A stretch of 64,000 bases of DNA. It comes from an uncultured Planctomycetota bacterium. GTDB lineage: Bacteria > Planctomycetota > JAJSAM01 > JAKLKS01. The stretch lies in assembly GCA_964370855.1 (NCBI GenBank), contig CAYJMF010000004.1, positions 25,258 to 89,257 of the forward strand, given 5' to 3'. Positions 1-64,000 of the stretch are shown here, piece after piece (within the stretch, counting starts at the first letter, position 1; every line of letters starts with the position of its first letter). The notes under the pieces are model-generated. The model did no database searches. It was given only the letters and a program-made list of their open reading frames with translations, and had not been told where the DNA came from. A program made the translations under genes and the position numbers.

Positions 1-141
1 CTCGCGGCGGGGCTGACGGGGGCGGTCGTGAAGGACCCGGTGCAGGACCGCGTCGTCTGGCTCGAGTACCTCCAGACGGTGGTCAAGGAGCGCGAGGGAT
101 GGAAGGATCTCTACCGCAGTTGCACCGAGGCCCTGGGGTAG
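1..141 (+). CDS. 3' end of an upstream gene (C-terminal 46 aa; possibly the AAA/MoxR-type ATPase partner of the downstream DUF5682/VWA pair)
   Basis: Open frame from nt 1 to TAG at 139-141. Strong GC3 bias. It sits directly upstream of the DUF5682 gene, the usual position of the ATPase partner. No domain is recognisable in this short tail. Confidence 0.3.
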   Translation, partial: LAAGLTGAVVKDPVQDRVVWLEYLQTVVKEREGWKDLYRSCTEALG

Positions 142-148
142 GGACCCC

Positions 149-2374
149 GTGTCCATCCACGTCTTCGGCATCCGTCACCACGGGCCCGGCTGCGCCCGGA
201 GCCTCCGGGCCGCCCTGGAGGCGCTCGCCCCCGATGTCCTCCTGATCGAGGGGCCGCCGGACGCCGCCGACGTGCTCCCCCTCGCCGCCGACCCGGCCAT
301 GCGTCCGCCGGTGGCGCTGCTCGTCTACCCGCCGGAGGCCCCGCGGAGCGCGGTCTTCTACCCCTTCGCCGAGTTCTCGCCCGAATGGCAGGCGCTGCGG
401 TTCGGTCTCGGGCGCGGGATCCCCGTCCGGTTCATGGACCTGCCCATCGCCCTCCGGCTCTCCGCTCCCCCGGAGGGGGAAGGGGGAGGCGACGGGGAGG
501 ATCCCTCCTCCCCGAGTTTCGACGCCATCGGCCGGCTGGCCGGCGCCGCGGGGTTCGAGGACCAGGAACTGTGGTGGGAGCAGGAGGTCGAGCGCCGCCG
601 CGACCCGGCGGGGCTGTTCGACGGGATCCGGGAGGCGATGCAGGCGCTCCGCGCCGAGGCCCCGCCGCTCGTTCCCTTCGAGGCGCGAAGGGAGGCCCAC
701 ATGCGCCAGACGATCCGGGCCGCGGTCAAGGAGGGCCGGGAGCGCATCGCCGTGGTCTGCGGGGCATGGCACGCCCCGGCCCTCGCGAGTCCCGGCCCCG
801 CCAGGCCGGACGCGGAGATCCTGAAGGGACCGGGCAGGACGAAGGTGGTCGCGACCTGGGTCCCCTGGACCTACGGAAGGCTCAGCTTCCGGAGCGGGTA
901 CGGGGCCGGGGTGGCATCCCCGGGCTGGTACCAGCACCTCTGGACGAACCCCGATCGCGCCGTGGTCCGCTGGGCCACGGAGGCGGCCCGGCTCCTCCGC
1001 TCCGAGGACATCCCGGCCCCCTCCGCCGGCGTCATCGAACTCGTCCGGCTGGCCGACGCCCTGGCCGCCATGCGTGGACTCCGGGATCCCGGCCTTGCCG
1101 AGATCGACGAGTCGATGGTGGCGGTCCTCTGCGCCGGCGACGCGACGCCGCTGGCCCTCGTCCGGGAGCGGCTCGAGATCGGGGATCGGCTCGGGGAGGT
1201 CCCCGCCTCCGCGCCGACGGTGCCCCTGCGCCGGGACCTCACCGCCCTCCAGAGGTCCCTGCGCCTCAAGCCGTCGCCGGAATCCCGCCCCCTCGACCTC
1301 GATCTCCGGAAGGACATCGACCGGGAGCGGAGCCGCCTCTTCCACCGCCTCGTCCTCCTCGAGGTCCCCTGGGGGGAGAGGCGGATCACGACGGGGAAGG
1401 CGGGGACCTTCCACGAGATCTGGGAACTCTGCTGGCGCCCGGAACTGGAGCCTTCGCTGGTCGCGGCCAGCCTCTGGGGGAACACCGTCGACGAGGCCGC
1501 CGGGGCGCGACTCCGCCGCCTCGCCGACGAGACCCCCGAGCTGCCGAGGCTGACGGAACTCCTCGACGTCGCCATCCTGTGCGAGGTCCCCGACGCCGTG
1601 GAGCACCTCCTCCGGCGCGTGGAGCAGGTGGCCGCGGTCGGCGCCCACGTCCTCGAACTCCTCCATGCCCTGCCCCCGCTCGCCCGGGTCGTCCGGTACG
1701 GGGATGTTAGGGCGACCCCCCGGGAGCATGTCGCCGCCGTCATCGACGGGCTCCTCGCCCGGGTCCTCGTCGGGCTCCCCGGTGCCTGCGCGTCGCTCGA
1801 CGACGAAGCCGCCGACAGGATGTCGGAAGGCCTGGCCGGCGTCACGGGGAGCCTGCTGCTCCTCGAGCGGGAGGCGGAGCGGGCCGCGTGGGTCGGGCTC
1901 CTCGACCGCCTGGCCCTGATGGAGGGGATCCACGGCCTCGTCCGCGGCCACGCCTGCCGCCTCCTCCTCGAACAGAAGGCCCTGGCCACCGAAGAACTCG
2001 GCCGCCGCTCCTCGCTGGCCCTCTCCGCCGCCGTGCCTCCGGCGGAGGCGGCCGCCTGGCTCGAGGGTCTCCTCCGCGGCAAGGGGCTCCTCCTCCTCCA
2101 GGAGAAGGGTCTCTGGACCGCGCTCGACGACTGGACGGCTTCGCTTCCCGGGGAGACCTTCGACGCGACCCTGCCCCTCGTCCGCCGGGCCTTCTCCGGC
2201 TTCTCCTCTCCCGAGCGGAGGGCCATGGGCGAGAAGGTCCGGACCCTCGGGCGCGGTCCCGGCGGGGGGGCGGCGGCCCGCGGGACCGCCGCTCCGGCCG
2301 CGGAACCCCTCGACGAGGCCCGGGCCGCCCGCGTCCTGCCCGTGCTCGCCCGCATCCTCGGAGCGAATCCATGA
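149..2374 (+). CDS. DUF5682 family protein
   Basis: GTG start. The N-terminal motif HVFGIRHHGPG..LLIEGPPDA is characteristic of DUF5682. 741 aa. The stop overlaps the start of the downstream VWA gene (ATGA). Confidence 0.6.
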   Translation: MSIHVFGIRHHGPGCARSLRAALEALAPDVLLIEGPPDAADVLPLAADPAMRPPVALLVYPPEAPRSAVFYPFAEFSPEWQALRFGLGRGIPVRFMDLPIALRLSAPPEGEGGGDGEDPSSPSFDAIGRLAGAAGFEDQELWWEQEVERRRDPAGLFDGIREAMQALRAEAPPLVPFEARREAHMRQTIRAAVKEGRERIAVVCGAWHAPALASPGPARPDAEILKGPGRTKVVATWVPWTYGRLSFRSGYGAGVASPGWYQHLWTNPDRAVVRWATEAARLLRSEDIPAPSAGVIELVRLADALAAMRGLRDPGLAEIDESMVAVLCAGDATPLALVRERLEIGDRLGEVPASAPTVPLRRDLTALQRSLRLKPSPESRPLDLDLRKDIDRERSRLFHRLVLLEVPWGERRITTGKAGTFHEIWELCWRPELEPSLVAASLWGNTVDEAAGARLRRLADETPELPRLTELLDVAILCEVPDAVEHLLRRVEQVAAVGAHVLELLHALPPLARVVRYGDVRATPREHVAAVIDGLLARVLVGLPGACASLDDEAADRMSEGLAGVTGSLLLLEREAERAAWVGLLDRLALMEGIHGLVRGHACRLLLEQKALATEELGRRSSLALSAAVPPAEAAAWLEGLLRGKGLLLLQEKGLWTALDDWTASLPGETFDATLPLVRRAFSGFSSPERRAMGEKVRTLGRGPGGGAAARGTAAPAAEPLDEARAARVLPVLARILGANP

Positions 2375-3531
2375 GCCCGGTCCGCGTGGAGGAGGAGGAG
2401 CGCCTGCGTCGCTGGCGTCTGGTCCTCGGGAAGCCCGCCGACGAATCCCTGGGCCGTCCCCTGACGGTGGTGGACCTCGGGATGGACCGCGTCCTCGACG
2501 CGCTCTACGACCGGGAGCGGGGAGGGGACCTCGGCGCCTCGGCCCCCTCGGTCGCCCGATGGCTCGGCGACATCCGGACCTACTTCCCCTCCCCGGTGGT
2601 GCGGGTCCTCCAGAAGGACGCCCTGGATCGGCTGGACCTCCGGCAGATGCTCCTCGAGCCGGAACTCCTCGGCTCGGTGGAGCCGGACATCCACCTGGTG
2701 GCCACGCTCGTCGCCCTCGGCCGGGTCATCCCCCGGAGGACCAGGGAGACCGCGCGCCAGGTGGTCCGCAAGGTCGTCCGCGATCTCGAGAGGAGGCTGG
2801 CCGAGCCGATGCGCCGTGCCGTGACGGGCGCCCTCAACCGGGCCATCCGGTCGCGTCGCCCGCGCCTGGCCGAGGTGGACTGGGACCGCACCATCCGCGC
2901 GAATCTCTCCCGCTACGACCTCGATCGCCGCCTGCTCGTGGCAGAGACGATCGTCGGCCGCGGCCGGCGGGGGACCTCCCTCCGGGACGTGATCCTCTGC
3001 GTGGATCAGAGCGGCTCCATGGCGGCCTCGGTGGTGTACGCGAGCCTCTTCGCGGCGGTCCTGGCCTCCCTCCGCTCGGTCACGACGCGGATGATCGTGT
3101 TCGACACCGCGGTGGTGGACCTCACGCCGGAGATCTCCGACCCGGTGGACCTCCTCTTCGGCACCCAGCTCGGCGGCGGGACCGACATCCACCGCGCCCT
3201 CGGCTACTGCCAGCAGGTGGTCACCCGGCCTTCGAACACGATCCTCGTCCTCGTCACCGACCTCTACGAGGGGGGGGACGCCGCCGCCATGCTCAAGCGC
3301 GCCGCGGCGCTGGTCGCGTCGGGAGTGAACGTCGTCTGCCTCCTGGCCCTGAGCGACCAGGGAACGCCCGGCTACGACACGGGGAACGCGGCCGCCTTCG
3401 CCGCCCTGGGGATTCCGACCTTCGCCTGCACCCCCGACCTCTTCCCCGACCTCATGGCGGCGGCGATCCAGCGCCGCGACCTCGCCCTGTGGGCGGCGCG
3501 CCGGGGAATCGTGACGGCGCGGGGGGAGTGA
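2371..3531 (+). CDS. VWA (von Willebrand factor A) domain-containing protein
   Basis: MIDAS-type motif LCVDQSGSM. Translationally coupled to the DUF5682 gene. Typical third member of MoxR-like ATPase/DUF5682/VWA modules. Confidence 0.7.
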   Translation: MSPVRVEEEERLRRWRLVLGKPADESLGRPLTVVDLGMDRVLDALYDRERGGDLGASAPSVARWLGDIRTYFPSPVVRVLQKDALDRLDLRQMLLEPELLGSVEPDIHLVATLVALGRVIPRRTRETARQVVRKVVRDLERRLAEPMRRAVTGALNRAIRSRRPRLAEVDWDRTIRANLSRYDLDRRLLVAETIVGRGRRGTSLRDVILCVDQSGSMAASVVYASLFAAVLASLRSVTTRMIVFDTAVVDLTPEISDPVDLLFGTQLGGGTDIHRALGYCQQVVTRPSNTILVLVTDLYEGGDAAAMLKRAAALVASGVNVVCLLALSDQGTPGYDTGNAAAFAALGIPTFACTPDLFPDLMAAAIQRRDLALWAARRGIVTARGE

Positions 3532-3715
3532 GGGGCCGCACGGCTGCACCCTGGGTCGGTGGATGCCCGGGCGCCCTGGACCCCGGGAACGGGAGAGGCC
3601 CTCGAGTGGACCGCACCCCGATCGGGGTCCCATCGGACCCGGAACTGGTAGGATCCCCTTCGCAGGACGGATTCCACGCGGCGGTCCGGGCGGCCGCCGC
3701 GGCAGCAGGGCGGCC

Positions 3716-4438
3716 ATGGCGGACACGGGGTGCGCGACGCCGGGCGGGAAGTGCGTGCTCGTCACGATCCTCGGGGCGGCCGTCATCGGCGGCCCCCTCC
3801 TCGGCCTCGGGGTGATCCTCGCGTGGTGCGCGGTGTCCGGCCGGGGAGCCTCCTGGCCCGTCGACCTGCTCGGCTCCGCGGTCCTCTGCTGCCTCGGGGC
3901 CGTGGCGCTGTTCGGATCCTCCTGCCTGATGAGGCGTGCCGCGGCGGGGCGGGCCGGGCTCGCGATCCGGGCCGGGGGCGGCAGGCGGTGGATCGTCGCC
4001 GCGGGAGTCTCCGGGGGAATCGTCCTGCCATGCGCCATCGCGCGGTGGCTCCTGCCCATGGACGCCCTCCCCGGGGCGGAGCGGTGGACGGGTCTCCTGA
4101 TCGGATGGGGGATCCTGGCCGCCCTGGCGCTCGGGAAGTGCCGCCCGGTCGGTACCGGCCGGGTGAAGGGGATCCTCGCCGGGGCGTGGATGATCGCGAT
4201 GGGCGCGGGACGGACGGGCGCCGCGGTCCTGCTGATGGATGCCATCGACGGCGTGGCGTGCCAGGCACTTCCGCGACTCGCCCCCGACGGGTGGGGGCCG
4301 GCGGGGTGGGTGCTGGGCATGACGGGAGTGATCCTGCTTGACGAGCGGGGCCTCCTCCCGCTGCACCTCCTCGGCAGCGACGGATGCGGGAGCGGCAGGC
4401 CGGGCTGCGTCCTCCGCGAGGGCGCGCGTCCCGCCTGA
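3716..4438 (+). CDS. hypothetical integral membrane protein
   Basis: ATG at 3716. Several hydrophobic helices (e.g. LVTILGAAVIGGPLLGLGVILAW). Strong GC3 codon bias. No recognisable family. Confidence 0.3.
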   Translation: MADTGCATPGGKCVLVTILGAAVIGGPLLGLGVILAWCAVSGRGASWPVDLLGSAVLCCLGAVALFGSSCLMRRAAAGRAGLAIRAGGGRRWIVAAGVSGGIVLPCAIARWLLPMDALPGAERWTGLLIGWGILAALALGKCRPVGTGRVKGILAGAWMIAMGAGRTGAAVLLMDAIDGVACQALPRLAPDGWGPAGWVLGMTGVILLDERGLLPLHLLGSDGCGSGRPGCVLREGARPA

Positions 4439-4480
4439 AGTTCCCGGGGACCCCCCGCCTCCGGAGAGGGGAATCCGGAT

Positions 4481-4520
4481 GTGACTTCTATTCGTGATGT
4501 ACATCACAGTTGGGTTGACA
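4481..4520. promoter_or_regulatory. ~40-bp promoter/operator element upstream of aprB: a palindrome followed by a TTGACA -35-like hexamer
   Basis: Sequence gtgacttctattcgtgatgtacatcacagttgggttgaca. It contains the perfect 14-bp palindrome GTGATGTACATCAC (4494-4507), i.e. GTGA-N6-TCAC. A near-identical element occurs at 60453-60490. Confidence 0.5.
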
Positions 4521-4716
4521 GCGCCTTTCGAGTTGGTACTCTTCCCCGATAAGCGCGGGGGCCGACCGGCAAGACGCCCTCCGCGCGAGGATGCAACCGG
4601 CCGCACGAGAAGGCTGCGGCAACCCGTCGCGAAGGCCCCGCCCCCGTTCCAACCGGGGCGCCGGGGCCCCGGTCGCCACCCCACGCAGGAGTCGGAAGAG
4701 CGGAACACCGTCGTCG

Positions 4717-4731
4717 ATCTATTCGTGATCG
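4717..4731. promoter_or_regulatory. partial copy (ctattcgtgatc) of the aprB/hemA operator half-site in the aprB leader
   Basis: The shared 10-mer CTATTCGTGA sits inside the short inverted repeat cgatc-N7-gatcg. Confidence 0.25.
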
Positions 4732-4791
4732 GATGCGCGAAAGCAGGGGGCCTCGAGAACGCGCCACCCCGCGCGGAAAGGAAGGGCAGGA

Positions 4792-5259
4792 ATGCCGAGC
4801 TTCGTGATCAGGGACAAGTGCGACGGCTGCAAGGCGCTCGACAAGACCGCCTGCCAGTACATCTGTCCCAACGACCTCATGGTCCTGGACAAGGCGACGT
4901 CGAAGGCCTTCAACCAGGATCCGCACATGTGCTGGGAGTGCTTCAGCTGCGTGAAGATCTGCCCGACCCAGGCCATCGAGATGCGCGGGTACGCGGACTT
5001 CACGCCCATGGGGGCCAGCGTCACCCCCATGCGCAGCTCCGAGGACATCATGTGGACCGTCCAGTTCCGGGACAAGTCCATCAAGCCGAAGCGGTTCAAG
5101 TTCCCCATCCGCCGCGGGGTGGCGGAGGGCAAGGCGCAGCCCTTCGACCTCTACCCGACCGGCGACGACAGCATCAAGAGCCCGACCCTGATGACGGAGC
5201 CGGCGGGGCTCAACAGGGAACTGGGCCCGGTGAAGTTCACCAAGGTCCCGACCCTCTGA
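4792..5259 (+). CDS. aprB: adenylylsulfate (APS) reductase beta subunit
   Basis: N-terminus MPSFVI.DKCDGCK and two ferredoxin-like Cys clusters. ~155 aa. Directly precedes aprA. Confidence 0.95.
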   Translation: MPSFVIRDKCDGCKALDKTACQYICPNDLMVLDKATSKAFNQDPHMCWECFSCVKICPTQAIEMRGYADFTPMGASVTPMRSSEDIMWTVQFRDKSIKPKRFKFPIRRGVAEGKAQPFDLYPTGDDSIKSPTLMTEPAGLNRELGPVKFTKVPTL

Positions 5260-5321
5260 TCGGGAACGGATAGGGAACCAGCGAGGGGCCCGGTGAACGG
5301 GCACCCGGAGGAGGGCAGGAC

Positions 5322-7214
5322 ATGAAGGGCTTCGAGACGGTCGTGGTCGAAACCGACCTCCTGATCTGCGGGGGCGGGATGGCCGCCTGCGGCGCGGCGG
5401 TGGAAGCGTCCTACTGGGCGAAGAAGCACGGACTCAAGGTGACGGTGGTGGACAAGGCCGCCATGGACCGTTCCGGCGCCGTCGCCATGGGGCTGTCGGC
5501 CATCAACCAGTACGTGGACCTCAACAGCGGCAAGAACACGCTGAAGGACTACGTGGACTACGTGCGGAACGACCTCATGGGGATCACCCGCGAGGACGTC
5601 GTCGCGAACATCGCGAGGCACGTCGACAACACGGTGCACCTCTTCGAGAAGTGGGGCCTCCCGATCTGGAAGGACAAGGAGGGCAACTACGTCCACGAGG
5701 GGCGCTGGCAGCTGATGATCAACGGGGAGTCCTACAAGGTCATCGTGGCGGAGGCGGCGAAGAACGCCCTCGCCGAGGCCGGCGGGCAGTACTTCGAGCG
5801 CGTCTTCATCACCCACCCGCTCATGGACGGCGACAGGTGCGCGGGGGCCATCGGCTTCAGCACCCGGGAGAACAAGGTCTACGTCTTCCGGGCGAAGGCC
5901 ACCCTGGCGGCCATGGGCGGTGCCGTCCACGTGTTCAAGCCCCGCTCCACGGGCGAGGGCTTCGGCCGTTCCTGGTACCCCCCCTTCAACTCCGGGGCCA
6001 GCGCCTTCTTCACCATCCAGGCGGGCGCCGAGATGACCTGCCAGGAGGTCCGCTTCATCCCCGTGCGGTTCAAGGACGCCTACGGTCCCGTGGGTGCGTG
6101 GTTCCTGCTCTTCAAGGCCGTCGCCACCAACGCCTACGGCGGCAACTACATGAAGGAGCGCGAGGGGGAACTCGACAAGTGGGCCCCCTACGGAAGGGTC
6201 AAGCCCGCCCCGGCCAACATCCGCAACTGGCTCATGATGCTGGACGTGATGGAGGGGAAGAGCCCGATCTACATGCAGACGGCGGACGCCATCAGGGCCA
6301 TCGCCGACAAGATCCCCGACGAGAAGGAGGGGAAGAAGAAGCTGAAGGAGCTCGAGAGCGAGGCGTGGGAGGACTTCCTCGACATGACCATCTCCCAGGC
6401 CATCCTCTGGGCGGCGACCAACACCGAGCCGGAGAAGAAGCCCTCCGAGATCATGGCCTGCGATCCCTACTTCATCGGCTCCCACTCGGGCGCTTCCGGC
6501 GCCTGGGTCTCCGGCCCCGAGGACCTGCAGACCGCGGAGACGAAGTCCGAGTACTTCTGGGGCTACGAGAACATGACGACCGTGAAGGGGCTGTTCGCCG
6601 CCGGCGACGCTTCCGGCGCGTCCAGCCACAAGTTCTCCTCCGGGTCCCACACGGAGGGCCGCATCGCCGCCAAGGCCGCGATCCGGTTCGTCCTGGAGAA
6701 CGCCAAGGGCCCGAAGGTCGACGAGGGCGAGGTGGAGAAGCTGAAGGCCGAGATCCTCCGCCCGATGGTCACCTTCGAGCAGCACAAGGACCTGACGACG
6801 GATCCCGACATCAACCCGAACTACATCCGCCCGACCCAGTTCATGTACCGGCTCCAGAAGATCATGGACGAGTACGCGGGCGGCGTCTCGTCGCAGTTCA
6901 AGACCAACAACAAGCTCCTCGAGAAGGGCATGGAGCTGCTGGCCTTCCTCAAGGAGGACTCGGCGAAGCTCGGGGCCAAGAACCTCCACGAGCTCATGCG
7001 CTGCTGGGAGAACGTCCACCGCACCTTCCAGGCCGACGCCCACGTGCGCTCCATCCTGTTCCGCGAGGAGACGCGGTGGCCGGGCTACTACTTCCGGGCC
7101 GACAAGCCGACCATGGACAACAAGAACTGGCTGGCGTTCTGCAACTGCCGCTACGACCGCAAGACGGGCGAGTGGACGATGATCAAGCGCCCGGTGAAGC
7201 ACGTCCTGAACTAG
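5322..7214 (+). CDS. aprA: adenylylsulfate (APS) reductase alpha subunit (FAD flavoprotein)
   Basis: 630 aa. FAD-binding N-terminus LICGGGMAACGAA. Consistent with AprA length and context. Confidence 0.95.
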   Translation: MKGFETVVVETDLLICGGGMAACGAAVEASYWAKKHGLKVTVVDKAAMDRSGAVAMGLSAINQYVDLNSGKNTLKDYVDYVRNDLMGITREDVVANIARHVDNTVHLFEKWGLPIWKDKEGNYVHEGRWQLMINGESYKVIVAEAAKNALAEAGGQYFERVFITHPLMDGDRCAGAIGFSTRENKVYVFRAKATLAAMGGAVHVFKPRSTGEGFGRSWYPPFNSGASAFFTIQAGAEMTCQEVRFIPVRFKDAYGPVGAWFLLFKAVATNAYGGNYMKEREGELDKWAPYGRVKPAPANIRNWLMMLDVMEGKSPIYMQTADAIRAIADKIPDEKEGKKKLKELESEAWEDFLDMTISQAILWAATNTEPEKKPSEIMACDPYFIGSHSGASGAWVSGPEDLQTAETKSEYFWGYENMTTVKGLFAAGDASGASSHKFSSGSHTEGRIAAKAAIRFVLENAKGPKVDEGEVEKLKAEILRPMVTFEQHKDLTTDPDINPNYIRPTQFMYRLQKIMDEYAGGVSSQFKTNNKLLEKGMELLAFLKEDSAKLGAKNLHELMRCWENVHRTFQADAHVRSILFREETRWPGYYFRADKPTMDNKNWLAFCNCRYDRKTGEWTMIKRPVKHVLN

Positions 7215-7228
7215 ACGACGGAAGCGAC

Positions 7229-7261
7229 CCGGGGCCCCCGCCTCGAATGCGGGGGCCCCGG
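7229..7261 (+). terminator. GC-rich stem-loop (13-bp perfect stem, 7-nt loop) downstream of aprA: putative intrinsic terminator/attenuator
   Basis: ccggggcccccgc-ctcgaat-gcgggggccccgg. No U-tract, as is usual in high-GC genomes. Confidence 0.45.
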
Positions 7262-7301
7262 ACGACGGCGGGGCGGGTCCGGCGGAGGGTTCGGGGCGAA
7301 C

Positions 7302-7604
7302 ATGGCGGAGACGATGACGGCGGCGGAATCGACCACCTGCCCCCACTGCGGAGGCCGCCTCGTGAAGTGGGCCCTGCCGGAGGGGGCCACCTGGAACGAG
7401 AAGCACTTCCTCGCCTGCTTCTCCGACGCCTGCCCCTACTACCGGGACGGGTGGGACTGGATGTTCGAGGAGTTCGGACAGAGGGCGTCCTTCCGGTACG
7501 CCGAGACCCCGGGGACCCGCGAGAGAAGGATGATCCCCGTGTGGTCCGGCGAGGCGACCCGGCAGCAGATCGTGGCGGGGGACGGCGAAGGAGGCGACGC
7601 GTGA
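7302..7604 (+). CDS. small Cys-rich hypothetical protein (100 aa; CPHCGG..C..C zinc-ribbon-like)
   Basis: ATG start with a GGAGGG ~15 nt upstream. Strong GC3 bias. The stop overlaps the GTG start of the next gene. Confidence 0.45.
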   Translation: MAETMTAAESTTCPHCGGRLVKWALPEGATWNEKHFLACFSDACPYYRDGWDWMFEEFGQRASFRYAETPGTRERRMIPVWSGEATRQQIVAGDGEGGDA

Positions 7605-8515
7605 ATCCGGAACGGGCGAAGGGCGGGGAAGGCGGGGGGGGCGAAGGCGCCGGGGATGACGTGCGCGGGTTCAGAGCGCGGATCGTGGCGGAGCGGCCGA
7701 GGATGGGACCGGAGGACCGGTTCCGGTTCGACTGCCACCCGGGGCTCCCCTGCTTCAACCGGTGCTGCGGCGACGTGAACATCTTCCTGACCCCCTACGA
7801 CGTGCTGCGCATGAAGCGCCGTCTCGGGATGCCGTCGGGGGAGTTCCTGCGCAGGTACACGCTCCTCCCGGTCCAGGAGGGGATGAAGACCCCCGTGGTC
7901 CTCCTCCGGATGGGGGAGGACGGGAGGAAGTCGTGCCCCTTCGTCGGGGAGAAGGGGTGCGGCGTCTATGCCGATCGCCCCTGGCCGTGCCGCATGTACC
8001 CCGTGGGCCTCGCCTCGGCGAGGGACACGGAGGACGGCTGGAGGGGGGAGCGCTTCTACTACCTCCTCGACGACGGGGAATGCCGCGGATGCGGGGAGTC
8101 CCGCGAGTGGACCGTGCGGGAGTGGATGTCGGACCAGGGCGTCGACGAGTACGACGAGTGGGGCGAGGCGTGGAAGGAGCTGACCCTCCACCGCTTCTTC
8201 GAGAAGGGGGGGACGCTCCCGCCCCAGAAGATGGAGATGCTCTTCACCGCCTGCTACGACCTCGACCGGTTCCGCGAGTTCGTCTTCCGGACCACCCTGC
8301 TCGAGCGCTTCGAGGTGGACGACGACCTCGTCGAGGAGATGCGAACGGACGACGAGGCGCTGCTCCGGTTCGGGTTCCTCTGGCTCCGGTACATCCTCTT
8401 CGCCGAGCCCACGGTGCGCATGAGGCCCGGGGCGGCGGAGCGGTACCAGGAGAAGCAGGCCCGGAAGGCCGGCCGCGAGCCGGCCCCCTCGGGGGCGGGG
8501 AGGGAGGCGCGGTGA
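7601..8515 (+). CDS. YkgJ/UPF0153-family putative Fe-S/zinc-chelating protein (CxxCxxCC)
   Basis: Motif CHPGLPCFNRCCGD. The stop (TGA 8513-8515) overlaps the GTG start of qmoA. Confidence 0.55.
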   Translation: MNPERAKGGEGGGGEGAGDDVRGFRARIVAERPRMGPEDRFRFDCHPGLPCFNRCCGDVNIFLTPYDVLRMKRRLGMPSGEFLRRYTLLPVQEGMKTPVVLLRMGEDGRKSCPFVGEKGCGVYADRPWPCRMYPVGLASARDTEDGWRGERFYYLLDDGECRGCGESREWTVREWMSDQGVDEYDEWGEAWKELTLHRFFEKGGTLPPQKMEMLFTACYDLDRFREFVFRTTLLERFEVDDDLVEEMRTDDEALLRFGFLWLRYILFAEPTVRMRPGAAERYQEKQARKAGREPAPSGAGREAR

Positions 8516-9780
8516 CCCCGGACCGGAGCCCCCCCCGCGTCCTCGTGGTCGGAGGCGGAATCACCGGGATATCCGCCGCCGTCGAGGCGTCGGAGGCCGG
8601 GGCCGACGTGGTGCTGGTCGAGAAGGATCCGTTCCTCGGGGGGCGGGTCGCCCGCTCCCACCAGTACTTCCCCAAGATGTGTCCCCCCTCCTGCGGTCTG
8701 GAGATCAGCTACCGCCGGCTCCGGACGAGCCCCCGGATCCGCGTGATCACCCTCGGCGAGGTGGAGAGCGTCACGGGCTCCGCGGGGGCCTTCCGCGCCG
8801 TGGTCCGGCGCATGCCCCGGTTCGTGAACGACCGGTGCACCGCCTGCGGTGCGTGCGTGGACGCCTGCCCCGGGGAGCGGGCGGACGACTTCAACGCGGG
8901 GATGGGCAGGACGAAGGCCGTGCACATCCCCCCGGGGATCACCCATCCCGCGATCCACGCCATCGACGCGGAGGCCTGCAGGGGGGCCGCGTGCGGAAAG
9001 TGCCTCCCCGCCTGCGCCTACGGCGCCATCGACCTCGCCATGAAGCCCGTGACGGAGACCATCGACGTCGATTCCGTCATCTGGGCCACGGGCTGGCGGC
9101 CGCCCGACGCCTCCCGCCTCGAGGGGCTCGGCTTCGGGGTCCACCGGGACGTGATCACCAACGTGATGATGGAGCGCCTCGCCGCCCCGACGGGGCCCAC
9201 GGGGGGGGGGATCGTGCGCCCCTCCGACGGGAAGGCGCCCTCCTCCGTCGCCTTCGTGCAGTGCGCGGGATCCCGGGACGTGAACCACCAGGCCTGGTGC
9301 TCGGGGGTCTGCTGCATGGCAAGCCTCAAGCAGGCGCGTTACGTCCGCGAGAAGTGCCCCGAGGCGGAGGTCTTCGTGTTCTACATCGACATCCGGGCCC
9401 CGGGCCGCATGGAGGACTTCTTCGAGGAGGCCAAGAGGGACGAACGGTTCCACCTCGTCCGCGGGAAGGCCGCGAAGGTGGCGGAGGAGGACGGGGCCCT
9501 GATCGTCGAGGCCGAGGACACCTTCACGGGGGACATGGTGGAGCGGAAGGTGGACCTCGTCGTCCTCGCGACCGGAATGGCTCCCGCGGGCACGGGGGAG
9601 GCGAGGATCGACGGGGGCCCGCGGAAGGACGAGTTCGGCTTCCTTCTCGGGGACCAGCCCCTGGCGGGGATGTTCGCCGCCGGGTGCACCCGGCGGCCGG
9701 CGGACGTCGCCACCTGCGTGCGTGACGCCACGGGGACGGCACTGCGGGCCCTGGAGTTCCACCCGGGGGCCCACGCATGA
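8512..9780 (+). CDS. qmoA: quinone-interacting membrane-bound oxidoreductase subunit A (HdrA-like flavoprotein)
   Basis: FAD fold VLVVGGGITGISAA. HdrA-like Cys cluster. Position directly after aprBA. Confidence 0.9.
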   Translation: MTPDRSPPRVLVVGGGITGISAAVEASEAGADVVLVEKDPFLGGRVARSHQYFPKMCPPSCGLEISYRRLRTSPRIRVITLGEVESVTGSAGAFRAVVRRMPRFVNDRCTACGACVDACPGERADDFNAGMGRTKAVHIPPGITHPAIHAIDAEACRGAACGKCLPACAYGAIDLAMKPVTETIDVDSVIWATGWRPPDASRLEGLGFGVHRDVITNVMMERLAAPTGPTGGGIVRPSDGKAPSSVAFVQCAGSRDVNHQAWCSGVCCMASLKQARYVREKCPEAEVFVFYIDIRAPGRMEDFFEEAKRDERFHLVRGKAAKVAEEDGALIVEAEDTFTGDMVERKVDLVVLATGMAPAGTGEARIDGGPRKDEFGFLLGDQPLAGMFAAGCTRRPADVATCVRDATGTALRALEFHPGAHA

Positions 9781-12026
9781 GCGCCCGGACCGCCGTCTAC
9801 GTCTGCAGGGGATGCGGGATCGGCGAGGCCATGGACGTCGAGGCCCTGAGGGAGGCCGCGTCCGCCGAGGAGGGCGTCGACCTCTGCAGGGACCACGCCT
9901 GCCTCTGCGGGGACGAGGGGCGCGCCCTGCTGGCGGCGGACGCCCGGGACGGCGTCTCCCGCATGGTGGTGGGGGCCTGCTCGCCCCGGTTCAAGGCCGA
10001 AGCCTTCGCCTTCGACGGGTGCGCCACGGAGCGCGTGAACCTGCGCGAGTTCGTGGCCTGGAGCCACGAGCCCGGCCACGAGGACACCCGGATGCTCGCC
10101 GAGGACTACCTCCGCATGGGGATCGCCCGGGCCCGCAAGGTCCAGCGGCCGGAGCCCCCGCGGGAGGAGATCGACGGGACTGTGCTGGTGGTGGGCGGCG
10201 GGGCCGCCGGGCTGGAGGCCGCCCTCGGCGCCGCCCGCGCGGGGTCGAAGGTCGTCCTCGTCGAGAAGGAGGACCGCCTCGGAGGGTGGATGGGGCGCTT
10301 CGCCCGCGGGATCCCCCACGGCCCGGACTGGCGCGAGCCCGTGGCCGACGGCATGCGGCGGCGCATCGAGGAGGTCGAGGCCCACGAGGGGATCCGGGTC
10401 CTCACGGGAGCGAACGTCCGGTCCTGCAGGGGGCAGCCGGGCCGGTTCGACGTCGAGGTGGAGGTCCGGGGAGCGGCGGAGCCCCTCCGGGTCGGCGCCG
10501 TGATCCAGGCCACGGGCTGGATCCCCTACGACGCCTCGAAGCTCGGGCATCTCGGCTACGGCCGATCCCCCGACGTGATCACCAACGTCCGGATGGAGGA
10601 GATGATCGCCGCGGGGGCGATCCGGCGCCCCGGCGACGGGAAGCCGCCCCGCCGCATCGCCTTCATCCAGTGCGCCGGGTCGCGGGACGCGAACCACCTG
10701 CCCTACTGCTCGGCGGTCTGCTGCCGGGTGAGCCTCAAGCAGGCCATCGTCGCCCGCGGGCTCGAACCGTCGGCGGAGGTCTACGTCCTGTACAGGGACC
10801 TCCGGGCGCCGGGGCAGTACGAGGAGTTCTACCGGCGGGCACAGGAGGACCCGGGCATCTTCTTCACGAGGGCCGAGGTCCTCGGCGTCGAGCCCGTCGA
10901 CGGCGGCGCCCTGCGGATCCGGGCGGGCGAGGGGCTCCTCGGGAAGGGGTTCGAGATCGAGGCCGATCTCGTCGTCCTCGCCACGGGCATGGTCCCCCGG
11001 GCCGCGGACGGCGAGGCCCTGCGCCAGCTCGCCGACGCGAAGGCCGTGGTGGCGAAGGGGGAGCCCGGGACCCAGCTCGACGCCGCCCGGGCGACCGTGG
11101 AACGGCTGGCCCGCCACGAGGGGACTTCCATCCTCAACCTCGACTACAGGCAGGGACCGGACCTCCCCGCCCTCCGGTACGACTTCCCCGACTCCCACTT
11201 CATCTGCTTCCCCTACGAGACGCGGCGCACGGGGATCCTGGCCGCGGGCTGCACGCGGGCCCCCGCGGACTCGCAGGCTTCGAGGGAGGACGGGGCGGGA
11301 GCCGCGCTCAAGGCGATCCAGACCCTGGAGGTCGCCCGCAGGGGGGAGACGGCGCATCCCCGGTGGGGGGACGCCTCCCGGCCCGACTTCGCGCTGCAGC
11401 GCTGCACCCAGTGCAAGCGGTGCACCGAGGAGTGCCCCTTCGGGACCCTGAACGAGGACGCCAAGGGGACCCCCCAGCCCAATCCCACGAGGTGCCGCCG
11501 CTGCGGCATCTGCATGGGAGCCTGTCCGGAGCGCATCATCTCCTTCGGCGACTACAGCGTGGACATCATCTCCTCGATGATCAAGTCGGTGCACATCCCC
11601 GAGGAGTTCGACGAGAAGCCCCGCATCCTCGGCTTCCTCTGCGAGAACGACGCCTACCCGGCCCTGGACACGGCGGGGCTCCGGAGAATCCGGCACAGCG
11701 CGTGGATCCGCTTCATCCCGGTGCGGTGCCTGGGCTCCGTGAACGTGGTCTTCGTGGCCGACGCGCTGGCCCGGGGCTTCGACGGGATCCTGATGGTGGG
11801 GTGCAGGCCGGGAGCGGACTACCAGTGCCACTTCGTCCGCGGCAGCGAGCTGATGAAGACCCGGAGCACGAACATCCGCGAGAAGCTGAAGCAGCTGGCC
11901 CTCGAGGAGGAGCGCGTCCGCCTGGTGGAGCTATCCATCGCCGAGTTCGAGAGGCTGCCCCAGGTCATCGACGAGTTCGCGGCGAAGATCGTCGAGATGG
12001 GGCCCAGCCCCTTCAAGGGGTTCTGA
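9777..12026 (+). CDS. qmoB: quinone-interacting membrane-bound oxidoreductase subunit B (HdrA-like with MvhD-like C-terminus)
   Basis: 749 aa. Two HdrA-like regions and ferredoxin Cys motifs. The start overlaps the qmoA stop. Confidence 0.9.
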   Translation: MSARTAVYVCRGCGIGEAMDVEALREAASAEEGVDLCRDHACLCGDEGRALLAADARDGVSRMVVGACSPRFKAEAFAFDGCATERVNLREFVAWSHEPGHEDTRMLAEDYLRMGIARARKVQRPEPPREEIDGTVLVVGGGAAGLEAALGAARAGSKVVLVEKEDRLGGWMGRFARGIPHGPDWREPVADGMRRRIEEVEAHEGIRVLTGANVRSCRGQPGRFDVEVEVRGAAEPLRVGAVIQATGWIPYDASKLGHLGYGRSPDVITNVRMEEMIAAGAIRRPGDGKPPRRIAFIQCAGSRDANHLPYCSAVCCRVSLKQAIVARGLEPSAEVYVLYRDLRAPGQYEEFYRRAQEDPGIFFTRAEVLGVEPVDGGALRIRAGEGLLGKGFEIEADLVVLATGMVPRAADGEALRQLADAKAVVAKGEPGTQLDAARATVERLARHEGTSILNLDYRQGPDLPALRYDFPDSHFICFPYETRRTGILAAGCTRAPADSQASREDGAGAALKAIQTLEVARRGETAHPRWGDASRPDFALQRCTQCKRCTEECPFGTLNEDAKGTPQPNPTRCRRCGICMGACPERIISFGDYSVDIISSMIKSVHIPEEFDEKPRILGFLCENDAYPALDTAGLRRIRHSAWIRFIPVRCLGSVNVVFVADALARGFDGILMVGCRPGADYQCHFVRGSELMKTRSTNIREKLKQLALEEERVRLVELSIAEFERLPQVIDEFAAKIVEMGPSPFKGF

Positions 12027-12027
12027 G

Positions 12028-13278
12028 GTGGCGACCGCCCTCCCGACCGCGCCGCTCCTGCGGCCCGACAGGGAGTTCGTGGAGGCGGTGATGGCCGCTG
12101 GCGGAGGGGACCTCAAGCGGTGCTTCCAGTGCGCCACCTGCTCCGTGGTCTGCGACCTCTCGGGGGAGAACGGGACCTTCCCGAGGAGGCAGATGCTCTG
12201 GGCCCAGTGGGGCCTCAAGGAGCGGCTCTTCTCCGATCCCGGGATCTGGCTCTGCCACCGGTGCGGCGACTGCTCCGAGCGGTGTCCCCGGGCCGCCCGT
12301 CCGGGGGACGTCATGGCCGCCGTGCGGAGGATGGTGATGGAGCACCATGCCGTCCCCCGCTCCTTCGCCTCCCTGGTGAACCGGCCATGGGGGCTCCCCG
12401 CGATGCTGGTCGTCCCGGCCGTCCTCCTGACGGCGGCGGTCCTCCTCCGGGAACCCCTCGGTGCCGCCCTCGGGATGGAGCCCCACGCTCCGGCGGAGGG
12501 TTTCTCCTTCGCCGCGTTCCTTCCCCACTGGCTCCTCGTGGGGTTCTTCTCCCTCTTCGCCGGCCTCGCGGCGGCGGCGGCGGCGGCGGGGGCCTGGAGA
12601 TTCTGGCGGGGCCTCGAGGCCGCGGCGCCCGCGGCGGGGACCGGGCGGCCGGTCCCGGGGATCCCGGCCGCCCTCTACCGCGTCCTCCGATCCGCCCTCG
12701 TCCACGAGAAGTTCGCGAGGTGCGGGGTGCGAAGGTCCGCCCGGGCGACCCACATGATGGTGGTCTACGGGTTCCTGGCGCTGTTCGCGACCACCGTCTG
12801 GGCCGTGATCGACCTCTACCTGGTCCCCCTGCTCGGAGGGAAGGCGGGCTATCCCTACGGCCCGTTCCACCCGGTGAAGTTCCTCGCCAACGCGGGCGCG
12901 ATCCTCCTGGTCGTCGGGGCGGGGAGGGCGCTCCTCGGCCGGTTCGGGGAGTCCGCCGTCGAGTCGAGCACGGCCTTCGACCTGAACTTCTCGGGCCTCC
13001 TCCTGGGTGTCGGCCTGACGGGAATCGCCCTGGAGGTCCTGCGGTTCTCCGCCGGGGCGGAGCCGGGGCGGGGATTCGTGGAGTTCACCATCGCCCTGTA
13101 CCTGGTGCACCTCACCCTCGTGTTCGGCCTCCTCGTCTACCTCCCGTACTCCAAGTTCGCGCACGTCATCTACCGGACGGTGGCCCTCGTCCACGCCGAG
13201 CGCGTCGGCGGGAGACGGGGGGCCTCCGGGAACGCGGTCGCCGCCGGTGCGGCGCCCGGGACGAAGGGACTCGTGTGA
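12028..13278 (+). CDS. qmoC: quinone-interacting membrane-bound oxidoreductase subunit C (HdrC/HdrE-like, membrane haem b)
   Basis: N-terminal CxxCxxC..CP ferredoxin-like region plus C-terminal NarI-like transmembrane helices. GTG start 2 nt after the qmoB stop. Confidence 0.85.
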
Positions 13279-13291
13279 AAGGGGGACTCGG

Positions 13292-14530
13292 ATGGCCAAG
13301 CTCGTGAATCCTCACGGCCGCGACAAGGTGCTGATGCCGCTGCTCCTGAAGGGGAGGGAACTGGAGGAGGGGAAGAAGCGGGCCGCGACCCTGAAGCGGA
13401 TCCCCATCACCTCCAGGGAGACGGGCGACGCGATCATGCTGGGCATCGGCGGATTCACCCCCCTTCGCGGCTACATGGGAAGCGCGGACTGGAAGGGCGT
13501 CGTGAAGGAGATGAGGACCGCCGACGGCACCTTCTGGCCCATCCCCGTCACGGTCTCCGCCACGAAGGAGGATGCGGCCGCGATCAAGACGGGCGCCGAC
13601 GTGACCCTGGTGGACGAGGAGACGGGGATCGACCTGGCCATCCTGCGGGTGGAGGAGAAGTACTCCATCGACAAGGCGCTCGAGTGCAAGGAGGTCTTCC
13701 GCACCAACGACGGGGAGCACCCCGGCGTGAAGATGGTGATGGGGCAGAAGGACGTGAACCTGGGCGGGCCGCTCCAGGTGCTCAGCGAGAGCTACTTCCC
13801 CACGGAGTTCAAGGACGTCTACATGCGCCCGGCCGAGACCCGCCGGATGTTCGAGGAGCGCGGGTGGAAGACCGTGGCCGCCCTCCAGCTCCGCAACCCG
13901 ATGCACCGCTCCCACGAGTACCTGGCGAAGATCGCCCTCGAGGTGCTGGACGGCCTCTTCATCCACCAGCTCGTCGGCAAGCTGAAGCCGGGCGACATCC
14001 CCGCGGCCGTCCGGGTCCGCTGCATCGACACGCTCGTGGAGAAGTACTTCGTGAAGAACACCGCCATCCAGGGGGGGTACCCGCTGGACATGCGCTACGC
14101 CGGCCCCCGCGAGGCCCTCCTGCACGCGGCCTTCCGCCAGAACTACGGGTGCAGCCACCTCATCGTCGGCCGCGACCACGCGGGCGTGGGGGACTACTAC
14201 GGTCCCTTCGACGCGCAGAGGATCTTCGAGGAGATCCCGAAAGGCTCCCTGGAGATCCAGCCCCTGAAGATCGACTGGACCTTCCACTGCTCCAAGTGCC
14301 GCGGGATGGCCTCCATGAAGACCTGCCCGCACGGCAAGGAGGACCGCCTCATGCTCAGCGGGACGGTGCTCCGCAAGACGCTCTCCGAGGGCGGCGAGGT
14401 CCATCCCGACTTCAGCCGGCCGGAGGTGCTGGCGATCCTCAGGGAGTACTACGCGGGCCTGGAGACGAAGGTGGAGGTGAAGCTGCACGGGGCCGCCACG
14501 GGGAAGGCCGCCGGGGGGGCCGGGCGCTGA
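13292..14530 (+). CDS. sat: sulfate adenylyltransferase (ATP sulfurylase)
   Basis: 413 aa. Motifs [13 protein letters not shown] and GRDHAGVG typical of Sat. Confidence 0.95.
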
Positions 14531-14541
14531 GGAGGGGTGTC

Positions 14542-14922
14542 GTGGACCTGATCACGGTCTCGAGGAAGTCCGGTCCGGAGTTCGAGGTGCGCGTGCGCGG
14601 GCACGTCGTGCGGACCAGCCTGGCCGGGGGAGGCGGGGGTTTCACCCCGGCCGAGCTCCTGGCCGGGTCCCTCGGGGCGTGCATCGCGATGCTCCTGCAG
14701 GACCGGTGCGATCGGGAGGGGCACGCGGACGGGGAGGTCGCCGTGAACCTCGCGCTGGAGCTGGCCGAGGACCCGAAGCGCGTGGGCTCCATCTTCGTCG
14801 ACGTCGACCTCCCCGCCGACGTGCCGGAGGAGCAGAAGGAGCGGATCCGCCTGCTGGCCGGGCGCTGCGTCATCCACGAGACGCTGGCCCGGCCGCCGCG
14901 CATCGACATCGAGGTCGCTTGA
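14542..14922 (+). CDS. OsmC/Ohr-family protein
   Basis: ~126 aa. The TPAELLAGSLGACIAM motif contains the conserved Cys of the OsmC fold. Confidence 0.65.
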   Translation: MDLITVSRKSGPEFEVRVRGHVVRTSLAGGGGGFTPAELLAGSLGACIAMLLQDRCDREGHADGEVAVNLALELAEDPKRVGSIFVDVDLPADVPEEQKERIRLLAGRCVIHETLARPPRIDIEVA

Positions 14923-14986
14923 GGCTCACCCGGCACCGCCGGGCCGAGAGGCCCGTCCCGGGCCGGACAAGGAACGGAGGCGTGCG

Positions 14987-15304
14987 ATGGAAAAGAAGCT
15001 GTTCGGCGGCAAGGAGCTCGAGATCGACGAGGACGGGTTCATCCAGGATCCCGCGGGATGGGACGAGGCCGTCGCCGCGGACCTCGCGAAGACGGAAGGC
15101 GTCGTGCAGATGACCGAGCAGCACTGGAAGGTCGTCCGGTACCTGCGCGACTACTACATGCAGTACAACATGGCGCCCATGATCCGGAAGCTCTGCAAGG
15201 AGTCCGGGTTCAAGCTGAAGGAGATCTACGACCTGTTCCCGAGCGGCCCCGCGAAGGGGGCCTGCAAGGTGGCCGGGCTCCCGAAGCCCACCGGGTGCGT
15301 CTGA
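14987..15304 (+). CDS. dsrC: DsrC (TusE/DsrC family sulfur-relay protein)
   Basis: 105 aa. C-terminal arm ...GLPKPTGCV carries the two conserved DsrC cysteines. Confidence 0.9.
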   Translation: MEKKLFGGKELEIDEDGFIQDPAGWDEAVAADLAKTEGVVQMTEQHWKVVRYLRDYYMQYNMAPMIRKLCKESGFKLKEIYDLFPSGPAKGACKVAGLPKPTGCV

Positions 15305-15309
15305 TCGAC

Positions 15310-15855
15310 ATGGGTCTCGTCGCCCTCCTGCAGGAGCGGAAGGAAGCCGTCCTCGAACGGTGGGTCGACGCGATTCTGGCGACCTACCCCGGGAAGGGCG
15401 CAGCCCTCTTCCGCGGCCAGAGGGACCCGTTCGCCAATCCCGTCGGCCACGGGATCCGGACGGGGACCCGGGGAGTCCTCGACGCCCTGCTCGCGGGCGA
15501 CGACGTCTCCGGGGTCCGGGAGGCGATCAGGGACATCGTCTCCATCCGCTGCGTGCAGCAGTTCCCCCCCTCCGTGGCCGTGGGGTTCGTGCTCGGCCTC
15601 AAGGGCGCGATCCGCGCCGTGCTCGCGGTCGATCTCGACGATCCCGGACTCGAGCGGAAGATGGTCGCGCTCGAGGAACGGATCGACGGGGCGGCCCTCG
15701 TCGCCTTCGATCTCTACCTCGAGTGCCGGGAGCGGGTCTCGGAGCTCCGGATCAACGAGGTGAAGCGGAGGGTGGCGTGGGTGGTGGAGCGGGCGAACCG
15801 GGAAGCCCCCCCGGGGGAGCCGGCCCCCGCGGGCGCCGGGAAGGAGTCGGGATGA
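15310..15855 (+). CDS. hypothetical protein in the dsrT position (between dsrC and dsrM); DsrT-like by context
   Basis: 181 aa. Translationally coupled to dsrM (ATGA overlap). No family confidently recognised from sequence alone. Confidence 0.4.
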   Translation: MGLVALLQERKEAVLERWVDAILATYPGKGAALFRGQRDPFANPVGHGIRTGTRGVLDALLAGDDVSGVREAIRDIVSIRCVQQFPPSVAVGFVLGLKGAIRAVLAVDLDDPGLERKMVALEERIDGAALVAFDLYLECRERVSELRINEVKRRVAWVVERANREAPPGEPAPAGAGKESG

Positions 15856-16847
15856 AGGTCCTGATCCCGCTGGCCGCCGTCGCCGCGCTCTTCCTCCTTG
15901 CGTTCCTCGGGGCGGGTGCCGGGGCGGAGCGGGTCCTCGGCGTCGCGGTCCCGTACGCCGCCCTGGGGATCCTCGTCGCCGGCCTCGTCCACCGGATCCT
16001 CGGGTGGGCGATGGTCCCCGTCCCGTTCCGCATCCCCACGACGAGCGGGCAGCAGAGGTCCCTCCCGTGGATCCGGAACGCACCGCTGGACAATCCCCAC
16101 ACGCGGGCCGGGGTGGTCGGGAGGATGGCGCTGGAGGTCCTCTGCTTCCGGTCCCTCCTCCTCAACACCAGGACGGAGATGACCCGGGACGGGAGGCTCG
16201 TCTACGGGACCAGCCTCGGCCTGTGGGCGGGGGCCCTCGCGATGCACTGGGCGCTGCTGGTCGTCCTCTTCAGGCACCTCCGCTTCGCGTTCCGCTCCGT
16301 TCCCGCTCCCGTGGCCTTCGTGGAGGGGGCGGATTCGTTCCTCGCGCCGGGGATGCCGGCGGTCTACCTGTCCGGCGCGCTCCTCGTCGCCGGCCTCCTG
16401 TACCTGCTGGCGCGGAGGGTCGCCTCCCCCCAGGTGCGCTACATCTCCCTCGCGGCGGACTACTTCCCCCTGTTCCTGCTCCTCGGGATCGGCGTGAGCG
16501 GCATCTGGATGCGGCATCTCTCCAGGACCGACGTCGCGGGGATCAAGGAGCTGGCGGTGGGGCTGGCGACCTTCTCCCCCGTGGTGCCCGGGGGGCTGTC
16601 TCCGCTCTTCTTCGGCCACCTGTTCCTCGTCTCCGTCCTCCTGGCGAGTCTCCCGTTCAGCAAGCTGCTCCACGCCCCCGGGGTGTTCTTCAGCCCGACC
16701 CGGAACATGGCGAACACGAACCGGGAGGTCCGGCACGTCAACCCGTGGGACTACCCGGTGAAGGTGCACACCTACGACGAGTACGAGGACGAGTTGAGGG
16801 AGAAGATGATCTCCGCGGGACTCCCGGTGGAGAGGGAACGCCCATGA
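15852..16847 (+). CDS. dsrM: DsrM (NarI-like membrane dihaem cytochrome b)
   Basis: Multi-pass membrane protein with the LPFSKLLH motif. Directly upstream of dsrK. Confidence 0.85.
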   Translation: MKVLIPLAAVAALFLLAFLGAGAGAERVLGVAVPYAALGILVAGLVHRILGWAMVPVPFRIPTTSGQQRSLPWIRNAPLDNPHTRAGVVGRMALEVLCFRSLLLNTRTEMTRDGRLVYGTSLGLWAGALAMHWALLVVLFRHLRFAFRSVPAPVAFVEGADSFLAPGMPAVYLSGALLVAGLLYLLARRVASPQVRYISLAADYFPLFLLLGIGVSGIWMRHLSRTDVAGIKELAVGLATFSPVVPGGLSPLFFGHLFLVSVLLASLPFSKLLHAPGVFFSPTRNMANTNREVRHVNPWDYPVKVHTYDEYEDELREKMISAGLPVERERP

Positions 16848-18469
16848 CCCGCCCCGACGAGCCGGGCCACTACAGGCGGGACGAGCTCCTGGGGGTCGAC
16901 TGGCTCCCCCCCGGCACCCCCTGGATGCGCACGCCCGTGGACCTCCGTCCCGGCACCTTCATCTACCCCGGGAAGCCGAAGCACCTCGAGACCCTGGGTC
17001 TGCCCCATCCGAGGGAGTGGGCCGTCACGGACAGGGACTGGAAGCTCCCGGAGGGATGGAGGGAGACCGTCCTCGGAGGGATGGCGGAGCGCCTGTCGCG
17101 CTACCGCAGCTTCAAGGTGTTCATGGACACCTGCGTCCGGTGCGGGGCGTGCGCCGACAAGTGCCACTTCTTCATCGGGAGCGGAGACCCGAAGAACATG
17201 CCGGTCCTGCGGGCCGAGCTCCTGCGGGCCGTCTACCGCGGGAACTTCACGGCCCTCGGGCGGGTCCTCGGCGAGCTCGCGGGAGGCCGGGAGCTGACCG
17301 AGGACGTCATCAAGGAGTGGTTCTACTACTTCTTCCAGTGCACGGAGTGCCGCCGCTGCTCGGTCTTCTGCCCCTACGGGATCGACACCGCCGAGATCAC
17401 CATGATGGGCCGGGAGCTGCTGGGGCTCCTCGGGCTCTACGTCAACTGGGTCATCGAGCCCGTGGCCAACTGCTTCCGCTTCGGGAACCACCTCGGCATC
17501 CAGCCCCACGGCATGGTGGACACGCTGGAGTTCATGGTGGACGACATCGAGGAGGCCACAGGGATCCGCGTGGACCTCCCCATCAACAAGAAGGGCGCGG
17601 AGATCCTCTTCGTCACCCCGTCGGGGGACTTCGTCGCCGATCCCGGCGTCTACACGTGCATGGCCTACATGCTCCTCTTCCACGAGCTGGGCATCGACTA
17701 CACGTGGAGCACCTACGCGTCCGACGGCGGGAACTTCGGCCTCTTCACCTCCCACGAGGCGATGAAGCGCCTCAACGCCAAGATCTACGCCGAGGCCAGG
17801 CGCCTCGGGGTGAAGTGGATCCTCGGCGGGGAGTGCGGGCACATGTGGCGCGTGCTGCACCAGTACATGGACACCATGAACGGGCCCGCGGACTTCCTCG
17901 AGGTGCCGAGGTCCCCGGTCACGGGCACCGTCTTCGAGCACGCCCGCTCCACGAAGATGATCCACATCATGGAGTTCCTGGCCGACGTGATCCGCAACGG
18001 GAAGCTGAAGCTGGATCCGTCCCGGAACGACCACATCAGGGTCACCTTCCACGACTCCTGCAACCCGGCGCGGTCCATGGGGATCCTCGAGGAGCCGCGC
18101 TACGTCCTGCGGAACGTCTGCAACCACTTCTTCGAGATGCCCGAGAACACGATCCGGGAGAAGACCTTCTGCTGCGGCGGGGGGGCGGGCCTGGGCACCG
18201 ACGAGAACATGGAGATGCGCCTGCGGGGGGGGATGCCGAGGGGCAGCGCCGTGCGCCACGTCAGGGACCTCCACGGGGTGAACTTCCTCGCCGCGATGTG
18301 CGCCATCGACCGGGCCACCCTCGTCACCGTCTGCGACTACTGGGCCCCCGGGGTCAAGGTGACGGGAATCAGCGAGCTGGTCGCCAACGCCGCGGTGTTC
18401 CGCGGGGAGAAGGAGCGGACCCACAACCTGCGCCTCGAGCCCGTCCCCGGAGCGGCCCTCCATGCGTGA
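16844..18469 (+). CDS. dsrK: DsrK (HdrD-like CCG-domain iron-sulfur protein)
   Basis: CxxCxxCxxxCP ferredoxin motifs plus CCG-domain motifs (FHDSCN, FCCGGGAG). Confidence 0.9.
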   Translation: MTRPDEPGHYRRDELLGVDWLPPGTPWMRTPVDLRPGTFIYPGKPKHLETLGLPHPREWAVTDRDWKLPEGWRETVLGGMAERLSRYRSFKVFMDTCVRCGACADKCHFFIGSGDPKNMPVLRAELLRAVYRGNFTALGRVLGELAGGRELTEDVIKEWFYYFFQCTECRRCSVFCPYGIDTAEITMMGRELLGLLGLYVNWVIEPVANCFRFGNHLGIQPHGMVDTLEFMVDDIEEATGIRVDLPINKKGAEILFVTPSGDFVADPGVYTCMAYMLLFHELGIDYTWSTYASDGGNFGLFTSHEAMKRLNAKIYAEARRLGVKWILGGECGHMWRVLHQYMDTMNGPADFLEVPRSPVTGTVFEHARSTKMIHIMEFLADVIRNGKLKLDPSRNDHIRVTFHDSCNPARSMGILEEPRYVLRNVCNHFFEMPENTIREKTFCCGGGAGLGTDENMEMRLRGGMPRGSAVRHVRDLHGVNFLAAMCAIDRATLVTVCDYWAPGVKVTGISELVANAAVFRGEKERTHNLRLEPVPGAALHA

Positions 18470-18836
18470 CCGGCGGTGGATCGGACCGGGAGCCGGGCTC
18501 CTCGGCGCCGCCGTCGTGTTCGGCGCATGGTACGGGGTCGCCGCCGGGGACGGCCCCCCCCGGCCGCGGCCGGAGCTCCCGCGCGACGGCTCCCGCTGCG
18601 TCGAGCCCGCAGCCTGGATGAGGGCGAACCACCCGGCGCTGCTCGACCGCTGGCGCAACGAGGTCGTCCGGGAGGGCCGGAGGGAGTACAGGTCCTCGAC
18701 GGGCGGGACCCACGTCATGAGCCTCACGGGGACGTGCCTCCGGTGCCACGGGGGAAGGGCGGCCTTCTGCAACCGCTGCCACGACTACGCCGGCGTCAAC
18801 GAGACCTGCTGGGAGTGCCATGTCGGACCCGTGTAG
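18462..18836 (+). CDS. dsrJ: DsrJ (trihaem cytochrome c)
   Basis: Three CxxCH motifs (CLRCH, CNRCH, CWECH). ~124 aa. Confidence 0.8.
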   Translation: MRDRRWIGPGAGLLGAAVVFGAWYGVAAGDGPPRPRPELPRDGSRCVEPAAWMRANHPALLDRWRNEVVREGRREYRSSTGGTHVMSLTGTCLRCHGGRAAFCNRCHDYAGVNETCWECHVGPV

Positions 18837-19647
18837 GACCGCGGGGCCGGACGGGAGCCGACGCCGCTTCCTCAAGGAGGCGGCGGGGACGGTGCTGGGC
18901 CTCGGATGGGGCCTGCCCCTGCTGGCCGCCGGCTGCGGGACCCCTCCGGAAGGGGCGGAGGGCGGAGCGCCGTCCCGGCAGTGGGCCATGATCGTGGACG
19001 TCGAGAAGTGCCGGAGCGAAGCGGTGCGGCGCGCCTGCATCGATGCCTGCGACAGGGAGCACAACGTTCCGCGCATCCCGGATCCCGAGGAGCAGGTCAA
19101 GTGGATCTGGGAGGCGGAGCACGCGAAGGTGTTCCCCGAGCTCGTCCATCGGAACACCCCCGGGGAGTCCCGGCGTGCGCCGGTCCTGGTGCTGTGCAAC
19201 CACTGCACGAACCCGCCCTGCACCGCGGTCTGCCCGACGGGGGCGACCTGGAAGCGCGACACCGACGGGATCGTGATGATGGACATGCACCGGTGCATCG
19301 GGTGCCGGTACTGCATGGCGGCCTGCCCCTACGGGGCGCGCAGCTTCAACTGGCGGGACCCCCGGCCGCACGTCCCGACGGGCGTGGACGGCCAGCCCGC
19401 CTCGTCCTACCCCACCCGTACCCGCGGGGTGGTGGAGAAGTGCAATTTCTGCGTGGAGCGGATCGCGGAGGGCAGGCGCCCCGCGTGCGTGGAGGCCGCC
19501 GACTCCGTCGAGGGCGGCAGGGGGGCGCTGGTCTTCGGGGACACGGGCGATCCGGACTCCGAGGCGAGCCGTCTCCTGGCCGGAAGGAGGACCGTCGTCC
19601 GGAGGAGCCAGCTGGGGACGGGGCCCAATACGTACTACGTCGTCTGA
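18820..19647 (+). CDS. dsrO: DsrO (periplasmic 4Fe-4S ferredoxin, Tat signal)
   Basis: RRRFLK twin-arginine motif. Multiple CxxCxxCxxxCP clusters. Confidence 0.85.
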
Positions 19648-19688
19648 GCCGAACCCGGCCGGCGCCGGGGTGAATTCGAGGGAGCAGG

Positions 19689-20873
19689 ATGCTCGAGTCC
19701 GCGTTCCGTGGCGGGAGGCGGTACTGGACGCTCCTCGGCTGCTGGGGGGCGCTGGTCCTGATCGGCCTCGCCGCCTACGCCCGGCAGCTCGACCAGGGCC
19801 TCGCCGTGACCGGGCTGAGCCGGGAGGTGACCTGGGGGCTCTACGTCGCCCAGTTCACCTTCCTCGTGGGCGTCGCGGCCTCCGCGGTCATGGTCGTCCT
19901 GCCGTACTACCTCCACGACTACAGGGCCTTCGGGAAGATGGTCATCGTCGGCGAGTGCCTGGCCGTCTCCGCCGTCCTCATGTGCATGACCTTCATCTTC
20001 GTGGACATGGGGCGTCCCGACCGGGTGCTGAACGTGCTCCTGCACCCGAGCCCGCGCTCCCCCATGTTCTGGGACATGCTCGCGCTGGCCGGGTACCTCG
20101 GCCTCAACCTCGTGATCGGGGCCGTGACCCTCGACGCGGAGAGGAAGGGCGCCCCTCCCCCGGGATGGGTGAAGCCGCTGATCTACCTCTCGATCCCGTG
20201 GGCCGTCGCGATCCACACCGTCACGGCGTTCCTCTACTCGGGCCTGGAGGCCCGGCCGTTCTGGATGACGGCGGTCCTCGCCCCGCGGTTCCTCGCCTCG
20301 GCCTTCGCCTCGGGCCCCAGCCTCCTGATCCTCGTGGCGCTGGTCCTCAGGCGCTTCGCCGGGTTCGACGCCGGGCGGGAGGCGATCCGGAGGCTGGCCG
20401 TGATCGTCGCCTACGCCGCCGCGATCAACATCTTCCTCGTGCTGGTCGAGCTCTTCACCGCCCTCTACTCCGGGATCCCCGAGCACGCGGAGACGTTCCG
20501 CTACATGTTCGCCGGCCTGGAGGGGCACCGGGGGCTCGTCCCCTTCATGTGGACCGGGGCGATCCTCTCGGCCGTCTGCGCGGTCGCCCTGCTGTTCCCC
20601 CGGGTGCGCGAACGGGACGGGCTCCTGGCCGCCGCGGCCGCGGGGGTGATCGTCGCCGTCTGGATCGAGAAGGGGATCGGGCTGATCGTGGCCGGTTTCG
20701 TGCCGTCACCCCTCGGCGAAGTCGTCCCCTACTCCCCGACCCTCACGGAATTCGCCGTCACCGCGGGGGTCTACGGGACGGGGCTGCTGCTCCTCACGCT
20801 GCTGAGCCGGATCGTGGTGGTGGTGCGGACGGGCCCGGGGGAAGCCTGGGAAGAGGCCGGGGGAACCCGGTGA
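19689..20873 (+). CDS. dsrP: DsrP (NrfD/PsrC-like integral membrane subunit)
   Basis: 394 aa polytopic membrane protein following dsrO. Confidence 0.85.
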
Positions 20874-20905
20874 ACGGAAAGGAAACGGTTCGAAAGGAGG
20901 CTTAC

Positions 20906-22135
20906 ATGGCGGACGCGAAGGGGAAGGGGACACCCCTCCTCGACGAGCTGGAGAAGGGACCCTGGCCGAGCTTCGTCACGCAGATCAGGAAGATGTCGGA
21001 GACGAAGGAGGAATGCGGGCAGCTCCTCGATCTCCTGGAGCGCTCCTACGGGGAGAGGGTCGGGCACTGGAAGCACGGGGGAATCGTCGGCGTCATGGGC
21101 TACGGCGGCGGCGTCATCGGCCGGTACAACGACCTGCCCGCGGACTACCCGAAGATCGCCCACTTCCACACCATCCGCGTGAACCAGCCGTCGGGATGGT
21201 TCTACACGGCGGAGGCTCTCCGGAAGATCTGCGACATCTGGGAGCGGCACGGCTCCGGACTCACGAACATGCACGGCTCCACGGGCGACATCATCCTGCT
21301 CGGGACGAGGACCGAGGAGCTGGAGCCCATCTTCAAGGAGCTCACCGACGCCGGTTTCGATCTCGGCGGATCCGGCTCCGACCTCAGGACCCCGAGCTGC
21401 TGCGTGGGCCCCGGGCGGTGCGAGTGGGCCTGCTACGACACCCTGGACCTGACCAACGACCTCACCCACCACTTCCAGGACGAGCTCCACCGGCCCGCGT
21501 TCCCGTACAAGTTCAAGATCAAGTGCGCGGGCTGCCCCAACGACTGCGTCGCCTCCATCGCCCGGGCCGACATGTCCATCATCGGCACGTGGCGCGACTC
21601 CATCAAGATCGACCAGGCGGAGGTGCAGGCGGCCGCGGCGAAGGGCCTGGACGTGCAGAAGGACGTCTGCGACCGCTGCCCGACCCGGTGCATGGCGTGG
21701 GACGGGAAGTCGCTCCGGATCGACGACGCCAACTGCGTGAAGTGCATGCACTGCATCAACGCCATGCCGAAGGCGCTCGCCCCCGGGGACGATCGGGGGG
21801 CGATGATCCTCCTCGGCGCCAAGGCTCCCATCGTGCAGGGGGCGCAGCTCTCCTCCGTGCTTGTCCCCTTCGTGAAGTTCGAGCCCCCCTACGACGAGCT
21901 GAAGGACCTCATCGAGCGCATCTGGGAGTTCTGGGGGGAGCACGGCAAGAACCGCGAGCGCGTGGGGGAACTCATGCAGCGCGTGGGACTGGGCAACTTC
22001 ATCGAGGCCATCGGGCTCGAGCCGCGCCCCGAGATGGTCGCGTACCCGAGGGACAACCCCTACGTCTTCTACGAGGAGTTCTTCGAGGAGGACGACGGGG
22101 ACGAGGACGCCGGGAAGGAAGGGGAAGGGAAATGA
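20906..22135 (+). CDS. dsrA: dissimilatory sulfite reductase alpha subunit
   Basis: Shine-Dalgarno AAAGGAGG upstream. Sirohaem/[4Fe-4S] Cys motifs (CxxxxxC..C..C). ~409 aa. Confidence 0.95.
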
Positions 22136-23214
22136 GCACCGCCACCAAGCGCACCACGGACATCGGGCCGCCCGACTTCAGGAAGTTCCTGCCGCCGATC
22201 GTCAAGGCGAACTACGGGAAGTGGAAGTACCACGAGATCCTCAAGCCCGGGGTGATGGTCCACGTCGGCCCCACCGGCGATCGGCTCTACACGGTCAGGG
22301 CGGCCTCGTCCCGGCTCCTCGGCATCTCCCGGATCCGCGACTTCGCGGACCTCGCCGAGAAGCACTGCGACGGCTACCTGCGGTTCACGAGCCGCAACAA
22401 CGTCGAGTTCCTCCTGACGGAGGAGAGGAACATCGATCCGCTCATCGCCGACCTGCGGGCCATCGGCCACCCGGTGGGGGGGATCGGGAACGCCATCTCG
22501 AACATCGTGCACACCCAGGGCTGGGTCCACTGCCACTCGGCGGCGACGGACGCCTCCGGGGTCGTGAAGTGCGTGATGGACGACCTGTGCGGGTACTTCA
22601 CCGGGCGGACGCTCCCCGGGAAGCTCCGCATCGCGCTCGCGTGCTGCCTCAACATGTGCGGGGCCGTCCACTGCTCCGACATCGCCATCCTCGGGATCCA
22701 CAGGCGGCCTCCCAGGGTCCAGAAGGGGCTGGGCAAGACGTGCGAGGTGCCCAACGTCGTCGCCTCCTGCCCGACCGGGGCCATCCGGCCGGCGTCGGTC
22801 GACGGCCAGCCGTCGGTCGAGATCGACGAGGAGAACTGCATGTACTGCGCCAACTGCTTCTCCGTCTGCCCGGCGCTCCCGATGGCCGATGCCATGAACG
22901 ACGGCATCTCGATCTGGGTCGGCGGGAAGGTCTCCAACGCGCGTTCGGAGCCGGCGTTCTCCAAGCTGGCCATCCCCTTCATCCCCAACAACCCCCCGCG
23001 GTGGCCCGAGGTGACGTCCGCCGTCCGCAACATCGTGGAGGTCTGGGCGAAGGACGCGCGCAGGTACGAGCGCATGGGGGAGTTCATCCAGCGCATCGGG
23101 TGGCCCCGGTTCTTCGAACTGACGGGAATCGAGTTCACCAAGCAGCACATCGACGACTTCAGGTACGCGGGCCTCAGCTTCAAGCGGTCCGCGCAGGTCC
23201 GGCAGAAGGCGTAG
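22132..23214 (+). CDS. dsrB: dissimilatory sulfite reductase beta subunit
   Basis: 360 aa. The start overlaps the dsrA stop. Ferredoxin-like Cys cluster. Confidence 0.95.
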
Positions 23215-23224
23215 GAGGCCAGGA

Positions 23225-23485
23225 ATGACTCCCACCGTGGAGGAGGTCGCGGACGCGATGTACGCCCTGGTGAAGGAGTACCAGGGGAGGAAGAAGTTCA
23301 AGGCCCTGGACCTGACCAAGGCCATGGTCCAGAAGTTCGGGGAGACCGACTGCGACAAGCAGAAGACCAAGGCGGCCATCCGCATCCTCATGGACTCCGG
23401 AAGGTGCGTCTACACCTACTTCGGGGGGAGCTTCATCGAGGTCCCCCACGTGGAGGGCGCGGCGGGCGGTTCGAACAACCCGTGA
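23225..23485 (+). CDS. dsrD: DsrD (small winged-helix protein, marker of reductive Dsr)
   Basis: 86 aa, Lys-rich helical protein 10 nt after dsrB. Confidence 0.85.
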   Translation: MTPTVEEVADAMYALVKEYQGRKKFKALDLTKAMVQKFGETDCDKQKTKAAIRILMDSGRCVYTYFGGSFIEVPHVEGAAGGSNNP

Positions 23486-23493
23486 CTCCGATC

Positions 23494-23517
23494 CCCCGGG
23501 GCCGCGAGGCCCCGGGG
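23494..23517 (+). terminator. perfect GC hairpin (10-bp arms, gcga loop) after dsrD: putative terminator/attenuator
   Basis: ccccggggcc-gcga-ggccccgggg. Confidence 0.4.
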
Positions 23518-23555
23518 ACCACCGGGCGGGATGCACCCAACCCTGCGAGGCAGCC

Positions 23556-25232
23556 ATGAAGGTCGTGAAGAAGAAGTCCTTCGGTACCCGGAGCTTCTCC
23601 GGTGGCGGCGGCGGCCGGGAGCAGTCCCCCCTGCGGCCGAGGCAGGTCGAGAAGAAGCCCCCGTGCCGGGACACCTGCCCCAGCGGAAACCGGATCCGGG
23701 AGTTCCTGACGGTCATCGCGCAGGCGGAACGGCTGCAGAAGCCCCCGGACGAGGCGTGGCGGGAGGCCTGGGCCATCTACACGGACACGAGCCCCTTCCC
23801 CGCGGTCTGCGGCCGGGTCTGCCCGGCGCCCTGCGAGACGCAGTGCAACCGCAGGGATCTCGACGGGGCCGTCTCCATCAACAAGGTGGAGCGGGCCATC
23901 GGGGACTACGGGATCGAGCACCGCCTTCCGCTCCTCAGGCTGACGGAGGAGCGGCGGCCCGAGCGCGTCGCCGTCGTCGGCGGCGGGCCGAGCGGCCTCT
24001 CCTGCGCCTACCAGCTCGCCCGCAGGGGCTACGGGGTGACGGTTTTCGAGGCGGCGGAGAAGGCCGGGGGGATGCTCCGGTACGGGATCCCCGGGTACCG
24101 CCTCCCCGACGCGATCCTCGATGCCGAGATCGCGAGGATCCTCGACCTCGGCGTGGAGCTGCGCTGCGGGACGAAGATCGGGACGGGCATCTCCCTCGAC
24201 GAGCTCGCGAGGACCCATGACGCGGTCTACGTCGCGCTGGGGGCCCAGCAGGGGATCCGGCTCGGCCTGGAGGGCGAGAACGCCGCCAACGTGTTCTCCG
24301 GGGTGGACTTCCTCAACCGGTTCCGCCACGGCGAGCGCCTCGACCTCGGCGAGGACGTCGTCGCCATCGTGGTCGGAGGGGGCGACACGGCCATCGACGC
24401 GGCCCGCATCTGCCGGCGCCTCCGGGCCAACGTGACCATCCTCTACCGCCGCACCCTCCAGGAGATGCCCGCCATCAAGGAGGAGGTGGAGGAGGCGATC
24501 CGGGAGGGCATCAGGGTGGAGTTCCTCGCCGCTCCCGTCGGCTTCCGGAGGGAGGGGGACCGCGTGACGGCCCTGAGGGCCGTCCGCATGTCCCTGGGCG
24601 AGCCCGACGCCTCGGGCCGCCGCCGCCCCGTCCCCATCGAGGGTTCGGAATTCGAGATCCCGGCCACCGCCGTCATCTCCGCCGTGAGCCAGGCGCCGGA
24701 CTTCACCGGCTTCGAGGCCCTCGTCGAGGGGAAGGACTGGGTGAAGGTGGACGGGGAGGGCGCCACGAAGGCGGGGAAGGTCTGGGCGGGGGGGGACGTG
24801 GTCCGGCTCGCCCTCGTCACCGACGCCGTCGGCCAGGGCCGCCGCGCGGCGGAGGCCATGGACCGGGGCTTCCGGGGCACTCCCGTCGCGGCCGAGGCCG
24901 GGCGGGTGATCCGCTCCGGGAGCATGCTCCTCGACCACTATCCCAGGGCGCCCCGGCAGGAGCCGGCGACCCTGGACCTCGAGAGCCGGATGGACTCCGT
25001 CGACAGGGAGGTCAACCTCGGCCTGAGCCGCGCCCAGGCCGTCGAGGAGTCGCGGCGCTGCATGAGCTGCGGCCGGTGCATGGACTGCGAGAAGTGCTGG
25101 ATGTACTGCCAGGCGCAGGGGATCGAGAAGCCGGCGACGAAGGGACAGGTCTACACCATCAAGACCGCCCTCTGCACGGGGTGCAGGAAGTGCGCCGAGA
25201 TCTGCCCCTGCGGGTTCCTCGAGATGGCGTGA
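23556..25232 (+). CDS. dsrL: DsrL-like NAD(P)H:acceptor oxidoreductase (GltD family, C-terminal ferredoxin domain)
   Basis: Two Rossmann motifs (VAVVGGGPSG, VAIVVGGGDTAID). N-terminal Cys cluster and C-terminal 2x[4Fe-4S] ferredoxin. Confidence 0.7.
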   Translation: MKVVKKKSFGTRSFSGGGGGREQSPLRPRQVEKKPPCRDTCPSGNRIREFLTVIAQAERLQKPPDEAWREAWAIYTDTSPFPAVCGRVCPAPCETQCNRRDLDGAVSINKVERAIGDYGIEHRLPLLRLTEERRPERVAVVGGGPSGLSCAYQLARRGYGVTVFEAAEKAGGMLRYGIPGYRLPDAILDAEIARILDLGVELRCGTKIGTGISLDELARTHDAVYVALGAQQGIRLGLEGENAANVFSGVDFLNRFRHGERLDLGEDVVAIVVGGGDTAIDAARICRRLRANVTILYRRTLQEMPAIKEEVEEAIREGIRVEFLAAPVGFRREGDRVTALRAVRMSLGEPDASGRRRPVPIEGSEFEIPATAVISAVSQAPDFTGFEALVEGKDWVKVDGEGATKAGKVWAGGDVVRLALVTDAVGQGRRAAEAMDRGFRGTPVAAEAGRVIRSGSMLLDHYPRAPRQEPATLDLESRMDSVDREVNLGLSRAQAVEESRRCMSCGRCMDCEKCWMYCQAQGIEKPATKGQVYTIKTALCTGCRKCAEICPCGFLEMA

Positions 25233-25236
25233 GCCC

Positions 25237-26679
25237 ATGAACATCCCGAGAATCCTGATCGCCGGGTTGCGCGGAGGCGGCGGCAAGACGCTCGTGGCCG
25301 TGGGGATCCAGGCGGCGTGGAGGAGGCGGGGGCTGGTCGTGGCCCCCTTCAAGAAGGGGCCCGATTTCATCGACACCGCGTGGTCCGCCGCCTCCGCGGG
25401 GCGGCCCTGCCGGAACCTGGACCTGTTCCTCTCCTCCCCGGAGAGGCTGGCGGCGTCCTTCGCCTCCGCGTGCGCGGGGGCGGAGGTCGCGGTCATCGAG
25501 GGGAACCGGGGGCTCTTCGACGGTGTGGACGCGCAGGGCTCCTGCAGCACGGCCGAGCTGGCGAAGCTCCTCCGGTGCCCCGTCATCCTCGTCGCGGACT
25601 GCGCCATGGCGACGCGGACCGTCGCGGCCATGGTCCTCGGATGCCGGGCACTCGACCCGTCGGTCCCGCTCCGCGGCGTGATCCTGAACCGCCTGGCCGG
25701 GGCCCGCCACGAGGCGGTCGTCCGGGCCGCCGTCGAGGAGGCCACCGGCCTCCCCGTGGTCGGGGCGATCCCCCGCCTGCCGACGGACATCCTCCCCGAG
25801 AGGCACATGGGGCTGGTCCCCCCCCCGGAGCGCGTCGGTCGGGAGGAGGCCATCCGGGAGGCGGGGGAGGCGGCCTCGCGGTTCCTCGATCTCGCGGCCA
25901 TCGAGGCGCTCGCGTGGACGGCACCGCCCTTCGACCCCCCCGTGCCCGCCTCCCGCAACCCGGGGACGGCGGGCCCCGGGCGCGTCCGCATCGGGGTCTT
26001 CCGCGACGCGGCCTTCCAGTTCTACTACCCGGAGAACCTCGATGCGCTGGTCCGGGAGGGGGCGACCCTGGTCGAGATCTCCCCGCTCGCGGATCGGTGC
26101 CTGCCCGAGGTGGATGCCGTGTACGCCGGGGGCGGATTCCCGGAGACCCATGCCGCGGGCCTGGCGGACAACGCCCCCTTCCGGGACTCGGTGCGCCGGG
26201 CGGCGGAGGGGGGGATGCCCGTCTACGCGGAGTGCGGCGGGGCGGTGTTCCTCGGCGAGACGCTGGACTACGGCGGAAGGGAGTACCCCATGGCCGGGGT
26301 CCTGCCCGTGGCCTTCGGATTCCAGGAGAGGCCCAGGGGGCACGGATACTCCCTCCTGGAGACGGTGGCGGAGAACCCGTTCTTCGCGGTCGGGGAGAAG
26401 CTGCGGGGCCACGAGTTCCACCACTCGTTCCCGCGGTCCGCATCGCGCGGGAACCTGGCCTTCGCCTTCCGGGTCGATCGCGGGACCGGGTTCGACGGCC
26501 GCAGCGACGGCCTCCTCGTCCGGAACGTCCTCGCCTGCTACACGCATCTCCACGCCCTCTCGGCCGAGGGGTGGGCGCCCGCGGTCGTGGCGGCGGCGAG
26601 GCGGTTCCGCGCCGGCGCCGCATCCGGCGCGGCCATGGCGGCCGCCGATCCGGTCCTCGCCGGGAGGGCCGGCCGATGA
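25237..26679 (+). CDS. dsrN: DsrN (cobyrinic acid a,c-diamide synthase-like sirohaem amidase)
   Basis: 480 aa CobB/CbiA-family protein. P-loop GLRGGGGKT. C-terminal glutamine amidotransferase region. Confidence 0.8.
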   Translation: MNIPRILIAGLRGGGGKTLVAVGIQAAWRRRGLVVAPFKKGPDFIDTAWSAASAGRPCRNLDLFLSSPERLAASFASACAGAEVAVIEGNRGLFDGVDAQGSCSTAELAKLLRCPVILVADCAMATRTVAAMVLGCRALDPSVPLRGVILNRLAGARHEAVVRAAVEEATGLPVVGAIPRLPTDILPERHMGLVPPPERVGREEAIREAGEAASRFLDLAAIEALAWTAPPFDPPVPASRNPGTAGPGRVRIGVFRDAAFQFYYPENLDALVREGATLVEISPLADRCLPEVDAVYAGGGFPETHAAGLADNAPFRDSVRRAAEGGMPVYAECGGAVFLGETLDYGGREYPMAGVLPVAFGFQERPRGHGYSLLETVAENPFFAVGEKLRGHEFHHSFPRSASRGNLAFAFRVDRGTGFDGRSDGLLVRNVLACYTHLHALSAEGWAPAVVAAARRFRAGAASGAAMAAADPVLAGRAGR

Positions 26680-27524
26680 GGTTCCTCCCCCTCGGGATCG
26701 ACCTGTTCAACAGGCCCTGCGTCGTCGTCGGCGGCGGCGTCGTGGGGACCCGCAAGGCGTTGACCCTCCTCCGGGCCGGGGCGGCGGTGACGGTGGTCTC
26801 CCCGGACGCGTCCCCGGATCTCCTCCGCGAGGTCGTCGCCGGCCGCGTCCTGTGGGTGAGGGAACGGTTCCGGAAGGAGCACCTCGAGGGGGCGTTCCTG
26901 GTGGTCATGGCCACCGACGACGGGGACCTCAACGAACGCGGGGGCCGGCTCGCCGCCGAGCGGCGGATCCTCTCCTGCGTGACCTCCGCCGCGGTCGATT
27001 CCCAGGTGATCTTCGGGGCCCTCCTGGACCACGGCGGCGCGACCGTGGCGACCTTCACCGACGGCAGGGATCCGGCCCTGGCGAAGAGGACCCGCGACGG
27101 GATCGCGGCCCTGCTCTCCCCCGGCGATGCGCCGGGGTCCGGGTCCGGCGCGCCCTGCGGCACGGTCCTCGTCCTGGTCGCCCACGGCAGCCGGAACCGT
27201 GGCTGGAGCGCCCCCCTGGAGGAGATGGTCCGGTCGATCCCCGGAGGAACGGGAACCGCGAGGGTGCGCCTGGCGTACTCCCAGTTCGCGCAGCCCACGC
27301 TGGAGCAGATCGTGGAGGAGGAGGTCCGCGCGGGCCGACGCCGGTTCCGGGTCCTCCCCCTCTTCATGACCGACGAAGGGCACGTGGAACGCGACATCCG
27401 TCCCGTGGTCGAGGGCCTGCGGGCCGCCCGCGGGTACATCGAGCTGGAGCTGCTGCCGGCGGTGGGCCGCCACCCGTCCTTCCGGGACCTGCTCGCCGGA
27501 ATCGCGAGGGAGGCGGCGAAATGA
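26676..27524 (+). CDS. bifunctional precorrin-2 dehydrogenase (SirC-like) / sirohydrochlorin chelatase (CbiX-like)
   Basis: N-terminal Rossmann VVVGGGVVGTRK as in CysG-N/SirC. C-terminal VLVLVAHGSRN as in CbiX. Confidence 0.65.
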   Translation: MRFLPLGIDLFNRPCVVVGGGVVGTRKALTLLRAGAAVTVVSPDASPDLLREVVAGRVLWVRERFRKEHLEGAFLVVMATDDGDLNERGGRLAAERRILSCVTSAAVDSQVIFGALLDHGGATVATFTDGRDPALAKRTRDGIAALLSPGDAPGSGSGAPCGTVLVLVAHGSRNRGWSAPLEEMVRSIPGGTGTARVRLAYSQFAQPTLEQIVEEEVRAGRRRFRVLPLFMTDEGHVERDIRPVVEGLRAARGYIELELLPAVGRHPSFRDLLAGIAREAAK

Positions 27525-29164
27525 GGACCGCGCGCCCGGAACCGGGAATCGTCTACCTGGTGGGAGCCGGCCCCGGCGACCCGGGACTCCTCACGCTGCG
27601 GGCCGCGGAGTGCCTGGCGAAGGCCGATCTCGTCCTGCACGACTACCTCGCCAACCCCGCGCTCCTCGAACGCGTCCGCCCCTCCGCGGAGATCGTCCGC
27701 CTCGGGCACCACTCCGACGGGAGGAGCCTCGAGCCCGACGGGATCACCGCACGGATGGTCGCGGAGGCCCTCGAGGGGAGGACCGTGGTGCGCCTCAAGG
27801 GCGGGGACCCCTCGATCTTCGGCCGCGGCGGCGACGAGGCGGACGCCCTGCGCGCCGCCGGGATCCCCTTCGAGATCGTCCCGGGGATCACCTCCGGGCT
27901 GTCCGTCGCCGCGTACGCGGAGATCCCCCTCACGCACCACGAGGACGCACCGGCGGTCGCCCTCGTGACGGCCCGGGAGCGGACCGCGAAGGGGGAACCC
28001 AACCAGGACTACGCGGCCCTGGCCTCCTTCCCGGGGACCCTCGTGTTCTACATGGGGGTCAAGGAGGTCGGGGACTGGAGCGGAGCCCTCATGGAGCACG
28101 GGAAGCCCCCGGAGACGCCGGTGGCCGTCGTGCGGTGGGCCACCCGCGCCCGGCAGCAGACCGTGCGGTGCACGCTCGGGACCGTCGCCCGGATCGTCGA
28201 GGAGCGGGGGCTCCGCCCCCCCTCCCTCTTCGTCGTGGGGAGGGTCGTCGCCCGCGCCCCCCGGCTCTCCTGGTTCGAGTCCCGCCCGCTCTTCGGCACG
28301 ACGGTCCTGGTGGCGGGTTCGGCCCCGACGTCCGGGAGGCTCCGGAAACAGCTGTCGGATCGGGGCGCCGAGGTCGTCGTCCAGGAGGCCATCCGCGTCA
28401 CCGGCCCGCCGGACCCGGCGGCCATGGACGCGGCCCTGGACGGGATCCGCCGCTACGACGGGCTGGTGTTCTCCAGCCCCAACGGCGTGGAGTCCATGAT
28501 GCGCAGGCTCTTCGAGCGCGGGGGTGACGTGCGGGGCCTGGCGGGGGTGAGGCTGATCGCGCTCGGCGCCGGGACCGCGGAGGCCCTCGTCCGCCACCAC
28601 CTCCGGCCCGATCTCGTCCCGGAGCGCATCGGGGCGGGGTCCCTCGCCCGCATCCTCGTCCTGGAGGGGGTGGAGCGGAGGTTCCTCCTGGCGAGGGCGA
28701 GCGACGACAGGTCCGTCCTGGCGAGGAAGCTGAGGGCCGCAGGGGCCGTCGTGGACGAGGTCGCGGTCTACGCGACCCGGAACGCGGACGAACCCGACCC
28801 CTTCCTGCTCCGGGCCCTGTCCGAGGGCGAGATCCACTGGGCCGCCGTCACGAGCGCCACCACCGCCCGCTCCCTGGTCCGCCTCTACGGCGACGCCCTC
28901 GCGACGGTCCGGATGGCGAGCATCAGCACGCTGACCTCCGACGCCCTGCGGGAACTGGGCCACCCTCCGGCGGCGGAGGCGGTGCCGCACACGATCCCGG
29001 GGCTCGTCGACGCCATCACGACGGCCGTGGGTGCCCTGGACCCGGAGGAGTCCGCGGTGGCCGCGAAGAGGCTCGAACTGGGCGACACGCGGTGCCGCGG
29101 TCCGGGAGAAAGGGCCTTCGAGGGCGGGACCGGATCCCCGGCCGGGATCCGGCGCGAGGGATGA
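27521..29164 (+). CDS. cobA-hemD: bifunctional uroporphyrinogen-III C-methyltransferase / uroporphyrinogen-III synthase
   Basis: N-terminal SUMT motif VYLVGAGPGDPGLLTL. The C-terminal ~250 aa are HemD-like. Confidence 0.8.
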   Translation: MRTARPEPGIVYLVGAGPGDPGLLTLRAAECLAKADLVLHDYLANPALLERVRPSAEIVRLGHHSDGRSLEPDGITARMVAEALEGRTVVRLKGGDPSIFGRGGDEADALRAAGIPFEIVPGITSGLSVAAYAEIPLTHHEDAPAVALVTARERTAKGEPNQDYAALASFPGTLVFYMGVKEVGDWSGALMEHGKPPETPVAVVRWATRARQQTVRCTLGTVARIVEERGLRPPSLFVVGRVVARAPRLSWFESRPLFGTTVLVAGSAPTSGRLRKQLSDRGAEVVVQEAIRVTGPPDPAAMDAALDGIRRYDGLVFSSPNGVESMMRRLFERGGDVRGLAGVRLIALGAGTAEALVRHHLRPDLVPERIGAGSLARILVLEGVERRFLLARASDDRSVLARKLRAAGAVVDEVAVYATRNADEPDPFLLRALSEGEIHWAAVTSATTARSLVRLYGDALATVRMASISTLTSDALRELGHPPAAEAVPHTIPGLVDAITTAVGALDPEESAVAAKRLELGDTRCRGPGERAFEGGTGSPAGIRREG

Positions 29165-29183
29165 CGATGCCGCGTCCGGCCCC

Positions 29184-29999
29184 TCAGGCGCCCGCACCCT
29201 GCAGCATCACGCGGGTCCCGTAGCGCACCTCCCGCACCCCCTCGACGGCGCGGGCCCCGGCGACGACGAGGTCGACCAGCCGCGGGTCGTCGAGCTTCCC
29301 CTCGACTTCGACACGGTCGCCCGACGCCCGGACCTCGACCTCGGCATGGGCCGTCCCCGGGTTCGCCGCGAGGGCGGCGCGCACGCGGCTCTCGAGAAGG
29401 AGATCCGCGAAGGCCCTCCGGCTCTCCTCGTCGGGCTGGAACCGGGGCCGGGAGATCGCCGCCGAGACCGCCGCACAGGCCCCCTCGATGTCGACGTGCT
29501 CCAGGTTGATCACGAGGTCGTAGAGCGACGGGTCGTGCCAGTCCACGCCGTAGAGGAACCGGGTCCACTTCACCCTCTCCCGGTCGACGCGCTCGACGTG
29601 GCGTTCGGCTCCCGCGCGGTCCAGGCCCCTTCGACGCATGACCTGCTCGACGCGGTACCCGACGGGCGCGATCAGGCGCACACGCATGACGTGCCGGACG
29701 CCCCGCAGCAGCAGGTGCCCGGCGTGCCCGTGGTAGACGACCCGGTCGTCGCGCACCCTCTCGCAGAGCGCCTCGCGGACGAAGGCGAGGTAGAGGATGC
29801 GGTCGTGGAGGAAGCGGTCCCAGAGGCCGGGTCCCTCCTCCATGACGCGGGCGAGCTCGGTCTCGGAGACGCCGTAGCGGGCGGCCGCGTCGGTGATCAC
29901 TTCGCGGCCGTAGACCCGGTAGCCGAGCATGGCCCCGAGGCGATTCGCCATCTCCTCGCCGCCGCTGAAGGTCCCACGGGAGATCGTGATGATGGCCAT
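29184..29999 (-). CDS. cytidylate-kinase-like P-loop protein with C-terminal BON-like domain (paralogue of 52309..53142)
   Basis: Starts MAIITISRG.. (ATG at 29999-29997). CMP-kinase-like family fold. C-terminus resembles a BON domain. Confidence 0.6.
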   Translation of the reverse strand: MAIITISRGTFSGGEEMANRLGAMLGYRVYGREVITDAAARYGVSETELARVMEEGPGLWDRFLHDRILYLAFVREALCERVRDDRVVYHGHAGHLLLRGVRHVMRVRLIAPVGYRVEQVMRRRGLDRAGAERHVERVDRERVKWTRFLYGVDWHDPSLYDLVINLEHVDIEGACAAVSAAISRPRFQPDEESRRAFADLLLESRVRAALAANPGTAHAEVEVRASGDRVEVEGKLDDPRLVDLVVAGARAVEGVREVRYGTRVMLQGAGA

Positions 30000-30084
30000 C
30001 AATCGCCTCCTCCGCCCGCGCCGGGAAGCTCCCGCTTGACGCCCGGACGACAAGGGGGGATCATACTCCCGGTCGACCGGCGAG

Positions 30085-31605
30085 TTGCGCCGCAATGGCG
30101 GATCGGATCCCAGGATGGAGGCGGCCCGCGGGCCGGTGGCTTCGCCCCGGTGGCACGAGGACCCCGCCGCCGCGGCGGACTTCGCCCTCCTGCACCGGCC
30201 GAGCTTCAGCGTCCGCAAGAAGATCGCGCTGAGCTTCCTCCTGTGTTTCCTGGTGATCGGGGGCGTCACCCTGGCGTCCTCCCTCATCCTGAGCCGCATC
30301 GAGGAGCGGCTGCACTTCATCGAGCTCGCGGACAACTACACCAGCCACATCCAGCAGGCGCGGCGCTACGAGAAGAACTTCCTGCTCTACGGAACGGACC
30401 TGTCCAACGCGAGGGACAACCTCCGCGCGGCCAGGGAGACCCTGCTGGGCGCGCAGCCCGAGATCGACCGGGTGGTCGGTTCCCGGACCCATCGCGAGAT
30501 GATGGGGCACCTGGATCGCTACGATCAGCTCCTCTCCCGCCTGGCAAGCGCGGAGGACAAGCAGGGGATCGAGCCCGAATTGCGGAAGCACGGCGGGGAG
30601 ATGGTGGAGGTGGCCCTGCGCGTGGCCGAGGCCGAGAGGAGAACGGTCCACGACCTGCTCCGGATCTGCAAGCTGATGCCCCTCGTGGCCATGGCGCTCC
30701 TCCTCGCCCTCATCGCCTACGTGGTCCACTTCCTGGCCCGGCAGATCCTCACGCCGCTCGGCCGGATCGTGGGGTACGCGCGGCGCATCGCGGAGGGCGA
30801 CTTCGCTCCCGTCTTCCCCACGCGGCGCTACCGGGACGAGTTCACGGACCTCGTCCTCGCCATGAACCGCATGACGAGGGAGCTCGACCGGCGGCAGGAG
30901 ATGCTCGCCTCGGCGCAGAAGCTCCGGGCCATCGGGACCCTGACCGCCGGGGTCGCCCACGAGCTCAACAACCCCATCAACAACATCTCGCTCACGGCCG
31001 AGGCGCTGCTCGAGGACGTCGGGACGCTCTCGGTCCAGGAGAGGACCGAGATGTGCCGCGACCTCCTCTCGCAGGCGGAACGCGCCCAGGGCGTCGTGCG
31101 CAACCTGCTGGATTTCTCCCGCCAGCGGGAGCCCCGCATGGTGTCGGTCGATGTCGGCCCGCTCCTCACCCGGACGTGCAAGCTGCTCTCCAACCAGGTC
31201 AGGCTGTCGCGGGCGAGGATCGAACTCGGGATCCCCGACGGCCTTCCCCCGGTCCTCGGCGACGAGCAGCAGCTCGCGCAGGTGTTCGTGAACCTCTGCC
31301 TGAACGCCCTCGAGGCCATGGACCGGCCGGGGCGGCTGGGGGTCACCGCCGAACGGGCGGCAGGGCGCCCCGGGTTCCTGCGGATCGGGGTGAGCGACAC
31401 GGGGCGGGGGATCGCCCCCGAGGTCCTCCCCTTCATCTTCGACCCGTTCTTCACGACGAAGGGGGCGGGTGGGACGGGGCTCGGGCTCTCGGTCAGCTAC
31501 GGAATCGTCGAGAAGCACGGGGGGACCATCGAGGCGGCCAGCAGGGTCGGCGAGGGGACCCGCTTCTCCGTCTACCTGCCGTTCGCCGCCGCGGCGGCTC
31601 CCTAG
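30085..31605 (+). CDS. sensor histidine kinase (TM-HAMP-HisKA-HATPase)
   Basis: H-box AGVAHELNNP. G-box FDPFFTTKGAGGTGLGL. One TM segment near the N-terminus. Confidence 0.8.
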   Translation: MRRNGGSDPRMEAARGPVASPRWHEDPAAAADFALLHRPSFSVRKKIALSFLLCFLVIGGVTLASSLILSRIEERLHFIELADNYTSHIQQARRYEKNFLLYGTDLSNARDNLRAARETLLGAQPEIDRVVGSRTHREMMGHLDRYDQLLSRLASAEDKQGIEPELRKHGGEMVEVALRVAEAERRTVHDLLRICKLMPLVAMALLLALIAYVVHFLARQILTPLGRIVGYARRIAEGDFAPVFPTRRYRDEFTDLVLAMNRMTRELDRRQEMLASAQKLRAIGTLTAGVAHELNNPINNISLTAEALLEDVGTLSVQERTEMCRDLLSQAERAQGVVRNLLDFSRQREPRMVSVDVGPLLTRTCKLLSNQVRLSRARIELGIPDGLPPVLGDEQQLAQVFVNLCLNALEAMDRPGRLGVTAERAAGRPGFLRIGVSDTGRGIAPEVLPFIFDPFFTTKGAGGTGLGLSVSYGIVEKHGGTIEAASRVGEGTRFSVYLPFAAAAAP

Positions 31606-34118
31606 GCGAACCGGGCGAAGTCCTCGGCGAGGAACCTCTCGGCGCACTCCTTCACGTCCCCGGCGTCCCCGAGGTTCATGTCCAGCTGGCGGGCGCACGC
31701 CAGGAGGAGCCCGAGCCGCAGGAGCCCCTGCTCGCAGTCCTGCCGGGGGACGGTCCGGAGCCACGCGTTGACGAGGTCACCCCGCCGATCCACGGTGAAT
31801 CCGTTCGCGCCCAGGACGGCTTCGATGAACCGCGCCCGCAGATCGCGTCGTTCCCTCGCCGCGCCTCCCCCCTGGAAACGGAAGCTCACGTAGTTGCTTT
31901 CCGTCACCTCGCCGACGACAGCGTCGATCATCGCGTAGTGGTAGGCCATGCGGGCGTTGAGGTTGAGGTAGTCGAGGGCGACGATCAGGTAGTTGCGGTC
32001 CCCCAGCCTGCGCATGCCCCGGTCGCGGGAGCCCAGGGAACCCGCCACGACCGACAGGAAGCCGGCCGGCGACACCTCGCGGCGCCCGGCCCAGGTCACC
32101 CGCGGGTCGGCGATCCCCTTCCACAGGGCGCGGAAGGGGATGCAGGTCATGGACTCCGGCGAGAGTCGACCACGCCGGCCGGGCGGATCGGAAACGCCCC
32201 CCCCCAGGTCGAGGACCTCCAGGTCGAGCGGGATCCCCGAGGCGAGGTGCCGGGCGGCGCGCCCTCCCCCGGTCGCGTAGCGATCGCCGAGGCGGAACAT
32301 CGCGTCGAGGGATCGCTCGTGCACCACCCGGACGAGATCGTGGATCGAGGAGCAGCCCTCCGCCCGGAAGGCCGCATCGGAAGGGTCGATGAGGTCGAGG
32401 CGCAGGATCCGATCCCACGGGAACCCCGGGGGCCGGCGCTCCGCCGGGGGGCGGCGCCGCCGGTTGCGGAACCCGGGCCAGGGAGTTCCGGAGTACACCT
32501 CGCCGCGGTTCCCGTCGACACCGACGACCTCGCCGGCCGCGAGGAGGGTCAGCGCATCCCGGGCATCGTAGACGGCGGGCACCTCGGCCTGGCGGACCAG
32601 GGCCGCGGCGTGGCTCAGGGGGCTCCCGGTTTCCGCGACGAGTCCCGCCACCCGGCCGAGGGCCCGGGCGAGCTCGGGCGTCGCCTGTCGGACGACGAGC
32701 ACGGATCCTTCGGGGGCTTCTCCCGCCTGCGCGGGGTTCGGGGCGAGGAAAACGGGGCCCACCGCCCGTCCGGGGGACAGGGGTCGACCACGCAGCTTCG
32801 CGGGGAGCGGCATTCCCGGATGGGCCCGGGCCGCGCGGTGCGGCAGGCGGAGCGGCCGCGCCTGGAGCACGACCAGCCGCCCCCCCTCGTCCATGGCCCA
32901 TTCGATGTCCTGGGCGCAGCCGAAGTGGCGTTCGATGTCGAGCCCCACCCGGGCGAGGCGCTCGATGTCCCCGTCCTCCAGGGCGGCGGTCTCGCGGTGG
33001 CGCTCCGGAATCGCCCTCCGGACCACGCCCGGCAGGTCCGGTTCCTCGACGAGTTCCGAGCACTTGCGGGCCACACGGCGTTCGAGGATCTCCCCCGGGG
33101 GGCGGCGCGAGAGGACGAACAGGTCGGCGTTCGCGGTGCCGCCGACGACATCGGCTCCCAGCCCGAAGGCCCCCGTGAACAGCATGCTGTTCCCCGCGGG
33201 GTCCTGGGGGTCGCGGGTGTAGAGCACCCCGGAAGCGCGCGCCGTGACCATGGGGAGGAAGAGGACGGCCATGGGGGTCTCGAACCCGGAGAGTCCCGCC
33301 CCTCGCCTGTACGCGAGGGCGCGGTCGGAGTAGCCGCTCGCGACGACGGCAAGGTAGGCGGAGGCGAGGCCGTCCCTGGGCACCCCGAGGCGGGTCTCGA
33401 ACTGGCCCGCGAAGGACAGCGGCCCGTCCTCCCCCACGGCGCTGGACCTCACCGCGAAGCGGCGGCCTTCGGGATGACGGTCCGCCCCCTCCCGGATGGC
33501 GGCCGCGATTGCCCCGGGCAATCGCGCGCCCTCCATCCTCCGGCGAAGCGACAGCGCCTCCCCGGCGAGCGCGGCCTCGTCCACGAGGGCCGCCGCGAGG
33601 AGCGCGCGCTGGCGGTCCGGGAGCCCGATCTCGCGCGCGAGAAGCCGATAGGATGCCGTGGTCGCCACGAAGCCCGGGGGCACGAGATCGGGGAGGATCC
33701 CGCGGATCTCGCCGAGGCGGGCGGCCTTCCCGCCGACCTGGTCGGGGTCGAGGGCCTCCGGGTCGTCGAGCCGGACGGCCAGGCGCCGTGCCGGACCGGC
33801 CGCGGCGGCGTCGAGTTCGGACCGGACCGCGGTCTCGATCCGATGATGGGCCGCGAAGAGCGCATCCTCGCGTCCCCCGGTCAGTTCGTTCAGGTCCTGG
33901 ACCAGTTCGAGGCTCAGCGCCAGGATCCGGAGGATGCGCTCGCGGATCGCGGTGTCGAAGGGGGCCTTCGTCCCGAGGTCGGCCTCGAGATCGGCGAACA
34001 GGGCGAGGAGCTCGCTGTTCCGGGCCAGGAGACGGCGAAAGGACGCGTACCTCCGGCGGAACTCGGGAACGTCGGCGCTCCCGGCGTGGAGCAGGCGGCG
34101 GAACCAGTCGAGGGTCAT
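31602..34118 (-). CDS. PpsA-like PEP-utilising dikinase paralogue 1 (ATP-grasp + swivelling phospho-His domain + non-canonical C-terminal domain)
   Basis: Motifs GGKAARLGE, AVRSSAVGEDG..SFAGQF, QDIEWA. His-domain motif GSPLSHAAALVRQAEVPAV. The C-terminal ~300 aa lack the canonical PEP-utilising TIM-barrel motifs. Confidence 0.8.
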   Translation of the reverse strand: MTLDWFRRLLHAGSADVPEFRRRYASFRRLLARNSELLALFADLEADLGTKAPFDTAIRERILRILALSLELVQDLNELTGGREDALFAAHHRIETAVRSELDAAAAGPARRLAVRLDDPEALDPDQVGGKAARLGEIRGILPDLVPPGFVATTASYRLLAREIGLPDRQRALLAAALVDEAALAGEALSLRRRMEGARLPGAIAAAIREGADRHPEGRRFAVRSSAVGEDGPLSFAGQFETRLGVPRDGLASAYLAVVASGYSDRALAYRRGAGLSGFETPMAVLFLPMVTARASGVLYTRDPQDPAGNSMLFTGAFGLGADVVGGTANADLFVLSRRPPGEILERRVARKCSELVEEPDLPGVVRRAIPERHRETAALEDGDIERLARVGLDIERHFGCAQDIEWAMDEGGRLVVLQARPLRLPHRAARAHPGMPLPAKLRGRPLSPGRAVGPVFLAPNPAQAGEAPEGSVLVVRQATPELARALGRVAGLVAETGSPLSHAAALVRQAEVPAVYDARDALTLLAAGEVVGVDGNRGEVYSGTPWPGFRNRRRRPPAERRPPGFPWDRILRLDLIDPSDAAFRAEGCSSIHDLVRVVHERSLDAMFRLGDRYATGGGRAARHLASGIPLDLEVLDLGGGVSDPPGRRGRLSPESMTCIPFRALWKGIADPRVTWAGRREVSPAGFLSVVAGSLGSRDRGMRRLGDRNYLIVALDYLNLNARMAYHYAMIDAVVGEVTESNYVSFRFQGGGAARERRDLRARFIEAVLGANGFTVDRRGDLVNAWLRTVPRQDCEQGLLRLGLLLACARQLDMNLGDAGDVKECAERFLAEDFARFA

Positions 34119-34137
34119 CGGGTGCCGGACGCGGAGG

Positions 34138-34536
34138 TCACCGGGCCGGCGGGGCCCCCGCCCGCTTCTCGAGGTCGGCCGCGGCCCGGAGGATCGTCTT
34201 CCGCAGGTCCTCGAGCATGAACGGCTTCGCCAGGAAGTCGAACGCCCCCAGGGTGAGGGCCTCCCGCGCGAGTTCCACGCTGGCGAATCCCGTGATCATG
34301 ATGACCCGGGTACGGGGGGACCGGTCGAGCACGTGTCGAAGGACGTCGAGCCCGTCGGTCCCCTCCATGCGCATGTCGGTCACCACGATGTCGTAGTCGT
34401 GCCCGTCGATCAGGCGGATGGCCTCGGCCCCCGTCTCCGCGGTGTCGACCTCGTACCCGGACTTCGCCAGCGCGGGTTTCAGGCGCTTTCCGACGATCGG
34501 CTCGTCGTCCAGGACAAGGATGCTGAGTCTCGCCAT
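34138..34536 (-). CDS. single-domain response regulator (CheY-like receiver, no output domain)
   Basis: MARLSILVLDDEP..VVTDMRMEG..DFLAKP. 132 aa. Confidence 0.8.
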   Translation of the reverse strand: MARLSILVLDDEPIVGKRLKPALAKSGYEVDTAETGAEAIRLIDGHDYDIVVTDMRMEGTDGLDVLRHVLDRSPRTRVIMITGFASVELAREALTLGAFDFLAKPFMLEDLRKTILRAAADLEKRAGAPPAR

Positions 34537-34552
34537 GGAGTCCTCCCCCCCC

Positions 34553-37045
34553 TCACGCGAGGGTGTAGTCGCCCCGGAGGAAGGCGTCGGCGTAGTGCCT
34601 GGACGCCTCCTCGGTGTGCATGAGCGCGTCGATCTGCCTCGTGAAGCCGATGAGCCGCCCGATGGTCTCGAGGCGGACCTCCGTCTCCGCACGGGGCAGC
34701 TTCCTGAGGCGGCCGACCACGAGGTCGCCGCTCTGCCGGGCCGCGAAGTCGAGGTGCTCGAGGATCTCGCGGACCAGGGTCGCGCGCCGGGCGCGGCGTT
34801 CCGGGTCGGAGGCGCCGCCCACGAAGCGGAAGTACACGTGGTTCGCCTCGCGCTCGTCGCAGAGGTAGGCGTCCACCATGGTGTAGTGGTACCCGAGGTT
34901 GAGGCTCAGGTTGACGTAGGAGTCCGAGACGACGGCCAGGTTGCGGCCGCTGTTCTGGCCGGCGGTCCGCGACGTGGCGCTCGCCAGGAAGGTCCTGAAG
35001 CCGACGGGAACCGGCCGGGTGCTCCACACCCCGGGAGCCGTCAACCCGGCCCAGAGCAGCCGCATGGGCGCCGACCGGACCGCGTCCGGGCGGACGGGCG
35101 CTCCGGCGGGGAGGGTCGCCACCCCCGGGTGCAGTCCGCCGCCGACGTCGATGATCCTCAGGTTCAGGGGGATCTCCGCCTCCAGCTGCCGTGCCGTCTC
35201 GGCCCCCGACACCCCGCCGCCCGCGATCAGCGCGATGATCTCCTCGACGGCCTTCTCGTGGGAGAACCGGATCACGTCGTGGAGGGTCCGGCACCGGTCG
35301 GGCCGGAACTGGTCCGACTGCGGATCGACGAGCTCGAGGGGGGTGATCCGCCTGAGGATCCTCCTCAGGAGGCGGTACTCGGGCGCGTCCTCGATCCCCG
35401 GCTCCTCCAGGAGCTGGTGGAGGAGGAGCTCCTCGACGCGTCCCCGGTAGACGACGATGTCGTCCGCGTCGATCGTGACTTCCATTCCGGCGGGGAGCCG
35501 GGAGGTGGCGTCGCCGCAGTCGACGATCGCGGGTACGCGGAACTCGCGGGCGAGCGCCGCCATGTGGCCCGTGGGAGCCCCGATGTCGGTGACGATGGCC
35601 GCGATCCGGGGCATGACGCGCACGAAGTGCGGGGAGGAGCGCCGTGCCACCAGCACCGCGCCCGGGGGAACGGCGTCGAGGTTCCCGTCGCCCTGGAGGA
35701 TGTGCACGCGGCCGACGGCCACCCCGCGGCAGGCGATGTGGCCCCTGCCCTCGAGGAGGATCTCACGGGCGCGGAGCACCTCGGGGAGGTTCCGGGGGGC
35801 TCCCCGCCGGGTGACCTTCAGGCGCCTCGCCTGGATGACGAAGAGCGTTCCGTCCGCGTCCCGCGCCCACTCGATGTCCTGCGGCTGCTTGAAGTACCGC
35901 TCGATCCTCAGCGCCATGGCGGCGAGCGCCGTCGCTTCGTCCCGGGCGAGCCCGGGAACCACCGTCACGGGCGCCGGAGCGCCCGTCGCCTCCGGGCCGC
36001 CCGCGGACGGACGGAGGGTCGCGTCGTGGGGCGGCTCCCGCGACAGCGTGTAGGTGGAGAAGCTCCGGATGCCCGCCACGGCGCGATCCGCGAGACCCGG
36101 GGTGGCCCCGAGCTGCATGAGTCCGCTTTCCGGACGCTCGGGCTCGACGGTGTAGAGCACGCCCGCCGTCGTGGCTTCGACCATGCGCATGCAGGCCACG
36201 GCCATGAGCCCGAAGGCGGAGGCGCCGCAGGCGCCGCGGTAGGAGCACGCCTCCGGGGAGTAGAGGCTCGCGAGGACCTCCCGGTAGGCGTCGACCACCC
36301 CCTCGACCGGGACATGGAGCACCGTCCGGTACTGGCCGGCGAAGGAGAGGTCGTCGTCCTCCCCGAGGGCGCTGGACCGTACCGCGAGGCGCAGGGGCCG
36401 GCCGCCGGCATCCATGGCGCGAAGGGCCTTCCCGATGGCGCGCCGGACGTCCCCGGGCACGGCGGCCGTCCGGAGCCTCCGGCAGACGTCCTCCATGGCA
36501 TGGACGTCCCCCCGGGCCGTACGCTCGATGGACTCCTCGATGACGGGTTCGAGCCGGTTCTCCTCGAGGATGCGGATGTAGGCGTGGGTCGTGATCGTGA
36601 AGCCGTCCGGAATGGGAATCTGCAGGCGGCTGGAAATCTCGCCGAGGTGCGCGCTCTTGCCTCCCACGAGGTCCGCGTTGCCTTCGTCGATCCGGCTGAA
36701 GGGCAGGCAGTACTCCGTGCGCGGGACGACCGGCCGGCCGGCGACGTCCCCGAGCGCGTCCGCGCGCAGCCGGTCCACCAGCAGGTAGAGCGCGGCGTAC
36801 CTCTGGTCGGCGATGCTGTTGAGGTCGTAGACGACCCTGTCCCCGAGGTCGAAGAGCTGGTCGACGATGGCCGCCACGTAGTGGCGGTCGAAGACGTACT
36901 CGCCGCTCTCCTTCTCGGCGGCGTCGGCGAGGATCTGGAGGATGCGGGTGTTGTTGTCGAGGAGGTTGCGGAAGCGGGCGAAGAGCAGCCTGAACGGCAC
37001 GTGCGGCCGCCCTCCGAACCCGAGCCACTTCCCGAGCCGCGACAT
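34553..37045 (-). CDS. PpsA-like PEP-utilising dikinase paralogue 2
   Basis: Internal start MSRLGKW.. (ATG 37045-37043). Motifs GGKSAHLGE, AVRSSALGEDD.SFAGQY, QDIEWA, GAPTGHMAALAREFRVPAIV. Confidence 0.8.
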   Translation of the reverse strand: MSRLGKWLGFGGRPHVPFRLLFARFRNLLDNNTRILQILADAAEKESGEYVFDRHYVAAIVDQLFDLGDRVVYDLNSIADQRYAALYLLVDRLRADALGDVAGRPVVPRTEYCLPFSRIDEGNADLVGGKSAHLGEISSRLQIPIPDGFTITTHAYIRILEENRLEPVIEESIERTARGDVHAMEDVCRRLRTAAVPGDVRRAIGKALRAMDAGGRPLRLAVRSSALGEDDDLSFAGQYRTVLHVPVEGVVDAYREVLASLYSPEACSYRGACGASAFGLMAVACMRMVEATTAGVLYTVEPERPESGLMQLGATPGLADRAVAGIRSFSTYTLSREPPHDATLRPSAGGPEATGAPAPVTVVPGLARDEATALAAMALRIERYFKQPQDIEWARDADGTLFVIQARRLKVTRRGAPRNLPEVLRAREILLEGRGHIACRGVAVGRVHILQGDGNLDAVPPGAVLVARRSSPHFVRVMPRIAAIVTDIGAPTGHMAALAREFRVPAIVDCGDATSRLPAGMEVTIDADDIVVYRGRVEELLLHQLLEEPGIEDAPEYRLLRRILRRITPLELVDPQSDQFRPDRCRTLHDVIRFSHEKAVEEIIALIAGGGVSGAETARQLEAEIPLNLRIIDVGGGLHPGVATLPAGAPVRPDAVRSAPMRLLWAGLTAPGVWSTRPVPVGFRTFLASATSRTAGQNSGRNLAVVSDSYVNLSLNLGYHYTMVDAYLCDEREANHVYFRFVGGASDPERRARRATLVREILEHLDFAARQSGDLVVGRLRKLPRAETEVRLETIGRLIGFTRQIDALMHTEEASRHYADAFLRGDYTLA

Positions 37046-37146
37046 TGCCTTGATTGGACCCCCGTCGGTTCCTCCCGGGCCGGTGATTCCCCGGGCCGCG
37101 GTCCCCCCTGCGGCGCTCCGCGGGGGCGTACCGGGCGACCGTTCCG

Positions 37147-37899
37147 CTAGTGGCCGCCTCCCTTCTTGAAGACCATCCCGATGAGGAGCCCGACGGTGAG
37201 GGCGATCCCGACCGACATCGCGCCGTACAGGGTGCTCCGGTGGAACGCCATGTGCGAGATGAACCGGGGGAATCCCACGAGTTCGACCCGGAGCCGCGCG
37301 GCCTCCTTTCCCACGACCCTTCCCCCGGCCACCTGGATGACGTCGACCGCGTAGTCCCCCGGGGGGGCGACGTCGGGCCATGGAATCGCGGCCTCGAAGG
37401 CCGGGTGGTCGCCCTGCTCGAGGCGGACGGCCCCTTCGAAGGCCCCGAAGGCGCCCTGCGAACGCTTGAGGGCGAGGTACTCGCGCCGGATGAGGGCCGG
37501 GTCGGGACCCGCGGGTGCGAAGGTCGCGGCGTTCAGGACGGCCTCGACGTCGAGGAGGTTCTCCGCGATCTCCCCCGGGGGCAGGAGTCCCGCCGCGGGC
37601 CGGCTGCAGGCGGCGAGCCACAGGCTCGGGGCCCCGGAGACCGACAGGGAGCCGACGTTGGCCCAGAAGGGACCCACGCGCCCCTTCCGCTGGTACTTCT
37701 CCTCGACCGCGGCTCCCGTGATCGTGACGAAGACGTGGGCCCCGGGCACGGCGTCGCCCCGCACGCGGATCATGGCGCCCTTGAAGGTCGCGTCGATGCG
37801 GACGGGGTCGGGCTCCACGGCGAGGTCCGCGAACGCGGTGCCCGCTCCCATGGCCCCGGCGAGGAGCGCGAGGGGGATCGCGGCCTTCATGGTGCGCAT
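37147..37899 (-). CDS. secreted protein with N-terminal signal peptide and C-terminal membrane anchor; accessory to the adjacent TauE/SafE gene
   Basis: 250 aa. Signal-like N-terminus MRTMKAAIPLALLAGAMGAG. C-terminal TM ends ..KKGGGH. Start overlaps the TauE stop. Confidence 0.5.
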   Translation of the reverse strand: MRTMKAAIPLALLAGAMGAGTAFADLAVEPDPVRIDATFKGAMIRVRGDAVPGAHVFVTITGAAVEEKYQRKGRVGPFWANVGSLSVSGAPSLWLAACSRPAAGLLPPGEIAENLLDVEAVLNAATFAPAGPDPALIRREYLALKRSQGAFGAFEGAVRLEQGDHPAFEAAIPWPDVAPPGDYAVDVIQVAGGRVVGKEAARLRVELVGFPRFISHMAFHRSTLYGAMSVGIALTVGLLIGMVFKKGGGH

Positions 37900-38816
37900 C
37901 AATGTCCTCCGGCGGGGGAGAGCAGCAGGGGAGGGGCCGCCACCATGGCGTAGACCATCCTCGCGCAGACGGCGAGCACGATGCAGGCGAGGATGATCCG
38001 GAGCTGCTCGCCGCGCAGGCGTCGCGCGACGCGGGCTCCGAACTGCGCACCGACCGCGGACCCGACGGCGAGGACGATCGCCAGGGTGAAGTCGACGGTG
38101 TGGTTCACGGATGCCTGCATGAAGGTCACCCAGCTGGAGGTGAAGAGGATCTGGAACAGATCCGTTCCGACGGCGACGTGCATCGGCATGCGGAGCATGT
38201 AGACCATCGCCGGGATCATGATGAACCCGCCCCCGACGCCCATGATGGCCGCGAGCACCCCCACGAGGGCGCAGAGGGCGATGGGGACGAACACCGACTG
38301 GCGGATGCCGGACTTGGGGAAGCTCGCCTGCAGCGGGAGGCGCTCGAGCAGCGTGGCGAGCCGCGAGGGCCCCCGCCCCCCTGCGGCTTCCTTCCGGGAC
38401 CCGCGGAGCGTCCCGAGGCTCTCGAGGAACATGTAGCCGCCGATGAGGCCGAGGACGACGACGTAGGTCGCCATGATGAGGAAGTCCGCGTTTCCCATCC
38501 GGCGCAGCACCCGGATGATCTGCACGCCGACGGCTCCGCCCGCGACCCCGCCGAGCAGCATCAGGCATCCCAGCTTGTAGTCGACGTTCCCCATCCGCGC
38601 ATGCGCGAAGGTGCCCGACGCGGAGGCGGCGACGATCTGGCAGGAATCCGTCGCGGCGGCCACCGTCGGGGGTATCCCGACCGTCATGAGGAGGGGCGTC
38701 ATCAGGAACCCTCCTCCGACCCCGAACATGCCCGAGAGGAAGCCGACCAGCACGCCGAGGCCGAGGGGGAGGAGGAGGTAGATGCATTTTCCGGCGATGG
38801 GAAGGAAGATGTACAT
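37899..38816 (-). CDS. TauE/SafE (TSUP, DUF81) family permease, paralogue 1
   Basis: Duplicated GVGGGF(L/I)M motif, the DUF81 signature. ~305 aa, 8 TM. Confidence 0.8.
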   Translation of the reverse strand: MYIFLPIAGKCIYLLLPLGLGVLVGFLSGMFGVGGGFLMTPLLMTVGIPPTVAAATDSCQIVAASASGTFAHARMGNVDYKLGCLMLLGGVAGGAVGVQIIRVLRRMGNADFLIMATYVVVLGLIGGYMFLESLGTLRGSRKEAAGGRGPSRLATLLERLPLQASFPKSGIRQSVFVPIALCALVGVLAAIMGVGGGFIMIPAMVYMLRMPMHVAVGTDLFQILFTSSWVTFMQASVNHTVDFTLAIVLAVGSAVGAQFGARVARRLRGEQLRIILACIVLAVCARMVYAMVAAPPLLLSPAGGH

Positions 38817-39244
38817 GGCTGGAATCGCGATCCATCCAGGGGTTCGTGGACTCCCGGGATGCTCCCATGCCGGACCCGCTCCATGCGTCTGCGGCTCGCC
38901 GAGGCGGCCGGAGCCGTGGAACGGGCTCCGCGCATCGGCGGCACGGGGCCCGCCTCGGTCCGGGAGTCTCTCCTCCGCATGCTGCGGGGAGGAGGAGGCC
39001 GACCTCCGCGGCGGCGAGCGGCGGGCCCGCGCTTCCTTTCAGCGGTCCAACGTACACCCGTTCCTCCCCGGGGGGAAGAGGCAGGGAGCGGGGCGGACGC
39101 GGGTCGAGACGGGCGTCAAGGAGCCGCCATCGCCACCCGGGAGCGCCGCGGCGGGAGGTCCACGCCGGCATCCGGAGGGGACCGTGACCCGGGCACACCC
39201 GGCGCCGGGGGGGAAGGGCGGGGAGGAGTAGGATCCCCCTCGTC

Positions 39245-40156
39245 ATGGACCGGTGGTACGTGCACTTTCCCGTGTCGGGGGTGGACGTCTGCCTCCTCCT
39301 TCCCCCGCTGGCGGCGTTCGCGATCTCCGCGGTGACGTCCATGGGAGGGGTGTCCGGCGCGGTCCTCCTCCTGCCCTTCCAGGTCAGCATCCTGGGGTTC
39401 ACGAGCCCCTCGGCCAGCGCCACCAACTTCGTCTACAACATCGTGGCCATCCCGGGAGGCCTCTGGTGCTACGCGAGGGAGCGGCGGATGGCGTGGCCGC
39501 TGGCGTGGATCATCGCCGCCGGCACGCTGCCGGGGGTGCTGATCGGCTTCCACGTCCGGGTCCGCTGCCTGCCCGACCCCCGTGCCTTCAAGCTGTTCGC
39601 GGGGTGCGCGCTCCTCTGCTTCGGGATGTGGCTGCTCCTCCGGAACGGCGGGAAGGCGGAGTCCGCCCGCGACGGCGGGCTCCCGGCGGGACTTCCTCCC
39701 GATGCCGTTGTGCGCACGGCCTCCTTCTCGCTCCGCCGCGCGGAGATCGAGTTCCGGGGTGAGCGGTTCCCGTTCAGCGTCCCGGGGGTGTTCGCCCTGG
39801 CGCTCGCGGTCGGTGTCTTCGGCGGGATCTACGGCGTCGGGGGCGGTGCGATCATCGCGCCCGTCTGCGTCGCCGCCTTCGGCCTCCCGATCCACGCGGT
39901 GGCGGGGGCGGCGCTGGCGGGAACGTTCCTCACCTCCGTCGCCGGGGTCGTCGTCTACGGCGCGATGCCCGTCGAACCCGGCATCGCGGTCCGCCCCGAC
40001 TGGCTCCTCGGCCTCCTGTTCGGCGCCGGCGGGCTCGCGGGGACGTACGCCGGGGCGCGGCTCCAGCGGTACGCCTCCCCCCGGTTCCTCCGGGCGATGC
40101 TGGGGCTGATCCTCCTCGGGACGGCCCTGCAGTACATCCACGGGTTCCTCCGTTGA
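39245..40156 (+). CDS. TauE/SafE (TSUP, DUF81) family permease, paralogue 2
   Basis: GIYGVGGGAIIAP motif. Polytopic. 303 aa. Confidence 0.75.
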   Translation: MDRWYVHFPVSGVDVCLLLPPLAAFAISAVTSMGGVSGAVLLLPFQVSILGFTSPSASATNFVYNIVAIPGGLWCYARERRMAWPLAWIIAAGTLPGVLIGFHVRVRCLPDPRAFKLFAGCALLCFGMWLLLRNGGKAESARDGGLPAGLPPDAVVRTASFSLRRAEIEFRGERFPFSVPGVFALALAVGVFGGIYGVGGGAIIAPVCVAAFGLPIHAVAGAALAGTFLTSVAGVVVYGAMPVEPGIAVRPDWLLGLLFGAGGLAGTYAGARLQRYASPRFLRAMLGLILLGTALQYIHGFLR

Positions 40157-40186
40157 ATCTCGCCGGAAGGGCCGTCGACCGGTATC

Positions 40187-40204
40187 CGTGATTTTTCTCA
40201 CAAT
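40187..40204. promoter_or_regulatory. conserved motif cGTGATTTTTCTCACAATt (GTGA-N6-TCAC) upstream of the RR/TauE/HK operon
   Basis: One of three copies of GTGATTT(T)CT(G/C)CACAAT in this window (also at 52044 and 59526). Confidence 0.45.
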
Positions 40205-40249
40205 TTCCTGACGGCCTTCCGTCGGCGGTGCTAGCATCGATGGTCGGCA

Positions 40250-40750
40250 GTGGTCCGGCCTCCAGCGGGTGCGGCATCCCATGCTCTTGCCGGTGTCGAG
40301 CCTTCGGTCCTCGACGGGATCGTGACGGACCCCGCCGTGCCCCCGGCCGCGCGCGTCCGCGTCCTTGTCATCGACGACGAGGCGGACTTCGCGACGGCGA
40401 CCGCCGAACGGCTGGTCCGCCGGGGCTTCCACGCGGTCCCCGTCTTCGACGGCCGCGCCGGCCTGGATCGGATCGCGGCCGGCCCCTTCGACGCGGTCCT
40501 GCTCGATCTCCGGATGCCGGGGATGGACGGTCTGGCGGTCCTCCGGGAGATCCGTCGCGTCGATCCCCACCTCCAGGTCGTGGTGCTGACCGGGCACGGA
40601 ACGGTGGCTTCCGGGATCGAGGGGATGCAGATCGGCGCCGCGGACTTCCTCCGGAAGCCCGCGGACTTCGATGGTCTGGTGACGGCGGTGCAGGCGGCCG
40701 CGGAGTCCACCCGCGCCCGCAGGGAGGCCGCCCGGGGAGGTGCCCGATGA
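40250..40750 (+). CDS. single-domain response regulator (CheY-like receiver)
   Basis: RVLVIDDEADF..LLDLRMPGMDG..DFLRKP. GTG start at 40250. True start uncertain. Confidence 0.75.
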   Translation: MVRPPAGAASHALAGVEPSVLDGIVTDPAVPPAARVRVLVIDDEADFATATAERLVRRGFHAVPVFDGRAGLDRIAAGPFDAVLLDLRMPGMDGLAVLREIRRVDPHLQVVVLTGHGTVASGIEGMQIGAADFLRKPADFDGLVTAVQAAAESTRARREAARGGAR

Positions 40751-41082
40751 GGAGGATCCCGTTCAGCGCCGTCCGCCGGAGGGCGCGCCGCTTCGCCCTT
40801 CCGCTCGCGGCGGCGGCGCTGGCGCTGGCGACGTGGTGCGCGGACGCCGCGGCCGCGGGGGGAGGAAAGCCCGCGTCGAAGCTCGTCAACGTCGCGGACA
40901 CGCGGTCCCTCGAGGCGGGCTTCTCGAGGTTCGTGGCGGACGTCTACAACGAGAGCTACTGGCTCTTCGCCCTCCTCGTGGTGGTCCTGATGGCGGGGCT
41001 CGGCCTCTTCCTGGGAATCGTGGCCGATCGCCTCTTCGCCCTCCTGGGGATCAACCTGGGGAGGATGTCGCACCACGAGTGA
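40747..41082 (+). CDS. small membrane protein (signal/TM), accessory to the TauE/SafE gene
   Basis: 112 aa. ATG overlaps the RR stop. Hydrophobic helix LFALLVVVLMAGLGLFLGIV. Confidence 0.45.
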   Translation: MRRIPFSAVRRRARRFALPLAAAALALATWCADAAAAGGGKPASKLVNVADTRSLEAGFSRFVADVYNESYWLFALLVVVLMAGLGLFLGIVADRLFALLGINLGRMSHHE

Positions 41083-41100
41083 CCGGGGGAGGCGGCGACC

Positions 41101-42147
41101 ATGGGATTCTTCGACATCTACCTGCCCATCGCGGGGCTGGAGTTCAACGTCCTCCTCCTCCTGCTCATCGGGTTCACGGTGGGGGTGTGCGGGGGGTTCT
41201 TCGGGATCGGCGGGGCCTGGATCGTCACCCCGGCGCTCAACATCTTCGGGTTCCCGATGCCCTACGCCATCGGGACCGACCTCGCCCACATGGGGGGCAA
41301 GTCCATCGTGTCCACGATGCGCCACGGGAAGTTCGGGAACGTGGACACCCGGCTGGGCGTGTCGATGATCCTGGGCACCACCCTGGGGATGGAGCTGGGG
41401 GCGAACCTCGTGCTGTACCTCGAGAGCATCGGCCTGGCGGAGACGCTGATCCGCAAGGCCTACATCGTGTTCCTGACCCTCATCGGCGGCTACGTGCTCT
41501 ACGACTACCTCACCCACACGATGCGCGCGCGACGGGCCGCGGCCGGGGGGCAACCGGTGCGGGAGGAGAACACCATCGCGCAGCGGCTCCAGAGGATCCG
41601 GATCCCGCCCATGGTCCATTTCAGGGCCTCCGGGGTCACCTGCTCGCTCTGGATCCCCGTCCTCGTCGGCCTGATGACCGGCGTCGTGGCGTCGGTCCTG
41701 GGGGTGGGAGGCGGGTTCATCCGCATGCCCGCGCTCGTCTACCTGATCGGGTGCCCCACGGTGGTGGCCGTGGGCACGGACCTCTTCGAGGTGATGATCA
41801 CCGGGGCCTACGGCGCGTTCACCTACGGACTCAAGGGCCGCGTGGACCTCGTCGCCGCGATGTGGATGCTGCTGGGCGCGGCCGTCGGGGCCCAGATGGG
41901 CACGGTCGCCGTGAAGTACGTGCGCGGCTACTCGATACGGCTGCTGTTCGCCATCACCATCTTCATCGCGTGCGCGTCGGTCCTGCTGAAGCAGCTCGAG
42001 ATGAACCTCCCCTCGGCGATCCTCATCCTCACCGCGGGCATCGTCATCAGCGGGGTGATCCTGGTGCTCCTCGTGAAGGGGATCGCGGCGGAACGGGCCG
42101 CCGCGAGGGGGACCGGCCGGGCCGGCGGGACGGGAGGCACGCCATGA
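41101..42147 (+). CDS. TauE/SafE (TSUP, DUF81) family permease, paralogue 3
   Basis: GIGGAWIVTP and GVGGGFIRMP motifs. 348 aa. Confidence 0.8.
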   Translation: MGFFDIYLPIAGLEFNVLLLLLIGFTVGVCGGFFGIGGAWIVTPALNIFGFPMPYAIGTDLAHMGGKSIVSTMRHGKFGNVDTRLGVSMILGTTLGMELGANLVLYLESIGLAETLIRKAYIVFLTLIGGYVLYDYLTHTMRARRAAAGGQPVREENTIAQRLQRIRIPPMVHFRASGVTCSLWIPVLVGLMTGVVASVLGVGGGFIRMPALVYLIGCPTVVAVGTDLFEVMITGAYGAFTYGLKGRVDLVAAMWMLLGAAVGAQMGTVAVKYVRGYSIRLLFAITIFIACASVLLKQLEMNLPSAILILTAGIVISGVILVLLVKGIAAERAAARGTGRAGGTGGTP

Positions 42148-42452
42148 GGAGGAAGGGGTGGACCCTCGCCGCGGCGGCGGTCGCGGCGCTCCTGCCGGGC
42201 TGCTGGCGGGGGCCCGCGGTCGTCCAGGGCACGGTCGTGAGCTTCGATCGGGAATCGAAGGTGGTGGTGGTCCTGGACGAGAGGGGCGGGGCCCGGTCCG
42301 CCTTCGACGTCTCGGGCGCGGAGATCGGGGCGGAGCCGGCCGAGGGGGACAGGGTGCGGCTGGCCTACAGGGAGGAGGAGGGGAAGCGGGTCGCCTCCCG
42401 GCTCATGAACCTCACCCGGCAGGCGGAGATCGGCAAGGGCTCCGGGCACTAG
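42144..42452 (+). CDS. small putative lipoprotein (LLPGC lipobox) coupled to the TauE/SafE gene
   Basis: 102 aa. ATG overlaps the TauE stop. Ends ..GKGSGH. Confidence 0.4.
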   Translation: MRRKGWTLAAAAVAALLPGCWRGPAVVQGTVVSFDRESKVVVVLDERGGARSAFDVSGAEIGAEPAEGDRVRLAYREEEGKRVASRLMNLTRQAEIGKGSGH

Positions 42453-42475
42453 CCCGGCGGACCGGGAGCGGACCC

Positions 42476-42880
42476 ATGGGCGGAGAGCCGGGCCGGGATC
42501 CCATCCGCGTCCTCCTCGTCGACGACGAGGAGACGTACCGCGAGACGCTGGCCAAGGTCCTCCGCCGCCGCGGCATGGACGTGACGACGGCCGGAAGCGG
42601 ATCCGACGCCGTCGAGCGGCTCCCCGGGGCCGTCCCCGAGGTCGTCGTCCTGGATCTCCGCATGCCGGGGCTCGACGGCCTGGACACGCTGAGGGAGATC
42701 CGGCGGCGGGAGCCCGCGGCGCGCGTCATCATCCTGACGGGCCACGGGACCCCGGAGGCGGGCCTCGCGGCGATCCGCGGGGAGGCCTGCGACTTCCTGC
42801 TCAAGCCCGTGGTCGTCGATCGCCTCGTGGAGGTCATCGAATCGGCGGCGGCCGAGGCCCGCCGATCGGGCGGCCGCTGA
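42476..42880 (+). CDS. single-domain response regulator (CheY-like receiver)
   Basis: RVLLVDDEE..VLDLRMPGLDG..DFLLKP. Confidence 0.8.
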   Translation: MGGEPGRDPIRVLLVDDEETYRETLAKVLRRRGMDVTTAGSGSDAVERLPGAVPEVVVLDLRMPGLDGLDTLREIRRREPAARVIILTGHGTPEAGLAAIRGEACDFLLKPVVVDRLVEVIESAAAEARRSGGR

Positions 42881-42884
42881 GGCC

Positions 42885-44549
42885 ATGGACCACCGGGACT
42901 ACGGCGCGCTGTTCCGGGGCACCGTCGGGAGGATGGTCCTCGTCTCGGTCGCCCCCATCCTCGCCGTGGGGGCGGTCGGCTTCCTCCAGTTCTCCCGGTA
43001 CAACCGCGCCATCGCCCTGGACCAGCACGCCGCCATCGTGCGCCAGCACCGCGAGTCCGTCGGGGCCTTCCTCGACGGACTGACCGCCCAGCTCACGACG
43101 CTCGCGCACCAGTACTCGCTCTCCGAACTCGCCGGGGGGGAGCTGGAGCGCGCGTTCCGCGTCATCCGGAGGAAGGAGGGGGTCTTCACGGACATCGGCG
43201 TCATCGACTCCCGGGGAGCCCACGTGAGGTACGTGGGGCCCTACGATCTCTCCTCCAGGAACTACCGGGAGACGGAGTGGTTCCGGCTGGTCGTGGAGAA
43301 GGGAGTGCACGTCAGCGACATGTTCCTGGGGTACCGGGGAGTGCCCCACTTCGTGATCGCGGTGCGGCGCGACGAGGGCCCGGACTTCTGGATACTCCGC
43401 GCGACGGTGGACACCGACTACTTCAGCCGGATGGTGGACGCCACCCGGGCGGGAAGGACCGGCGAGACGTTCATCGTCAACCCCGAGGGGCTGCTCCAGA
43501 CCGCGACCCTCCACGGGGGGAGGGTCCTGACCCCCTCCGGGCTCCCGGACATCGGGCCCCACGAGGGTGTCCGCGTCCGGGAAGTCGATTTCGACGGGCG
43601 GACCTTCACGTGCACCTCCACGTGGCTCGCCCGGCCGCGCTGGCTCCTGGTCTTCCGCCAGGAGAACACCGACCTGTACGCCCCTCTCCGGAGGGCCACG
43701 GCGTGGGGACTGGCGGCCGTGCTGGCCGGGGCCGCGGGGGGGGTGGGGCTGGCGGTCGTCGTGGCGCGGCGGCAGGTCGGGATGATCCGGAAGGCCGACG
43801 GGGAGAAGGAGGCGCTCGTGGGGAGGCTCCTCGTGGCGGGGAGGACCGCCGCCGTGGGCGAACTGTCCGCCGGGGTGGCCCACGGGATCAACAACCCGCT
43901 GGCGACCATCGACGTCCTGCGCACGTGGATCGCCGACATCGCCGGAGGAGGGCAGCCCGCCGGGTCGGACCGCGCCGAGATCCTGGAGTCGGCGGCCAGG
44001 ATCGGCGAGCAGGTGGCCCGCTGCAAGGCGATCACCGGGGGGCTGCTCTCCTTCTCGCGGCGCGTGGAGGCGAAGGCGGAGGCCGTCGATGTCGTCCCGC
44101 TCCTCCGGGAGCTGGCCGCCATGGCCTCGGCCAGGGCCGGGGTGGAGGGCGTCGCCCTCGTGCTGGAGCTGCAGCCGGCGCCTCCCGTCTTCGCCTCCTC
44201 CTCGCACCTCCAGCAGGTGTTCATGAACCTCGTGAACAACGCCATCGACGCCGCGGCCGGACGGCCCGGCGGGCGGGTCTCCCTCCGATCGGGGTCCGAG
44301 GCCGGAAGAGTGAGGATCGACGTCGTCGACAACGGGTGCGGGATCACCGGGGAGAACATGGCGAGGATCTTCGTGCCCTTCTTCACGACCAAGGCCGTGG
44401 GCAAGGGGACCGGGCTCGGGCTCGCCATCGCCCACGGCCTGGTCCGGAGCCTGGGGGGCGAGATCCGGGTGGAGAGCGAGGCGGGGGAGGGGGCGACCTT
44501 CACCGTGCTCCTCCCGCCGGCGGCGGGGTCCGCCGGCAGCCGCGCCTAG
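42885..44549 (+). CDS. sensor histidine kinase with extracytoplasmic Cache-like sensor domain
   Basis: Two TM segments flank a ~250-aa periplasmic region. H-box AGVAHGINNP. HATPase G-box. Paralogue of 47699..49345. Confidence 0.85.
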   Translation: MDHRDYGALFRGTVGRMVLVSVAPILAVGAVGFLQFSRYNRAIALDQHAAIVRQHRESVGAFLDGLTAQLTTLAHQYSLSELAGGELERAFRVIRRKEGVFTDIGVIDSRGAHVRYVGPYDLSSRNYRETEWFRLVVEKGVHVSDMFLGYRGVPHFVIAVRRDEGPDFWILRATVDTDYFSRMVDATRAGRTGETFIVNPEGLLQTATLHGGRVLTPSGLPDIGPHEGVRVREVDFDGRTFTCTSTWLARPRWLLVFRQENTDLYAPLRRATAWGLAAVLAGAAGGVGLAVVVARRQVGMIRKADGEKEALVGRLLVAGRTAAVGELSAGVAHGINNPLATIDVLRTWIADIAGGGQPAGSDRAEILESAARIGEQVARCKAITGGLLSFSRRVEAKAEAVDVVPLLRELAAMASARAGVEGVALVLELQPAPPVFASSSHLQQVFMNLVNNAIDAAAGRPGGRVSLRSGSEAGRVRIDVVDNGCGITGENMARIFVPFFTTKAVGKGTGLGLAIAHGLVRSLGGEIRVESEAGEGATFTVLLPPAAGSAGSRA

Positions 44550-44714
44550 AAGCGGTTTCACAGGCCCCCGCGGCCCCGCCGGGGGCGGCGGGGGGCCGTC
44601 TGCAGCGTCGGCCCTCCTCGCCTACCCTCCTGGGTATGTCTTCGTCGGGCCTCCTTGCATCCTGCCCCCCGGCGCCCCCGTCGCGACCACGGGGGCTTGT
44701 GAAACCGCTTCTAG
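44546..44714. repeat. 17-bp perfect inverted repeat (agaagcggtttcaca / tgtgaaaccgcttct) flanking a 132-bp GC-rich spacer between convergent genes
   Basis: ctagaagcggtttcacag at 44546-44563 and cttgtgaaaccgcttctag at 44696-44714. The inner GC hairpins may act as a bidirectional terminator. Confidence 0.5.
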
Positions 44715-47272
44715 AACCTCTCCATCTCCCCGGCCAGGAAGGCGCGGGCGAAGAAGCCGGGGCTGAGGTCGCTGTCCATCAGCATGTCGAGCTGCCGGGT
44801 GCAGAGGGTCAGGCGTCCGAGATCGGCCAGGCGCGGCAGGAGGTAGTCGCGGTCGTACTTCTCCAGCCCCGCGATCAGCAGGTCCCCGCGGGTGGCGACG
44901 GTGAACCCCCGGGCCTCGAGCACCCTGCGGACGAACTCGACCCGCCGCCTCCGGCGCGTCTCGTCGGCCGCACCGCCGTTGAAGCGGAAGTGGATGTAGT
45001 TCTTGTTGGTGCTCCTGCCGCAGTAGGCGTCCACGGTGGAGAAGTGCCACCCGGCCTTGGTGCTGAAGTTCATGTACCGGTCCGAGACGATGGCGAAGGA
45101 GGCGCGGCCGACCCCCAGGGACTCGTGCGGGGGGCCGGCCATCGACTCGCCCAGCACCGAGAGGAATCCGCTGGCCGAGACCGGCCGGGGCTGGGCCCGG
45201 CGCGCGCGGCGGTCGAGCAGGCCTTCCAGGAAGGCCCGCATCGGCGGGCTGGCCACCTCCTCCGTGGTGATCCTCCCGGACGCCCCGGCGCCTTCGACGA
45301 TCCCCCCGCCCACGTCGAAGACCCGCACCTCGATCGGCAGGTCCGCCTCCAGCGCCACCGAGTGCTCGCTGTCCGCCGCCGCGAGGTCCCCGAAGTGGAA
45401 CATCACCTCGTAGGCCTTCTCATGGACGTACCGCGCGAAGTCGTGCAGGGAGCGGCAGCCCCGGGGCGCGAACTCCGGCGCGGTGGGGTCCGTGAGGTTC
45501 AGCGGAACCACGAGGCGCGCGATGGGGCGCAGGGAGCGCAGCGCGGGGGAGTCCAGGAAGGGCGCCGGGCCGCGCTCCCGCGGCGGGCCGCCGGGCGCGG
45601 CGGGGAGGCCGGGGAGGGCCCCCCCGTGGACCGTGCGCCGCGTCGCGTCCACGGTGACCATCCCCCCGGGGGCGAGGGAGGTGGCGCCCTCCAGCCCCAC
45701 GATGGCGGGGACCCCGAACTCCCGGGCCAGGATCGCCATGTGGCCGGTGGGGGAACCCACGTCGGTCAGGATCGCGGCGCAGCGGCCCATCACCCTCGAG
45801 AAGAGCGGCGAGGAGTGCCGTGCGACCAGCACCCCGCCCTCCGGGAACCGGTCGAGGTCCTCCTCGGTCCGCACCAGGATCGCCGGCCCCGAGGCCGTAC
45901 CCGGGCAGGCCGACGCCCCGCCGGAGAGGAGCGCCGCGCCCTCCGGGGAGGGCCTTCCGGCGGATTCGGGAACCGGGCGCAGCGTCGCCATGGGGCGGGC
46001 CTGGAGGATCACGACGCGCCCGGACGGCTCGATGGCCCACTCCACGTCCTGGGGCGGGCCGAAGTGGGTCTCGATGGCGCGGCCCGCCGCGGCGAGCCGC
46101 AGGAGGTCCTCCGGGCCCGGGAGCCCGGACCGCGGGTCCCGGGAACCGTCCATGCGCCGTGCGGGGCCCCCGGGCGGAACCCGCCACAGGCAGGCGTCCT
46201 CGTCGCCCGAGGCCAGCCGATCCCCGCGTCCCTTCACGGCGCTGACCAGGACCTCGTCGCTCCCCGGATCCTCCGGGGGCCGCGAGAACAGGATCCCGCT
46301 CCACCGGGGCTCGATCATCCGCACGCACCCCACCGCCATCCTCCCCTCGTGGGCGGTCAGGCCCCTGTCGAAGCGGTAGGAGACCGGCCCCGGGGCGTAG
46401 GCGCTGGCGACCACGCGCCGGTATGCGTCCATGAGGCCCCCGCGATCCACGTCCAGCACCGTGAGGTACTGGCCCGCGTGGGAGGAGGCGCCGGAGTCCT
46501 CACCGACGGCGCTGCTCCGCACCGAGAACCTGGCCTCCGCCCCGCCCGCCATCCCGTCGACCGCCGCGAGGATCCCGTCGCGGATGTCCGGGGGCACGGG
46601 GGAGGCGAGGACGGCCTCCCGGACCTCGCGGCATGCCTCGGGCAGGGCCTCCGGCCCGTGGGCGTCCAGGATCCCTTCCAGCCTCTCGGCCCGGTCCCAC
46701 AGCTCGCCGTAGGTCATGAAGGTGGCGAAGGCGCTCACCGTGATCGCGAAGCCGTCCGGGACGGCGAGCCCGCAGGCCCTACCCACCTCGCCGAGGTTCG
46801 CCATCTTCACTCCCACGTTCTCGGCGTCCCGGGCACCCACCCCGGCGAGCCCGACGACGGGGGGGCCGACGAGGACGTCGGTCTGGCCCGCGAGCTCGTC
46901 CTCGATGGATGCGTTCAGGGACCGGAAGGCGTCGTAGAGGCCGGCGTGGGCCCCGCCGGAGATCTGGTCGAGGTCCTTCACCATCAGGAAGACGTCCATC
47001 GCGGCCTTGCGGACGCGCTGCCCGACGACCTCCATCGAGAAGGGGCGGCGGCCCGCGAGCCGGTCCTCGATGTCCACGATGAGCTCCAGGGTGGAGTCGT
47101 TGAGGACGAGGATCTCGCGGAACCTCTCGTACCGGAGGCGGAAGGCGGCGCTCCGCCGCGACCCGGTCCCCGAGACCCCCGCGCTCCGGCCGAAGGACCG
47201 CAGGGCCTCCCTGATCCGGGAGCCCAGCGTGCGGGGGGGCGGCGGCCGTCCGTCGGGAGGGGGCTGGAGCAT
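44711..47272 (-). CDS. PpsA-like PEP-utilising dikinase paralogue 3
   Basis: Motifs VGVKMANLGE, SVRSSAVGEDSG.SHAGQY, QDVEWA, GSPTGHMAILAREFGVPAIV. Confidence 0.8.
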   Translation of the reverse strand: MLQPPPDGRPPPPRTLGSRIREALRSFGRSAGVSGTGSRRSAAFRLRYERFREILVLNDSTLELIVDIEDRLAGRRPFSMEVVGQRVRKAAMDVFLMVKDLDQISGGAHAGLYDAFRSLNASIEDELAGQTDVLVGPPVVGLAGVGARDAENVGVKMANLGEVGRACGLAVPDGFAITVSAFATFMTYGELWDRAERLEGILDAHGPEALPEACREVREAVLASPVPPDIRDGILAAVDGMAGGAEARFSVRSSAVGEDSGASSHAGQYLTVLDVDRGGLMDAYRRVVASAYAPGPVSYRFDRGLTAHEGRMAVGCVRMIEPRWSGILFSRPPEDPGSDEVLVSAVKGRGDRLASGDEDACLWRVPPGGPARRMDGSRDPRSGLPGPEDLLRLAAAGRAIETHFGPPQDVEWAIEPSGRVVILQARPMATLRPVPESAGRPSPEGAALLSGGASACPGTASGPAILVRTEEDLDRFPEGGVLVARHSSPLFSRVMGRCAAILTDVGSPTGHMAILAREFGVPAIVGLEGATSLAPGGMVTVDATRRTVHGGALPGLPAAPGGPPRERGPAPFLDSPALRSLRPIARLVVPLNLTDPTAPEFAPRGCRSLHDFARYVHEKAYEVMFHFGDLAAADSEHSVALEADLPIEVRVFDVGGGIVEGAGASGRITTEEVASPPMRAFLEGLLDRRARRAQPRPVSASGFLSVLGESMAGPPHESLGVGRASFAIVSDRYMNFSTKAGWHFSTVDAYCGRSTNKNYIHFRFNGGAADETRRRRRVEFVRRVLEARGFTVATRGDLLIAGLEKYDRDYLLPRLADLGRLTLCTRQLDMLMDSDLSPGFFARAFLAGEMERF

Positions 47273-47287
47273 GGGGCTCGCCAGAGC

Positions 47288-47677
47288 CTACCGGGAGGAG
47301 GGCCGGGAGCGCCGGTTCGCGGCCGCTCGGCGGATGGTGCCGAGCAGCTCGTCCACCTGCACCGGCTTCAGGAGGTACTCGAAGGCGCCGAGTTCCATCC
47401 CCCGGACCCCCAGCTCCACGGAGGCGTGCCCGGTGAGGAGGATCACCTCGGTCTCCGGGAATCCGTTCCTCATGCGCCGCAGGAGGTCCAGGCCGTCCAT
47501 CCCCGGCATCTTCACGTCGACCACGGCGCAGTCGAAGTCGGTCCCGGAGAGCGCGGCGAGCGCCTCCACCCCGGACCGGGCCGTGGTGCAGTCCAACCCC
47601 CGCCTGCCCAGCAGGGTCGCCGTGGGCTCGAGGAACTCGACCTCGTCGTCCACCAGGAGCAGCTTCAGGTCCGCCAC
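47288..47677 (-). CDS. single-domain response regulator (CheY-like receiver)
   Basis: MADLKLLLVDDE..VVDVKMPGMDG..EYLLKP. 129 aa. Confidence 0.8.
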   Translation of the reverse strand: MADLKLLLVDDEVEFLEPTATLLGRRGLDCTTARSGVEALAALSGTDFDCAVVDVKMPGMDGLDLLRRMRNGFPETEVILLTGHASVELGVRGMELGAFEYLLKPVQVDELLGTIRRAAANRRSRPSSR

Positions 47678-47698
47678 TTCCCGCCTCCTCCCGCCCGG

Positions 47699-49345
47699 TC
47701 AGGCGTTCTCGGGCTCCAGGGGGAACCAGAGCGTGAACGTCGTCCCCCTGCCCGGCGCGCTCTCGACGCCGATGCGGCCGCCGAGGCCGTGCATGATCTC
47801 GCGGCACAGGGCCAGGCCGAGCCCGGAGTGGATTCCCGGCCCCGACTTGGTCGAGTAGAACGGTTCGAACACCCTCTGCAGATCCCCGGCGGGGATGCCG
47901 GGACCGTCGTCCGCCACCACCACCTCGACCCCGCCTCCCGCCGCCCGCACGGCGAGCCCGAGTTGGCCGTCCCGTCCCATGGCGTCCACGGCGTTGTTGA
48001 TCAGGTTCAGGAAGACCTGCTGCATCCGGGAGAGGCTCGACCGGAGGATCGGGACCCCGGGCCCGTAGTCCCGGACGATGCGGATGTCCGACGCCTGGAT
48101 CTCCCTCTCCACGAACCCGACCGTCTCCTCGAGGGCGGCGGCGACGTCCACGGGCTCGAGGTCCGGCCCCACCCGGCGGGAGAAGCCGAGGAGGCGGTGG
48201 GTCACCTTGCGGCCCCTCTCGACCTGGGCCTCGATCTTCCCCAGCCGGTCCCGGAACTCCCCGGCCCGCGGGAAGTCCGTGCCGTCGGCCAGGGCGTCCG
48301 CCAGCACGCCCACCTGGGCCTGGATGATGGCCAGGGGGTTGTTGATCTCGTGGGCCACGCCGGCGGCCAGCCGCCCGATGGCCGCCATCTTCTGGGACTG
48401 CGCCACCGACTCGTAGAGCGCAGCGCGCTCCGCCTGGAGGCCCCGGAGCTGCCGGAGGCGGTACCTCGCGACGAGGGCCGCGGACAGCGGGACCAGGCCG
48501 AGGCAGGCCAGGAGCCCCCAGAGGAGCGCGGGGTGGACGTCGGCGATGGAGTCCCCGGGCAGCGCCTGCCTGGCCACGAGCACCCATCGCTCCCCCCGGA
48601 GCCACGCGTTGGCGACGAGCTGGTCGTCCTGCCGGAGCATCCTCACGCCGGTGTGCACGGGGATCGGGCCGAGGTCCGCCTTCTCCATGAGGCGATGCGC
48701 GGGGGAGTAGCGGGTCTGGTACTCGCCGGCCCTGTTCAGGATGAACACGTCCGCCCCGGACTCGAGGCCGCCCTCGCGGACAAGGTCCGAGAGCCGGTCG
48801 GTGTCGATCGTAGCCCTCAGGATGAAGGCCCGGTCGCCGCTCCGCTTCGTCACCGCCATGACCATGTGCGGGAAGCGGCGGAACCCCAGGAACACGTCGC
48901 TCTCGTACCGTCCGCGAACCATTGCCTGGTGGAACCAGTCCTCGCCGCTGTAGTCCTGGTCCTCGAGGCTGTAGGGTCCCGCGTAGGCGATGTGGCGGCC
49001 GTCCCCCCCTATCAGGCCGAGATCGATGATGGCCCCCTGCCCCTGCCGCATCTGGTCGAGCAGGAACTGGATCACCACCGGGTTCGAGAGCTCCGCGACC
49101 GGCAGGGACGCGGCCACGAGGTCCAGGTCCCGCAGCTTCTCCTCGAGGAACAGCTCGATCGTCGCCCTGCGGTTCTTGACCATGGCCTCGAGGACGTTCC
49201 TCGCCCTGGCCTCCAGACCGGCCTGGTTGGCGGCGATCCCGGCGAGCCCCATGGCGGCGGTGGGCAGAAGTCCGAAGAGGAGGAGCACCCGGAACATCGA
49301 GCCCAGCAGCTTCCGGTAGGTGGTGGGCGCGGACTCAGCCTTCAT
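47699..49345 (-). CDS. sensor histidine kinase with extracytoplasmic Cache-like sensor domain
   Basis: H-box AGVAHEINNP. HATPase domain. Periplasmic domain homologous to the 42885..44549 kinase. Confidence 0.85.
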   Translation of the reverse strand: MKAESAPTTYRKLLGSMFRVLLLFGLLPTAAMGLAGIAANQAGLEARARNVLEAMVKNRRATIELFLEEKLRDLDLVAASLPVAELSNPVVIQFLLDQMRQGQGAIIDLGLIGGDGRHIAYAGPYSLEDQDYSGEDWFHQAMVRGRYESDVFLGFRRFPHMVMAVTKRSGDRAFILRATIDTDRLSDLVREGGLESGADVFILNRAGEYQTRYSPAHRLMEKADLGPIPVHTGVRMLRQDDQLVANAWLRGERWVLVARQALPGDSIADVHPALLWGLLACLGLVPLSAALVARYRLRQLRGLQAERAALYESVAQSQKMAAIGRLAAGVAHEINNPLAIIQAQVGVLADALADGTDFPRAGEFRDRLGKIEAQVERGRKVTHRLLGFSRRVGPDLEPVDVAAALEETVGFVEREIQASDIRIVRDYGPGVPILRSSLSRMQQVFLNLINNAVDAMGRDGQLGLAVRAAGGGVEVVVADDGPGIPAGDLQRVFEPFYSTKSGPGIHSGLGLALCREIMHGLGGRIGVESAPGRGTTFTLWFPLEPENA

Positions 49346-51884
49346 GGTCCCTCCGGAACGCGTAGTCCCCCGCGTTGAAGGCGTCCTCGTACTCCTTCAC
49401 CGTCGCGTCGGAGGTCAGCGACATGTCGAGGTGGTTCACGTACCCCATGACCAGGCCGACCGTGGCCAGGGCCTCCTCCATCGCCTCCGGGGGGAGGTGG
49501 CGCACCCTGGCGTTGACGAGGTCCGCGGCCTGGTCGCACTCGAACCCGCGCGCGGAGAGGAGGCGCCTGATGAGGACCGCACGGCGGCTCCTCTGCTCCA
49601 CCCCCGTGGCCCCCCCGACGAAGCGGAAGGAGGCGTGGTTGGACTCCACCCTGTCGCAGACGCGCGCGTCGACGGTCGAGAAGTGGTACCCGATCCGCGA
49701 GTTCAGGCTCATGGAGTCGGAGGAGATGAAGGCGTAGGAGGGTTCGCCCATGGGCCGCAGGCGCTGGTCCTGGTCGAAGTTGTAGTTGACGACGGCGGAC
49801 ATGAACCCCCGGAGGGACACGGGCCGGAGGGTCCGCCACCGCAGGCGCGGGTCGGTCATGCCGCGCCAGAGCGCCCTCATCGGCGCGCAGGCGACCTGGT
49901 CCATCGTGACGTCGCCTCCCGGCGCGCCCGGGGCGAGTCCGCCGCCGAGATCGAACACCCGGCAGTCGATGGGCACGGACGAGACGAGGCGGCGCGCAGG
50001 CGTTCCCCCGTTGACGGCCCCGTCCCCGAGTTCGAACATCTCCTCGACCGTCGCCTGGTGGCAGAAGCGGATGATGTCGTGGATCGTGCGGCACTCGCCG
50101 GGGGAGTAGCCGCTGGCCTGGCGATCGCGCAGGGTCAGGGGGACGATCAGGTCCTTGACGGAGGCCAGGCGCTCGACGTTGGGGTTGCGCGGCCCCGCCG
50201 GGCGCTCCGCGGCCCCCGCGAGGACCGCCTCGACGCGTCCCCGGTAGACGACACCGGCGTCGGCGTCCACGGTCACGACCTCGCCGTCCGGCGGAAGGAC
50301 CGCGGTGGCGGTCCGGGTCGCCAGCAGGGCGGGGACGCGGAGTTCGCGGGCCACGGTGGCCAGGTGGCCGGTCACCTCCCCCATGTCGGCGACGAGGGCC
50401 GCCGCCCCGGGAAGGAGGACCGCGAACCGGGGGTCCGCTTCCGCGACGGCGATCACGGACCCGGGAGCGCAGCCGAGGACGTCCGCGTCGGACCCGACGC
50501 GCCTCAGGGGGCCGGACCCCGCGCCCCTGCTCGCCCGGGAGCCGCCCTCGAGCAGGACGGCCGCCCCCGGGACCCGCGCGCCGGTGGGGCGGTCGGCCTG
50601 CTCCGCGTGCCGGGGCTGGGGCCGCACCTGGAGCACGTGGACGCGTCCGTCGCCGTCGACGGCCCACTCCATGTCCAGGGGCATCCCGAACCGGTCCTCG
50701 AGGCGCCACGCGGCGTCGGCGATCTCCAGGGCGAGTCCCGGGGAGAGGATCGCGCGGCCGGACAGGGACGCGTCGAGGTCCACCCGCTCCACCCCTCCGG
50801 CGGCCGCGCTCCGGAGGATCCCCGCCTGCACCCCCGTGCGGTACGAGGCGACCTCCCGGCGCTCGCGGTCCACGTAGCAGGAGTCCGGCTCCGCCGACCC
50901 GTCCACGGCGGAGAGCCCGAGGCCCCGGACCGCCTGGATCAGGGTCCGCTGGCCGAGGGAGGTCGCGCAGGCGCCGTAGAGCACCCCGGCCGCCCGCGCC
51001 TCCACCATCCGGACCACGCAGCAGCACATGGCGACCTCGTCGTCCTCGAAGCCCCGCCCCAGGCGGTAGGCGATGGCCTGCGGCGAGTACTTGCCCGCGA
51101 CCACCTGCCGGAACGCCTCCTCCAGGGCCGCGGGGGGGACGTTCAGGAGGGATCGGTACTGGCCGGCGAAGGACACCTCCATCCCGCCCTCCTGGAGGGC
51201 GCTCGAGCGCACCGCGAGCCGGTCCCCGGGGGAGAAGGAGGCCGCGCCGGCACGGAGCGCGGCGGCGACGGCGGCGGGCAGGGGAGACGCGAGGATGGCG
51301 CCGGTGATCCCGGCGGAGGCCCTGAAGCAGGACGCGACGTCGCCCGGATCCGCGCCCTCCATCCCGGCCGCGATCCGATCCCCCAGGCCCCCCTCCTCCA
51401 TGAGGGCGCGGTAGGCGGCGACCGTGGTGGCGAACCCGTCGGGGACCCGTCCGCCGAGGACCCTGCGCGCCTCCCCGAGGAAGGCGCTCTTCTGCCCGAC
51501 GACCTCGGACAGCGATGCGTCCACGTCGGCGAGGCCTAGGACCATCCCGACCTCCCGCAGCGAGGGCGTGATCTCGACCCCGCGGGCGATCCCGCTCTTG
51601 AGGCTCTCGAAGAGCGGGACGAGATCGCCGTACCTGTCCTCCGTCATCCGGTTCAGGTGGACCACCATCCGGTAGGTCTGGACCATGACTCCGGCCACGA
51701 GGCGGCGGAGTTCCGCCGCGGAGAGCCTCCCGGAATCCAGGGCCTCCTGGATGCGCTCCACGTGTCCCAGGGCGGAGTTGTTCGCGTGCAGGACTTCACG
51801 GAATGCGGCCATGCGGGACTCGAGGGGCGGTCCCTCGCCGTGCCCCCGACCCAGGAGTCTGGAGACGATGCCGCCGCGGGACAT
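49335..51884 (-). CDS. PpsA-like PEP-utilising dikinase paralogue 4
   Basis: Motifs GQKSAFLGE, AVRSSALQEGG.EVSFAGQY, LDMEWA, GEVTGHLATVARELRVPALL. Its 3' end overlaps the downstream HK start by 11 nt. Confidence 0.8.
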   Translation of the reverse strand: MSRGGIVSRLLGRGHGEGPPLESRMAAFREVLHANNSALGHVERIQEALDSGRLSAAELRRLVAGVMVQTYRMVVHLNRMTEDRYGDLVPLFESLKSGIARGVEITPSLREVGMVLGLADVDASLSEVVGQKSAFLGEARRVLGGRVPDGFATTVAAYRALMEEGGLGDRIAAGMEGADPGDVASCFRASAGITGAILASPLPAAVAAALRAGAASFSPGDRLAVRSSALQEGGMEVSFAGQYRSLLNVPPAALEEAFRQVVAGKYSPQAIAYRLGRGFEDDEVAMCCCVVRMVEARAAGVLYGACATSLGQRTLIQAVRGLGLSAVDGSAEPDSCYVDRERREVASYRTGVQAGILRSAAAGGVERVDLDASLSGRAILSPGLALEIADAAWRLEDRFGMPLDMEWAVDGDGRVHVLQVRPQPRHAEQADRPTGARVPGAAVLLEGGSRASRGAGSGPLRRVGSDADVLGCAPGSVIAVAEADPRFAVLLPGAAALVADMGEVTGHLATVARELRVPALLATRTATAVLPPDGEVVTVDADAGVVYRGRVEAVLAGAAERPAGPRNPNVERLASVKDLIVPLTLRDRQASGYSPGECRTIHDIIRFCHQATVEEMFELGDGAVNGGTPARRLVSSVPIDCRVFDLGGGLAPGAPGGDVTMDQVACAPMRALWRGMTDPRLRWRTLRPVSLRGFMSAVVNYNFDQDQRLRPMGEPSYAFISSDSMSLNSRIGYHFSTVDARVCDRVESNHASFRFVGGATGVEQRSRRAVLIRRLLSARGFECDQAADLVNARVRHLPPEAMEEALATVGLVMGYVNHLDMSLTSDATVKEYEDAFNAGDYAFRRDHEG

Positions 51885-52043
51885 CCGGGCTCCGCAGGGC
51901 CGCCGCGCGACCCGCGCGGGGTGATCCGCGCGGGCCGCTCGCGGCGCCCGTCAACCGGCCGCTAGATCCCCGATCCTATTCGGTCCCGGGGACTTCCGCG
52001 GCTCCTTCCCCCCTGCCCCGGGCGACGGCCCGTGACCAGCAAT

Positions 52044-52061
52044 CGTGATTTTCTGCACAAT
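52044..52061. promoter_or_regulatory. conserved motif cGTGATTTTCTGCACAATa in the divergent intergenic region between the PEP-like operon and the CMPK-like/BON gene
   Basis: Second copy of the GTGATTT(T)CT(G/C)CACAAT motif. 424-bp intergenic region. Confidence 0.45.
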
Positions 52062-52308
52062 ATCGAAGGACCCTGTTCCGGCCCCCTGCTAGGATCCCGG
52101 GCGAGATCGAGACCGGTCCGGCGACGTTCGGACGATGTGCACCATGTCCTGGTCCTTCGCGAGCCGCCCTTCCGCGCCGCGTGCGCGTCCCGCGCGCCGG
52201 CCTCCCCCTCCCGGCGATCTCCGGCCCCGCCCCCGGGAGCGGGCTCCTTCGAGGCGGGTCGCGCCCGTGCCCCCGGGGGCGGCGGGCGCGGGAAGGGGGT
52301 GAGTTCCC

Positions 52309-53142
52309 GTGGCCATCATCACGATTTCAAGGGGTTCGATGAGCGGGGGGGAGGCGCTGGCGACCCTGCTGGCCCGGGACCTGGGCTGCCCCGTCCTCGG
52401 CCGCGAGGTCGTGCTCGAGGCGGCCGCCGCGATCGGGGTCCCCGAGGAGACCCTCGGGCAGAAGTTCGAGCGGAGCCCGGGGCTCTGGGGGCGGCTGACC
52501 TCGGACCGGCGCGTCTACGTCGTCGCGGTCCAGGCGGCGCTGGCCGAGCACGCGGCCACGGGCCGTCTCGTCTACCACGGGCTCGCGGGGCACCTCCTGC
52601 TCAAGGGCGTCCCGGCGGTCCTCCGGGCACGGCTCATCGCGCCGCTGGAGATGCGCGTCCGCACCGTCATGGAGCGCCAGGGCCTGGGGCGGAGCGCCGC
52701 GGTGGAGTACATCGAGAACGTCGACGAGGACCGCGTCCGCTGGACCAGGTTCATCTACGGCGTCGACTGGCGGGACCCGGCCCACTACGACCTCGTCGTG
52801 AACCTCGAGAACATCTCCATCCCCGCCGCCGGCGAGATCATCGCGCGGGCCGCCTCCCGGGTCGAGTACGCGATCACGCCGCCGGTCCTGAAGGCGCTCG
52901 CCGACTTCCGCCTGGCCTGCCGGGTGAAGGTGGCCCTGGCCGTGAACCCCCAGACGCGGGGAATCGACCTCAAGGTGCGGGCCGACGGGGGCGCCCTGAC
53001 GGTCGAGGGCGACCTGCCCGCCGCCGGGATGCTCACCCGCGCCAGCCGAAGGGACGAGGAGGAGGTCCTGCGCACCGCCCGGGAGGTGCCCGGCGTGGTC
53101 GACGTGGCGCTGGACCTCAGGCGGTACGACCCGTCCCTCTGA
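52309..53142 (+). CDS. cytidylate-kinase-like P-loop protein with C-terminal BON-like domain (paralogue of 29184..29999)
   Basis: GTG start. MAIITISRGSMSGGE.. ~45% identical to the other copy. Confidence 0.6.
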   Translation: MAIITISRGSMSGGEALATLLARDLGCPVLGREVVLEAAAAIGVPEETLGQKFERSPGLWGRLTSDRRVYVVAVQAALAEHAATGRLVYHGLAGHLLLKGVPAVLRARLIAPLEMRVRTVMERQGLGRSAAVEYIENVDEDRVRWTRFIYGVDWRDPAHYDLVVNLENISIPAAGEIIARAASRVEYAITPPVLKALADFRLACRVKVALAVNPQTRGIDLKVRADGGALTVEGDLPAAGMLTRASRRDEEEVLRTAREVPGVVDVALDLRRYDPSL

Positions 53143-53167
53143 ACTCGACCTTCCCGAAAGAGGACCC

Positions 53168-53356
53168 GTGAACTGGATCACCTGGCTTCACGAACTGGGG
53201 CGGGACGCGAACGCCGGGGCGCCGGGGTTCCAGGCGGGCGCTTCGTACCTCCTGGTCTCCGTGTCGATGCCCGTGGCCATCGGCCTGTTCGTGGGATTCG
53301 GCTTCCGCCTCGTGGAGGCCGTCTTCGGGATCCGGCTCGGGAAGGGGGGGCACTGA
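53168..53356 (+). CDS. small hydrophobic protein (62 aa) coupled to the TauE/SafE gene
   Basis: The TGA overlaps the ATG of the downstream TauE gene. One TM helix. Ends ..GKGGH. Confidence 0.35.
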   Translation: MNWITWLHELGRDANAGAPGFQAGASYLLVSVSMPVAIGLFVGFGFRLVEAVFGIRLGKGGH

Positions 53357-54273
53357 TGTCGGCCGGCGACTTCCTCCTGGACCTCGGGCACTTCCCCTGG
53401 CTCATCCTCTTCGGCCTCGTCATCGGCGTCATCGGGGGGTTCTTCGGCGTGGGCGGGGGCTTCCTGATGGTCCCGATGCTGAACGTCGTCTTCGGGATCC
53501 CCTACAACATCTGCGTCGGGTCGGATCTCGGCCAGATGTGCGGGATGTCCACGGCGGCCACCGTGCGCCACATGCGCTTCGGCAACATCGACTTCAAGCT
53601 GGGGTTCCTGATGATCGTGGGGACCGCGACCGGGGTGGAGCTGGGCGCGATCCTCCTCGAGCTCCTGAAGCGGGCGGGGGAGACCACGATGACGGTGGTC
53701 ATGAGCCTGATCTACGCCGCCCTCCTGCTCTTCCTCGGTCAGGCCATCGTCCGCGAGTCCCTGCGGACGATCAAGGCGGGGGGCGGGGAGGGCGACGGGG
53801 GCGGGGGCGTGCCTCCGGCGTCGGGAGTCATGCTCCGGCTCCGCACGCTGAAGCTCCGGCCCATGGTGAGCCTGCCCGCTTCCGGGATCGCCTCCGTCTC
53901 GCTGTGGGTGATCCTGGGCATCGGGTTCGCCACGGGGGTCCTGTCGGGGATGCTCGGCGTGGGCGGCGGCTTCATTCGGATGCCCGCCCTCGTCTACATC
54001 CTGGGCTGTCCCACGGTGGTGGCCGTGGGGACCGACCTCTTCGAGATCATGTTCAGCTCCGGGTACGGCGTCTTCTCCCACTCCATGAAGGGGAACGTCC
54101 ACCTGGTCCTGGTCCTGGCGCTCCTGATCGGGACGACGATCGGAGCCCAGATCGGGGCCTCCTACACCCGGAAGGCGGGGGGGCCGCGCGTCCGGCTGGG
54201 CTTCGGCTGCCTGGCCTTCGTGGGGGTCCTGATGGTCGCCGTCAAGCTCTGCCTCAAGCTGACGGGGCATTGA
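53356..54273 (+). CDS. TauE/SafE (TSUP, DUF81) family permease, paralogue 4
   Basis: FGVGGGFLMVP and GVGGGFIRMP motifs. 305 aa. Confidence 0.8.
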   Translation: MSAGDFLLDLGHFPWLILFGLVIGVIGGFFGVGGGFLMVPMLNVVFGIPYNICVGSDLGQMCGMSTAATVRHMRFGNIDFKLGFLMIVGTATGVELGAILLELLKRAGETTMTVVMSLIYAALLLFLGQAIVRESLRTIKAGGGEGDGGGGVPPASGVMLRLRTLKLRPMVSLPASGIASVSLWVILGIGFATGVLSGMLGVGGGFIRMPALVYILGCPTVVAVGTDLFEIMFSSGYGVFSHSMKGNVHLVLVLALLIGTTIGAQIGASYTRKAGGPRVRLGFGCLAFVGVLMVAVKLCLKLTGH

Positions 54274-54307
54274 GGCCGGGCCGTCGGCGGTTGCTAGGAT
54301 CGCCCTG

Positions 54308-56917
54308 ATGTCCGGGCTCTACGACCGCCTCGCGCGAATCCTCTCCGGCGGCGCCGGGCGCCGCCGGAGAGTCCCGGTCGGCGAGAAGTTCCGCCGGTTC
54401 CGGGCCATCGGATCCTCCAACGACGCGTTCCTCCACCTCCTTGCCGACCTCCAGGATCGGGAGGAGGATCCCGCCGCGGAGGCGTGCGCCTCCGCGGACT
54501 CCGCCCTGGAGGAGATGGGGCGCCACGTGCACTCGATGGCGGAGGCCCTCGTCGCGCTGTCCGGAGGCCGCCACGCGGAGGTGCTGCGGCGCTGCGGGGA
54601 GATCGATCGGAACCTGCGGACGGAACTGCACGGGGCCCCGCCCGGCGACACCGGGGCGGTCATCGTGTGGCCGGGGGATCCGGACGCCCTGCGGCCCCGG
54701 GTCGTGGGCCCGAAGGCGGCGCGGCTGGCGGAGGCGACGTCGATCCCGGGCCTCGAGGTTCCGCCGTTCTTCTCCGTCTCCGCCCGGGGGTACCGCCTCT
54801 TCATGGAGGGGTCGGGCCTCGGGGAGGTCGTGGACGGCGTCCTGTCCTCCTCCGGGTCCCCGGAGCCCGGTGCGGTGAAGGCGGCCTCGGAGGCGATCGG
54901 TGCGGCCTTCGCGCGTGCCGTGGTCCCGGAGGAGATCGAGGCGGGGCTGCAGTCCGCGGTCCGCACCCTCCTCGACAGGGGCCGGTGGGAGCCCGGGGTC
55001 GCCGTCCGGTCCAGCGCCGTGGTGGAGGGATCCGCCTCCTCCTTCGCCGGCCAGTTCGAGAGCGTGCTCAACGTCCGCGGCCCGGACCTGGCGGAGGCGT
55101 ACAAGAGGGTGGTCGCCAGCAAGTACCGGCATCACGCCCTCCGGTACGCGCTCTCGCGCGGATTCCGCGAGAAGGACGTGGCGATGCCCGTCCTGGTCAT
55201 GGCGATGGTGCGCCCCTCCTCCAGCGGGGTCGCCTACTCCCGCTGTCCCGGGCGGCCGCAGTCGGTCATGATCACGGCGGTCCCGGGCCTGGCCCAGGCG
55301 GTCGTCGACGGGAGGGTGACCCCGGACACCTTCCTGGTCTCGATCCGGGACCCGGACCTGGTGGAGGAGTTCCTCCCCGGCCGACGGGGTTTCTCGCTGC
55401 GGTGCGCCGCCGACGGGGGGCTCATCGAGGTCGGGGAGCGGGTCGCGCCCGCAGGCGCCCCCGCCCTGCCCGCGGACGGGGTCCGCGAGGTGGCCCGCAT
55501 GGCGTGCAGCCTCGAGAAGCACTTCGGGTCCCCCCAGGACGTCGAGTGGGCCCGGAACGAGGCCGGGAGGGTCCTGGTGGTCCAGACGAGGCCGCTGCAC
55601 CTTCCCAGGGTGGACGCGCGGCCCCAGCCCTCCCGGCCGCCCGTGGAAGGGCACCGCGTCCTCCTGGCGGGGGGGCGGCGCGCCTCCGGAGGCGTCGCCT
55701 CGGGCCCCCTGTTCCACCTCCGCGATCCGATGCACGTCGACGCGGTCCCGGAGGGGGCGATCCTCCGCGTCCCGATGACGACGCCGCGGCTGGCGGGGGT
55801 GATGGGACTGGCGGGCGGGATCATCGCCGCCGCGGGCAGCCCCGTCGGGCACATGTCGACCATCGCCCGGGAGTTCGGGGTGCCTTGCGTGATCGGTGCG
55901 GCGGACTCCCTGGCCTCCCTGCCGCAGGGCGCGATCGTCACCCTGGACGCCGACGCCGGCATCGTCTACGAGGGCGCCGTCCCCGGCCCGCCGGGCCCCG
56001 GGCCCCATGCCCGGCCCGCCGGGAGGAGCCGGGATCCCGCCGGGGAGGACCTGGACCTCCTCCTCCAGCAGGTCTCCCCGCTGACCCTTCCCGAGCCGGG
56101 GACCCCCGGTTTCCTCCCGGAGAACTGCCGGACCTTCCACGACATCGCGAGGTACGTCCACCAGGCGGCGATGGCGGAGATGTTCGAGCTGGAGGACTCC
56201 GCGGCGGGGGAGATGCGCTCGGCCCGGCGCCTCGCCTGGGGGGTGCCCCTGCAGGTCCTCCTGGTCGACCTGGGCGGAGGGGCGGAGGCCGGCGATCCCT
56301 CGGTCGTCACGGTCGCGGAACTTCGTTCCGTGCCGCTTCTCGCCGTCATCGAGGGAATGTCGGACCCGCGCCTGCACTGGACCGGCCCCGTCGGGTTCGA
56401 TCTCAAGGGGTTCATGTCCGTCGTCGTGCACAGCGCCGCCGACGACCAGCGGTACGGGGAGCCCTGCTACTGTCTCTGCTCCCCGGACTACATGCACTTC
56501 GCTTCGCGGCTCGCCTACCACTTCGCCACCGTGGACTCGATCTGCGGCGGCTCCGTCAACGAGAACTACGCCCGCTTCCTCTTCCACGGGGGGGCGGCCG
56601 TGGCGGCCCGGCGCGAGTGGCGCGCCCACTTCCTCGCCGTGATCCTCGAATCCCACGGCTTCGCCGTCAGGCAGGCGGGCGATCGGGTCGAGGCCGTCCT
56701 GGCGAAGAGGGGGGCGGACCGGGTGGTGGAGGCGCTCGGGATGCTGGGGAGGCTGATGGTCGCCTCCCGCCACCTGGACATGGTGATCGAGAGCCGGTCC
56801 ACCGCGGACGTCCTGGCCCGGGCCTTCCTCTCGGGGGACTACTCCTTCCGGCGGCTCGCCGGCCACGGCCCCCGGGACGGCACGGGGGCCGCGCCTCCTA
56901 GTGCATCTCCCACTTGA
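54308..56917 (+). CDS. PpsA-like PEP-utilising dikinase paralogue 5
   Basis: Motifs VGPKAARLAE, AVRSSAVVEGSASSFAGQF, QDVEWA, GSPVGHMSTIAREFGVPCVIG. Same C-terminal domain as the other four. Confidence 0.8.
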   Translation: MSGLYDRLARILSGGAGRRRRVPVGEKFRRFRAIGSSNDAFLHLLADLQDREEDPAAEACASADSALEEMGRHVHSMAEALVALSGGRHAEVLRRCGEIDRNLRTELHGAPPGDTGAVIVWPGDPDALRPRVVGPKAARLAEATSIPGLEVPPFFSVSARGYRLFMEGSGLGEVVDGVLSSSGSPEPGAVKAASEAIGAAFARAVVPEEIEAGLQSAVRTLLDRGRWEPGVAVRSSAVVEGSASSFAGQFESVLNVRGPDLAEAYKRVVASKYRHHALRYALSRGFREKDVAMPVLVMAMVRPSSSGVAYSRCPGRPQSVMITAVPGLAQAVVDGRVTPDTFLVSIRDPDLVEEFLPGRRGFSLRCAADGGLIEVGERVAPAGAPALPADGVREVARMACSLEKHFGSPQDVEWARNEAGRVLVVQTRPLHLPRVDARPQPSRPPVEGHRVLLAGGRRASGGVASGPLFHLRDPMHVDAVPEGAILRVPMTTPRLAGVMGLAGGIIAAAGSPVGHMSTIAREFGVPCVIGAADSLASLPQGAIVTLDADAGIVYEGAVPGPPGPGPHARPAGRSRDPAGEDLDLLLQQVSPLTLPEPGTPGFLPENCRTFHDIARYVHQAAMAEMFELEDSAAGEMRSARRLAWGVPLQVLLVDLGGGAEAGDPSVVTVAELRSVPLLAVIEGMSDPRLHWTGPVGFDLKGFMSVVVHSAADDQRYGEPCYCLCSPDYMHFASRLAYHFATVDSICGGSVNENYARFLFHGGAAVAARREWRAHFLAVILESHGFAVRQAGDRVEAVLAKRGADRVVEALGMLGRLMVASRHLDMVIESRSTADVLARAFLSGDYSFRRLAGHGPRDGTGAAPPSASPT

Positions 56918-58508
56918 TGAACGGCTCCTTCACGTCCACCATCGCGTTCACGATCAGCTCGACGAGCCCGCCGTAGGTGATCCCGCTCTTCTCCAGGGCG
57001 CCGTAGCGCTGGAGGATGTCCCGGAGCTGGCCCTTGCAGTTGGAGCAGGGGGCGCAGAGGTACTTCTTCACCTCGGGGCCCGGATGGTCGGCGAAGGCGT
57101 CCAGGACCTGCTTGAACTTCACCCGTCCCGCGACGGCCGTGCGCCAGTCGGTGAAGTTGTTGCCGGACATCACCGCGAACCCGCTCCCGCCGCCGCAGCA
57201 GTAGTTGTCCACACCGTGGGGCGTCATCTCCCGGAACTGCGGGCAGAGGTGGCGGAGGATCCGGCGCTGGGGCTCCACGATGCCCAGGTTCCGGACGATG
57301 TTGCACGGGTCGTGGAGTGTGACCGGGAAGTCGTTCTTCGAGGGGTCGAACTTGATCTTCCCGCTGAAGACGATCCTCTCGAGGAGCGGCAGGCAGCTCT
57401 CGCGGCGGATCGACATCTCCCCCGTCAGGACCCGGTCGGCGACGGTGATCAGCGCCTTGTGCTCGTGGCCGCACTCGCCGGCGACGATCCTCTTCACCTT
57501 CAGTTTGCCGGCCGCCTGGGCGTGCTTCAACGCGACCCTGGCGAGCTGGAAGTCGTCGTAGAAGAGCCCGTAGTTGACGCCGTCGTAGCCGACCTGCTCC
57601 GAGGAGAGCGTCCAGTCCACGCCCGCGGCGTTGAGGATGATGGCGAAGGCCCCGGGGTTCTCGGGCCAGGCGAGGATCTCGCCCGCGTTGTGGAGCAGGA
57701 GGACGTCCGCCCCCTCCTTGTCCCAGGGGGTCGTCGCGTCGAGCCCCGTGAGGTCCTTCGTGTCCTCGTCGATGAAGTCGACGTTGTCCTTCACGACCTC
57801 GGGGTTCATACCCGTGGAGGAGCCGACCCCGAGCTGGAGGACCGTCCCCTTCTCGTGCAGCTCCTTCGGGGCCCATCCGAGCTCCTGGCTGAAGAGCTTC
57901 CTCAGCTCGTGGGCGATGAGCCCGTTGTCCACCCCGATGGGGCAGACCTGCGCGCAGCGGCGGCAGAGGTTGCAGCGGTAGGCCAGTTCGTAGAGGCGGG
58001 AGATCGTGGTCCAGTTGAGGTCCACGTCGGCGCCCGTGAGGAAGGACGCCGCCCTCCCCCCGGGCCTGGCGTACCTCCTCACGAGTCGGCGCAGGGCCTC
58101 GGACCTGTAGGTGGGCCTGTAGATCTCCATCCCGCCGGAGCCCTTGAAGACGTGGCAGGAATCGCTGCACGTCTGGCACCCGACGCAGTACTCCAGCGAG
58201 AGGGTGAGGGGCTGGAGGAAGGTCCAGTTGTTCTCCCTCTCCAGGAGCTTCTTCAGGCCGGAGGCGAACCGGTCCACGAGCTCCTTCTCCTCGGCCGGGT
58301 CCCGCGGGTGGGGGAGGCTCAGGGCGACGACCCCGTCGAGGTTGCAGACGAACCGCTTCCGGGCCTCGGGGGAGATCTCCTTCCACGGAGGTTCCGCGTC
58401 CGGCTCGTCGTAGGGAGGCGGCAGGGGGATCAGCATCCCCGTGTCCACGGGCGACAGGACCTCGTCCCCGTCCTCCCCGATGCCGCGCACGCCCCTGATG
58501 GCCTTCAT
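56898..58508 (-). CDS. DsrK/HdrD-like CCG-domain iron-sulfur protein (second DsrMK-like module)
   Basis: Internal start MKAIRG (ATG 58508-58506). Motifs CxxCxxCxxxCP, LHDPCN, YCCGGGSG. Confidence 0.8.
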   Translation of the reverse strand: MKAIRGVRGIGEDGDEVLSPVDTGMLIPLPPPYDEPDAEPPWKEISPEARKRFVCNLDGVVALSLPHPRDPAEEKELVDRFASGLKKLLERENNWTFLQPLTLSLEYCVGCQTCSDSCHVFKGSGGMEIYRPTYRSEALRRLVRRYARPGGRAASFLTGADVDLNWTTISRLYELAYRCNLCRRCAQVCPIGVDNGLIAHELRKLFSQELGWAPKELHEKGTVLQLGVGSSTGMNPEVVKDNVDFIDEDTKDLTGLDATTPWDKEGADVLLLHNAGEILAWPENPGAFAIILNAAGVDWTLSSEQVGYDGVNYGLFYDDFQLARVALKHAQAAGKLKVKRIVAGECGHEHKALITVADRVLTGEMSIRRESCLPLLERIVFSGKIKFDPSKNDFPVTLHDPCNIVRNLGIVEPQRRILRHLCPQFREMTPHGVDNYCCGGGSGFAVMSGNNFTDWRTAVAGRVKFKQVLDAFADHPGPEVKKYLCAPCSNCKGQLRDILQRYGALEKSGITYGGLVELIVNAMVDVKEPFIKWEMH

Positions 58509-59418
58509 TCGCCGCCTCCCTTCGAGGCGATGTCCACCCACGTCTTCCTGCCGTCGGCTCCCAGGTGCGGCGCCGCCCAGGTGGGTGACTGGCGGAGCAT
58601 CGTCCCGAGTTCCCTCTCCATGGGGCTTCCGGCCGCGAGGGGGCGGTCCTCCCACCGGACCTGGTGATAGGTGAAGTACTTGGCGACGAAGTGCATCATC
58701 TGGCTGAAGGGGAGGTAGGCCAGGAACACGAGGGCCACCACGAAGTGGAGGGCGAGGCCCCCGGGGACGGCCGCGGGGGGCCGGGCGGCGAGGAGGGCTC
58801 CCGCGAACGCGAGGACGTCGCCGGGGAAGTCCCCCGCGGAGAGGATGGCGGCTCCCCCCGTCGCGAAGAGCGCGGACAGGAGGAGGAGGTTCAGGAGGGC
58901 GACGGGCGTGGTGATCAACCTGAGCTTCGGATCCAGGAGGCGGCTCGCGAGGAGGCCGAGGGCGCCGAAGGCCCCCAGCCCGTAGGCCGTCCCCGCCAGG
59001 AGGGGGAACCCCGTCGCCATCACTCCCCATCCCGGGCCCTCCACGCCCGCGACGGCGGCGGCGCCCCGGAGGAGCGCCAGGCCGGCGGCGGCGGCCAGGA
59101 GGTACAGGCCCAGGTGGAAGGGGAAGGAGAACCACCAGAGCCGCCGGTTGTGCTCCCACAGGGCCTTGAGGAAGAGGACCTCCCTCAGCATGTAGGCCAG
59201 CTCCGCGGCATGGGACTCCTTCCGCGGCGCCTTCCACCACTCGTACTCCTCGAGGTAGGAGCCCCCGTACCGCCCGCGGCCCTTCTCCTTCGGGACCGGG
59301 GCGAGCTCCCACCGCAGGTGCACGGGCATCCTCCAGATCCGCAGGCACCGGAGGACGAAGGCGACGGCGAAGACGGCGACGGAGCCGTAGGACAGAGCCA
59401 GCAGCGTCGAGCCCGCCA
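58505..59418 (-). CDS. DsrM/NarI-like membrane cytochrome b (second DsrMK-like module)
   Basis: Polytopic. The LPFSQMMH motif is like DsrM's LPFSKLLH. The start is uncertain: an internal ATG at ~59418 or TTG at 59524. Confidence 0.65.
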
Positions 59419-59525
59419 TGGGGGCGCCCCTCTCGACGGCGAGGATCTCCGCGCTCCGGGAGTCGCCGGCTCGCGGAGCGGAGGTTTCCTCGGAGGCCCG
59501 GGGCCGCTTCCGGTCCGCGGGCAAC

Positions 59526-59545
59526 TGTGCAAGAAATCACAGTAT
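59526..59545. promoter_or_regulatory. conserved motif ctGTGCAAGAAATCACAg (GTGC-N6-TCAC) between the divergent dsrM-like and rex genes
   Basis: Third copy, as reverse complement, of the GTGATTT(T)CT(G/C)CACA motif. Candidate Rex autoregulatory operator. Confidence 0.45.
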
Positions 59546-59630
59546 AGGGAGCGAAGGGGGCGGGTGGATCGTGCGATCGGGAGCGTGGTCACAGGCGGGT
59601 CCGGGGACGCGGGCGGCCCTTCCGTGTGTC

Positions 59631-59659
59631 TTGACACGCTTCCCCCGGGCCGATAGCCT
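59631..59659 (+). promoter_or_regulatory. putative sigma70-type promoter for rex (TTGACA-17 bp-TAGCCT)
   Basis: TTGACA at 59631-59636, 17-bp spacer, TAGCCT at 59654-59659. Confidence 0.3.
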
Positions 59660-59666
59660 CCTCCTC

Positions 59667-60455
59667 GTGAAGGACACCAGGGACGTCCCCGATCGACCGC
59701 CGGGCGCCGGCGGAAAGCCCGTCGGCGCCAGGCGAAGCGGAGCCGGACGCCGCAGGAGGGCCGGGACGGCCCGTCCCGTTCCGGGGGAGCGGCTGAACCG
59801 GCTCATCCTGGATCGGCTGATCCGGTACTTCTGGCGGGTGGCCGAATTCGCGGCGGAGGGATCGGGCACCACGATCACCAGCAAGCGGCTCGGGGAGGCG
59901 CTGAACATCGACCCGAGCCAGATCCGGAGGGACTTCGCGGCCGTGGGCCTCGTGGGGATGAGCCACGTCGGCTACGACATGTGCGAGGTCTGCCGCGCCA
60001 TCCGGAACGCCGTAGGGTTCGACCGTCCGTTCCCCGCGGTCCTCCTGGGCACGGGGAACCTCGGGAAGGCGCTCCTCAGCTACGCCGGGTTCCGCCGCTA
60101 CGGACTGCAGATCGTGGCGGCCTTCGACAGCGACCCGGTGAAGCTGGGGGCGAAGGTCTCCGGGCAGATCGTCCAGTCCATGGAGGCCTTGAAGCTCTTC
60201 CTCGCGGTCCATGACGTCCGGCTGGCCATCCTCACCACCCCCGCGGAGGTCGCCCAGGGGCTGGCGGACCTCGTCGTCTCGGGGGGGGTCCGGGCGATCT
60301 GGAACTTCACCCCCACCCGGCTCGTCGTCCCGTCCGGTGTGCTGGTCCGGAACGAGCACATCTCGGTGGGGCTCGGGGAGATCTCCTACCACCTCAACTT
60401 CCCTCCTCCCTTCGCCGATGCCGTCCGGGGGCAGCGGGGCTTCGAACCCGAGTGA
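59667..60455 (+). CDS. rex: redox-sensing transcriptional repressor Rex
   Basis: Winged-helix motif ITSKRLGEALNIDPSQIRRDF plus Rossmann NADH-binding LLGTGNLGKALL. The start codon is uncertain: GTG at 59667, or the true start lies further downstream. Confidence 0.8.
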   Translation: MKDTRDVPDRPPGAGGKPVGARRSGAGRRRRAGTARPVPGERLNRLILDRLIRYFWRVAEFAAEGSGTTITSKRLGEALNIDPSQIRRDFAAVGLVGMSHVGYDMCEVCRAIRNAVGFDRPFPAVLLGTGNLGKALLSYAGFRRYGLQIVAAFDSDPVKLGAKVSGQIVQSMEALKLFLAVHDVRLAILTTPAEVAQGLADLVVSGGVRAIWNFTPTRLVVPSGVLVRNEHISVGLGEISYHLNFPPPFADAVRGQRGFEPE

Positions 60456-60490
60456 CTCCTATTCGTGACAAACATCACGAATAAGTTGAC
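60453..60490. promoter_or_regulatory. second copy of the ~40-bp aprB-type promoter/operator element (perfect 24-bp palindrome TATTCGTGA-caaaca-TCACGAATA followed by GTTGAC), upstream of hemA
   Basis: gtgactcctattcgtgacaaacatcacgaataagttgac aligns base-for-base with 4481-4520. Confidence 0.5.
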
Positions 60491-60559
60491 TCCCGCCCCG
60501 GACCGCCGTATCCTCGTGCTTTCAGGGGGAATTCGTCCGGCAGGGTGGAGTCTCGCGAG

Positions 60560-61843
60560 ATGCCCGTGGCCTCGCCGTCCGTGCCGCTCCTCGTGGTGGG
60601 CCTGAGCCACCGGACCGCGCCCGCCGAGGTGCGCGGGACGCTGGCCTTCCGCGCCGACGAGGCCGCCGACCTCCTCGTCCGGGGAAGGCGCGAGGGGGCG
60701 TGGAGCGAGGCGATGCTCCTCTCGACCTGCAACCGCACGGAGCTGTACGCGGCTCCCGGGCCCGGAGCGGAGAGCGGAGGAGGGCTCGCGGCGAGGCTCG
60801 CCGCGGCGCACGCGCCGGCGGTGCCCCCCGTGGACGGGTTCCTCTACCGGGCCGAGGGGCGCGGTGCGGTCCGGCACCTCCTCCGCGTCGCCTGCGGGCT
60901 CGACTCGATGGTCCTCGGCGAGAGCGAGATCGCGGGGCAGGTGAGGGAGGCCTACAGGCTGGCCCGGGAGGCGGGGACCGCGGGGCCGCAGCTCGATCTC
61001 GCGGTCCCCCTGGCGCTCCGTGTCTCGGCGAGGGCCAGGGAGGCGACGGGCATCCACCGCGGCGTGACCTCCGTGCCCGGGGCGGCGCTGGCGCTGGCGA
61101 GGGGGCACGCGGGGGACCTCTCCCGCGCCCGCGTGCTGATCGTCGGGGCGGGCGAAGCCGGGCGCATCGGGGCCCGCCTCTTCGCGTCGGAACGCCCCCT
61201 GTCCCTCCGGATCGCGGACCGTAAATCGGACTGCGCGGAGGCCCTGGCCGGGGAGACCCGGGGAACGGCCCTCGACTGGTCCCGCCTCGAGGAGGCCCTC
61301 GGCGATGCGGACGTCGTCCTGACCGCGGTGAGCGCGCCGGATCCGGTCCTCACCTGCGCGGCCCTGCGGGCGGCGGCCCCCCGGCGCGCGGGGAGGAGGC
61401 TCGTGATCCTCGACATCGGCATCCCCCGGAACGTCGAGGCGGGGGCGCGGGACCTCGAGGGGGTGCTCCTCTTCGACTCCGACGACATCGCGCGGCTGGT
61501 CGACGGGAACCGGGAGCAGCGGCGGACGGAGATGGCGAAGGTGGAGGCGCTGGTCGAGGAGGGGCTCGACCGGATGCACCGGGGGCGGCGGCGGGCGTCG
61601 TCGGAGCCCCTGGTGAAGGAGATACGCCTGTCCCTGGAGGGCCTGCGGCGGCGCGAGCTGGAGCGCAGCCGCCGCCACTTCACCCCCGCGCAGTACGAGC
61701 ACCTGGACCGCCTGACGAGGAGCCTCGTCGAGAAGGCCTACCACGTCCCGATGGAGGTCCTGGGCGAGCCGGACCCCGTGGTCCGGGACGATGCGTGGGT
61801 CCGGCGCCTCTTCGGCGTGGCCGGCGGGGAGGCGCCGCCGTAG
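60560..61843 (+). CDS. hemA: glutamyl-tRNA reductase
   Basis: LSTCNRTELY active-site motif. NADPH Rossmann VLIVGAGEAG. A GTG at 60545 is an alternative start. Confidence 0.9.
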   Translation: MPVASPSVPLLVVGLSHRTAPAEVRGTLAFRADEAADLLVRGRREGAWSEAMLLSTCNRTELYAAPGPGAESGGGLAARLAAAHAPAVPPVDGFLYRAEGRGAVRHLLRVACGLDSMVLGESEIAGQVREAYRLAREAGTAGPQLDLAVPLALRVSARAREATGIHRGVTSVPGAALALARGHAGDLSRARVLIVGAGEAGRIGARLFASERPLSLRIADRKSDCAEALAGETRGTALDWSRLEEALGDADVVLTAVSAPDPVLTCAALRAAAPRRAGRRLVILDIGIPRNVEAGARDLEGVLLFDSDDIARLVDGNREQRRTEMAKVEALVEEGLDRMHRGRRRASSEPLVKEIRLSLEGLRRRELERSRRHFTPAQYEHLDRLTRSLVEKAYHVPMEVLGEPDPVVRDDAWVRRLFGVAGGEAPP

Positions 61844-61993
61844 AGCGGCCCGGCACGTTGGAAGCCGGCGACCGCCCGCGGGAGGACTCGCGGGAGAACC
61901 CGGCGGTTCCCGCCGGGATGTCCCGGCGACCGGGCGGGACCCATCCGGGATTCCCGCTCCCCCGGACCCCTCCCGCCGATAGCATCCGCGGCG

Positions 61994-63481
61994 ATGGCTG
62001 CCCCCATGGCGAAGGCCGCGCTGCTCCTTGCGCTCCTCCTTCCGGCCGTTCCGGCGCTGCCTTCCCCCGCGGCCCAGGACGCACCGCCCCCGCCCGGCGC
62101 CCCCGACGCCGAACCGGCGATCGCGCAGGCGCGGATCGCGCAGGCGAGCGCCGAGGCCTCGTTCCTGACGGCGAAAGGCCTCCGCTCGCTGGCGGACACG
62201 GCCTGGGGCCTGGGTCTCAAGGCCACCGCCGCCGGGCTCTACAGGCACCTGCTCGAGTACAGCCCGGACGATCCCCACGCGCGCGACCGGCTGGGCTGGA
62301 GGCGCAGGGGCGTCCTGTGGGAGCGGGACAAGGCGCCGGAAGCCGTGGACGCGGCCGACGCCGCCAAGGCGAGGTCCTTCGCTGCCCGGCGGGCCCGCGA
62401 TCTCGCCGCTCCGGCGGAGGCGCACGCGCGGCTCGCCGCGCTCCTGGAGAAGGCGGGGCGGAAGGACGAGGCGCGAACGGCGTACGAGGCCGCCTTCCGC
62501 CTGGATCCCTCCAACGCGGCGGCGCGGACCGCCCGGGGCGACGTCCTCGTGGACGGGAAGTGGGTCCCGGCCGAGGTCGTGGCGTACCGGGGCCTCCGCA
62601 AGCGCCTGGACGAGGCCCGTCGCGGGCTCAAGGCGGCGCCGTCGCGCGCCAGGCCCGTGGCCGAGCGCACGGAGGCGGAGGAGCACCTCGGCGTGGATCT
62701 CGCGCGGGCCCGGAGCCCGCGGTTCCTGGCCCGGATCGACGGGAAGCCGGAGGACGCGGCGCGACTGTGCGACACGGCGGAGCGCGCCGTCGATCTCCTG
62801 GACGCGCTCCTCGGCACGGCCGCGACCCCGGGGGAGAGCCTGAACCCGTACCTGATCATCCTCTCCGGCGAGGGCCGCTACAGGTCCGTGGTCGGGCGCC
62901 TGCCGTTCCCCTCCCCGGAGGCGAAGGCCCTGGCCCTCTCGCAGGTGGGGATGTTCCTCGACGACGGAACCTACGTCGGGTACCTGGTCGACCCGGCCTG
63001 GACCCTCGACCTGGCGGCGCACAAGGCGGGCGAGGCGTTCCTGCGGCTGCGGTACCCGGAGGCCTACCAGAGGATGTGGCTCCGCGAGGCCTTCGGGGTC
63101 CTCGGCGCGGCCCTGCTGCTGGAGTCCCACGAGACCTTCTGCGTGCAGGTCGAGGACGGGAGCGTGCTGCGCGACGACCCGGACCTGCCCTCCCGGTGGC
63201 CCGCGCTCCTCGCGGCGGAGGTCGCGAAGGGGAAGGACCGCCCGCTCCGGGCGATCGCGGACCTCGACATGGCGCAGCTGTCGTACTCCGACGTCGCCAA
63301 GGCCTGCTGCGTGATCCTGTGGTGGGAGGCCACGCGACCGGGCTCGACGGCCCGCTTCCTCGACGCGGTCGCCCGGGGGAGGCCCGCGGAGGAGGCGGCG
63401 GTGGAGGCGTTCGGCGCCGGCCTCGACGCGCAGGACGCGGCGTGGCGTCCCTGGATCGCTGCGGTGGCCGCCGCGAAGTGA
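61994..63481 (+). CDS. secreted hypothetical protein with signal peptide and TPR-like helical repeats
   Basis: Signal MAAPMAKAALLLALLLPAVPA. Ala-rich helical repeats. No defined family. Confidence 0.45.
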   Translation: MAAPMAKAALLLALLLPAVPALPSPAAQDAPPPPGAPDAEPAIAQARIAQASAEASFLTAKGLRSLADTAWGLGLKATAAGLYRHLLEYSPDDPHARDRLGWRRRGVLWERDKAPEAVDAADAAKARSFAARRARDLAAPAEAHARLAALLEKAGRKDEARTAYEAAFRLDPSNAAARTARGDVLVDGKWVPAEVVAYRGLRKRLDEARRGLKAAPSRARPVAERTEAEEHLGVDLARARSPRFLARIDGKPEDAARLCDTAERAVDLLDALLGTAATPGESLNPYLIILSGEGRYRSVVGRLPFPSPEAKALALSQVGMFLDDGTYVGYLVDPAWTLDLAAHKAGEAFLRLRYPEAYQRMWLREAFGVLGAALLLESHETFCVQVEDGSVLRDDPDLPSRWPALLAAEVAKGKDRPLRAIADLDMAQLSYSDVAKACCVILWWEATRPGSTARFLDAVARGRPAEEAAVEAFGAGLDAQDAAWRPWIAAVAAAK

Positions 63482-63637
63482 CCGGTGCACCTTGAGCGGC
63501 ACCTGTCGAGTCCCGGGCGGAGGGAGCGTGCCATGAGTGCCGAGGAGGCCCGGCGGGGGCGCGAAGACCGGTGGCGCGGCGGGCACGGGGGACCTCGCCA
63601 GCGCCGCCTTCGTGGTCGCCTCGCCTGAAGCCCGACC

Positions 63638-64000
63638 ATGCGTCCCATCATCCGTCCAGCACATCCAGAGGACGCCGCCGGAATCGCACGGGTCCACGGG
63701 GACGCATGGCGGGCGGCCTACCGGGGCCTCGTTCCCGACGGGTTCCTCGAGGCCCGTGGAAGGGAGCCCGACACGGTGGAACGCCGGCGGCGGTGGATCG
63801 GGGACCCGAAGGTCTCCACCTTCGTCGCGGAGGAGGACGGGGAGATCCTCGGCTTCGCCAACGGGGGGCCGGCGCGGGAGGGGCCGGCGGGGTTCGACGG
63901 GGAGCTGTACGCGATCTACGTCCACCCCTCCCGCCAGCGGGAGAGGCTGGGCTGGCGGCTCCTCCTGCACCTGGCCGAAACCCTCCACGGCCGCGGGTTC
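63638..64000 (+). CDS. GNAT-family N-acetyltransferase (5' partial; continues beyond the window)
   Basis: Motif IARVHGDAWRAAYRGLVP..ELYAIYVHP typical of the GNAT fold. Confidence 0.55.
   Translation, partial: MRPIIRPAHPEDAAGIARVHGDAWRAAYRGLVPDGFLEARGREPDTVERRRRWIGDPKVSTFVAEEDGEILGFANGGPAREGPAGFDGELYAIYVHPSRQRERLGWRLLLHLAETLHGRGF

Follow-up and report, generated by a model that had tools for sequence, protein, structure and literature searches.

In Desulfovibrio, transposon mutants of the TauE permease gene DVU0251, of DVU0247, which encodes a response regulator (RR) of 120 aa, and of the adjacent DVU0246, which encodes a protein with PPDK_N and PEP-utilizers domains, are all nitrate-resistant, as is a rex mutant, and the authors suggested a role in thiosulfate uptake (PMC4001038). 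One phenotype for the RR, enzyme and TauE mutants fits a single pathway with a non-DNA-binding RR. Another cluster, D. vulgaris DVU0145-DVU0150, is induced in syntrophy (PMC4265775, PMC4641369), and its DVU0150-0146 operon is dependent on sigma54 and DVU0151 (PMC4641369). In addition, four genes of conserved synteny and unknown function, '1-4', occur in the dissimilatory sulfur clusters of the acidobacterial MAGs SbA1-7 (Hausmann et al. 2018, PMC6018796, Fig. 2).

Here we analysed 64,000 nucleotides from an uncultured Planctomycetota bacterium, and refer to this whole stretch as the window. It shares with the Desulfovibrio nitrate cluster (DVU0251-DVU0245 / Dde_0597-0605; Korte et al. 2014) a TauE permease, a sensor kinase (HK), a receiver-only RR (~120 aa in Desulfovibrio) and the combination of PPDK_N and PEP-utilizers mobile domains without PEP-utilizers_C; Rex, which has a phenotype in the Desulfovibrio work, is encoded in the window, where Rex-like operators also occur. 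By contrast, the PtxB-like binding protein and the dual-specificity phosphatase of the Desulfovibrio cluster were not found in the window, which encodes five enzymes as against a single one, 744 aa long and seemingly lacking the N-domain, and two Cytidylate_kin2 proteins, whose gene is not listed for the Desulfovibrio cluster.

Layout and setting of the gene cluster

Genes were called from the GC3 frame plot and domains were assigned with Pfam (Table 1). A gene set of ~28 kb encloses the operons described in an earlier note on this DNA and sits in a gene island with apr, qmo, sat, dsrAB, dsrL/N-like, dsrM2K2-like and rex genes; judging from this content, the window is an apr-qmo-sat-dsr island, predicted to serve dissimilatory sulfate reduction. 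We suggest that the region of ~29.2-56.9 kb may be one functional supercluster of dissimilatory sulfur metabolism, kept in several dsr-bearing phyla, as part of an overall explanation to which we give about an even chance.

Table 1. Features of the supercluster (positions in the window)
Feature	Position	Strand	Basis or remark
Cytidylate_kin2 + BON protein	29184..29999	-	Pfam PF13189 1.1e-38, BON
HAMP-HisKA-HATPase HK, two TM helices	30085..31605	+	Pfam, TM scan
PEP-like#1, 838 aa	31602..34118	-	N-domain, PPDK_N ATP-grasp, swivel-His domain (H503), novel C-domain
RR_a stand-alone receiver, 132 aa	34138..34536	-	Pfam Response_reg 5.6e-30
PEP-like#2, 830 aa	34553..37045	-	Pfam, alignment of paralogues
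Alph_Pro_TM single-pass accessory protein	37147..37902	-	Pfam PF09608 6.1e-42, TM scan
TauE/TSUP permease 1	37899..38816	-	Pfam PF01925 9.7e-53
TauE/TSUP permease 2	39245..40156	+	Pfam PF01925 1.4e-37
Rex-operator-like palindrome CCGTGATTTTTCTCACAA	40186..40203	no strand	upstream of RR-DVU0150-TauE operon
RR_b stand-alone receiver, 142-166 aa by start codon (40250 or 40322)	40250..40750	+	Pfam
DVU0150-family small membrane protein	40747..41082	+	NCBIfam NF040783, TM scan
TauE/TSUP permease 3	41101..42147	+	Pfam 3.1e-43
Small putative lipoprotein	42144..42452	+	LLPGC lipobox-like motif
RR_c stand-alone receiver, 134 aa	42476..42880	+	Pfam
dCache-HisKA-HATPase kinase 1	42885..44549	+	Pfam; periplasmic sensor between two TM helices
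PEP-like#3, 853 aa	44711..47272	-	Pfam
RR_d stand-alone receiver, 129 aa	47288..47677	-	Pfam
dCache-HisKA-HATPase kinase 2	47699..49345	-	Pfam, TM scan
PEP-like#4, 849 aa	49335..51884	-	Pfam; 11-nt overlap with HK start
Rex-operator-like palindrome TCGTGATTTTCTGCACAA	52043..52060	no strand	divergent promoter region
Cytidylate_kin2 protein, BON-like C-terminal part	52309..53142	+	Pfam
small53, 62-aa single-pass protein	53168..53356	+	TM scan
TauE/TSUP permease 4	53356..54273	+	Pfam 4.6e-41
PEP-like#5, 869 aa	54308..56917	+	Pfam; beyond coordinates of the earlier note

The frame plot and Pfam reproduced the gene orders and strands of the earlier note, namely, on the minus strand, PEP#2-RR-PEP#1 and PEP#4-dCache HK-RR-PEP#3 and, on the plus strand, RR-DVU0150-like-TauE-lipoprotein-RR-dCache HK. 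Its 11-nt overlap (PEP#4/HK) was also found, whereas the intergenic gaps, which it had put at 10-20 nt, measure 4-23 nt and are joined by several overlaps of 1-4 nt. The minus-strand gaps are 16, 19, 21 and 15 nt; along the plus-strand operon the junctions are a 4-nt overlap, an 18-nt gap, a 4-nt overlap, a 23-nt gap and a 4-nt gap, and the HAMP HK (+) and PEP#1 (-) are convergent, overlapping by 4 nt. While the operons themselves stood, the extent of the system had been drawn too small, overlooking the fifth paralogue, the HAMP HK, two further TauE genes, the Alph_Pro_TM gene, both Cytidylate_kin2(-BON) genes and the sulfate-reduction setting. Our list of overlooked TauE genes reads 37899-38816, 39245-40156 and 53356-54273. 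The first Cytidylate_kin2-BON reading frame is open to 30335, its likely start being the Met of 'MAIITISRG'. The most likely start of RR_a is ATG at 34536, for a product of 132 aa; a start at 34563 was ruled out, the codon there being CCC.

The Rex-like operators at 40186 and 52043 lie in the promoter regions of two operons, and locus L085 (L numbers denote compared loci) has an equivalent of the latter at the same position with one mismatch; no enrichment of the Rex motif was found across the other loci (22 matches vs ~21 expected). Of 51 loci at least 15 kb long, 23 carry genes of the sat/apr/qmo/dsr type within 10 kb; within the same distance, sat occurs in 20/80 loci and qmo in 11/80.

The enzyme family and its partners

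The sequences indicate that the PEP-like proteins are uncharacterised PEP-synthase-like phospho-histidine enzymes with a distinct architecture, in which an extra N-domain of ~115 aa, an ATP-grasp and a swivel-His domain are followed by a C-domain of ~290 aa. The five paralogues share ~34% identity over their full length, N- and C-domains included, and match PpsA models only at positions ~10-465 of 798. The identity of the family as PEP synthase or PPDK was rejected because the PEP/pyruvate domain is missing; the proteins, called dikinase paralogues in the earlier note, are thus not PpsA/PPDK in function. Public annotation labels the family 'pyruvate, water dikinase'. The catalytic swivel His is kept in 112/117 family sequences, as are, in at least 112/117 (≥96%) each, Cys589, His593, Asp594, Arg597, His600, Asp637, His727, Asn742 and Arg761 of the C-domain, with Asp732 (106/117) and Arg758 (109/117) slightly less constant. 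In some phyla, the PEP#2 orthologue is a form without the His and the ATP-grasp.

The C-domain had no match in the Pfam scan, and two AlphaFold models of it (pLDDT 74 and 84) had no significant fold match in the PDB by Foldseek: the best E-value was 3.9e-3 and TM-scores were all below 0.5 under either normalisation, and at most 0.25 when normalised to the query. A weak likeness to peptide-binding, chaperone-like folds was seen (Foldseek probability 0.89, TM 0.24-0.38). A profile search with the C-domain matched 1542 clusters and gave 406 genomic matches; among the matches listed, it is at the C-terminal end in full-length proteins (~800-900 aa).

The core repeated in the window combines a TauE/TSUP anion permease and a PpsA-like enzyme with a Cytidylate_kin2-BON protein and a single-pass accessory protein, which is Alph_Pro_TM, DVU0150-like or the 62-aa protein. 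In the Cytidylate_kin2 proteins, the Lys of the P-loop is missing. The Alph_Pro_TM protein ends in ...KKGGGH, small53 in ...GKGGH and the putative lipoprotein in ...GKGSGH, the last residue being His in 25/34 homologues of the first and 10/10 of the second. Of 70 family genes, 79% have Cytidylate_kin2 within 5 kb, 76% TauE, 56% a stand-alone RR, 51% a second paralogue and 47% an HK. TauE and Cytidylate_kin2 are therefore more constant partners of the enzymes than the RR, which, being absent near 44% of family members, is an add-on rather than a universal partner.

Synteny extends over Acidobacteriota, Thermodesulfobacteriota, Myxococcota, Latescibacterota, Armatimonadota and Acidithiobacillales, and the arrangement is far beyond chance, its sub-operons recurring gene for gene in other phyla. 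RR-PEP1-HAMP HK is found in many loci, with PEP1 and HAMP HK convergent as in the window in Polyangiaceae locus L046; TauE-AlphTM-PEP2-RR is likewise conserved, and CytK2-small53-TauE-PEP5 recurs in 8 Acidobacteriota loci. L085 and L087 keep HK-RR-PEP3 within PEP4-dCacheHK-RR-PEP3, with CytK2-small-TauE-PEP5 divergent, and L085 also has the PEP4/HK overlap. In 22 independent loci, the enzyme gene starts -28 to +45 nt from the RR stop codon, and in 13 loci the enzyme gene is immediately followed by an HK gene.

Proposed control and its alternatives

As the earlier note had held, all four RRs are bare receivers (Pfam), and the equivalents of DD, D57, T87 and K109 are intact in the alignment. Fusion to output domains obscured by sequencing error, which it had considered, is contradicted by 72 homologous single-domain RRs from other genomes, which retain D12/D13/D57/K109; together with the four of the window, the acceptor Asp is kept in 76/76. 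By these residues, the RRs are true stand-alone receivers that can be phosphorylated, and no truncation artefacts. To call them 'orphan' was misleading: two adjoin their own HK and a third pairs with the HAMP HK by conserved synteny. The dCache_1 match is 33.7 bits in the first dCache HK, below the Pfam cut-off of 45, and 50.4 bits, above it, in the second.

We speculate that the PEP-like enzyme uses ATP to load a phosphoryl group onto its own swivel His, which might hand it at the C-domain to a non-pyruvate acceptor, a step that would control or accompany TauE traffic of a sulfur oxyanion, be it sulfate, thiosulfate or sulfite. The periplasm-sensing kinases (two dCache, one HAMP) would phosphorylate the stand-alone NtrC-type receivers from the enzyme operons, and the phosphorylated RR may then switch the enzyme, or enzyme pair, through protein contact, transcription probably being set separately in this organism by Rex. 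We regard this explanation as a whole, phospho-His enzymes and TauE traffic gated by HK and RR, as just as apt to be right as wrong. Post-translational control by the RR, the part of it that the earlier note had proposed for co-encoded enzymes or permeases, is plausible in view of the operon embedding in 22 loci and the common phenotype in Desulfovibrio, although the 44% of family members without a nearby RR speak against it. If correct, the module offers a testable lead on how sulfate reducers control sulfur-oxyanion traffic.

The receivers might instead be phosphorelay intermediates or phosphate sinks with a transcriptional final output, such as an NtrC-type sigma54 activator, their link to the enzymes being one of co-regulation only. 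Their NtrC-like LTGH motif and the sigma54/DVU0151 dependence of the D. vulgaris operon (PMC4641369) would agree with this, as would NtrC-type RR+HK pairs flanking the cluster in L002, L007, L010, L013, L014, L021, L024-26 and L085; such an activator with its own HK stands beside the cluster in several Thermodesulfobacteriota loci and L085, and transcriptional output therefore exists there. However, we consider it unlikely for the window, where neither an Hpt protein nor a sigma54 activator is among the annotated genes (a few small genes elsewhere lay outside the scan), no sigma54 promoter signal was found (7 matches vs 10 expected) and RR genes are tightly inserted between enzyme genes (gaps of 15-21 nt), an arrangement conserved in 22 loci. 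The RR could also be a substrate rather than a regulator, with the PEP-like protein acting as an ATP-grasp/swivel-His 'kinase' for the receiver Asp. Direct, probably translationally coupled adjacency, a C-domain with no known substrate and its weak resemblance to peptide-binding folds would suit a phosphodonor, which is nevertheless very improbable given canonical HisKA kinases within the operons, the many family members with no RR nearby and the lack of a known precedent for transfer from swivel His to receiver Asp.

It would be tempting to assign the PEP-like and Cytidylate_kin2 proteins to nucleotide/pyrophosphate salvage in sulfate respiration, where a PPDK-like reaction would recycle the AMP of APS reductase and the PPi of ATP sulfurylase, its phosphoryl partner being something other than PEP; TauE would merely import sulfate and the two-component system would tune flux. 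The nearby sat and qmo genes, the intact PPDK_N domain and an adenylate kinase gene adjoining the cluster in L087 point that way. Yet salvage would hardly call for five paralogues that each have a permease and an accessory protein of their own, and the missing P-loop lysine, the catalytically dead partner forms and the mimicry of permease loss by enzyme loss in Desulfovibrio (PMC4001038) make it quite improbable. Coincidental adjacency of ordinary PEP synthase or PPDK paralogues to unrelated signalling genes, which the public label might suggest, is almost certainly wrong: the enzymes lack the PEP/pyruvate-binding domain, and the partial matches to PpsA models together with synteny across six lineages already refute it.

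Comparison with known systems

The window enzymes resemble PpsA/PPDK in having the ATP-grasp ahead of the swivel phospho-His domain and in keeping the catalytic His and the ATP-site motifs, and differ in the added N-domain and in the ~290-aa domain that replaces the PEP/pyruvate TIM-barrel. Rifampicin phosphotransferase (RPH) and PpsA-like enzymes of the PigC/RedH type apply the chemistry of ATP-grasp and swivel His to an acceptor other than pyruvate, as proposed here, and NCBIfam models of the RPH/PigC type match the ATP-grasp part of the window enzymes (~200 bits vs a cut-off of 999). However, RPH carries its His domain at the C-terminal end, behind the substrate-binding domain, whereas that of the window enzymes is central, and Foldseek against the PDB gave no fold match of the C-domain to RPH structures. 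The RRs resemble stand-alone regulators of the CheY, DivK, CpdR and SdrG type, which act by protein contact, in being receiver-only, with an intact acceptor pocket, HisKA partners and no DNA-binding output; the target proposed here, a swivel-His dikinase-like enzyme, would to our knowledge be the first of its kind for such a receiver.

Read along the plus strand, the operon of RR, DVU0150-family protein, membrane protein, lipoprotein and RR parallels DVU0150, DVU0149, DVU0148 (lipoprotein) and DVU0145 (RR) of the syntrophy-induced D. vulgaris cluster, the likeness to DVU0150 resting on an NF040783 score of 69.4 bits, 0.6 bit under the cut-off of 70; the D. vulgaris operon depends on sigma54, for which the window gave no promoter signal. 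Finally, an SbA1 contig (L066) bears CytK2-DVU0150-TauE-PEP-like, which makes this arrangement a candidate counterpart of genes '1-4' (Hausmann et al. 2018).

Gene layout and recurrence of the module

Because the G+C content of the window is ~72%, raw ORF lists were crowded with spurious frames; GC3 frame analysis yielded a single consistent gene set, with domains assigned by Pfam. This set reproduces the gene order and strands that the earlier note had described for two minus-strand operons and one plus-strand operon of PEP-like genes (the PpsA-like "dikinase" paralogues), stand-alone receivers (RRs), histidine kinases (HKs) and permeases. The junctions are tight, with 15-21 nt on the minus strand, an 11-nt overlap between PEP-like#4 and its HK, and -4 to +23 nt on the plus strand. 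There is no start codon at 34563, and the likeliest start of the receiver between PEP-like#2 and PEP-like#1 is the ATG at 34536. The module also reaches beyond the region of that note on both flanks, and a fifth paralogue lies outside it. No Rfam families were found between 29 and 58 kb of the window, and a scan for sigma70 promoters and terminators was uninformative, as expected at 72% GC. Two genes near its start (149-3531), for a DUF5682 protein (857 bits) and then a VWA CoxE-like protein, have no relation to the module.

Features of the module and of the surrounding sulfur island (window coordinates)
Feature	Position	Strand	Basis or remark
Rex-like site	4492-4509		upstream of aprB-like gene
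Upstream island segment	4792-29164		AprB-like ORF (putative), AprA, Qmo-like (QmoB with FlpD domain), Sat, DsrK-like, NrfD/DsrP-like, DsrA, DsrB, DsrL-like, DsrN-like, siroheme genes (DsrV/DsrW-like)
Cytidylate_kin2-BON	29184-29999
HAMP HK	30085-31605		convergent with PEP-like#1
PEP-like#1	31602-34118	minus	GC3 frame, Pfam
Receiver-only RR	34138-34536	minus	GC3 frame, Pfam
PEP-like#2	34553-37045	minus	GC3 frame, Pfam
Alph_Pro_TM	37147-37902		upstream of PEP-like#2; single-pass, tail-bearing
TauE	37899-38816		upstream of PEP-like#2
TauE	39245-40156		additional permease gene
Rex-like site	40186-40203		upstream of RR-DVU0150-TauE operon
RR	40250/40322-40750	plus	alternative starts; GC3 frame, Pfam
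Small TM protein (DVU0150-like)	40747-41082	plus	single-pass, tail-bearing
TauE	41101-42147	plus	Pfam
Lipoprotein	42144-42452	plus	single-pass, tail-bearing
RR	42476-42880	plus	GC3 frame, Pfam
dCache HK	42885-44549	plus	GC3 frame, Pfam
PEP-like#3	44711-47272	minus	GC3 frame, Pfam
RR	47288-47677	minus	GC3 frame, Pfam
dCache HK	47699-49345	minus	GC3 frame, Pfam
PEP-like#4	49335-51884	minus	GC3 frame, Pfam
Rex-like site	52043-52060		PEP-like#4/Cytidylate_kin2 divergent region
Cytidylate_kin2	52309-53142	plus	first of the genes preceding PEP-like#5
62-aa membrane protein	53168-53356	plus	between Cytidylate_kin2 and TauE; single-pass, tail-bearing
TauE	53356-54273	plus	directly ahead of PEP-like#5
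PEP-like#5	54308-56917	plus	fifth paralogue
Downstream island segment	56898-61843		DsrK2 (DsrK/HdrD)-like, DsrM2-like, Rex, HemA
Rex-like gene	59418-60455
Further Rex-like sites	59525, 59577
Rex-like site	60463-60480		downstream of rex

Eighty public loci were retrieved with a profile of the C-domain (the ~290-aa C-terminal part of the PEP-like proteins), and their neighbours were annotated with the window's own proteins; as the loci were ranked by similarity to PEP-like#1, the sample is biased toward PEP-like#1-like genes. Among 70 family genes, the partners found within 5 kb were Cytidylate_kin2 (79%), TauE (76%), a stand-alone RR (56%), another paralogue (51%), an HK (47%) and Alph_Pro_TM (40%). 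In 22 loci, RR stop and enzyme start are separated by -28 to +45 nt, and in 13 the gene directly after the enzyme encodes an HK. The order Cytidylate_kin2, TauE, (partner PEP-like), stand-alone RR, PEP-like, HAMP HK is found in Latescibacterota, Deltaproteobacteria RBG_13_43_22 and Acidithiobacillales, the order TauE, Alph_Pro_TM, PEP-like, RR is likewise recurrent, and every sub-operon of the window has orthologous copies elsewhere. Two loci (L085 and L087) match gene for gene, with PEP-like#4, dCache HK, RR and PEP-like#3 beside a divergent Cytidylate_kin2, small-protein, TauE and PEP-like#5 set. The proposed coupling of receivers to enzymes thus stands as far as adjacency and recurrence of the sub-operons go; however, because 44% of family genes have no RR nearby, the receiver is an add-on rather than a core partner.

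PEP-like enzymes and their C-terminal domain

All five PEP-like proteins of the window carry a PPDK_N ATP-grasp domain (PF01326, E 1e-57 to 1e-63) and a swivel phospho-His domain (PF00391), and they are ~34% identical over their full length, including the N-domain (~115 aa) and the C-domain. The catalytic His, H503, is invariant among the five, and 112 of 117 family members retain it. The "dikinase" label of the earlier note does not fit the remainder of the protein, where the C-domain takes the place of the PEP/pyruvate barrel: the window proteins have no Pfam match to PEP-utilizers_C (the PEP/pyruvate TIM barrel), PpsA equivalog models align only over ~10-465 of 798 residues (230-264 bits against cut-offs of 598-740), and PDB sequence matches end at the swivel domain. 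An identity as ordinary PEP synthase or PPDK is rejected, since the PEP/pyruvate-binding barrel is missing. Rifampicin phosphotransferase (RPH) is rejected as well: RPH consists of ATP-grasp, substrate-binding domain and C-terminal His domain, whereas the His domain of the PEP-like proteins is central (~470-545 of ~840), and the RPH model NF041857 gave 150-197 bits, far under its cut-off of 999.

Neither Pfam nor NCBIfam has a match for the C-domain itself. Two AlphaFold models (pLDDT 74 from 13 sequences and 84 from 87 sequences) predict a mixed alpha/beta fold with mixed alpha/beta sheet topology, for which Foldseek found no significant match in the PDB (best E-value 3.9e-3; all TM-scores <0.5 whichever way they are normalised, and <=0.25 when the query is the reference). 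As modelled, the C-domain is thus neither a PEP/pyruvate barrel nor the RPH substrate domain. The profile returned 1542 clusters at 50% identity, and 406 matches in one-genome-per-species contigs, almost all of them MAGs; among the matches listed, the domain sits C-terminal in full-length (~800-900 aa) proteins. It occurs in Acidobacteriota, Thermodesulfobacteriota, Myxococcota, Latescibacterota, Zixibacteria, Armatimonadota, Binatia and Acidithiobacillales, and a tblastn search of plasmids with the C-domain gave no match. Cys589, His593, Asp594, Arg597, His600, Asp637, His727, Asn742 and Arg761 are each conserved in at least 112 of 117 members (at least 96%), with Asp732 (106/117) and Arg758 (109/117) slightly lower; such conservation resembles that of an active or ligand site and not of a passive tail.

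Five family members depart from His conservation, all of them "upstream partner" paralogues (in L001, at 7884-9467, and in L014, L020, L022 and L038) with D, E, P or G in place of the His. At least in the Latescibacterota partner (L001), the ATP-grasp is missing too, while the N-, swivel and C-domains remain; this protein is a genuine short form and, judged from these losses, is likely a pseudo-enzyme partner of the catalytic paralogue. Such genes indicate that catalytic/non-catalytic paralogue pairs exist. Two other apparent short forms (P0136, P0156) were rejected as truncated metagenome fragments, and no additional Pfam domain was found in three longer proteins (P0244, P0254, P0081).

Receivers, permeases and sulfur context

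The four RRs of the window, described earlier as bare receiver domains with no output, indeed match PF00072 only (129-166 aa), and equivalents of CheY D12, D13, D57, T87 and K109 are present in all four. Together with 72 homologous stand-alone receivers from other loci (119-149 aa), the D/D/D/K pocket is kept in 76/76 and the T in 73/76. As the acceptor Asp is kept throughout, the small size is not a sequencing artefact. An apparent PEP-like-receiver fusion in L011 (14175-17216) is not a Rosetta-stone protein: a run of N bases bridges two genes in the public MAG contig, giving a false single ORF. Both dCache HKs have TM helices on either side of the sensor, followed by HisKA and HATPase_c; dCache_1 scores 50.4 bits in the minus-strand kinase and 33.7 bits in the plus-strand kinase, above and below the cut-off of 45, respectively.

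The four TauE/TSUP genes score 130-180 bits against PF01925 (cut-off 32.6), each with multiple TM segments. The DVU0150-like protein scores 69.4 bits against NF040783 (E = 2.7e-19), just under the cut-off of 70, and homologues in L086 and L087 carry PF28216 (DVU0150). The TauE-associated single-pass proteins end in ...KKGGGH, ...GKGGH or ...GKGSGH, and the DVU0150-like protein in ...SHHE. Among homologues from L005-L084, the last residue is His in 25/34 Alph_Pro_TM, 9/13 DVU0150 and 10/10 62-aa proteins (44 of 57 over three families). Because a TM helix and basic residues precede it, the tail is predicted to be (probably) cytoplasmic. The two Cytidylate_kin2 proteins begin 'ITISRG(S/T)xSGGE', so that the P-loop Lys/Ser-Thr seen in true NMP kinases is missing; Pfam finds a BON domain in one, and the other has, by eye, a BON-like C-terminal part.

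The module is embedded in a full dissimilatory sulfur island, which takes up the remainder of the window on either side. Among the 80 loci, genes within 10 kb included sat (20), qmoBC-type (11), DsrN-like (11), DsrK/HdrD-like (10) and aprA (4), and at least one such gene was present in 23 of the 51 loci of at least 15 kb. For a several-Mb genome, such proximity (10 kb) is estimated to arise by chance in well under 1% of cases. In Latescibacterota L001 (1-2803), a molybdopterin oxidoreductase, a 4Fe-4S protein and NrfD (a Psr/Phs-like set) with FdhD lie just upstream of the module, which is another sulfur-type context. In the dsr clusters of acidobacteria, Hausmann et al. flagged a syntenic set of four genes with no known function (PMC6018796); an SbA1 contig (L066) has Cytidylate_kin2-DVU0150-TauE-PEP-like, a candidate match to those genes. 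We found no literature joining TauE, cytidylate kinase and dikinase, and two reviews and papers on dsr diversity make no mention of the module.

A scan for the Rex operator (TTGTGA-N6-TCACAA) gave 8 palindromes in the window against 3.1 expected. The four sites with 2 mismatches (starting at 4492, 40186, 52043 and 60463) are all intergenic, three of them in promoter positions and the fourth downstream of rex, and L085 has a 1-mismatch site at an equivalent position, the sole positional equivalent. Across the other loci there was no enrichment (22 matches against ~21 expected). The motif pattern suggests that transcription is under redox control, via Rex, in this organism.

A proposed mechanism and its relatives in Desulfovibrio

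Beyond the observed anatomy, residue conservation, synteny and sulfur context, the best-supported scheme as a whole runs from kinase through phosphorylated receiver and PEP-like enzyme to TauE traffic. Sensing of periplasmic signals would fall to the HAMP kinase and both dCache kinases, which would phosphorylate the stand-alone receivers; RR~P would then contact a PEP-like enzyme, or the flanking paralogue pair. Phosphoryl would pass from ATP to the swivel His and on to an acceptor at the C-domain, and this transfer step would govern TauE-linked sulfur-oxyanion traffic. Of this scheme, we infer the contact between receiver and enzyme as well as the acceptor and the cargo. The non-transcriptional control of enzymes by receivers proposed in the earlier note is partly supported, by the stand-alone receivers and their conserved linkage, although the RR is not a core partner. 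Coincidental adjacency is refuted by the absence of the PEP/pyruvate-binding domain and by the conserved synteny.

Several other explanations deserve consideration. In certain lineages NtrC-type activators border the cluster, and the circuit might be a transcriptional relay that runs through them. A scan for sigma54 promoters turned up 7 matches, fewer than the 10 expected. The PEP-like enzymes might alternatively serve in AMP/PPi salvage, or act as phosphodonor to the RR. The conserved terminal His invites a further hypothesis, improbable in our view: a secondary-type permease would be served by a PTS-like phosphorelay driven by ATP. ATP would load the swivel His, and the C-domain would pass the phosphoryl to the terminal His of the accessory partner of each TauE permease (Alph_Pro_TM, DVU0150 or the 62-aa protein), so as to gate or energise the import of the sulfate, thiosulfate or sulfite that is to undergo dissimilatory reduction. 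Enzyme activity would be set by receiver~P from the periplasmic Cache/HAMP kinases, with the His-less, ATP-grasp-less paralogues as regulatory partners.

The preferred scheme, from kinase to TauE traffic, would bear on a field in which little is settled about what transports sulfur oxyanions in sulfate and sulfite reducers and how this transport is controlled, with TauE/TSUP proteins as candidate sulfate, sulfite or thiosulfate carriers, none characterised there (PMC5840216). The module is made of known part types in an arrangement of undescribed mechanism, with an uncharacterised enzyme domain. It is a large cross-phylum module of apr-qmo-sat-dsr islands, with five enzyme paralogues here and no assigned biochemical function, and it joins output-less-receiver signalling, swivel-His dikinase chemistry with an uncharacterised acceptor domain, and TSUP permeases, previously unconnected mechanistically. 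With its recognition, thousands of proteins now labelled "pyruvate, water dikinase" would be re-annotated.

The closest known systems are found in Desulfovibrio. The plus-strand operon resembles the syntrophy-induced DVU0145-0150 cluster, with the near-threshold DVU0150 score reported here. The "nitrate cluster" of Korte et al. 2014 comprises TauE (DVU0251), a hypothetical protein, a PtxB-like protein, an HK, a 360-bp receiver gene (DVU0247), a 2235-bp PPDK_N plus PEP-utilizers gene (DVU0246) and a dual-specificity phosphatase (PMC4001038). A homologue search with PEP-like#3 reached no Desulfovibrio protein; DVU0246, a candidate member of the C-domain family, has a length (744 aa) that fits the PEP-like architecture minus the N-domain. 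By Pfam and Table 3 of that paper, the window and the nitrate cluster share TauE, an HK, a receiver-only RR and a PPDK_N plus PEP-utilizers protein without PEP-utilizers_C, whereas no Pfam family of the PtxB-like binding protein or the phosphatase was found among the window's genes at 29.2-56.9 kb. Transposon mutants in the permease, the RR and the enzyme resist nitrate, and so does a rex mutant, whereas the phosphatase mutant does not; a leaky thiosulfate importer was proposed (PMC4001038). These mutants are genetic evidence that permease, output-less RR and dikinase-like enzyme act in one pathway, and because this related cluster has a clean phenotype in a tractable Desulfovibrio, the hypothesis is directly testable.

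Follow-up and report, generated by a model that had tools for sequence, protein, structure and literature searches.

Four TSUP permeases with conserved partner proteins in a sulfate-reduction locus of an uncultured planctomycete as candidate sulfur-oxyanion carriers

The 64,000-nucleotide stretch of DNA analysed here (the window) encodes four TSUP secondary permeases, T1 to T4, within a conserved 28-kb island. On the basis of gene context we tentatively propose, with confidence a little short of even, that they are most likely carriers of sulfur oxyanions and that three of them work in multi-subunit complexes. The cargo moved across the cytoplasmic membrane would, as a best guess, be sulfate on its way into the cell; some of the paralogues may instead carry sulfite or thiosulfate and the number of paralogues, four, speaks for more than one substrate. 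The idea of TSUPs as sulfur-oxyanion transporters is not new and is already in the literature (PMC5840216).

An initial annotation of this DNA had described four DUF81 permeases, and all of them match Pfam family PF01925 (TauE) with 130.1-179.7 bits against a gathering score of 32.6 bits:

37899..38816, minus strand: T1, TSUP permease, 305 aa (PF01925, E 1e-52, 179.7 bits)
39245..40156, plus strand: T2, divergent TSUP permease, 303 aa, without coupled partner or His tail (PF01925, E 1e-37, 130.1 bits)
41101..42147, plus strand: T3, TSUP permease, 348 aa, in a DVU0149-like position (PF01925, E 3e-43, 148.6 bits)
53356..54273, plus strand: T4, TSUP permease, 305 aa (PF01925, E 5e-41, 141.5 bits)

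Each of the four has a glycine-rich GVGGGF-like motif in each half, which fits the internal 4+4 TMS duplication of TSUPs, and a crude scan gave five to eight hydrophobic segments per protein. The duplicated GVGGGF signature ascribed to all four is exact, and present twice, in T1 and T4 only; its first-half copy is degenerate in T2 (GVSGAV and GVGGGA) and in T3 (GIGGAW and GVGGGF). T2 shares 25% identity with T1. Homologues of T1 (120 sequences) are 60-100% identical to it and the best 120 homologues of T4 74-100%.

The sulfur genes of the window comprise aprBA, qmoABC, sat, dsrC, dsrMKJOP, dsrABD, dsrL and dsrN, with sat, aprBA, qmoAB, dsrC, dsrK, dsrO, dsrP, dsrAB and dsrN confirmed by Pfam. 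The TSUPs are its only transporter-like polytopic genes: a six-frame scan of the window for TM helices found no polytopic membrane protein besides QmoC, DsrM, DsrP, a NarI-like protein and the four TSUPs, and SulP, DASS, CysP and E. coli-type CysZ are absent from its annotated genes (Pfam) and its polytopic ORFs, as had been noted for SulP, CysZ and DASS. Because they are the sole transporter-like genes in a sulfate-reduction locus, T1-T4 and their partners are testable candidates for carrying sulfate or sulfite in sulfate reducers.

Translational coupling of three permeases to small partner genes was borne out by the start and stop overlaps, and the partner genes are conserved. For T1, the partner and the genes that follow are:

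37147..37899, minus strand: P1, TIGR02186/Alph_Pro_TM partner of T1 (PF09608, 144.4 bits against 24.5)
34553..37000, minus strand: Pps2, PpsA-like paralogue downstream of T1-P1 (Pfam)
34138..34536, minus strand: RRd, stand-alone receiver flanked by Pps2 and Pps1 (receiver HMM matches; gene call on L089, an identical contig)
31602..34118, minus strand: Pps1, PpsA-like paralogue (Pfam; gene call on L089)

T1 and P1 share TGATG, a 1-nt overlap. P1 starts with a signal peptide, followed by two beta-sandwich domains in the periplasm and a C-terminal TM helix, by which it would be anchored in the membrane as the partner of T1. Its AF2 model (pLDDT 92.6) gave only generic Ig-like or beta-cup matches with Foldseek, and its score on the narrower TIGR02186 equivalog (59.6 bits) is below the cutoff of 255. 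T1-P1 pairs were found in loci L009, L010, L013, L057, L088 and L172-L174; the order T1-P1-Pps-REC-Pps is kept in one Desulfovibrionaceae MAG, and L173 keeps T1-P1-Pps-REC with the second Pps missing. The T3 module is built as follows:

40337..40750, plus strand: RRa, stand-alone receiver, 137 aa (PF00072; gene call on L089)
40747..41082, plus strand: P3a, DVU0150-family small single-pass subunit (NF040783; PF28216)
42144..42452, plus strand: P3b, small lipoprotein with lipobox LPGC (conserved; weak DUF4881 match)
42476..42880, plus strand: RRb, stand-alone receiver (receiver-domain HMM matches; gene call on L089)
42885..44549, plus strand: HK2, histidine kinase (Pfam HATPase_c and HisKA; dCache_1 sub-threshold)
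44711..47272, minus strand: Pps3, PpsA-like paralogue, convergent with the T3 operon (Pfam)

The stop codon of RRa overlaps the start of P3a (ATGA), and its position upstream of P3a-T3 is conserved. Between P3a and T3 lie 18 nt, which include a GGGGGAGG Shine-Dalgarno (SD) site, and T3 and P3b share ATGA in a 4-nt overlap. P3a scored 69.4 bits on NF040783 (the DVU0150 family, cutoff 70), and PF28216 is recorded on an identical protein. The Pfam match of P3b to DUF4881 (PF16222) is sub-threshold (21.8 bits, under the gathering score of 27); its orthologues, at 30-56% identity, occur in more than 40 loci. Some 30 metagenome loci show the order P3a-T3-P3b, and in about 20 loci a convergent Pps3-like gene lies downstream of P3b. 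The cassette around T4 contains three further genes:

52309..53142, plus strand: CK2b, Cytidylate_kin2-like, opens the T4 cassette (PF13189, E 8e-36)
53168..53356, plus strand: P4, 62-aa single-pass subunit, truncated DVU0150-like (orthologues; hhalign)
54308..56917, plus strand: Pps5, PpsA-like phosphotransferase, closes the T4 cassette (PPDK_N and PEP-utilizers, Pfam)

P4 and T4 share TGATG. P4 has no direct match to the DVU0150-family HMM; hhalign related it to P3a and the DVU0150 family (probability 93.6%, E 2e-7) and aligned its terminal His with a DVU0150-family His. All 13 orthologous loci have the 62-aa gene beside T4 and the complete CK2-62aa-T4-Pps cassette, with the position of CK2b upstream of P4 conserved, and most T4-like genes of Chloroflexota are preceded by an 80-100-aa single-pass ORF. 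We infer that T3 and T4 each pair with the small, single-pass DVU0150-like subunit whose gene immediately precedes theirs and that T3 may have P3b, encoded downstream, as an additional lipoprotein subunit.

Several of these proteins end in a histidine: T1 in PAGGH, P1 in KKGGGH, P3b in GKGSGH, P4 in GKGGH and T4 in LTGH, while P3a ends in RMSHHE. The initial annotation left it open whether the Gly-Gly-His tails were a codon or GC artefact or a shared C-terminal motif. The codons do offer some ground for the former. Among these tails, the Gly-Gly codons of T1 (GGAGGA CAT TGATG) and P4 (AAGGGGGGG CAC TGATG), and of no others, double as the ribosome-binding site for the gene that follows, and the tails of T3 (GTGGTP) and RRa (RGGAR) likewise hold GGGAGG or GGGGAGG, as if the motif were a by-product, functionless in the protein, of 72% GC DNA and the SD sites of coupled downstream genes. 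However, the tails of P1, P3b and T4 are not followed by a coupled gene at the appropriate spacing, and an SD site does not need the His, yet this residue is terminal in 115 of 120 T1 homologues and in 115 of 150 diverse TIGR02186/Alph_Pro_TM representatives. It is likewise kept in 13 of 13 P4 orthologues and 27 of 44 P3b orthologues, and all 65 DVU0150-family orthologues of P3a end in HHE or EH. P1 orthologues at a mere 25-30% identity retain (K/R)(K/R)GG(G)H despite unrelated downstream DNA, a T4-like protein of a 45%-GC genome ends in GGVMGH, and none of about 30 other window ORFs with high GC3 has a terminal His. Conservation among homologues has thus largely refuted the by-product reading, which we regard as very improbable.

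A conserved terminal His might also point to metal. In such a scheme the complexes would transport or buffer a metal cation, for instance Ni, Co, Fe or Zn, with the terminal His, free carboxylates and flexible Gly linkers serving as ligands at the cytoplasmic mouth. The residue is indeed kept in three unrelated protein families of the TSUP modules, the cobalt transport protein CbtB is a small single-pass subunit with a His-bearing C-terminus, and the magnetosome protein MamO has a TauE domain (weak NCBIfam match). Nevertheless, we think this improbable: the tails hold a single His and no His-rich stretch, that of the lipoprotein P3b would be periplasmic, genes for metalloregulators, metallochaperones or metal enzymes were not seen in any examined locus, and no match to a metal-transport family was obtained from Pfam or NCBIfam.

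The island combines the four TSUPs with five PpsA-like phosphotransferases, two Cytidylate_kin2-BON proteins and histidine-kinase/receiver pairs, and parts of it are also present in Acidobacteriota, Desulfovibrionaceae and other metagenome-assembled genomes. Its remaining members are:

29184..29999, minus strand: CK2a, Cytidylate_kin2 + BON protein at the island's left edge (PF13189, PF04972)
30115..31605, plus strand: HK1, HAMP histidine kinase (Pfam; gene call on L089)
47288..47677, minus strand: RRc, stand-alone receiver (PF00072)
47699..49345, minus strand: HK3, dCache histidine kinase (Pfam)
49335..51884, minus strand: Pps4, PpsA-like paralogue, opens the Pps4-HK3-RRc-Pps3 operon (Pfam)

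CK2a and CK2b are 50% identical. The order Pps4-HK3-RRc-Pps3 is also found in L001, L013, L095, L122 and L143. Pfam gives two Cache-type histidine kinases, HK3 and HK2, the match of the latter to dCache_1 being under the cut-off (33.7 against 45 bits). The Pps-like proteins share with PpsA, rifampicin phosphotransferase (RPH) and PigC/RedH an N-terminal ATP-grasp and a swivelling phospho-His domain; in place of the PEP/pyruvate TIM-barrel they have a conserved C-terminal domain of about 300 aa that matches nothing in Pfam, NCBIfam or the PDB, and all scores are far under the PpsA/RPH/PigC-type equivalog cutoffs. PDB sequence matches to Pps5 end at about residue 560, and the model of its C-terminal domain had no Foldseek match with E<0.01. 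Assignment of Pps5 as a full-length PEP synthase (TIGR01418/NF005057) was rejected (240-242 bits against cutoffs of 598-740, covering model positions 15-465 only). The kinases, receivers, Cytidylate_kin2-BON proteins and five ATP-dependent PpsA-like enzymes would presumably detect a signal and control or serve the transporters. The Pps-like, Cytidylate_kin2-BON and two-component neighbours had been left unweighed earlier.

These genes, rather than sulfur enzymes, are the most constant neighbours of the TSUPs, and they suggest another cargo. The permeases may carry a substrate or product of the Pps-like enzymes (an organic or phosphorylated metabolite, a sulfonate or an osmolyte) within a self-contained island for sensing, uptake and activation, the proximity of dsr, apr and sat being incidental. 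TSUP substrates are diverse, the PpsA/RPH/PigC scaffold phosphorylates varied small molecules (NCBIfam partial matches), and small extracellular ligands are the usual partners of Cache sensor kinases. Pps-like genes flank the T1-P1, T3 and T4 modules in Acidobacteriota, Desulfovibrionaceae, Acidithiobacillales-labelled and other MAGs, whereas sat, apr and dsr are absent within 10 kb in most T4-cassette loci (L001, L004, L007-L013 and L171), although the island can outspan that flank. A DASS carrier adjoining the cassette in one locus also counts against sulfur-oxyanion transport. On the other hand, T1-P1 or T4-like genes keep partners and tails without any Pps-like gene in L057, L174 and Chloroflexota loci, we can name no candidate metabolite, and TSUP relatives adjoin sat-cysC, cysH-sat or dsr/qmo genes in four other, unrelated lineages. 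In L172 the same island sits between dsrOP/siroheme genes and qmoABC-rex; the Dehalococcoidia loci L056 and L057 have T3-like and T1-P1 genes amid dsrAB, DsrC-like and DsrMK-like genes; nine Anaerolineae-type loci show a T4-like gene followed by Usp and a sat-cysC fusion; L083 reads cysH-sat-TSUP and L136 sat-P3a-T3. The sat-adjacent relatives are just 45-50% identical and are not orthologues. Metabolite transport seems to us unlikely, though a serious contender. For sulfur-oxyanion transport, the candidacy put forward in the initial annotation keeps its support in the orthologues' partners and tails and in the relatives beside sulfur genes, and is weakened by the constant neighbours.

Among known systems, E. 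coli YfcA belongs to the same Pfam family. A YfcA-type housekeeping TSUP (NF007909) was rejected for T1 and T4 (41.8 and 18.6 bits against a cutoff of 383; BLAST E>0.01); YfcA is at most 28% identical to these TSUPs, in partial alignments, and unlike T1 and T4 it ends in ...HWLGMN and has no partner gene. TauE and SafE, the namesakes of PF01925, which all four permeases match well over threshold, were assigned from sulfonate-degradation operons, with export of sulfite or sulfoacetate as their role. We know of no accessory subunits of TauE/SafE, and the sulfonate-degradation operon that forms their setting is not present here.

A characterised TSUP sulfate transporter is CysZ of Corynebacterium glutamicum, encoded in the cys operon and, by its description, a TSUP/DUF81 permease like T1-T4 (PMC5840216). 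Its linkage to sulfate-activation genes resembles that of the T3 and T4 relatives beside sat-cysC or cysH-sat, whereas partner subunits, His tails and a Pps-like island are not described for it. Marietou et al. (2018) proposed TSUPs, still unproven, as the sulfate transporters of sulfate reducers, in two of which they are the sole candidates (PMC5840216). The highly conserved clade B TSUPs of that work (DVU2958, Adeg_0175, Dret_2118), likened here by description, are proposed sulfate transporters as well, reported with no partners, tails or Pps-like neighbours; a Desulfovibrionaceae T1 orthologue is divergent from a sigma-54 regulator, like DVU2958 from DVU2956 (PMC8359166). In Desulfovibrio vulgaris, the DVU0150-DVU0145 cluster, which encodes a hypothetical protein, a DUF81 membrane protein, lipoproteins and a response regulator and has given the DVU0150 family its name, is under sigma-54/DVU0151 control, whereas no sigma-54 -24/-12 consensus was found in the window. 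The cluster is induced during syntrophic growth without sulfate and repressed once sulfate is back (PMC4265775) and has been placed under 'transmembrane transport' (PMC4641369). By these descriptions, its order of small protein, TSUP, lipoprotein and receiver is mirrored by P3a-T3-P3b-RRb.

The four TSUP permeases lie in a 28-kb island (29184-56917) together with five PpsA-like paralogues, two Cytidylate_kin2(-BON) proteins, three histidine kinases and four stand-alone receivers.

Permeases, partners and associated genes of the island
29184-29999 (-), CK2a, Cytidylate_kin2 family
31602-34118 (-), PpsA-like paralogue
34138-34536 (-), stand-alone receiver, no output domain
34553-37000 (-), PpsA-like paralogue
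37147-37899 (-), P1, partner of T1
37899-38816 (-), T1, TSUP permease
39245-40156 (+), T2, TSUP permease
40337-40750 (+), stand-alone receiver, no output domain
40747-41082 (+), P3a, partner of T3
41101-42147 (+), T3, TSUP permease
42144-42452 (+), P3b, partner of T3
42476-42880 (+), stand-alone receiver, no output domain
44711-47272 (-), PpsA-like paralogue
47288-47677 (-), stand-alone receiver, no output domain
49335-51884 (-), PpsA-like paralogue
52309-53142 (+), CK2b, Cytidylate_kin2 family
53168-53356 (+), P4, partner of T4
53356-54273 (+), T4, TSUP permease
54308-56917 (+), PpsA-like paralogue

All four permeases gave strong PF01925 matches. T1, T3 and T4 share 37-41% pairwise identity, with T2 standing apart at 25%; by HMM and BLAST comparison the TSUPs of the window are clearly unlike YfcA, and searching PDB sequences with a profile of T4 did not find a TSUP relative with a solved structure. 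The duplicated GVGGGF signature that the initial annotation ascribed to all of them occurs twice in exact form in T1 and T4, but not in T2 and T3. The translational coupling proposed for the partner genes is genuine at the DNA level: T1/P1 and P4/T4 are joined by TGATG, T3/P3b by ATGA. ATGA also links RRa, one of the receivers, to P3a, and an 18-nt spacer carrying an SD site separates P3a from T3. As previously noted, neither SulP, CysZ nor DASS proteins are encoded in the window. In a six-frame hydrophobicity scan the only polytopic ORFs were the four TSUPs, QmoC, DsrM, DsrP and a NarI-like protein, and the TSUPs are therefore the sole transporter candidates of the window. Sigma-54 control as in D. 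vulgaris was considered and rejected, as TGGCAC-N5-TTGC is absent from the window even with up to one mismatch allowed.

The small partners are real genes that can be assigned to families or are conserved. P1 is an Alph_Pro_TM/TIGR02186-type protein, and in its AF2 model (pLDDT 92.6) a signal peptide and two beta-sandwich domains are accompanied by an amphipathic helix and, at the C-terminus, a TM helix. Foldseek returned only generic Ig-like or beta-cup matches for this fold, and a literature search on TIGR02186 found no publication. P3a probably belongs to the DVU0150 family. An orthologue of P4, a 62-aa ORF, lies beside each of the 13 T4 orthologues examined, and profile-profile comparison (probability 93.6%, E 2e-7) identifies P4 as a DVU0150-like protein in shortened form, its terminal His aligning to a conserved His of that family. 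P3b is a small lipoprotein kept downstream of T3 in other loci, and in Chloroflexota distant T4/T3-like genes mostly have an 80-100-aa single-pass ORF directly upstream. Given this conservation of partner genes beside the permeases, the TSUP clade appears to consist of a permease plus small subunits, which would be physically associated with it.

Several of these proteins end in Gly-Gly-His, for which either a codon/GC artefact or a shared motif had been considered. In T1 (GGAGGA) and P4 (AAGGGGGGG) the two Gly codons do also serve the coupled downstream gene as its ribosome-binding site, but an SD or GC origin accounts for these codons only and is ruled out for the His, which is kept far beyond any SD requirement; the P1, P3b and T4 tails have no coupled downstream gene needing such a site. 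Among T1 homologues (60-100% identity), 115 of 120 have a terminal His and 113 end in GH. His is the last residue in 115/150 Alph_Pro_TM representatives (27-56% identity; typically ...FK(G/K)xG(G/A)H), in 13/13 P4 orthologues and in 27/44 P3b orthologues, and stands among the last three residues in 65 of 120 T4 orthologues. HHE or EH closes every DVU0150-family protein (65/65), and T3 tails are not conserved. P1 orthologues at just 25-30% identity keep an RRGGGH end with unrelated DNA downstream. The window has a GC content of ~72%, with GC3 >0.88 in genuine genes; the motif is also seen in a 45%-GC genome and in loci devoid of Pps-like genes. Hence the terminal-His tail is a real feature, a C-terminal motif conserved in other genomes and common to three unrelated membrane-protein families, which is new. 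The positive-inside rule, together with the model of P1, predicts cytoplasmic tails for T1, P1, P3a and P4.

The five PpsA-like proteins are mutually 30-39% identical and match PEP synthase in the ATP-grasp and swivel-His domains only. In place of the PEP/pyruvate TIM-barrel they have a conserved C-terminal domain of ~300 aa that has no Pfam, NCBIfam or PDB match. Its AF2 model (pLDDT 77.6) gave no Foldseek hit in the PDB at E<0.01; the arginine-kinase/McsB-like matches that did come up were weak (TM ~0.18). CK2a and CK2b are 50% identical and carry an N-terminal SRG(T/S)xSGGE loop in place of the Walker-A GK[ST]; Pfam matched a BON domain in CK2a and none in CK2b. Each of the four receivers adjoins a PpsA-like or TSUP gene and lacks an output domain, which suggests regulation via protein-protein contact rather than transcription. 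Literature searches found no publication on TauE together with cytidylate kinase and PEP synthase, and no relevant one on TauE together with water dikinase.

These modules recur elsewhere. T4 orthologues of 74-89% identity from Acidobacteriota, Thermoanaerobaculia, Vicinamibacteria and other MAGs always occur in the order Cytidylate_kin2 - 62-aa gene - TSUP - PpsA-like, a cassette invariably opened by the CK2b counterpart. T1-P1 followed by Pps-REC is found in a Desulfovibrionaceae MAG, with more Pps-like genes beyond the receiver, and in one other genome; both have an HK/sigma-54 regulator pair and a Usp gene alongside. One locus reads T1-P1-Usp-Usp without a Pps gene. RRa-P3a-T3-P3b with a convergent gene resembling Pps3, one of the PpsA-like paralogues, is present in ~20-30 metagenome loci. 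In L172 (GCA_016218915.1 JACRCQ010000031.1, 1-20939), T1-P1 and CK2-62aa-T4-Pps-Pps lie between dsrOP/siroheme genes and qmoABC-rex, a placement that mirrors the window. Genes for universal stress proteins (Usp) directly adjoin T1-P1 or T4-like TSUPs in L017, L088, L172, L173 and L174; the island of the window has none.

The sulfur genes around the island were mapped by Pfam and NCBIfam scans, with qmoA and dsrAB coordinates set by translation and Pfam.

Genes flanking the island
4789-7214, aprBA (Pfam/NCBIfam)
8530 to ~13278, qmoABC (Pfam/NCBIfam)
~13300-14530, sat (Pfam/NCBIfam)
~15005-15304, dsrC (Pfam/NCBIfam)
~15764-20873, dsrMKJOP (Pfam/NCBIfam)
~20950-23214, dsrAB (Pfam/NCBIfam)
23220-25232 (+), dsrD-like ORF and dsrL-like gene together, 3' of dsrAB
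ending at 26679, dsrN (Pfam/NCBIfam)
3' of dsrN to 29164, siroheme-synthesis genes (by eye, from translations)
56898-59422 (-), second DsrMK-like (DsrK-like/NarI-like) pair, right of the island, adjoined by rex, then hemA

The dsrD-like ORF has no Pfam match and was identified by eye; the dsrL-like product is an NAD(P)-binding, GltD-type protein (NF009410, 518 bits). The second DsrK-like protein (56898-59422 (-)) scored 331.7 bits with the DsrK HMM, under the 400 cutoff. A large DUF5682 protein (857 bits) is encoded at the left edge, upstream of aprBA (32-2374 (+)). Directly 3' of aprA lies a Cys-rich 100-aa ORF (CPHCGG...C..DACPYY; 7302-7604 (+)) of high GC3 that matches no Pfam or NCBIfam family, followed by ~900 bp (7604-8530) up to qmoA without a convincing ORF by coding-frame pattern. 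An Rfam scan over the whole window gave zero matches.

Several independent gene contexts point to sulfur oxyanions as substrate. One of them is L172, where dsrOP/siroheme genes and qmoABC-rex flank the island. In Dehalococcoidia, T3-like and T1-P1 genes stand amid dsrAB, DsrC-like and DsrMK-like genes, and in one such locus (L057) a pair 59% identical to the DsrK-like/NarI-like pair of the window directly adjoins a T3-like TSUP. In nine loci of Anaerolineae type, a T4-like gene is followed by Usp and next by a sat-cysC fusion; a Pseudomonadota MAG has cysH-sat-TSUP and a metagenome locus sat-P3a-T3. Since they are encoded with sat, cysC or cysH, these TSUPs are most simply read as candidate sulfate importers. 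The D. vulgaris DVU0145-0150 cluster is induced in sulfate-free syntrophy and repressed once sulfate is restored (PMC4265775), a pattern compatible with, though no proof of, uptake by scavenging. However, most cassette loci have no sulfur enzyme within 10 kb, and the CK2-62aa-T4-Pps cassette of one Acidobacteriota MAG (L004-L006) is divergently adjoined by a carrier of the DASS family (Na_sulph_symp; 7145-8707 (-)). The proposed role in sulfate/sulfite transport is plausible, and the permeases are candidate sulfur-oxyanion transporters.

A far more speculative idea, which we regard as very improbable, is that the PpsA-like enzymes would dock on the permease complexes through their swivelling phospho-His and C-terminal domains and phosphorylate the flexible cytoplasmic ...Gly-Gly-His tails of TSUP and small subunits. 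Such an ATP-driven, PTS-like His-to-His relay might switch or energise sulfate uptake and would be controlled by the Cache-kinase/receiver pairs.

The sulfate importers of dissimilatory sulfate reducers are still unsettled, and the locus and its comparisons offer defined, testable units: a permease and small subunit, with or without a lipoprotein or beta-sandwich partner. Past assays with the permease alone may have failed. The finding is of interest because it turns the open sulfate-carrier question into specific constructs. Each of the three SulP genes of D. vulgaris is individually dispensable, and in certain sulfate reducers TSUPs, proposed earlier as candidate sulfate carriers, are the only encoded candidates for sulfate import (PMC5840216). 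The transporter idea itself has thus been put forward before; new are the conserved, apparently multi-subunit make-up of the TSUPs and the regular presence beside them of two-component systems and of PpsA-like enzymes whose C-terminal domain is uncharacterised.

Follow-up and report, generated by a model that had tools for sequence, protein, structure and literature searches.

Predicted Rex operators at sulfur-respiration genes and at an uncharacterised gene island in an uncultured bacterium

Three copies of an inverted repeat of the form GTGA-N6-TCAC (S1, S2 and S3) are found in the window, the whole 64,000-nucleotide stretch of DNA analysed here, and they probably belong to a group of five or more operators for the Rex protein that the same stretch encodes. 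From the sequence data we infer Rex as the protein that binds these sites, repression as its effect, and NADH as the signal that would release it. The in silico case for a Rex regulon that includes both sulfur-respiration genes and an uncharacterised gene island is well supported. Regulation by Rex is of a familiar kind, and what is new is the lineage and the set of target genes.

Five related sites in intergenic DNA

The first-pass annotation had singled out three repeated sequences, and these are indeed present. Specifically, GTGATTTNNNNCACA is matched without mismatches at exactly three places in the whole window (40188, 52045, and 59526-59540 on the minus strand), compared with a chance count of 0.07 from 100 dinucleotide shuffles, none of which reached three. 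The position given earlier for S3 was 1-3 nt off, and ungapped pairwise comparison yields identities of 14-15 of 19 rather than the 16-18 of 19 claimed. S1 fits GTGA-N6-TCAC exactly, and S2 and S3 do so with one mismatch each.

These three copies are real, but further ones exist. A weight matrix derived from 91 sites in the surroundings of rex, taken from 34 loci of other genomes with the window excluded, returns five matches in the window at 20.5-27.8 bits (Table 1), the additional two being sites of the same class upstream of aprB and hemA. The runner-up scores 12.9 bits, which leaves a gap of 7.6 bits. All five sites (at least 20 bits) are intergenic, in a window where intergenic DNA amounts to about 5.0 kb (8%), and none of 300 simulations under a Markov-1 null derived from that intergenic DNA produces a match of at least 20 bits. 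The hemA site sits inside a palindrome with 8-bp arms, ATTCGTGA-N6-TCACGAAT. The composite pattern GTGAC-N8-GTGA-N7-CAC, formed where an extra GTGAC element precedes the operator, has three matches in the window versus 0.18 expected, and was not found in the retrieved loci of other organisms.

The gene contexts described earlier are borne out by Pfam and NCBIfam: a receiver/TauE/receiver/histidine-kinase operon follows S1, S2 separates a minus-strand PEP-utilizer-type gene from a plus-strand cytidylate-kinase-like gene, and S3 separates a minus-strand dsrM-like gene from plus-strand rex. In many metagenomes the island gene set recurs in the neighbourhood of sat, apr and dsr genes.

Table 1. 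Predicted operators, promoter elements and associated genes, numbered from the first nucleotide of the window; scores are from the rex-locus matrix
Feature	Position	Strand	Sequence	Context or basis
S1	core 40188..40201	+	cGTGATTTTTCTCACAATt; core GTGATTTTTCTCAC	27.8 bits, best matrix match, scored in A-rich orientation; 32 nt past TauE2 stop, 5' of RR1-orf-TauE3-RR2-HK2 operon (40340-44549)
Putative S1 promoter	40208..40237	+	CTGACG (40208-13), 18-nt spacer, TGcTAGCAT (-10 at 40232-37)	manual reading, sub-threshold
S2	core 52045..52058	+	cGTGATTTTCTGCACAATa; core GTGATTTTCTGCAC	24.0 bits; in 424-nt divergent spacer between PEP4 (start 51884, -) and cytidylate-kinase-like CMPK2 (start 52309, +)
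Extra GTGAC at S2	52032-52036		GTGAC	
S2 extended -10-like element	52087..52095	+	TGcTAGGAT	45 nt past S2 site start; manual reading
S3	59525-59542; core 59527..59540		ctGTGCAAGAAATCACAg; core GTGCAAGAAATCAC on +, GTGATTTCTTGCAC on -	20.5 bits; 108 nt upstream of dsrM-like ATG (59419), ~237 nt upstream of likely rex start
S3 -10-like element	59541..59546	-	TATACT	directly upstream of S3 GTGA
aprB predicted operator	4494..4507	+	GTGATGTACATCAC	23.0 bits; upstream of aprB (ATG 4792)
Extra GTGAC at aprB	4481..4485	+	GTGAC	13 nt (start to start) upstream of aprB operator
aprB putative promoter	4515-20 and 4537-42	+	TTGACA, 16-nt spacer, TACTCT	manual reading, sub-threshold
hemA predicted operator	60465..60478	+	GTGACAAACATCAC	26.6 bits; 10 nt past rex stop, upstream of hemA (ATG 60560)
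Extra GTGAC at hemA site	60452-60456		GTGAC	overlaps rex stop codon
hemA promoter-like site	60486..60514	+	TTGACT, 17-nt spacer, TATCCT	consensus scan, 9/12 matches
rex	59778..60455	+		likely start GTG at 59778; Pfam Put_DNA-bind_N + CoA_binding
dsrM-like/dsrK-like operon	56898..59419	-		dsrM-like 58505-59419, dsrK-like 56898-58520; likely direct target of S3

Could the likeness of the sites arise with no dedicated regulator, S1 and S2 through duplication of paralogous promoters or a shared A/T-rich element, and S3 by chance? The island is built of paralogous operons (five PEP-utilizer-type genes, five TauE genes and several RR/HK genes), and S1 and S2 have TGCTAGNAT in common 44-45 nt downstream. 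Against this, the flanks of S1 and S2 fail to align outside the site and the -10, which counts against duplicated promoters as the cause of their likeness. Moreover, the palindromic half-sites are the invariant positions while the spacers vary (TTTTTC, TTTCTG, TGTACA, CAAACA), a matrix of external origin finds the sites, S3 is kept across eight genomes, and the chance expectation is at most 0.07. This explanation is close to refuted, and we regard it as extremely improbable.

Further candidate sites were set aside: the one at 34292 (GTGATCATGATGAC; 6.2 bits) falls within an unlisted receiver gene of the minus strand, 53168 (GTGAACTGGATCAC) scores 7.4, 47433 is a coding position, and TATTCGTGAT at 4720 is a half-site only. 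An Rfam search of the window at gathering thresholds gave no matches, and thus no known RNA element accounts for the motif. Two public contigs were compared for strain variation, but their identity to the window (100% and 99.99%) is too high to give a micro-footprint.

The Rex protein and conservation of the motif beside rex

The window encodes a genuine Rex. The protein scores 196 bits against NCBIfam NF003994 (cutoff 130), also passes NF003995 and NF003996 at curated cutoffs (two of these three families are equivalogs and one is a subfamily), and matches solved Rex structures along its entire length, with E = 8e-34 to 2e-24 (PDB chains). Alignments to 3wg9 and 3ikv reveal that it retains the features by which the Rex family is recognised, namely a QIR(K/R)D recognition helix (SQIRRDF) in the N-terminal winged helix and, in the C-terminal Rossmann fold, the NAD(H) motifs GxGxxG (GTGNLG) and FDxDP (FDSDP), the latter with its acidic residue. 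GC3 rises from 0.75-0.81 to 0.90-0.94 at the likely start, and the Rex proteins of relatives begin at the aligned MARLKR. Starts further upstream, at 59571 or 59667, would give longer open frames but were discarded, since codon-position G+C stays flat ahead of 59778 and this part of the frame looks non-coding. The closest Rex relatives are in Gemmatimonadota and Planctomycetota MAGs, at no more than 62% identity. The source lineage itself is uncultured, with 72% G+C. Members of this Rex clade conserve a CxxC at the start of the helix that follows the DNA-binding wing, whereas solved Rex proteins are without it.

The motif keeps company with this gene. As GTGA-N6-TC(A/T)C, it flanks rex, aprB and the divergent dsrM-like gene in 34 related rex loci, and an alignment of eight genomes has a single invariant non-coding block in the spacer between the dsrM-like gene and rex, formed by the GTG and TCAC columns of S3. 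In a matrix scan of the relatives, which is circular (the independent tests are the window and 80 metagenome loci), the 93 site-to-gene assignments for sites of at least 17 bits are distributed as follows: 46 upstream of aprB, 33 of rex, seven of dsrM2, six of CMPK2 and one of qmoA. The rule for this tally was a distance of 600 nt, outside which a few sites fall, and five further matches lie inside the 3' end of aprA. The 80 metagenomic loci, which carry the kinase-like gene without rex, contain three matches of at least 16 bits, none of them upstream of that gene. These loci lack the motif and serve as a negative control, but they provide no footprint for S2.

The same motif stands beside a cytidylate-kinase-like gene, homologous to the island gene CMPK2, in three Gemmatimonadales MAGs (L001-L003). 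Here the homologue directly follows rex, behind two sites, and the dsrM-like side reads TTGAGG-18-TAGCTT-4 nt-GTGA. This arrangement supports the earlier proposal that the island may belong to the redox regulon of the sulfur-respiration genes. In distant Rex clades, aaaTGTGAAAAAAATCACAAaa occurs about 165 nt upstream of rex and forms a bridge between the window sites and the published Rex consensus TTGTGAANNNNTTCACAA (PMC6391272), which all five sites match at 10-11 of 14 specified positions. The genuine Rex in the window, the recovery of S1, S2 and S3 by a foreign matrix, and the conservation of S3 all support, at the sequence level, the reading of the first-pass annotation that these repeats would be Rex operators.

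Operator geometry and competing regulators

A consensus promoter scan around the sites reported only that of hemA, the other promoters falling below threshold; S2, in the candidate promoter of CMPK2-TauE4-PEP5, has no good -35. On the putative promoter positions, the predicted operators at aprB, hemA, S1 and S2 would lie 6-7 nt upstream of the -35 position with a centre near -50, and a -10-like hexamer begins 43-45 nt after the start of the site (44 nt at S1, as at hemA), the same distance as in relatives. S3 adjoins a -10-like hexamer, such that an operator there would overlap the start of dsrM-like/dsrK-like transcription.

Among relatives, 19 of 78 strong sites precede TTGAC by exactly 8 nt, and the distance within site pairs is 66-69 nt. 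Most of their promoters have a near-consensus TTGAC-17-TAAAAT with a second site over the transcribed start, and the right half-site in other clade members is TCTC. The predicted operator of the clade is asymmetric, CGTGA-A-rich-TCTC, and typically occurs as a pair on either side of a consensus promoter, with 66-69 bp between the copies. No second downstream operator resembling these pairs is present within 120 nt on either side of the window sites, where the best other match scores 3.7 bits.

A centre near -50 counts against repression, since repressors classically occlude the promoter from a different position. Rex might instead act as an activator or co-activator at the four promoters with this geometry, contacting RNA polymerase beside the -35, with S3 alone repressing. 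The constant distance to the -10 at these promoters and in relatives would fit such a role, as would the absence of a recognisable -35 at S2 and of a downstream partner operator from the window. But the characterised Rex proteins cited here all repress (PMC6391272, PMC7531388, PMC4045070), an activator would not be needed at three of the four promoters because their -35 hexamers are good, and relatives pair the upstream site with one over the transcript start. We consider activation by Rex quite unlikely.

Alternatively, the sites could be bound by a regulator of the CRP/FNR family (HcpR-like) encoded elsewhere. Such a protein would sense NO, cAMP or a different ligand, and it may be activating. 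Constant phasing near -50 is more typical of activators than of repressors, and GTGA-N6-TCAC is also the CRP/HcpR core. Indeed, HcpR1/CRP-type sites (TGTGA-N6-TCACA) have an identical core and spacing, HcpR1 also touches the sat promoter, a CRP/FNR-type protein would recognise the same core, and sequence alone cannot separate Rex from CRP-type sites (PMC5701242). The five sites are one or two mismatches away from TGTGA-N6-TCACA; the relaxed pattern, with nine found versus 6.9 expected, is not enriched in the window. However, the Pfam-scanned ORFs of the 64-kb window, the part of the genome covered by this search, include no CRP/FNR gene, and the motif travels with rex rather than with such a gene. 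Across MAGs labelled as several phyla no regulator other than rex is a constant companion of the motif, rex itself is flanked by the sites, and the motif is missing where the same gene families occur without rex. The second site over the transcribed start in relatives is, moreover, a repressor layout. Binding by a CRP/FNR-type protein is thus unlikely, and Rex remains the favoured binder.

The adjacency of rex and hemA in the window recalls a rex-hemACD operon that Brekasis and Paget reportedly described in S. coelicolor in 2003. The Rex operator (ROP) sites of Streptomyces, Thermus, Bacillus and Clostridia are likewise inverted repeats with GTGA-N6-TCAC spacing and an A/T-rich centre, are found near rex and at promoters of genes for energy metabolism, and go with a protein that combines a winged helix and an NAD(H) Rossmann domain (PMC6391272). 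The window differs from them in that its half-site is mostly CGTGA rather than TGTGA, in that four of the five predicted operators lie upstream of the -35 near -50 and not over the core promoter, and in that three sites carry the extra GTGAC 13 nt upstream.

A predicted NADH-responsive regulon

We propose that, when NADH/NAD+ is low, a Rex dimer would occupy the inverted repeat (T/C)GTGA-N6-TCAC(A/G), and that a rise in NADH would release Rex and derepress five transcription units together. These units would be aprBA, possibly with qmo and sat; the dsrM-like/dsrK-like operon, whose transcription start the S3 operator would cover; hemA; and the island units RR1-TauE3-RR2-HK2 and CMPK2-TauE4-PEP5. 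The dsrM-like protein matches Pfam Nitrate_red_gam, and with its start taken as 59419 the alignment to relatives begins at residue 1; the dsrK-like protein scores 331 bits against NCBIfam DsrK, below the curated cutoff of 400.

The weakest link in this scheme is autoregulation of rex in this genome. The copy of the motif previously placed at rex's own promoter is found there in relatives, where predicted autoregulation is clear from paired sites at about -136 and -68 nt from rex, but is not clear in the window. S3 abuts the dsrM-like -10, and the best candidate for a rex promoter lies some 90 nt downstream of it. The rex promoter itself has no strong site, and a weak palindrome at 59624-59637 (3.7 bits) overlaps its candidate -35. 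Rex does autoregulate in C. bescii (PMC6391272).

Dissimilatory sulfate-reduction genes are under Rex in Desulfovibrio. In D. vulgaris, sat is repressed by Rex (PMC7531388), and the D. alaskensis regulon, predicted or observed, includes qmo, sat, aps, dsrABD and dsrMKJOP (for strain G20, qmoABCD, sat, adk and ppaC, with apsAB, dsrABD and dsrMKJOP predicted; PMC4045070). The window is alike in having sites at aprB and at the dsrMK-like operon. It differs in that the matrix scan of the window finds no site of at least 13 bits before sat, qmoA, dsrAB, dsrC or the first dsrMK(OP) set, and in that it adds hemA and two operons with TauE, receiver/kinase, cytidylate-kinase-like and PEP-utilizer-type genes.

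Co-regulation of the island with aprBA and dsrMK would argue for a role of the island in dissimilatory sulfur metabolism. MAGs labelled Gemmatimonadota, Planctomycetota and Thermodesulfobacteriota carry this Rex clade together with apr/qmo/sat, dsrMK-like, sirohaem and island genes. More speculatively, and with considerable doubt, the clade might combine NADH sensing with a signal that sulfur metabolism provides (a thiol, a persulfide or a metal), and the island might be a conserved accessory module of dissimilatory sulfur metabolism under Rex control.

Should Rex bind these sites, an uncultured sulfur-metabolising lineage of high G+C would have a testable link from its NADH/NAD+ balance to the genes for APS reductase, for a second DsrMK-type membrane complex and for tetrapyrrole synthesis. 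Binding would also be the first clue to the function of a gene set that recurs but is uncharacterised, made up of TauE-type transporters, cytidylate-kinase-like/BON proteins, PEP-utilizer/rifampicin-phosphotransferase-like enzymes and receiver/kinase pairs, and the matrix derived here can be used for mapping regulons in the many MAGs that carry this Rex clade.

Five candidate Rex operators

Direct read-out of the sequence confirms the three motif copies that the first-pass annotation had reported, which lie upstream of an island operon (S1), between PEP4 and the cytidylate-kinase-like gene CMPK2 (S2), and between the dsrM-like gene and rex (S3). Specifically, the only matches to the pattern GTGATTTNNNNCACA in the window are these three sites, where dinucleotide shuffles lead one to expect 0.07. 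The copies are less alike than had been proposed, as the earlier count of 16 to 18 identical positions was overstated and ungapped pairwise identity is 14 to 15 of 19. A search of the window for GTGA-N6-TCAC with at most one mismatch extends the set to five by adding two intergenic sites with A/T-rich spacers, one ahead of aprB and the other ahead of hemA.

A 20-column weight matrix, derived from 91 sites in the rex loci of relatives and none from the window, places these same five sites at the top of a scan of the window (see table), all of them within its 5.0 kb of intergenic DNA. No match of at least 20 bits arose in 300 Markov simulations of that intergenic DNA.

Candidate operators and related features of the window, with scores on the matrix of foreign rex-locus sites
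Feature	Sequence	Position	Matrix bits	Context
S1	cGTGATTTTTCTCACAATt	core 40188-40201	27.8	upstream of RR1-orf-TauE3-RR2-HK2 operon
hemA site	attcGTGACAAACATCACgaat	60465	26.6	10 bases past rex stop, ahead of hemA
S2	cGTGATTTTCTGCACAATa	core 52045-52058	24.0	between PEP4 (-) and CMPK2 (+)
aprB site	attcGTGATGTACATCACagtt	4494	23.0	upstream of aprB
S3	ctGTGCAAGAAATCACAg (reverse complement GTGATTTCTTGCAC)	59525-59542	20.5	between dsrM-like gene (-) and rex (+)
Next best match			12.9	
Weak palindrome	GTGTGTCTTGACAC	59624-59637	3.7	overlaps candidate rex -35
Best rex promoter candidate	TTGACA, 17-nt spacer, TAGCCT	59631-36, 59654-59		
Left half-site	TATTCGTGAT	4720-4729		72 nt upstream of aprB ATG (4792)

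Three of the five operators are preceded, exactly 13 nt upstream (start to start), by an additional GTGAC (4481-4485, 52032-52036 and 60452-60456), which may represent a third half-site; the copy at the hemA site overlaps the rex stop codon, and S1 carries TCGAC at the equivalent position. The composite GTGAC-N8-GTGA-N7-CAC has three matches versus 0.18 expected, and none in any other organism's locus that we fetched. Nearer to aprB, the left half-site shared by the aprB and hemA operators recurs with no right half-site and looks like a decayed operator; in three relatives (L012, L021 and L024) a full site is located shortly upstream of aprB. Another candidate, GTGATCATGATGAC at 34292, was rejected because it is coding: it falls inside an unlisted receiver-domain gene (MARLSILVLDDEP..., 34119-34545, minus strand) that occupies the apparent intergenic gap between PEP1 and PEP2.

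Association of the motif with rex

Scanning with the Rex protein of the window, with one genome taken per species, yielded 80 loci, the nearest 34 of which (49-63% identity) belong to metagenome-assembled genomes labelled Gemmatimonadota, Planctomycetota and Thermodesulfobacteriota. In these 34 loci rex neighbors aprBA-qmoABC-sat, cobA-hemD, or a divergent dsrM-like/dsrK-like pair, and the motif aAaCGTGAaAAAAATCTCRcaaG is conserved 5′ of rex as well as in the spacer that separates rex from the following gene. Because the right half-site of the relatives reads TCTC rather than TCAC, the form in which they conserve the operator is asymmetric. One locus (L023, 3104-4459) has two tandem rex copies before aprBA, with 52% and 50% identity to the Rex of the window. 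As many as five sites occur between rex and aprB in relatives, with spacings of 31-32 and 67-68 bp. In five relatives (L006 8903, L021 13496, L024 13534, L030 13331 and L034 4396), a matrix match of 17-22 bits, CCCGTGAAGTACATCACGAA, also falls within the 3′-terminal part of aprA, with no equivalent in the window; it could be due to conservation of the coding sequence or be an internal site that precedes qmoA.

In an eight-sequence alignment of the dsrM-like/rex spacer (the window plus seven relatives), the only invariant columns apart from the dsrM-like gene start are A..GTG.......TCAC at S3. In four loci (L001-L003 and L009), rex sits among homologues of the island genes, namely CMPK-like, TauE, HAMP kinase, PEP-utilizer and receiver genes. 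Next after rex in L001-L003 comes a cytidylate-kinase-like gene (VAIITISRGSLSGG...), a homologue of the window gene downstream of S2, and it is preceded by TTGACA-17-TAGACT, with a site 5 nt later and a second site 68 nt beyond. As a control, we scanned metagenomes with the kinase-like protein of the window. None of the 80 resulting loci (~0.5 Mb) contains rex, and they hold only three matches of at least 16 bits, none upstream of the kinase-like gene. Thus, the motif tracks rex and not the island gene families as such.

By Pfam and NCBIfam, the dissimilatory sulfur cluster of the window (72% G+C) comprises aprBA, qmoABC, sat, dsrC, a DsrT-like gene, dsrMK-like genes, dsrOP, dsrAB, a dsrL/gltD-like gene, dsrN and cobA-hemD; the DsrT-like product is an RsbRD_N-domain protein encoded at 15058-15855 (+), between dsrC and the first dsrMK-like gene. 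The island of ~28 kb that follows encodes five PPDK_N/PEP-utilizer proteins, five TauE transporters, histidine kinases, single-domain receivers and two proteins resembling cytidylate kinase, of which one carries a BON domain. Past it, dsrM-like and dsrK-like genes occur a second time, paired on the minus strand, ahead of rex, hemA and a TPR gene. In the control loci (L081-L160), PF13189 cytidylate-kinase-like genes recur beside sat, aprBA, dsrN, dsrMK-like, TauE, PEP-utilizer-type and receiver/kinase genes on many unrelated contigs of 32-71% G+C. This recurrence marks the island as an accessory module that is widespread among dissimilatory sulfur clusters. The window itself is at least 99.99% identical to two ENA metagenome contigs (ERZ13693047 NODE_244 and ERZ13692942 NODE_398).

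Promoter geometry and proposed autoregulation

At four promoters, a -10-like hexamer begins 43-45 nt after the start of the site (TACTCT at aprB, TATCCT at hemA, TAGCAT at S1 and TAGGAT at S2), and at three of them a -35-like hexamer (TTGACA, TTGACT or CTGACG) lies 6-7 nt past the site; only the hemA promoter passes a consensus promoter scan. Transcription is predicted to start at about 4549, 40244, 52102 and 60521 (+) and at about 59534 (-). The spacing is the same in the relatives, where 19 of 78 strong sites stand exactly 8 nt before TTGAC and a second site usually lies downstream of the -10, most often by 13-19 nt, placing the pair 66-69 nt apart from center to center. Several relatives (L004, L007, L008, L014, L023, L030, L033 and others) bracket a near-consensus promoter in the order site, 8 nt, TTGAC, 17 nt, TAAAAT, ~17 nt, site. 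No partner sites of this kind are present in the window. S3 is arranged differently: on the minus strand TATACT immediately precedes GTGA, which would put the predicted operator across the start of the dsrM-like transcript, and L001-L003 have this layout too (TTGAGG-18-TAGCTT-4-GTGA). Most likely, Rex would repress these promoters and NADH would relieve the repression, as in the classical mode and in keeping with Desulfovibrio, where Rex controls sulfate-reduction genes (PMC7531388, PMC4045070). A different mode is a possibility at the four promoters, given the -50 placement of their sites.

Codon-position G+C and the N-termini of relatives point to GTG 59778 as the likely start of rex, which ends at 60455. 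Longer open frames were rejected, as codon-position G+C is flat upstream and relatives lack the extension. The public gene call gives rex 294 aa, of which the first ~69 codons (59571-59777) have this flat profile and are missing from relatives; on these sequence grounds, the N-terminal extension is probably spurious. With this start, S3 precedes rex by ~237 nt and the best rex promoter candidate by ~90 nt. The earlier proposal that rex carries the motif at its own promoter, as an autoregulated repressor should, thus holds only in part for the window. Autoregulation is evident in the relatives, but in the window the candidate -35 has only the weak palindrome, and autoregulation there is at most tentative.

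The Rex protein and its predicted regulon

The Rex protein of the window clears the cutoffs of three curated NCBIfam Rex models, can be aligned along its whole length to solved Rex structures, and retains the QIR(K/R)D recognition helix, GxGxxG and FDxDP. Remoter Rex clades (Phycisphaerae, Sedimentisphaerales and Pirellulales) have aaaTGTGAAAAAAATCACAAaa ~165 nt upstream of rex. Because this matches the published Rex consensus TTGTGAANNNNTTCACAA (PMC6391272) and has the same A-rich center, the window-type sites grade into classical Rex boxes. HcpR1-type proteins of the CRP/FNR family recognize the same core as the predicted Rex sites (PMC5701242), and for this reason we keep such a regulator as an alternative binder, albeit an improbable one, as the Pfam-scanned ORFs of the window include no CRP/FNR gene. 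The first-pass interpretation, in which Rex sites place the island in one redox regulon with the sulfur-respiration genes, is supported in silico by the matrix, the S3 footprint, the co-occurrence with rex and the Rex protein models.

Directly after the DNA-binding wing, the Rex clade tied to apr/dsr clusters has C-E-(V/I/A)-C (VGYDMCEVCRAIR in the window). This CxxC is present in 28 of the 34 clade members, with the second Cys in all 34, and is absent from the distant Rex clades and solved Rex proteins; it could serve as a thiol, persulfide or metal switch. At the wing position where Arg is near-invariant in the clade, the window protein carries His.

The Rex operator is a known kind of element. 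The novelty lies in the lineage, the predicted target genes (hemA, two island operons and a further dsrMK-type operon) and the particulars of operator sequence and placement. A bolder and less probable reading concerns the CxxC-bearing Rex clade, which travels together with sulfur-metabolism modules.
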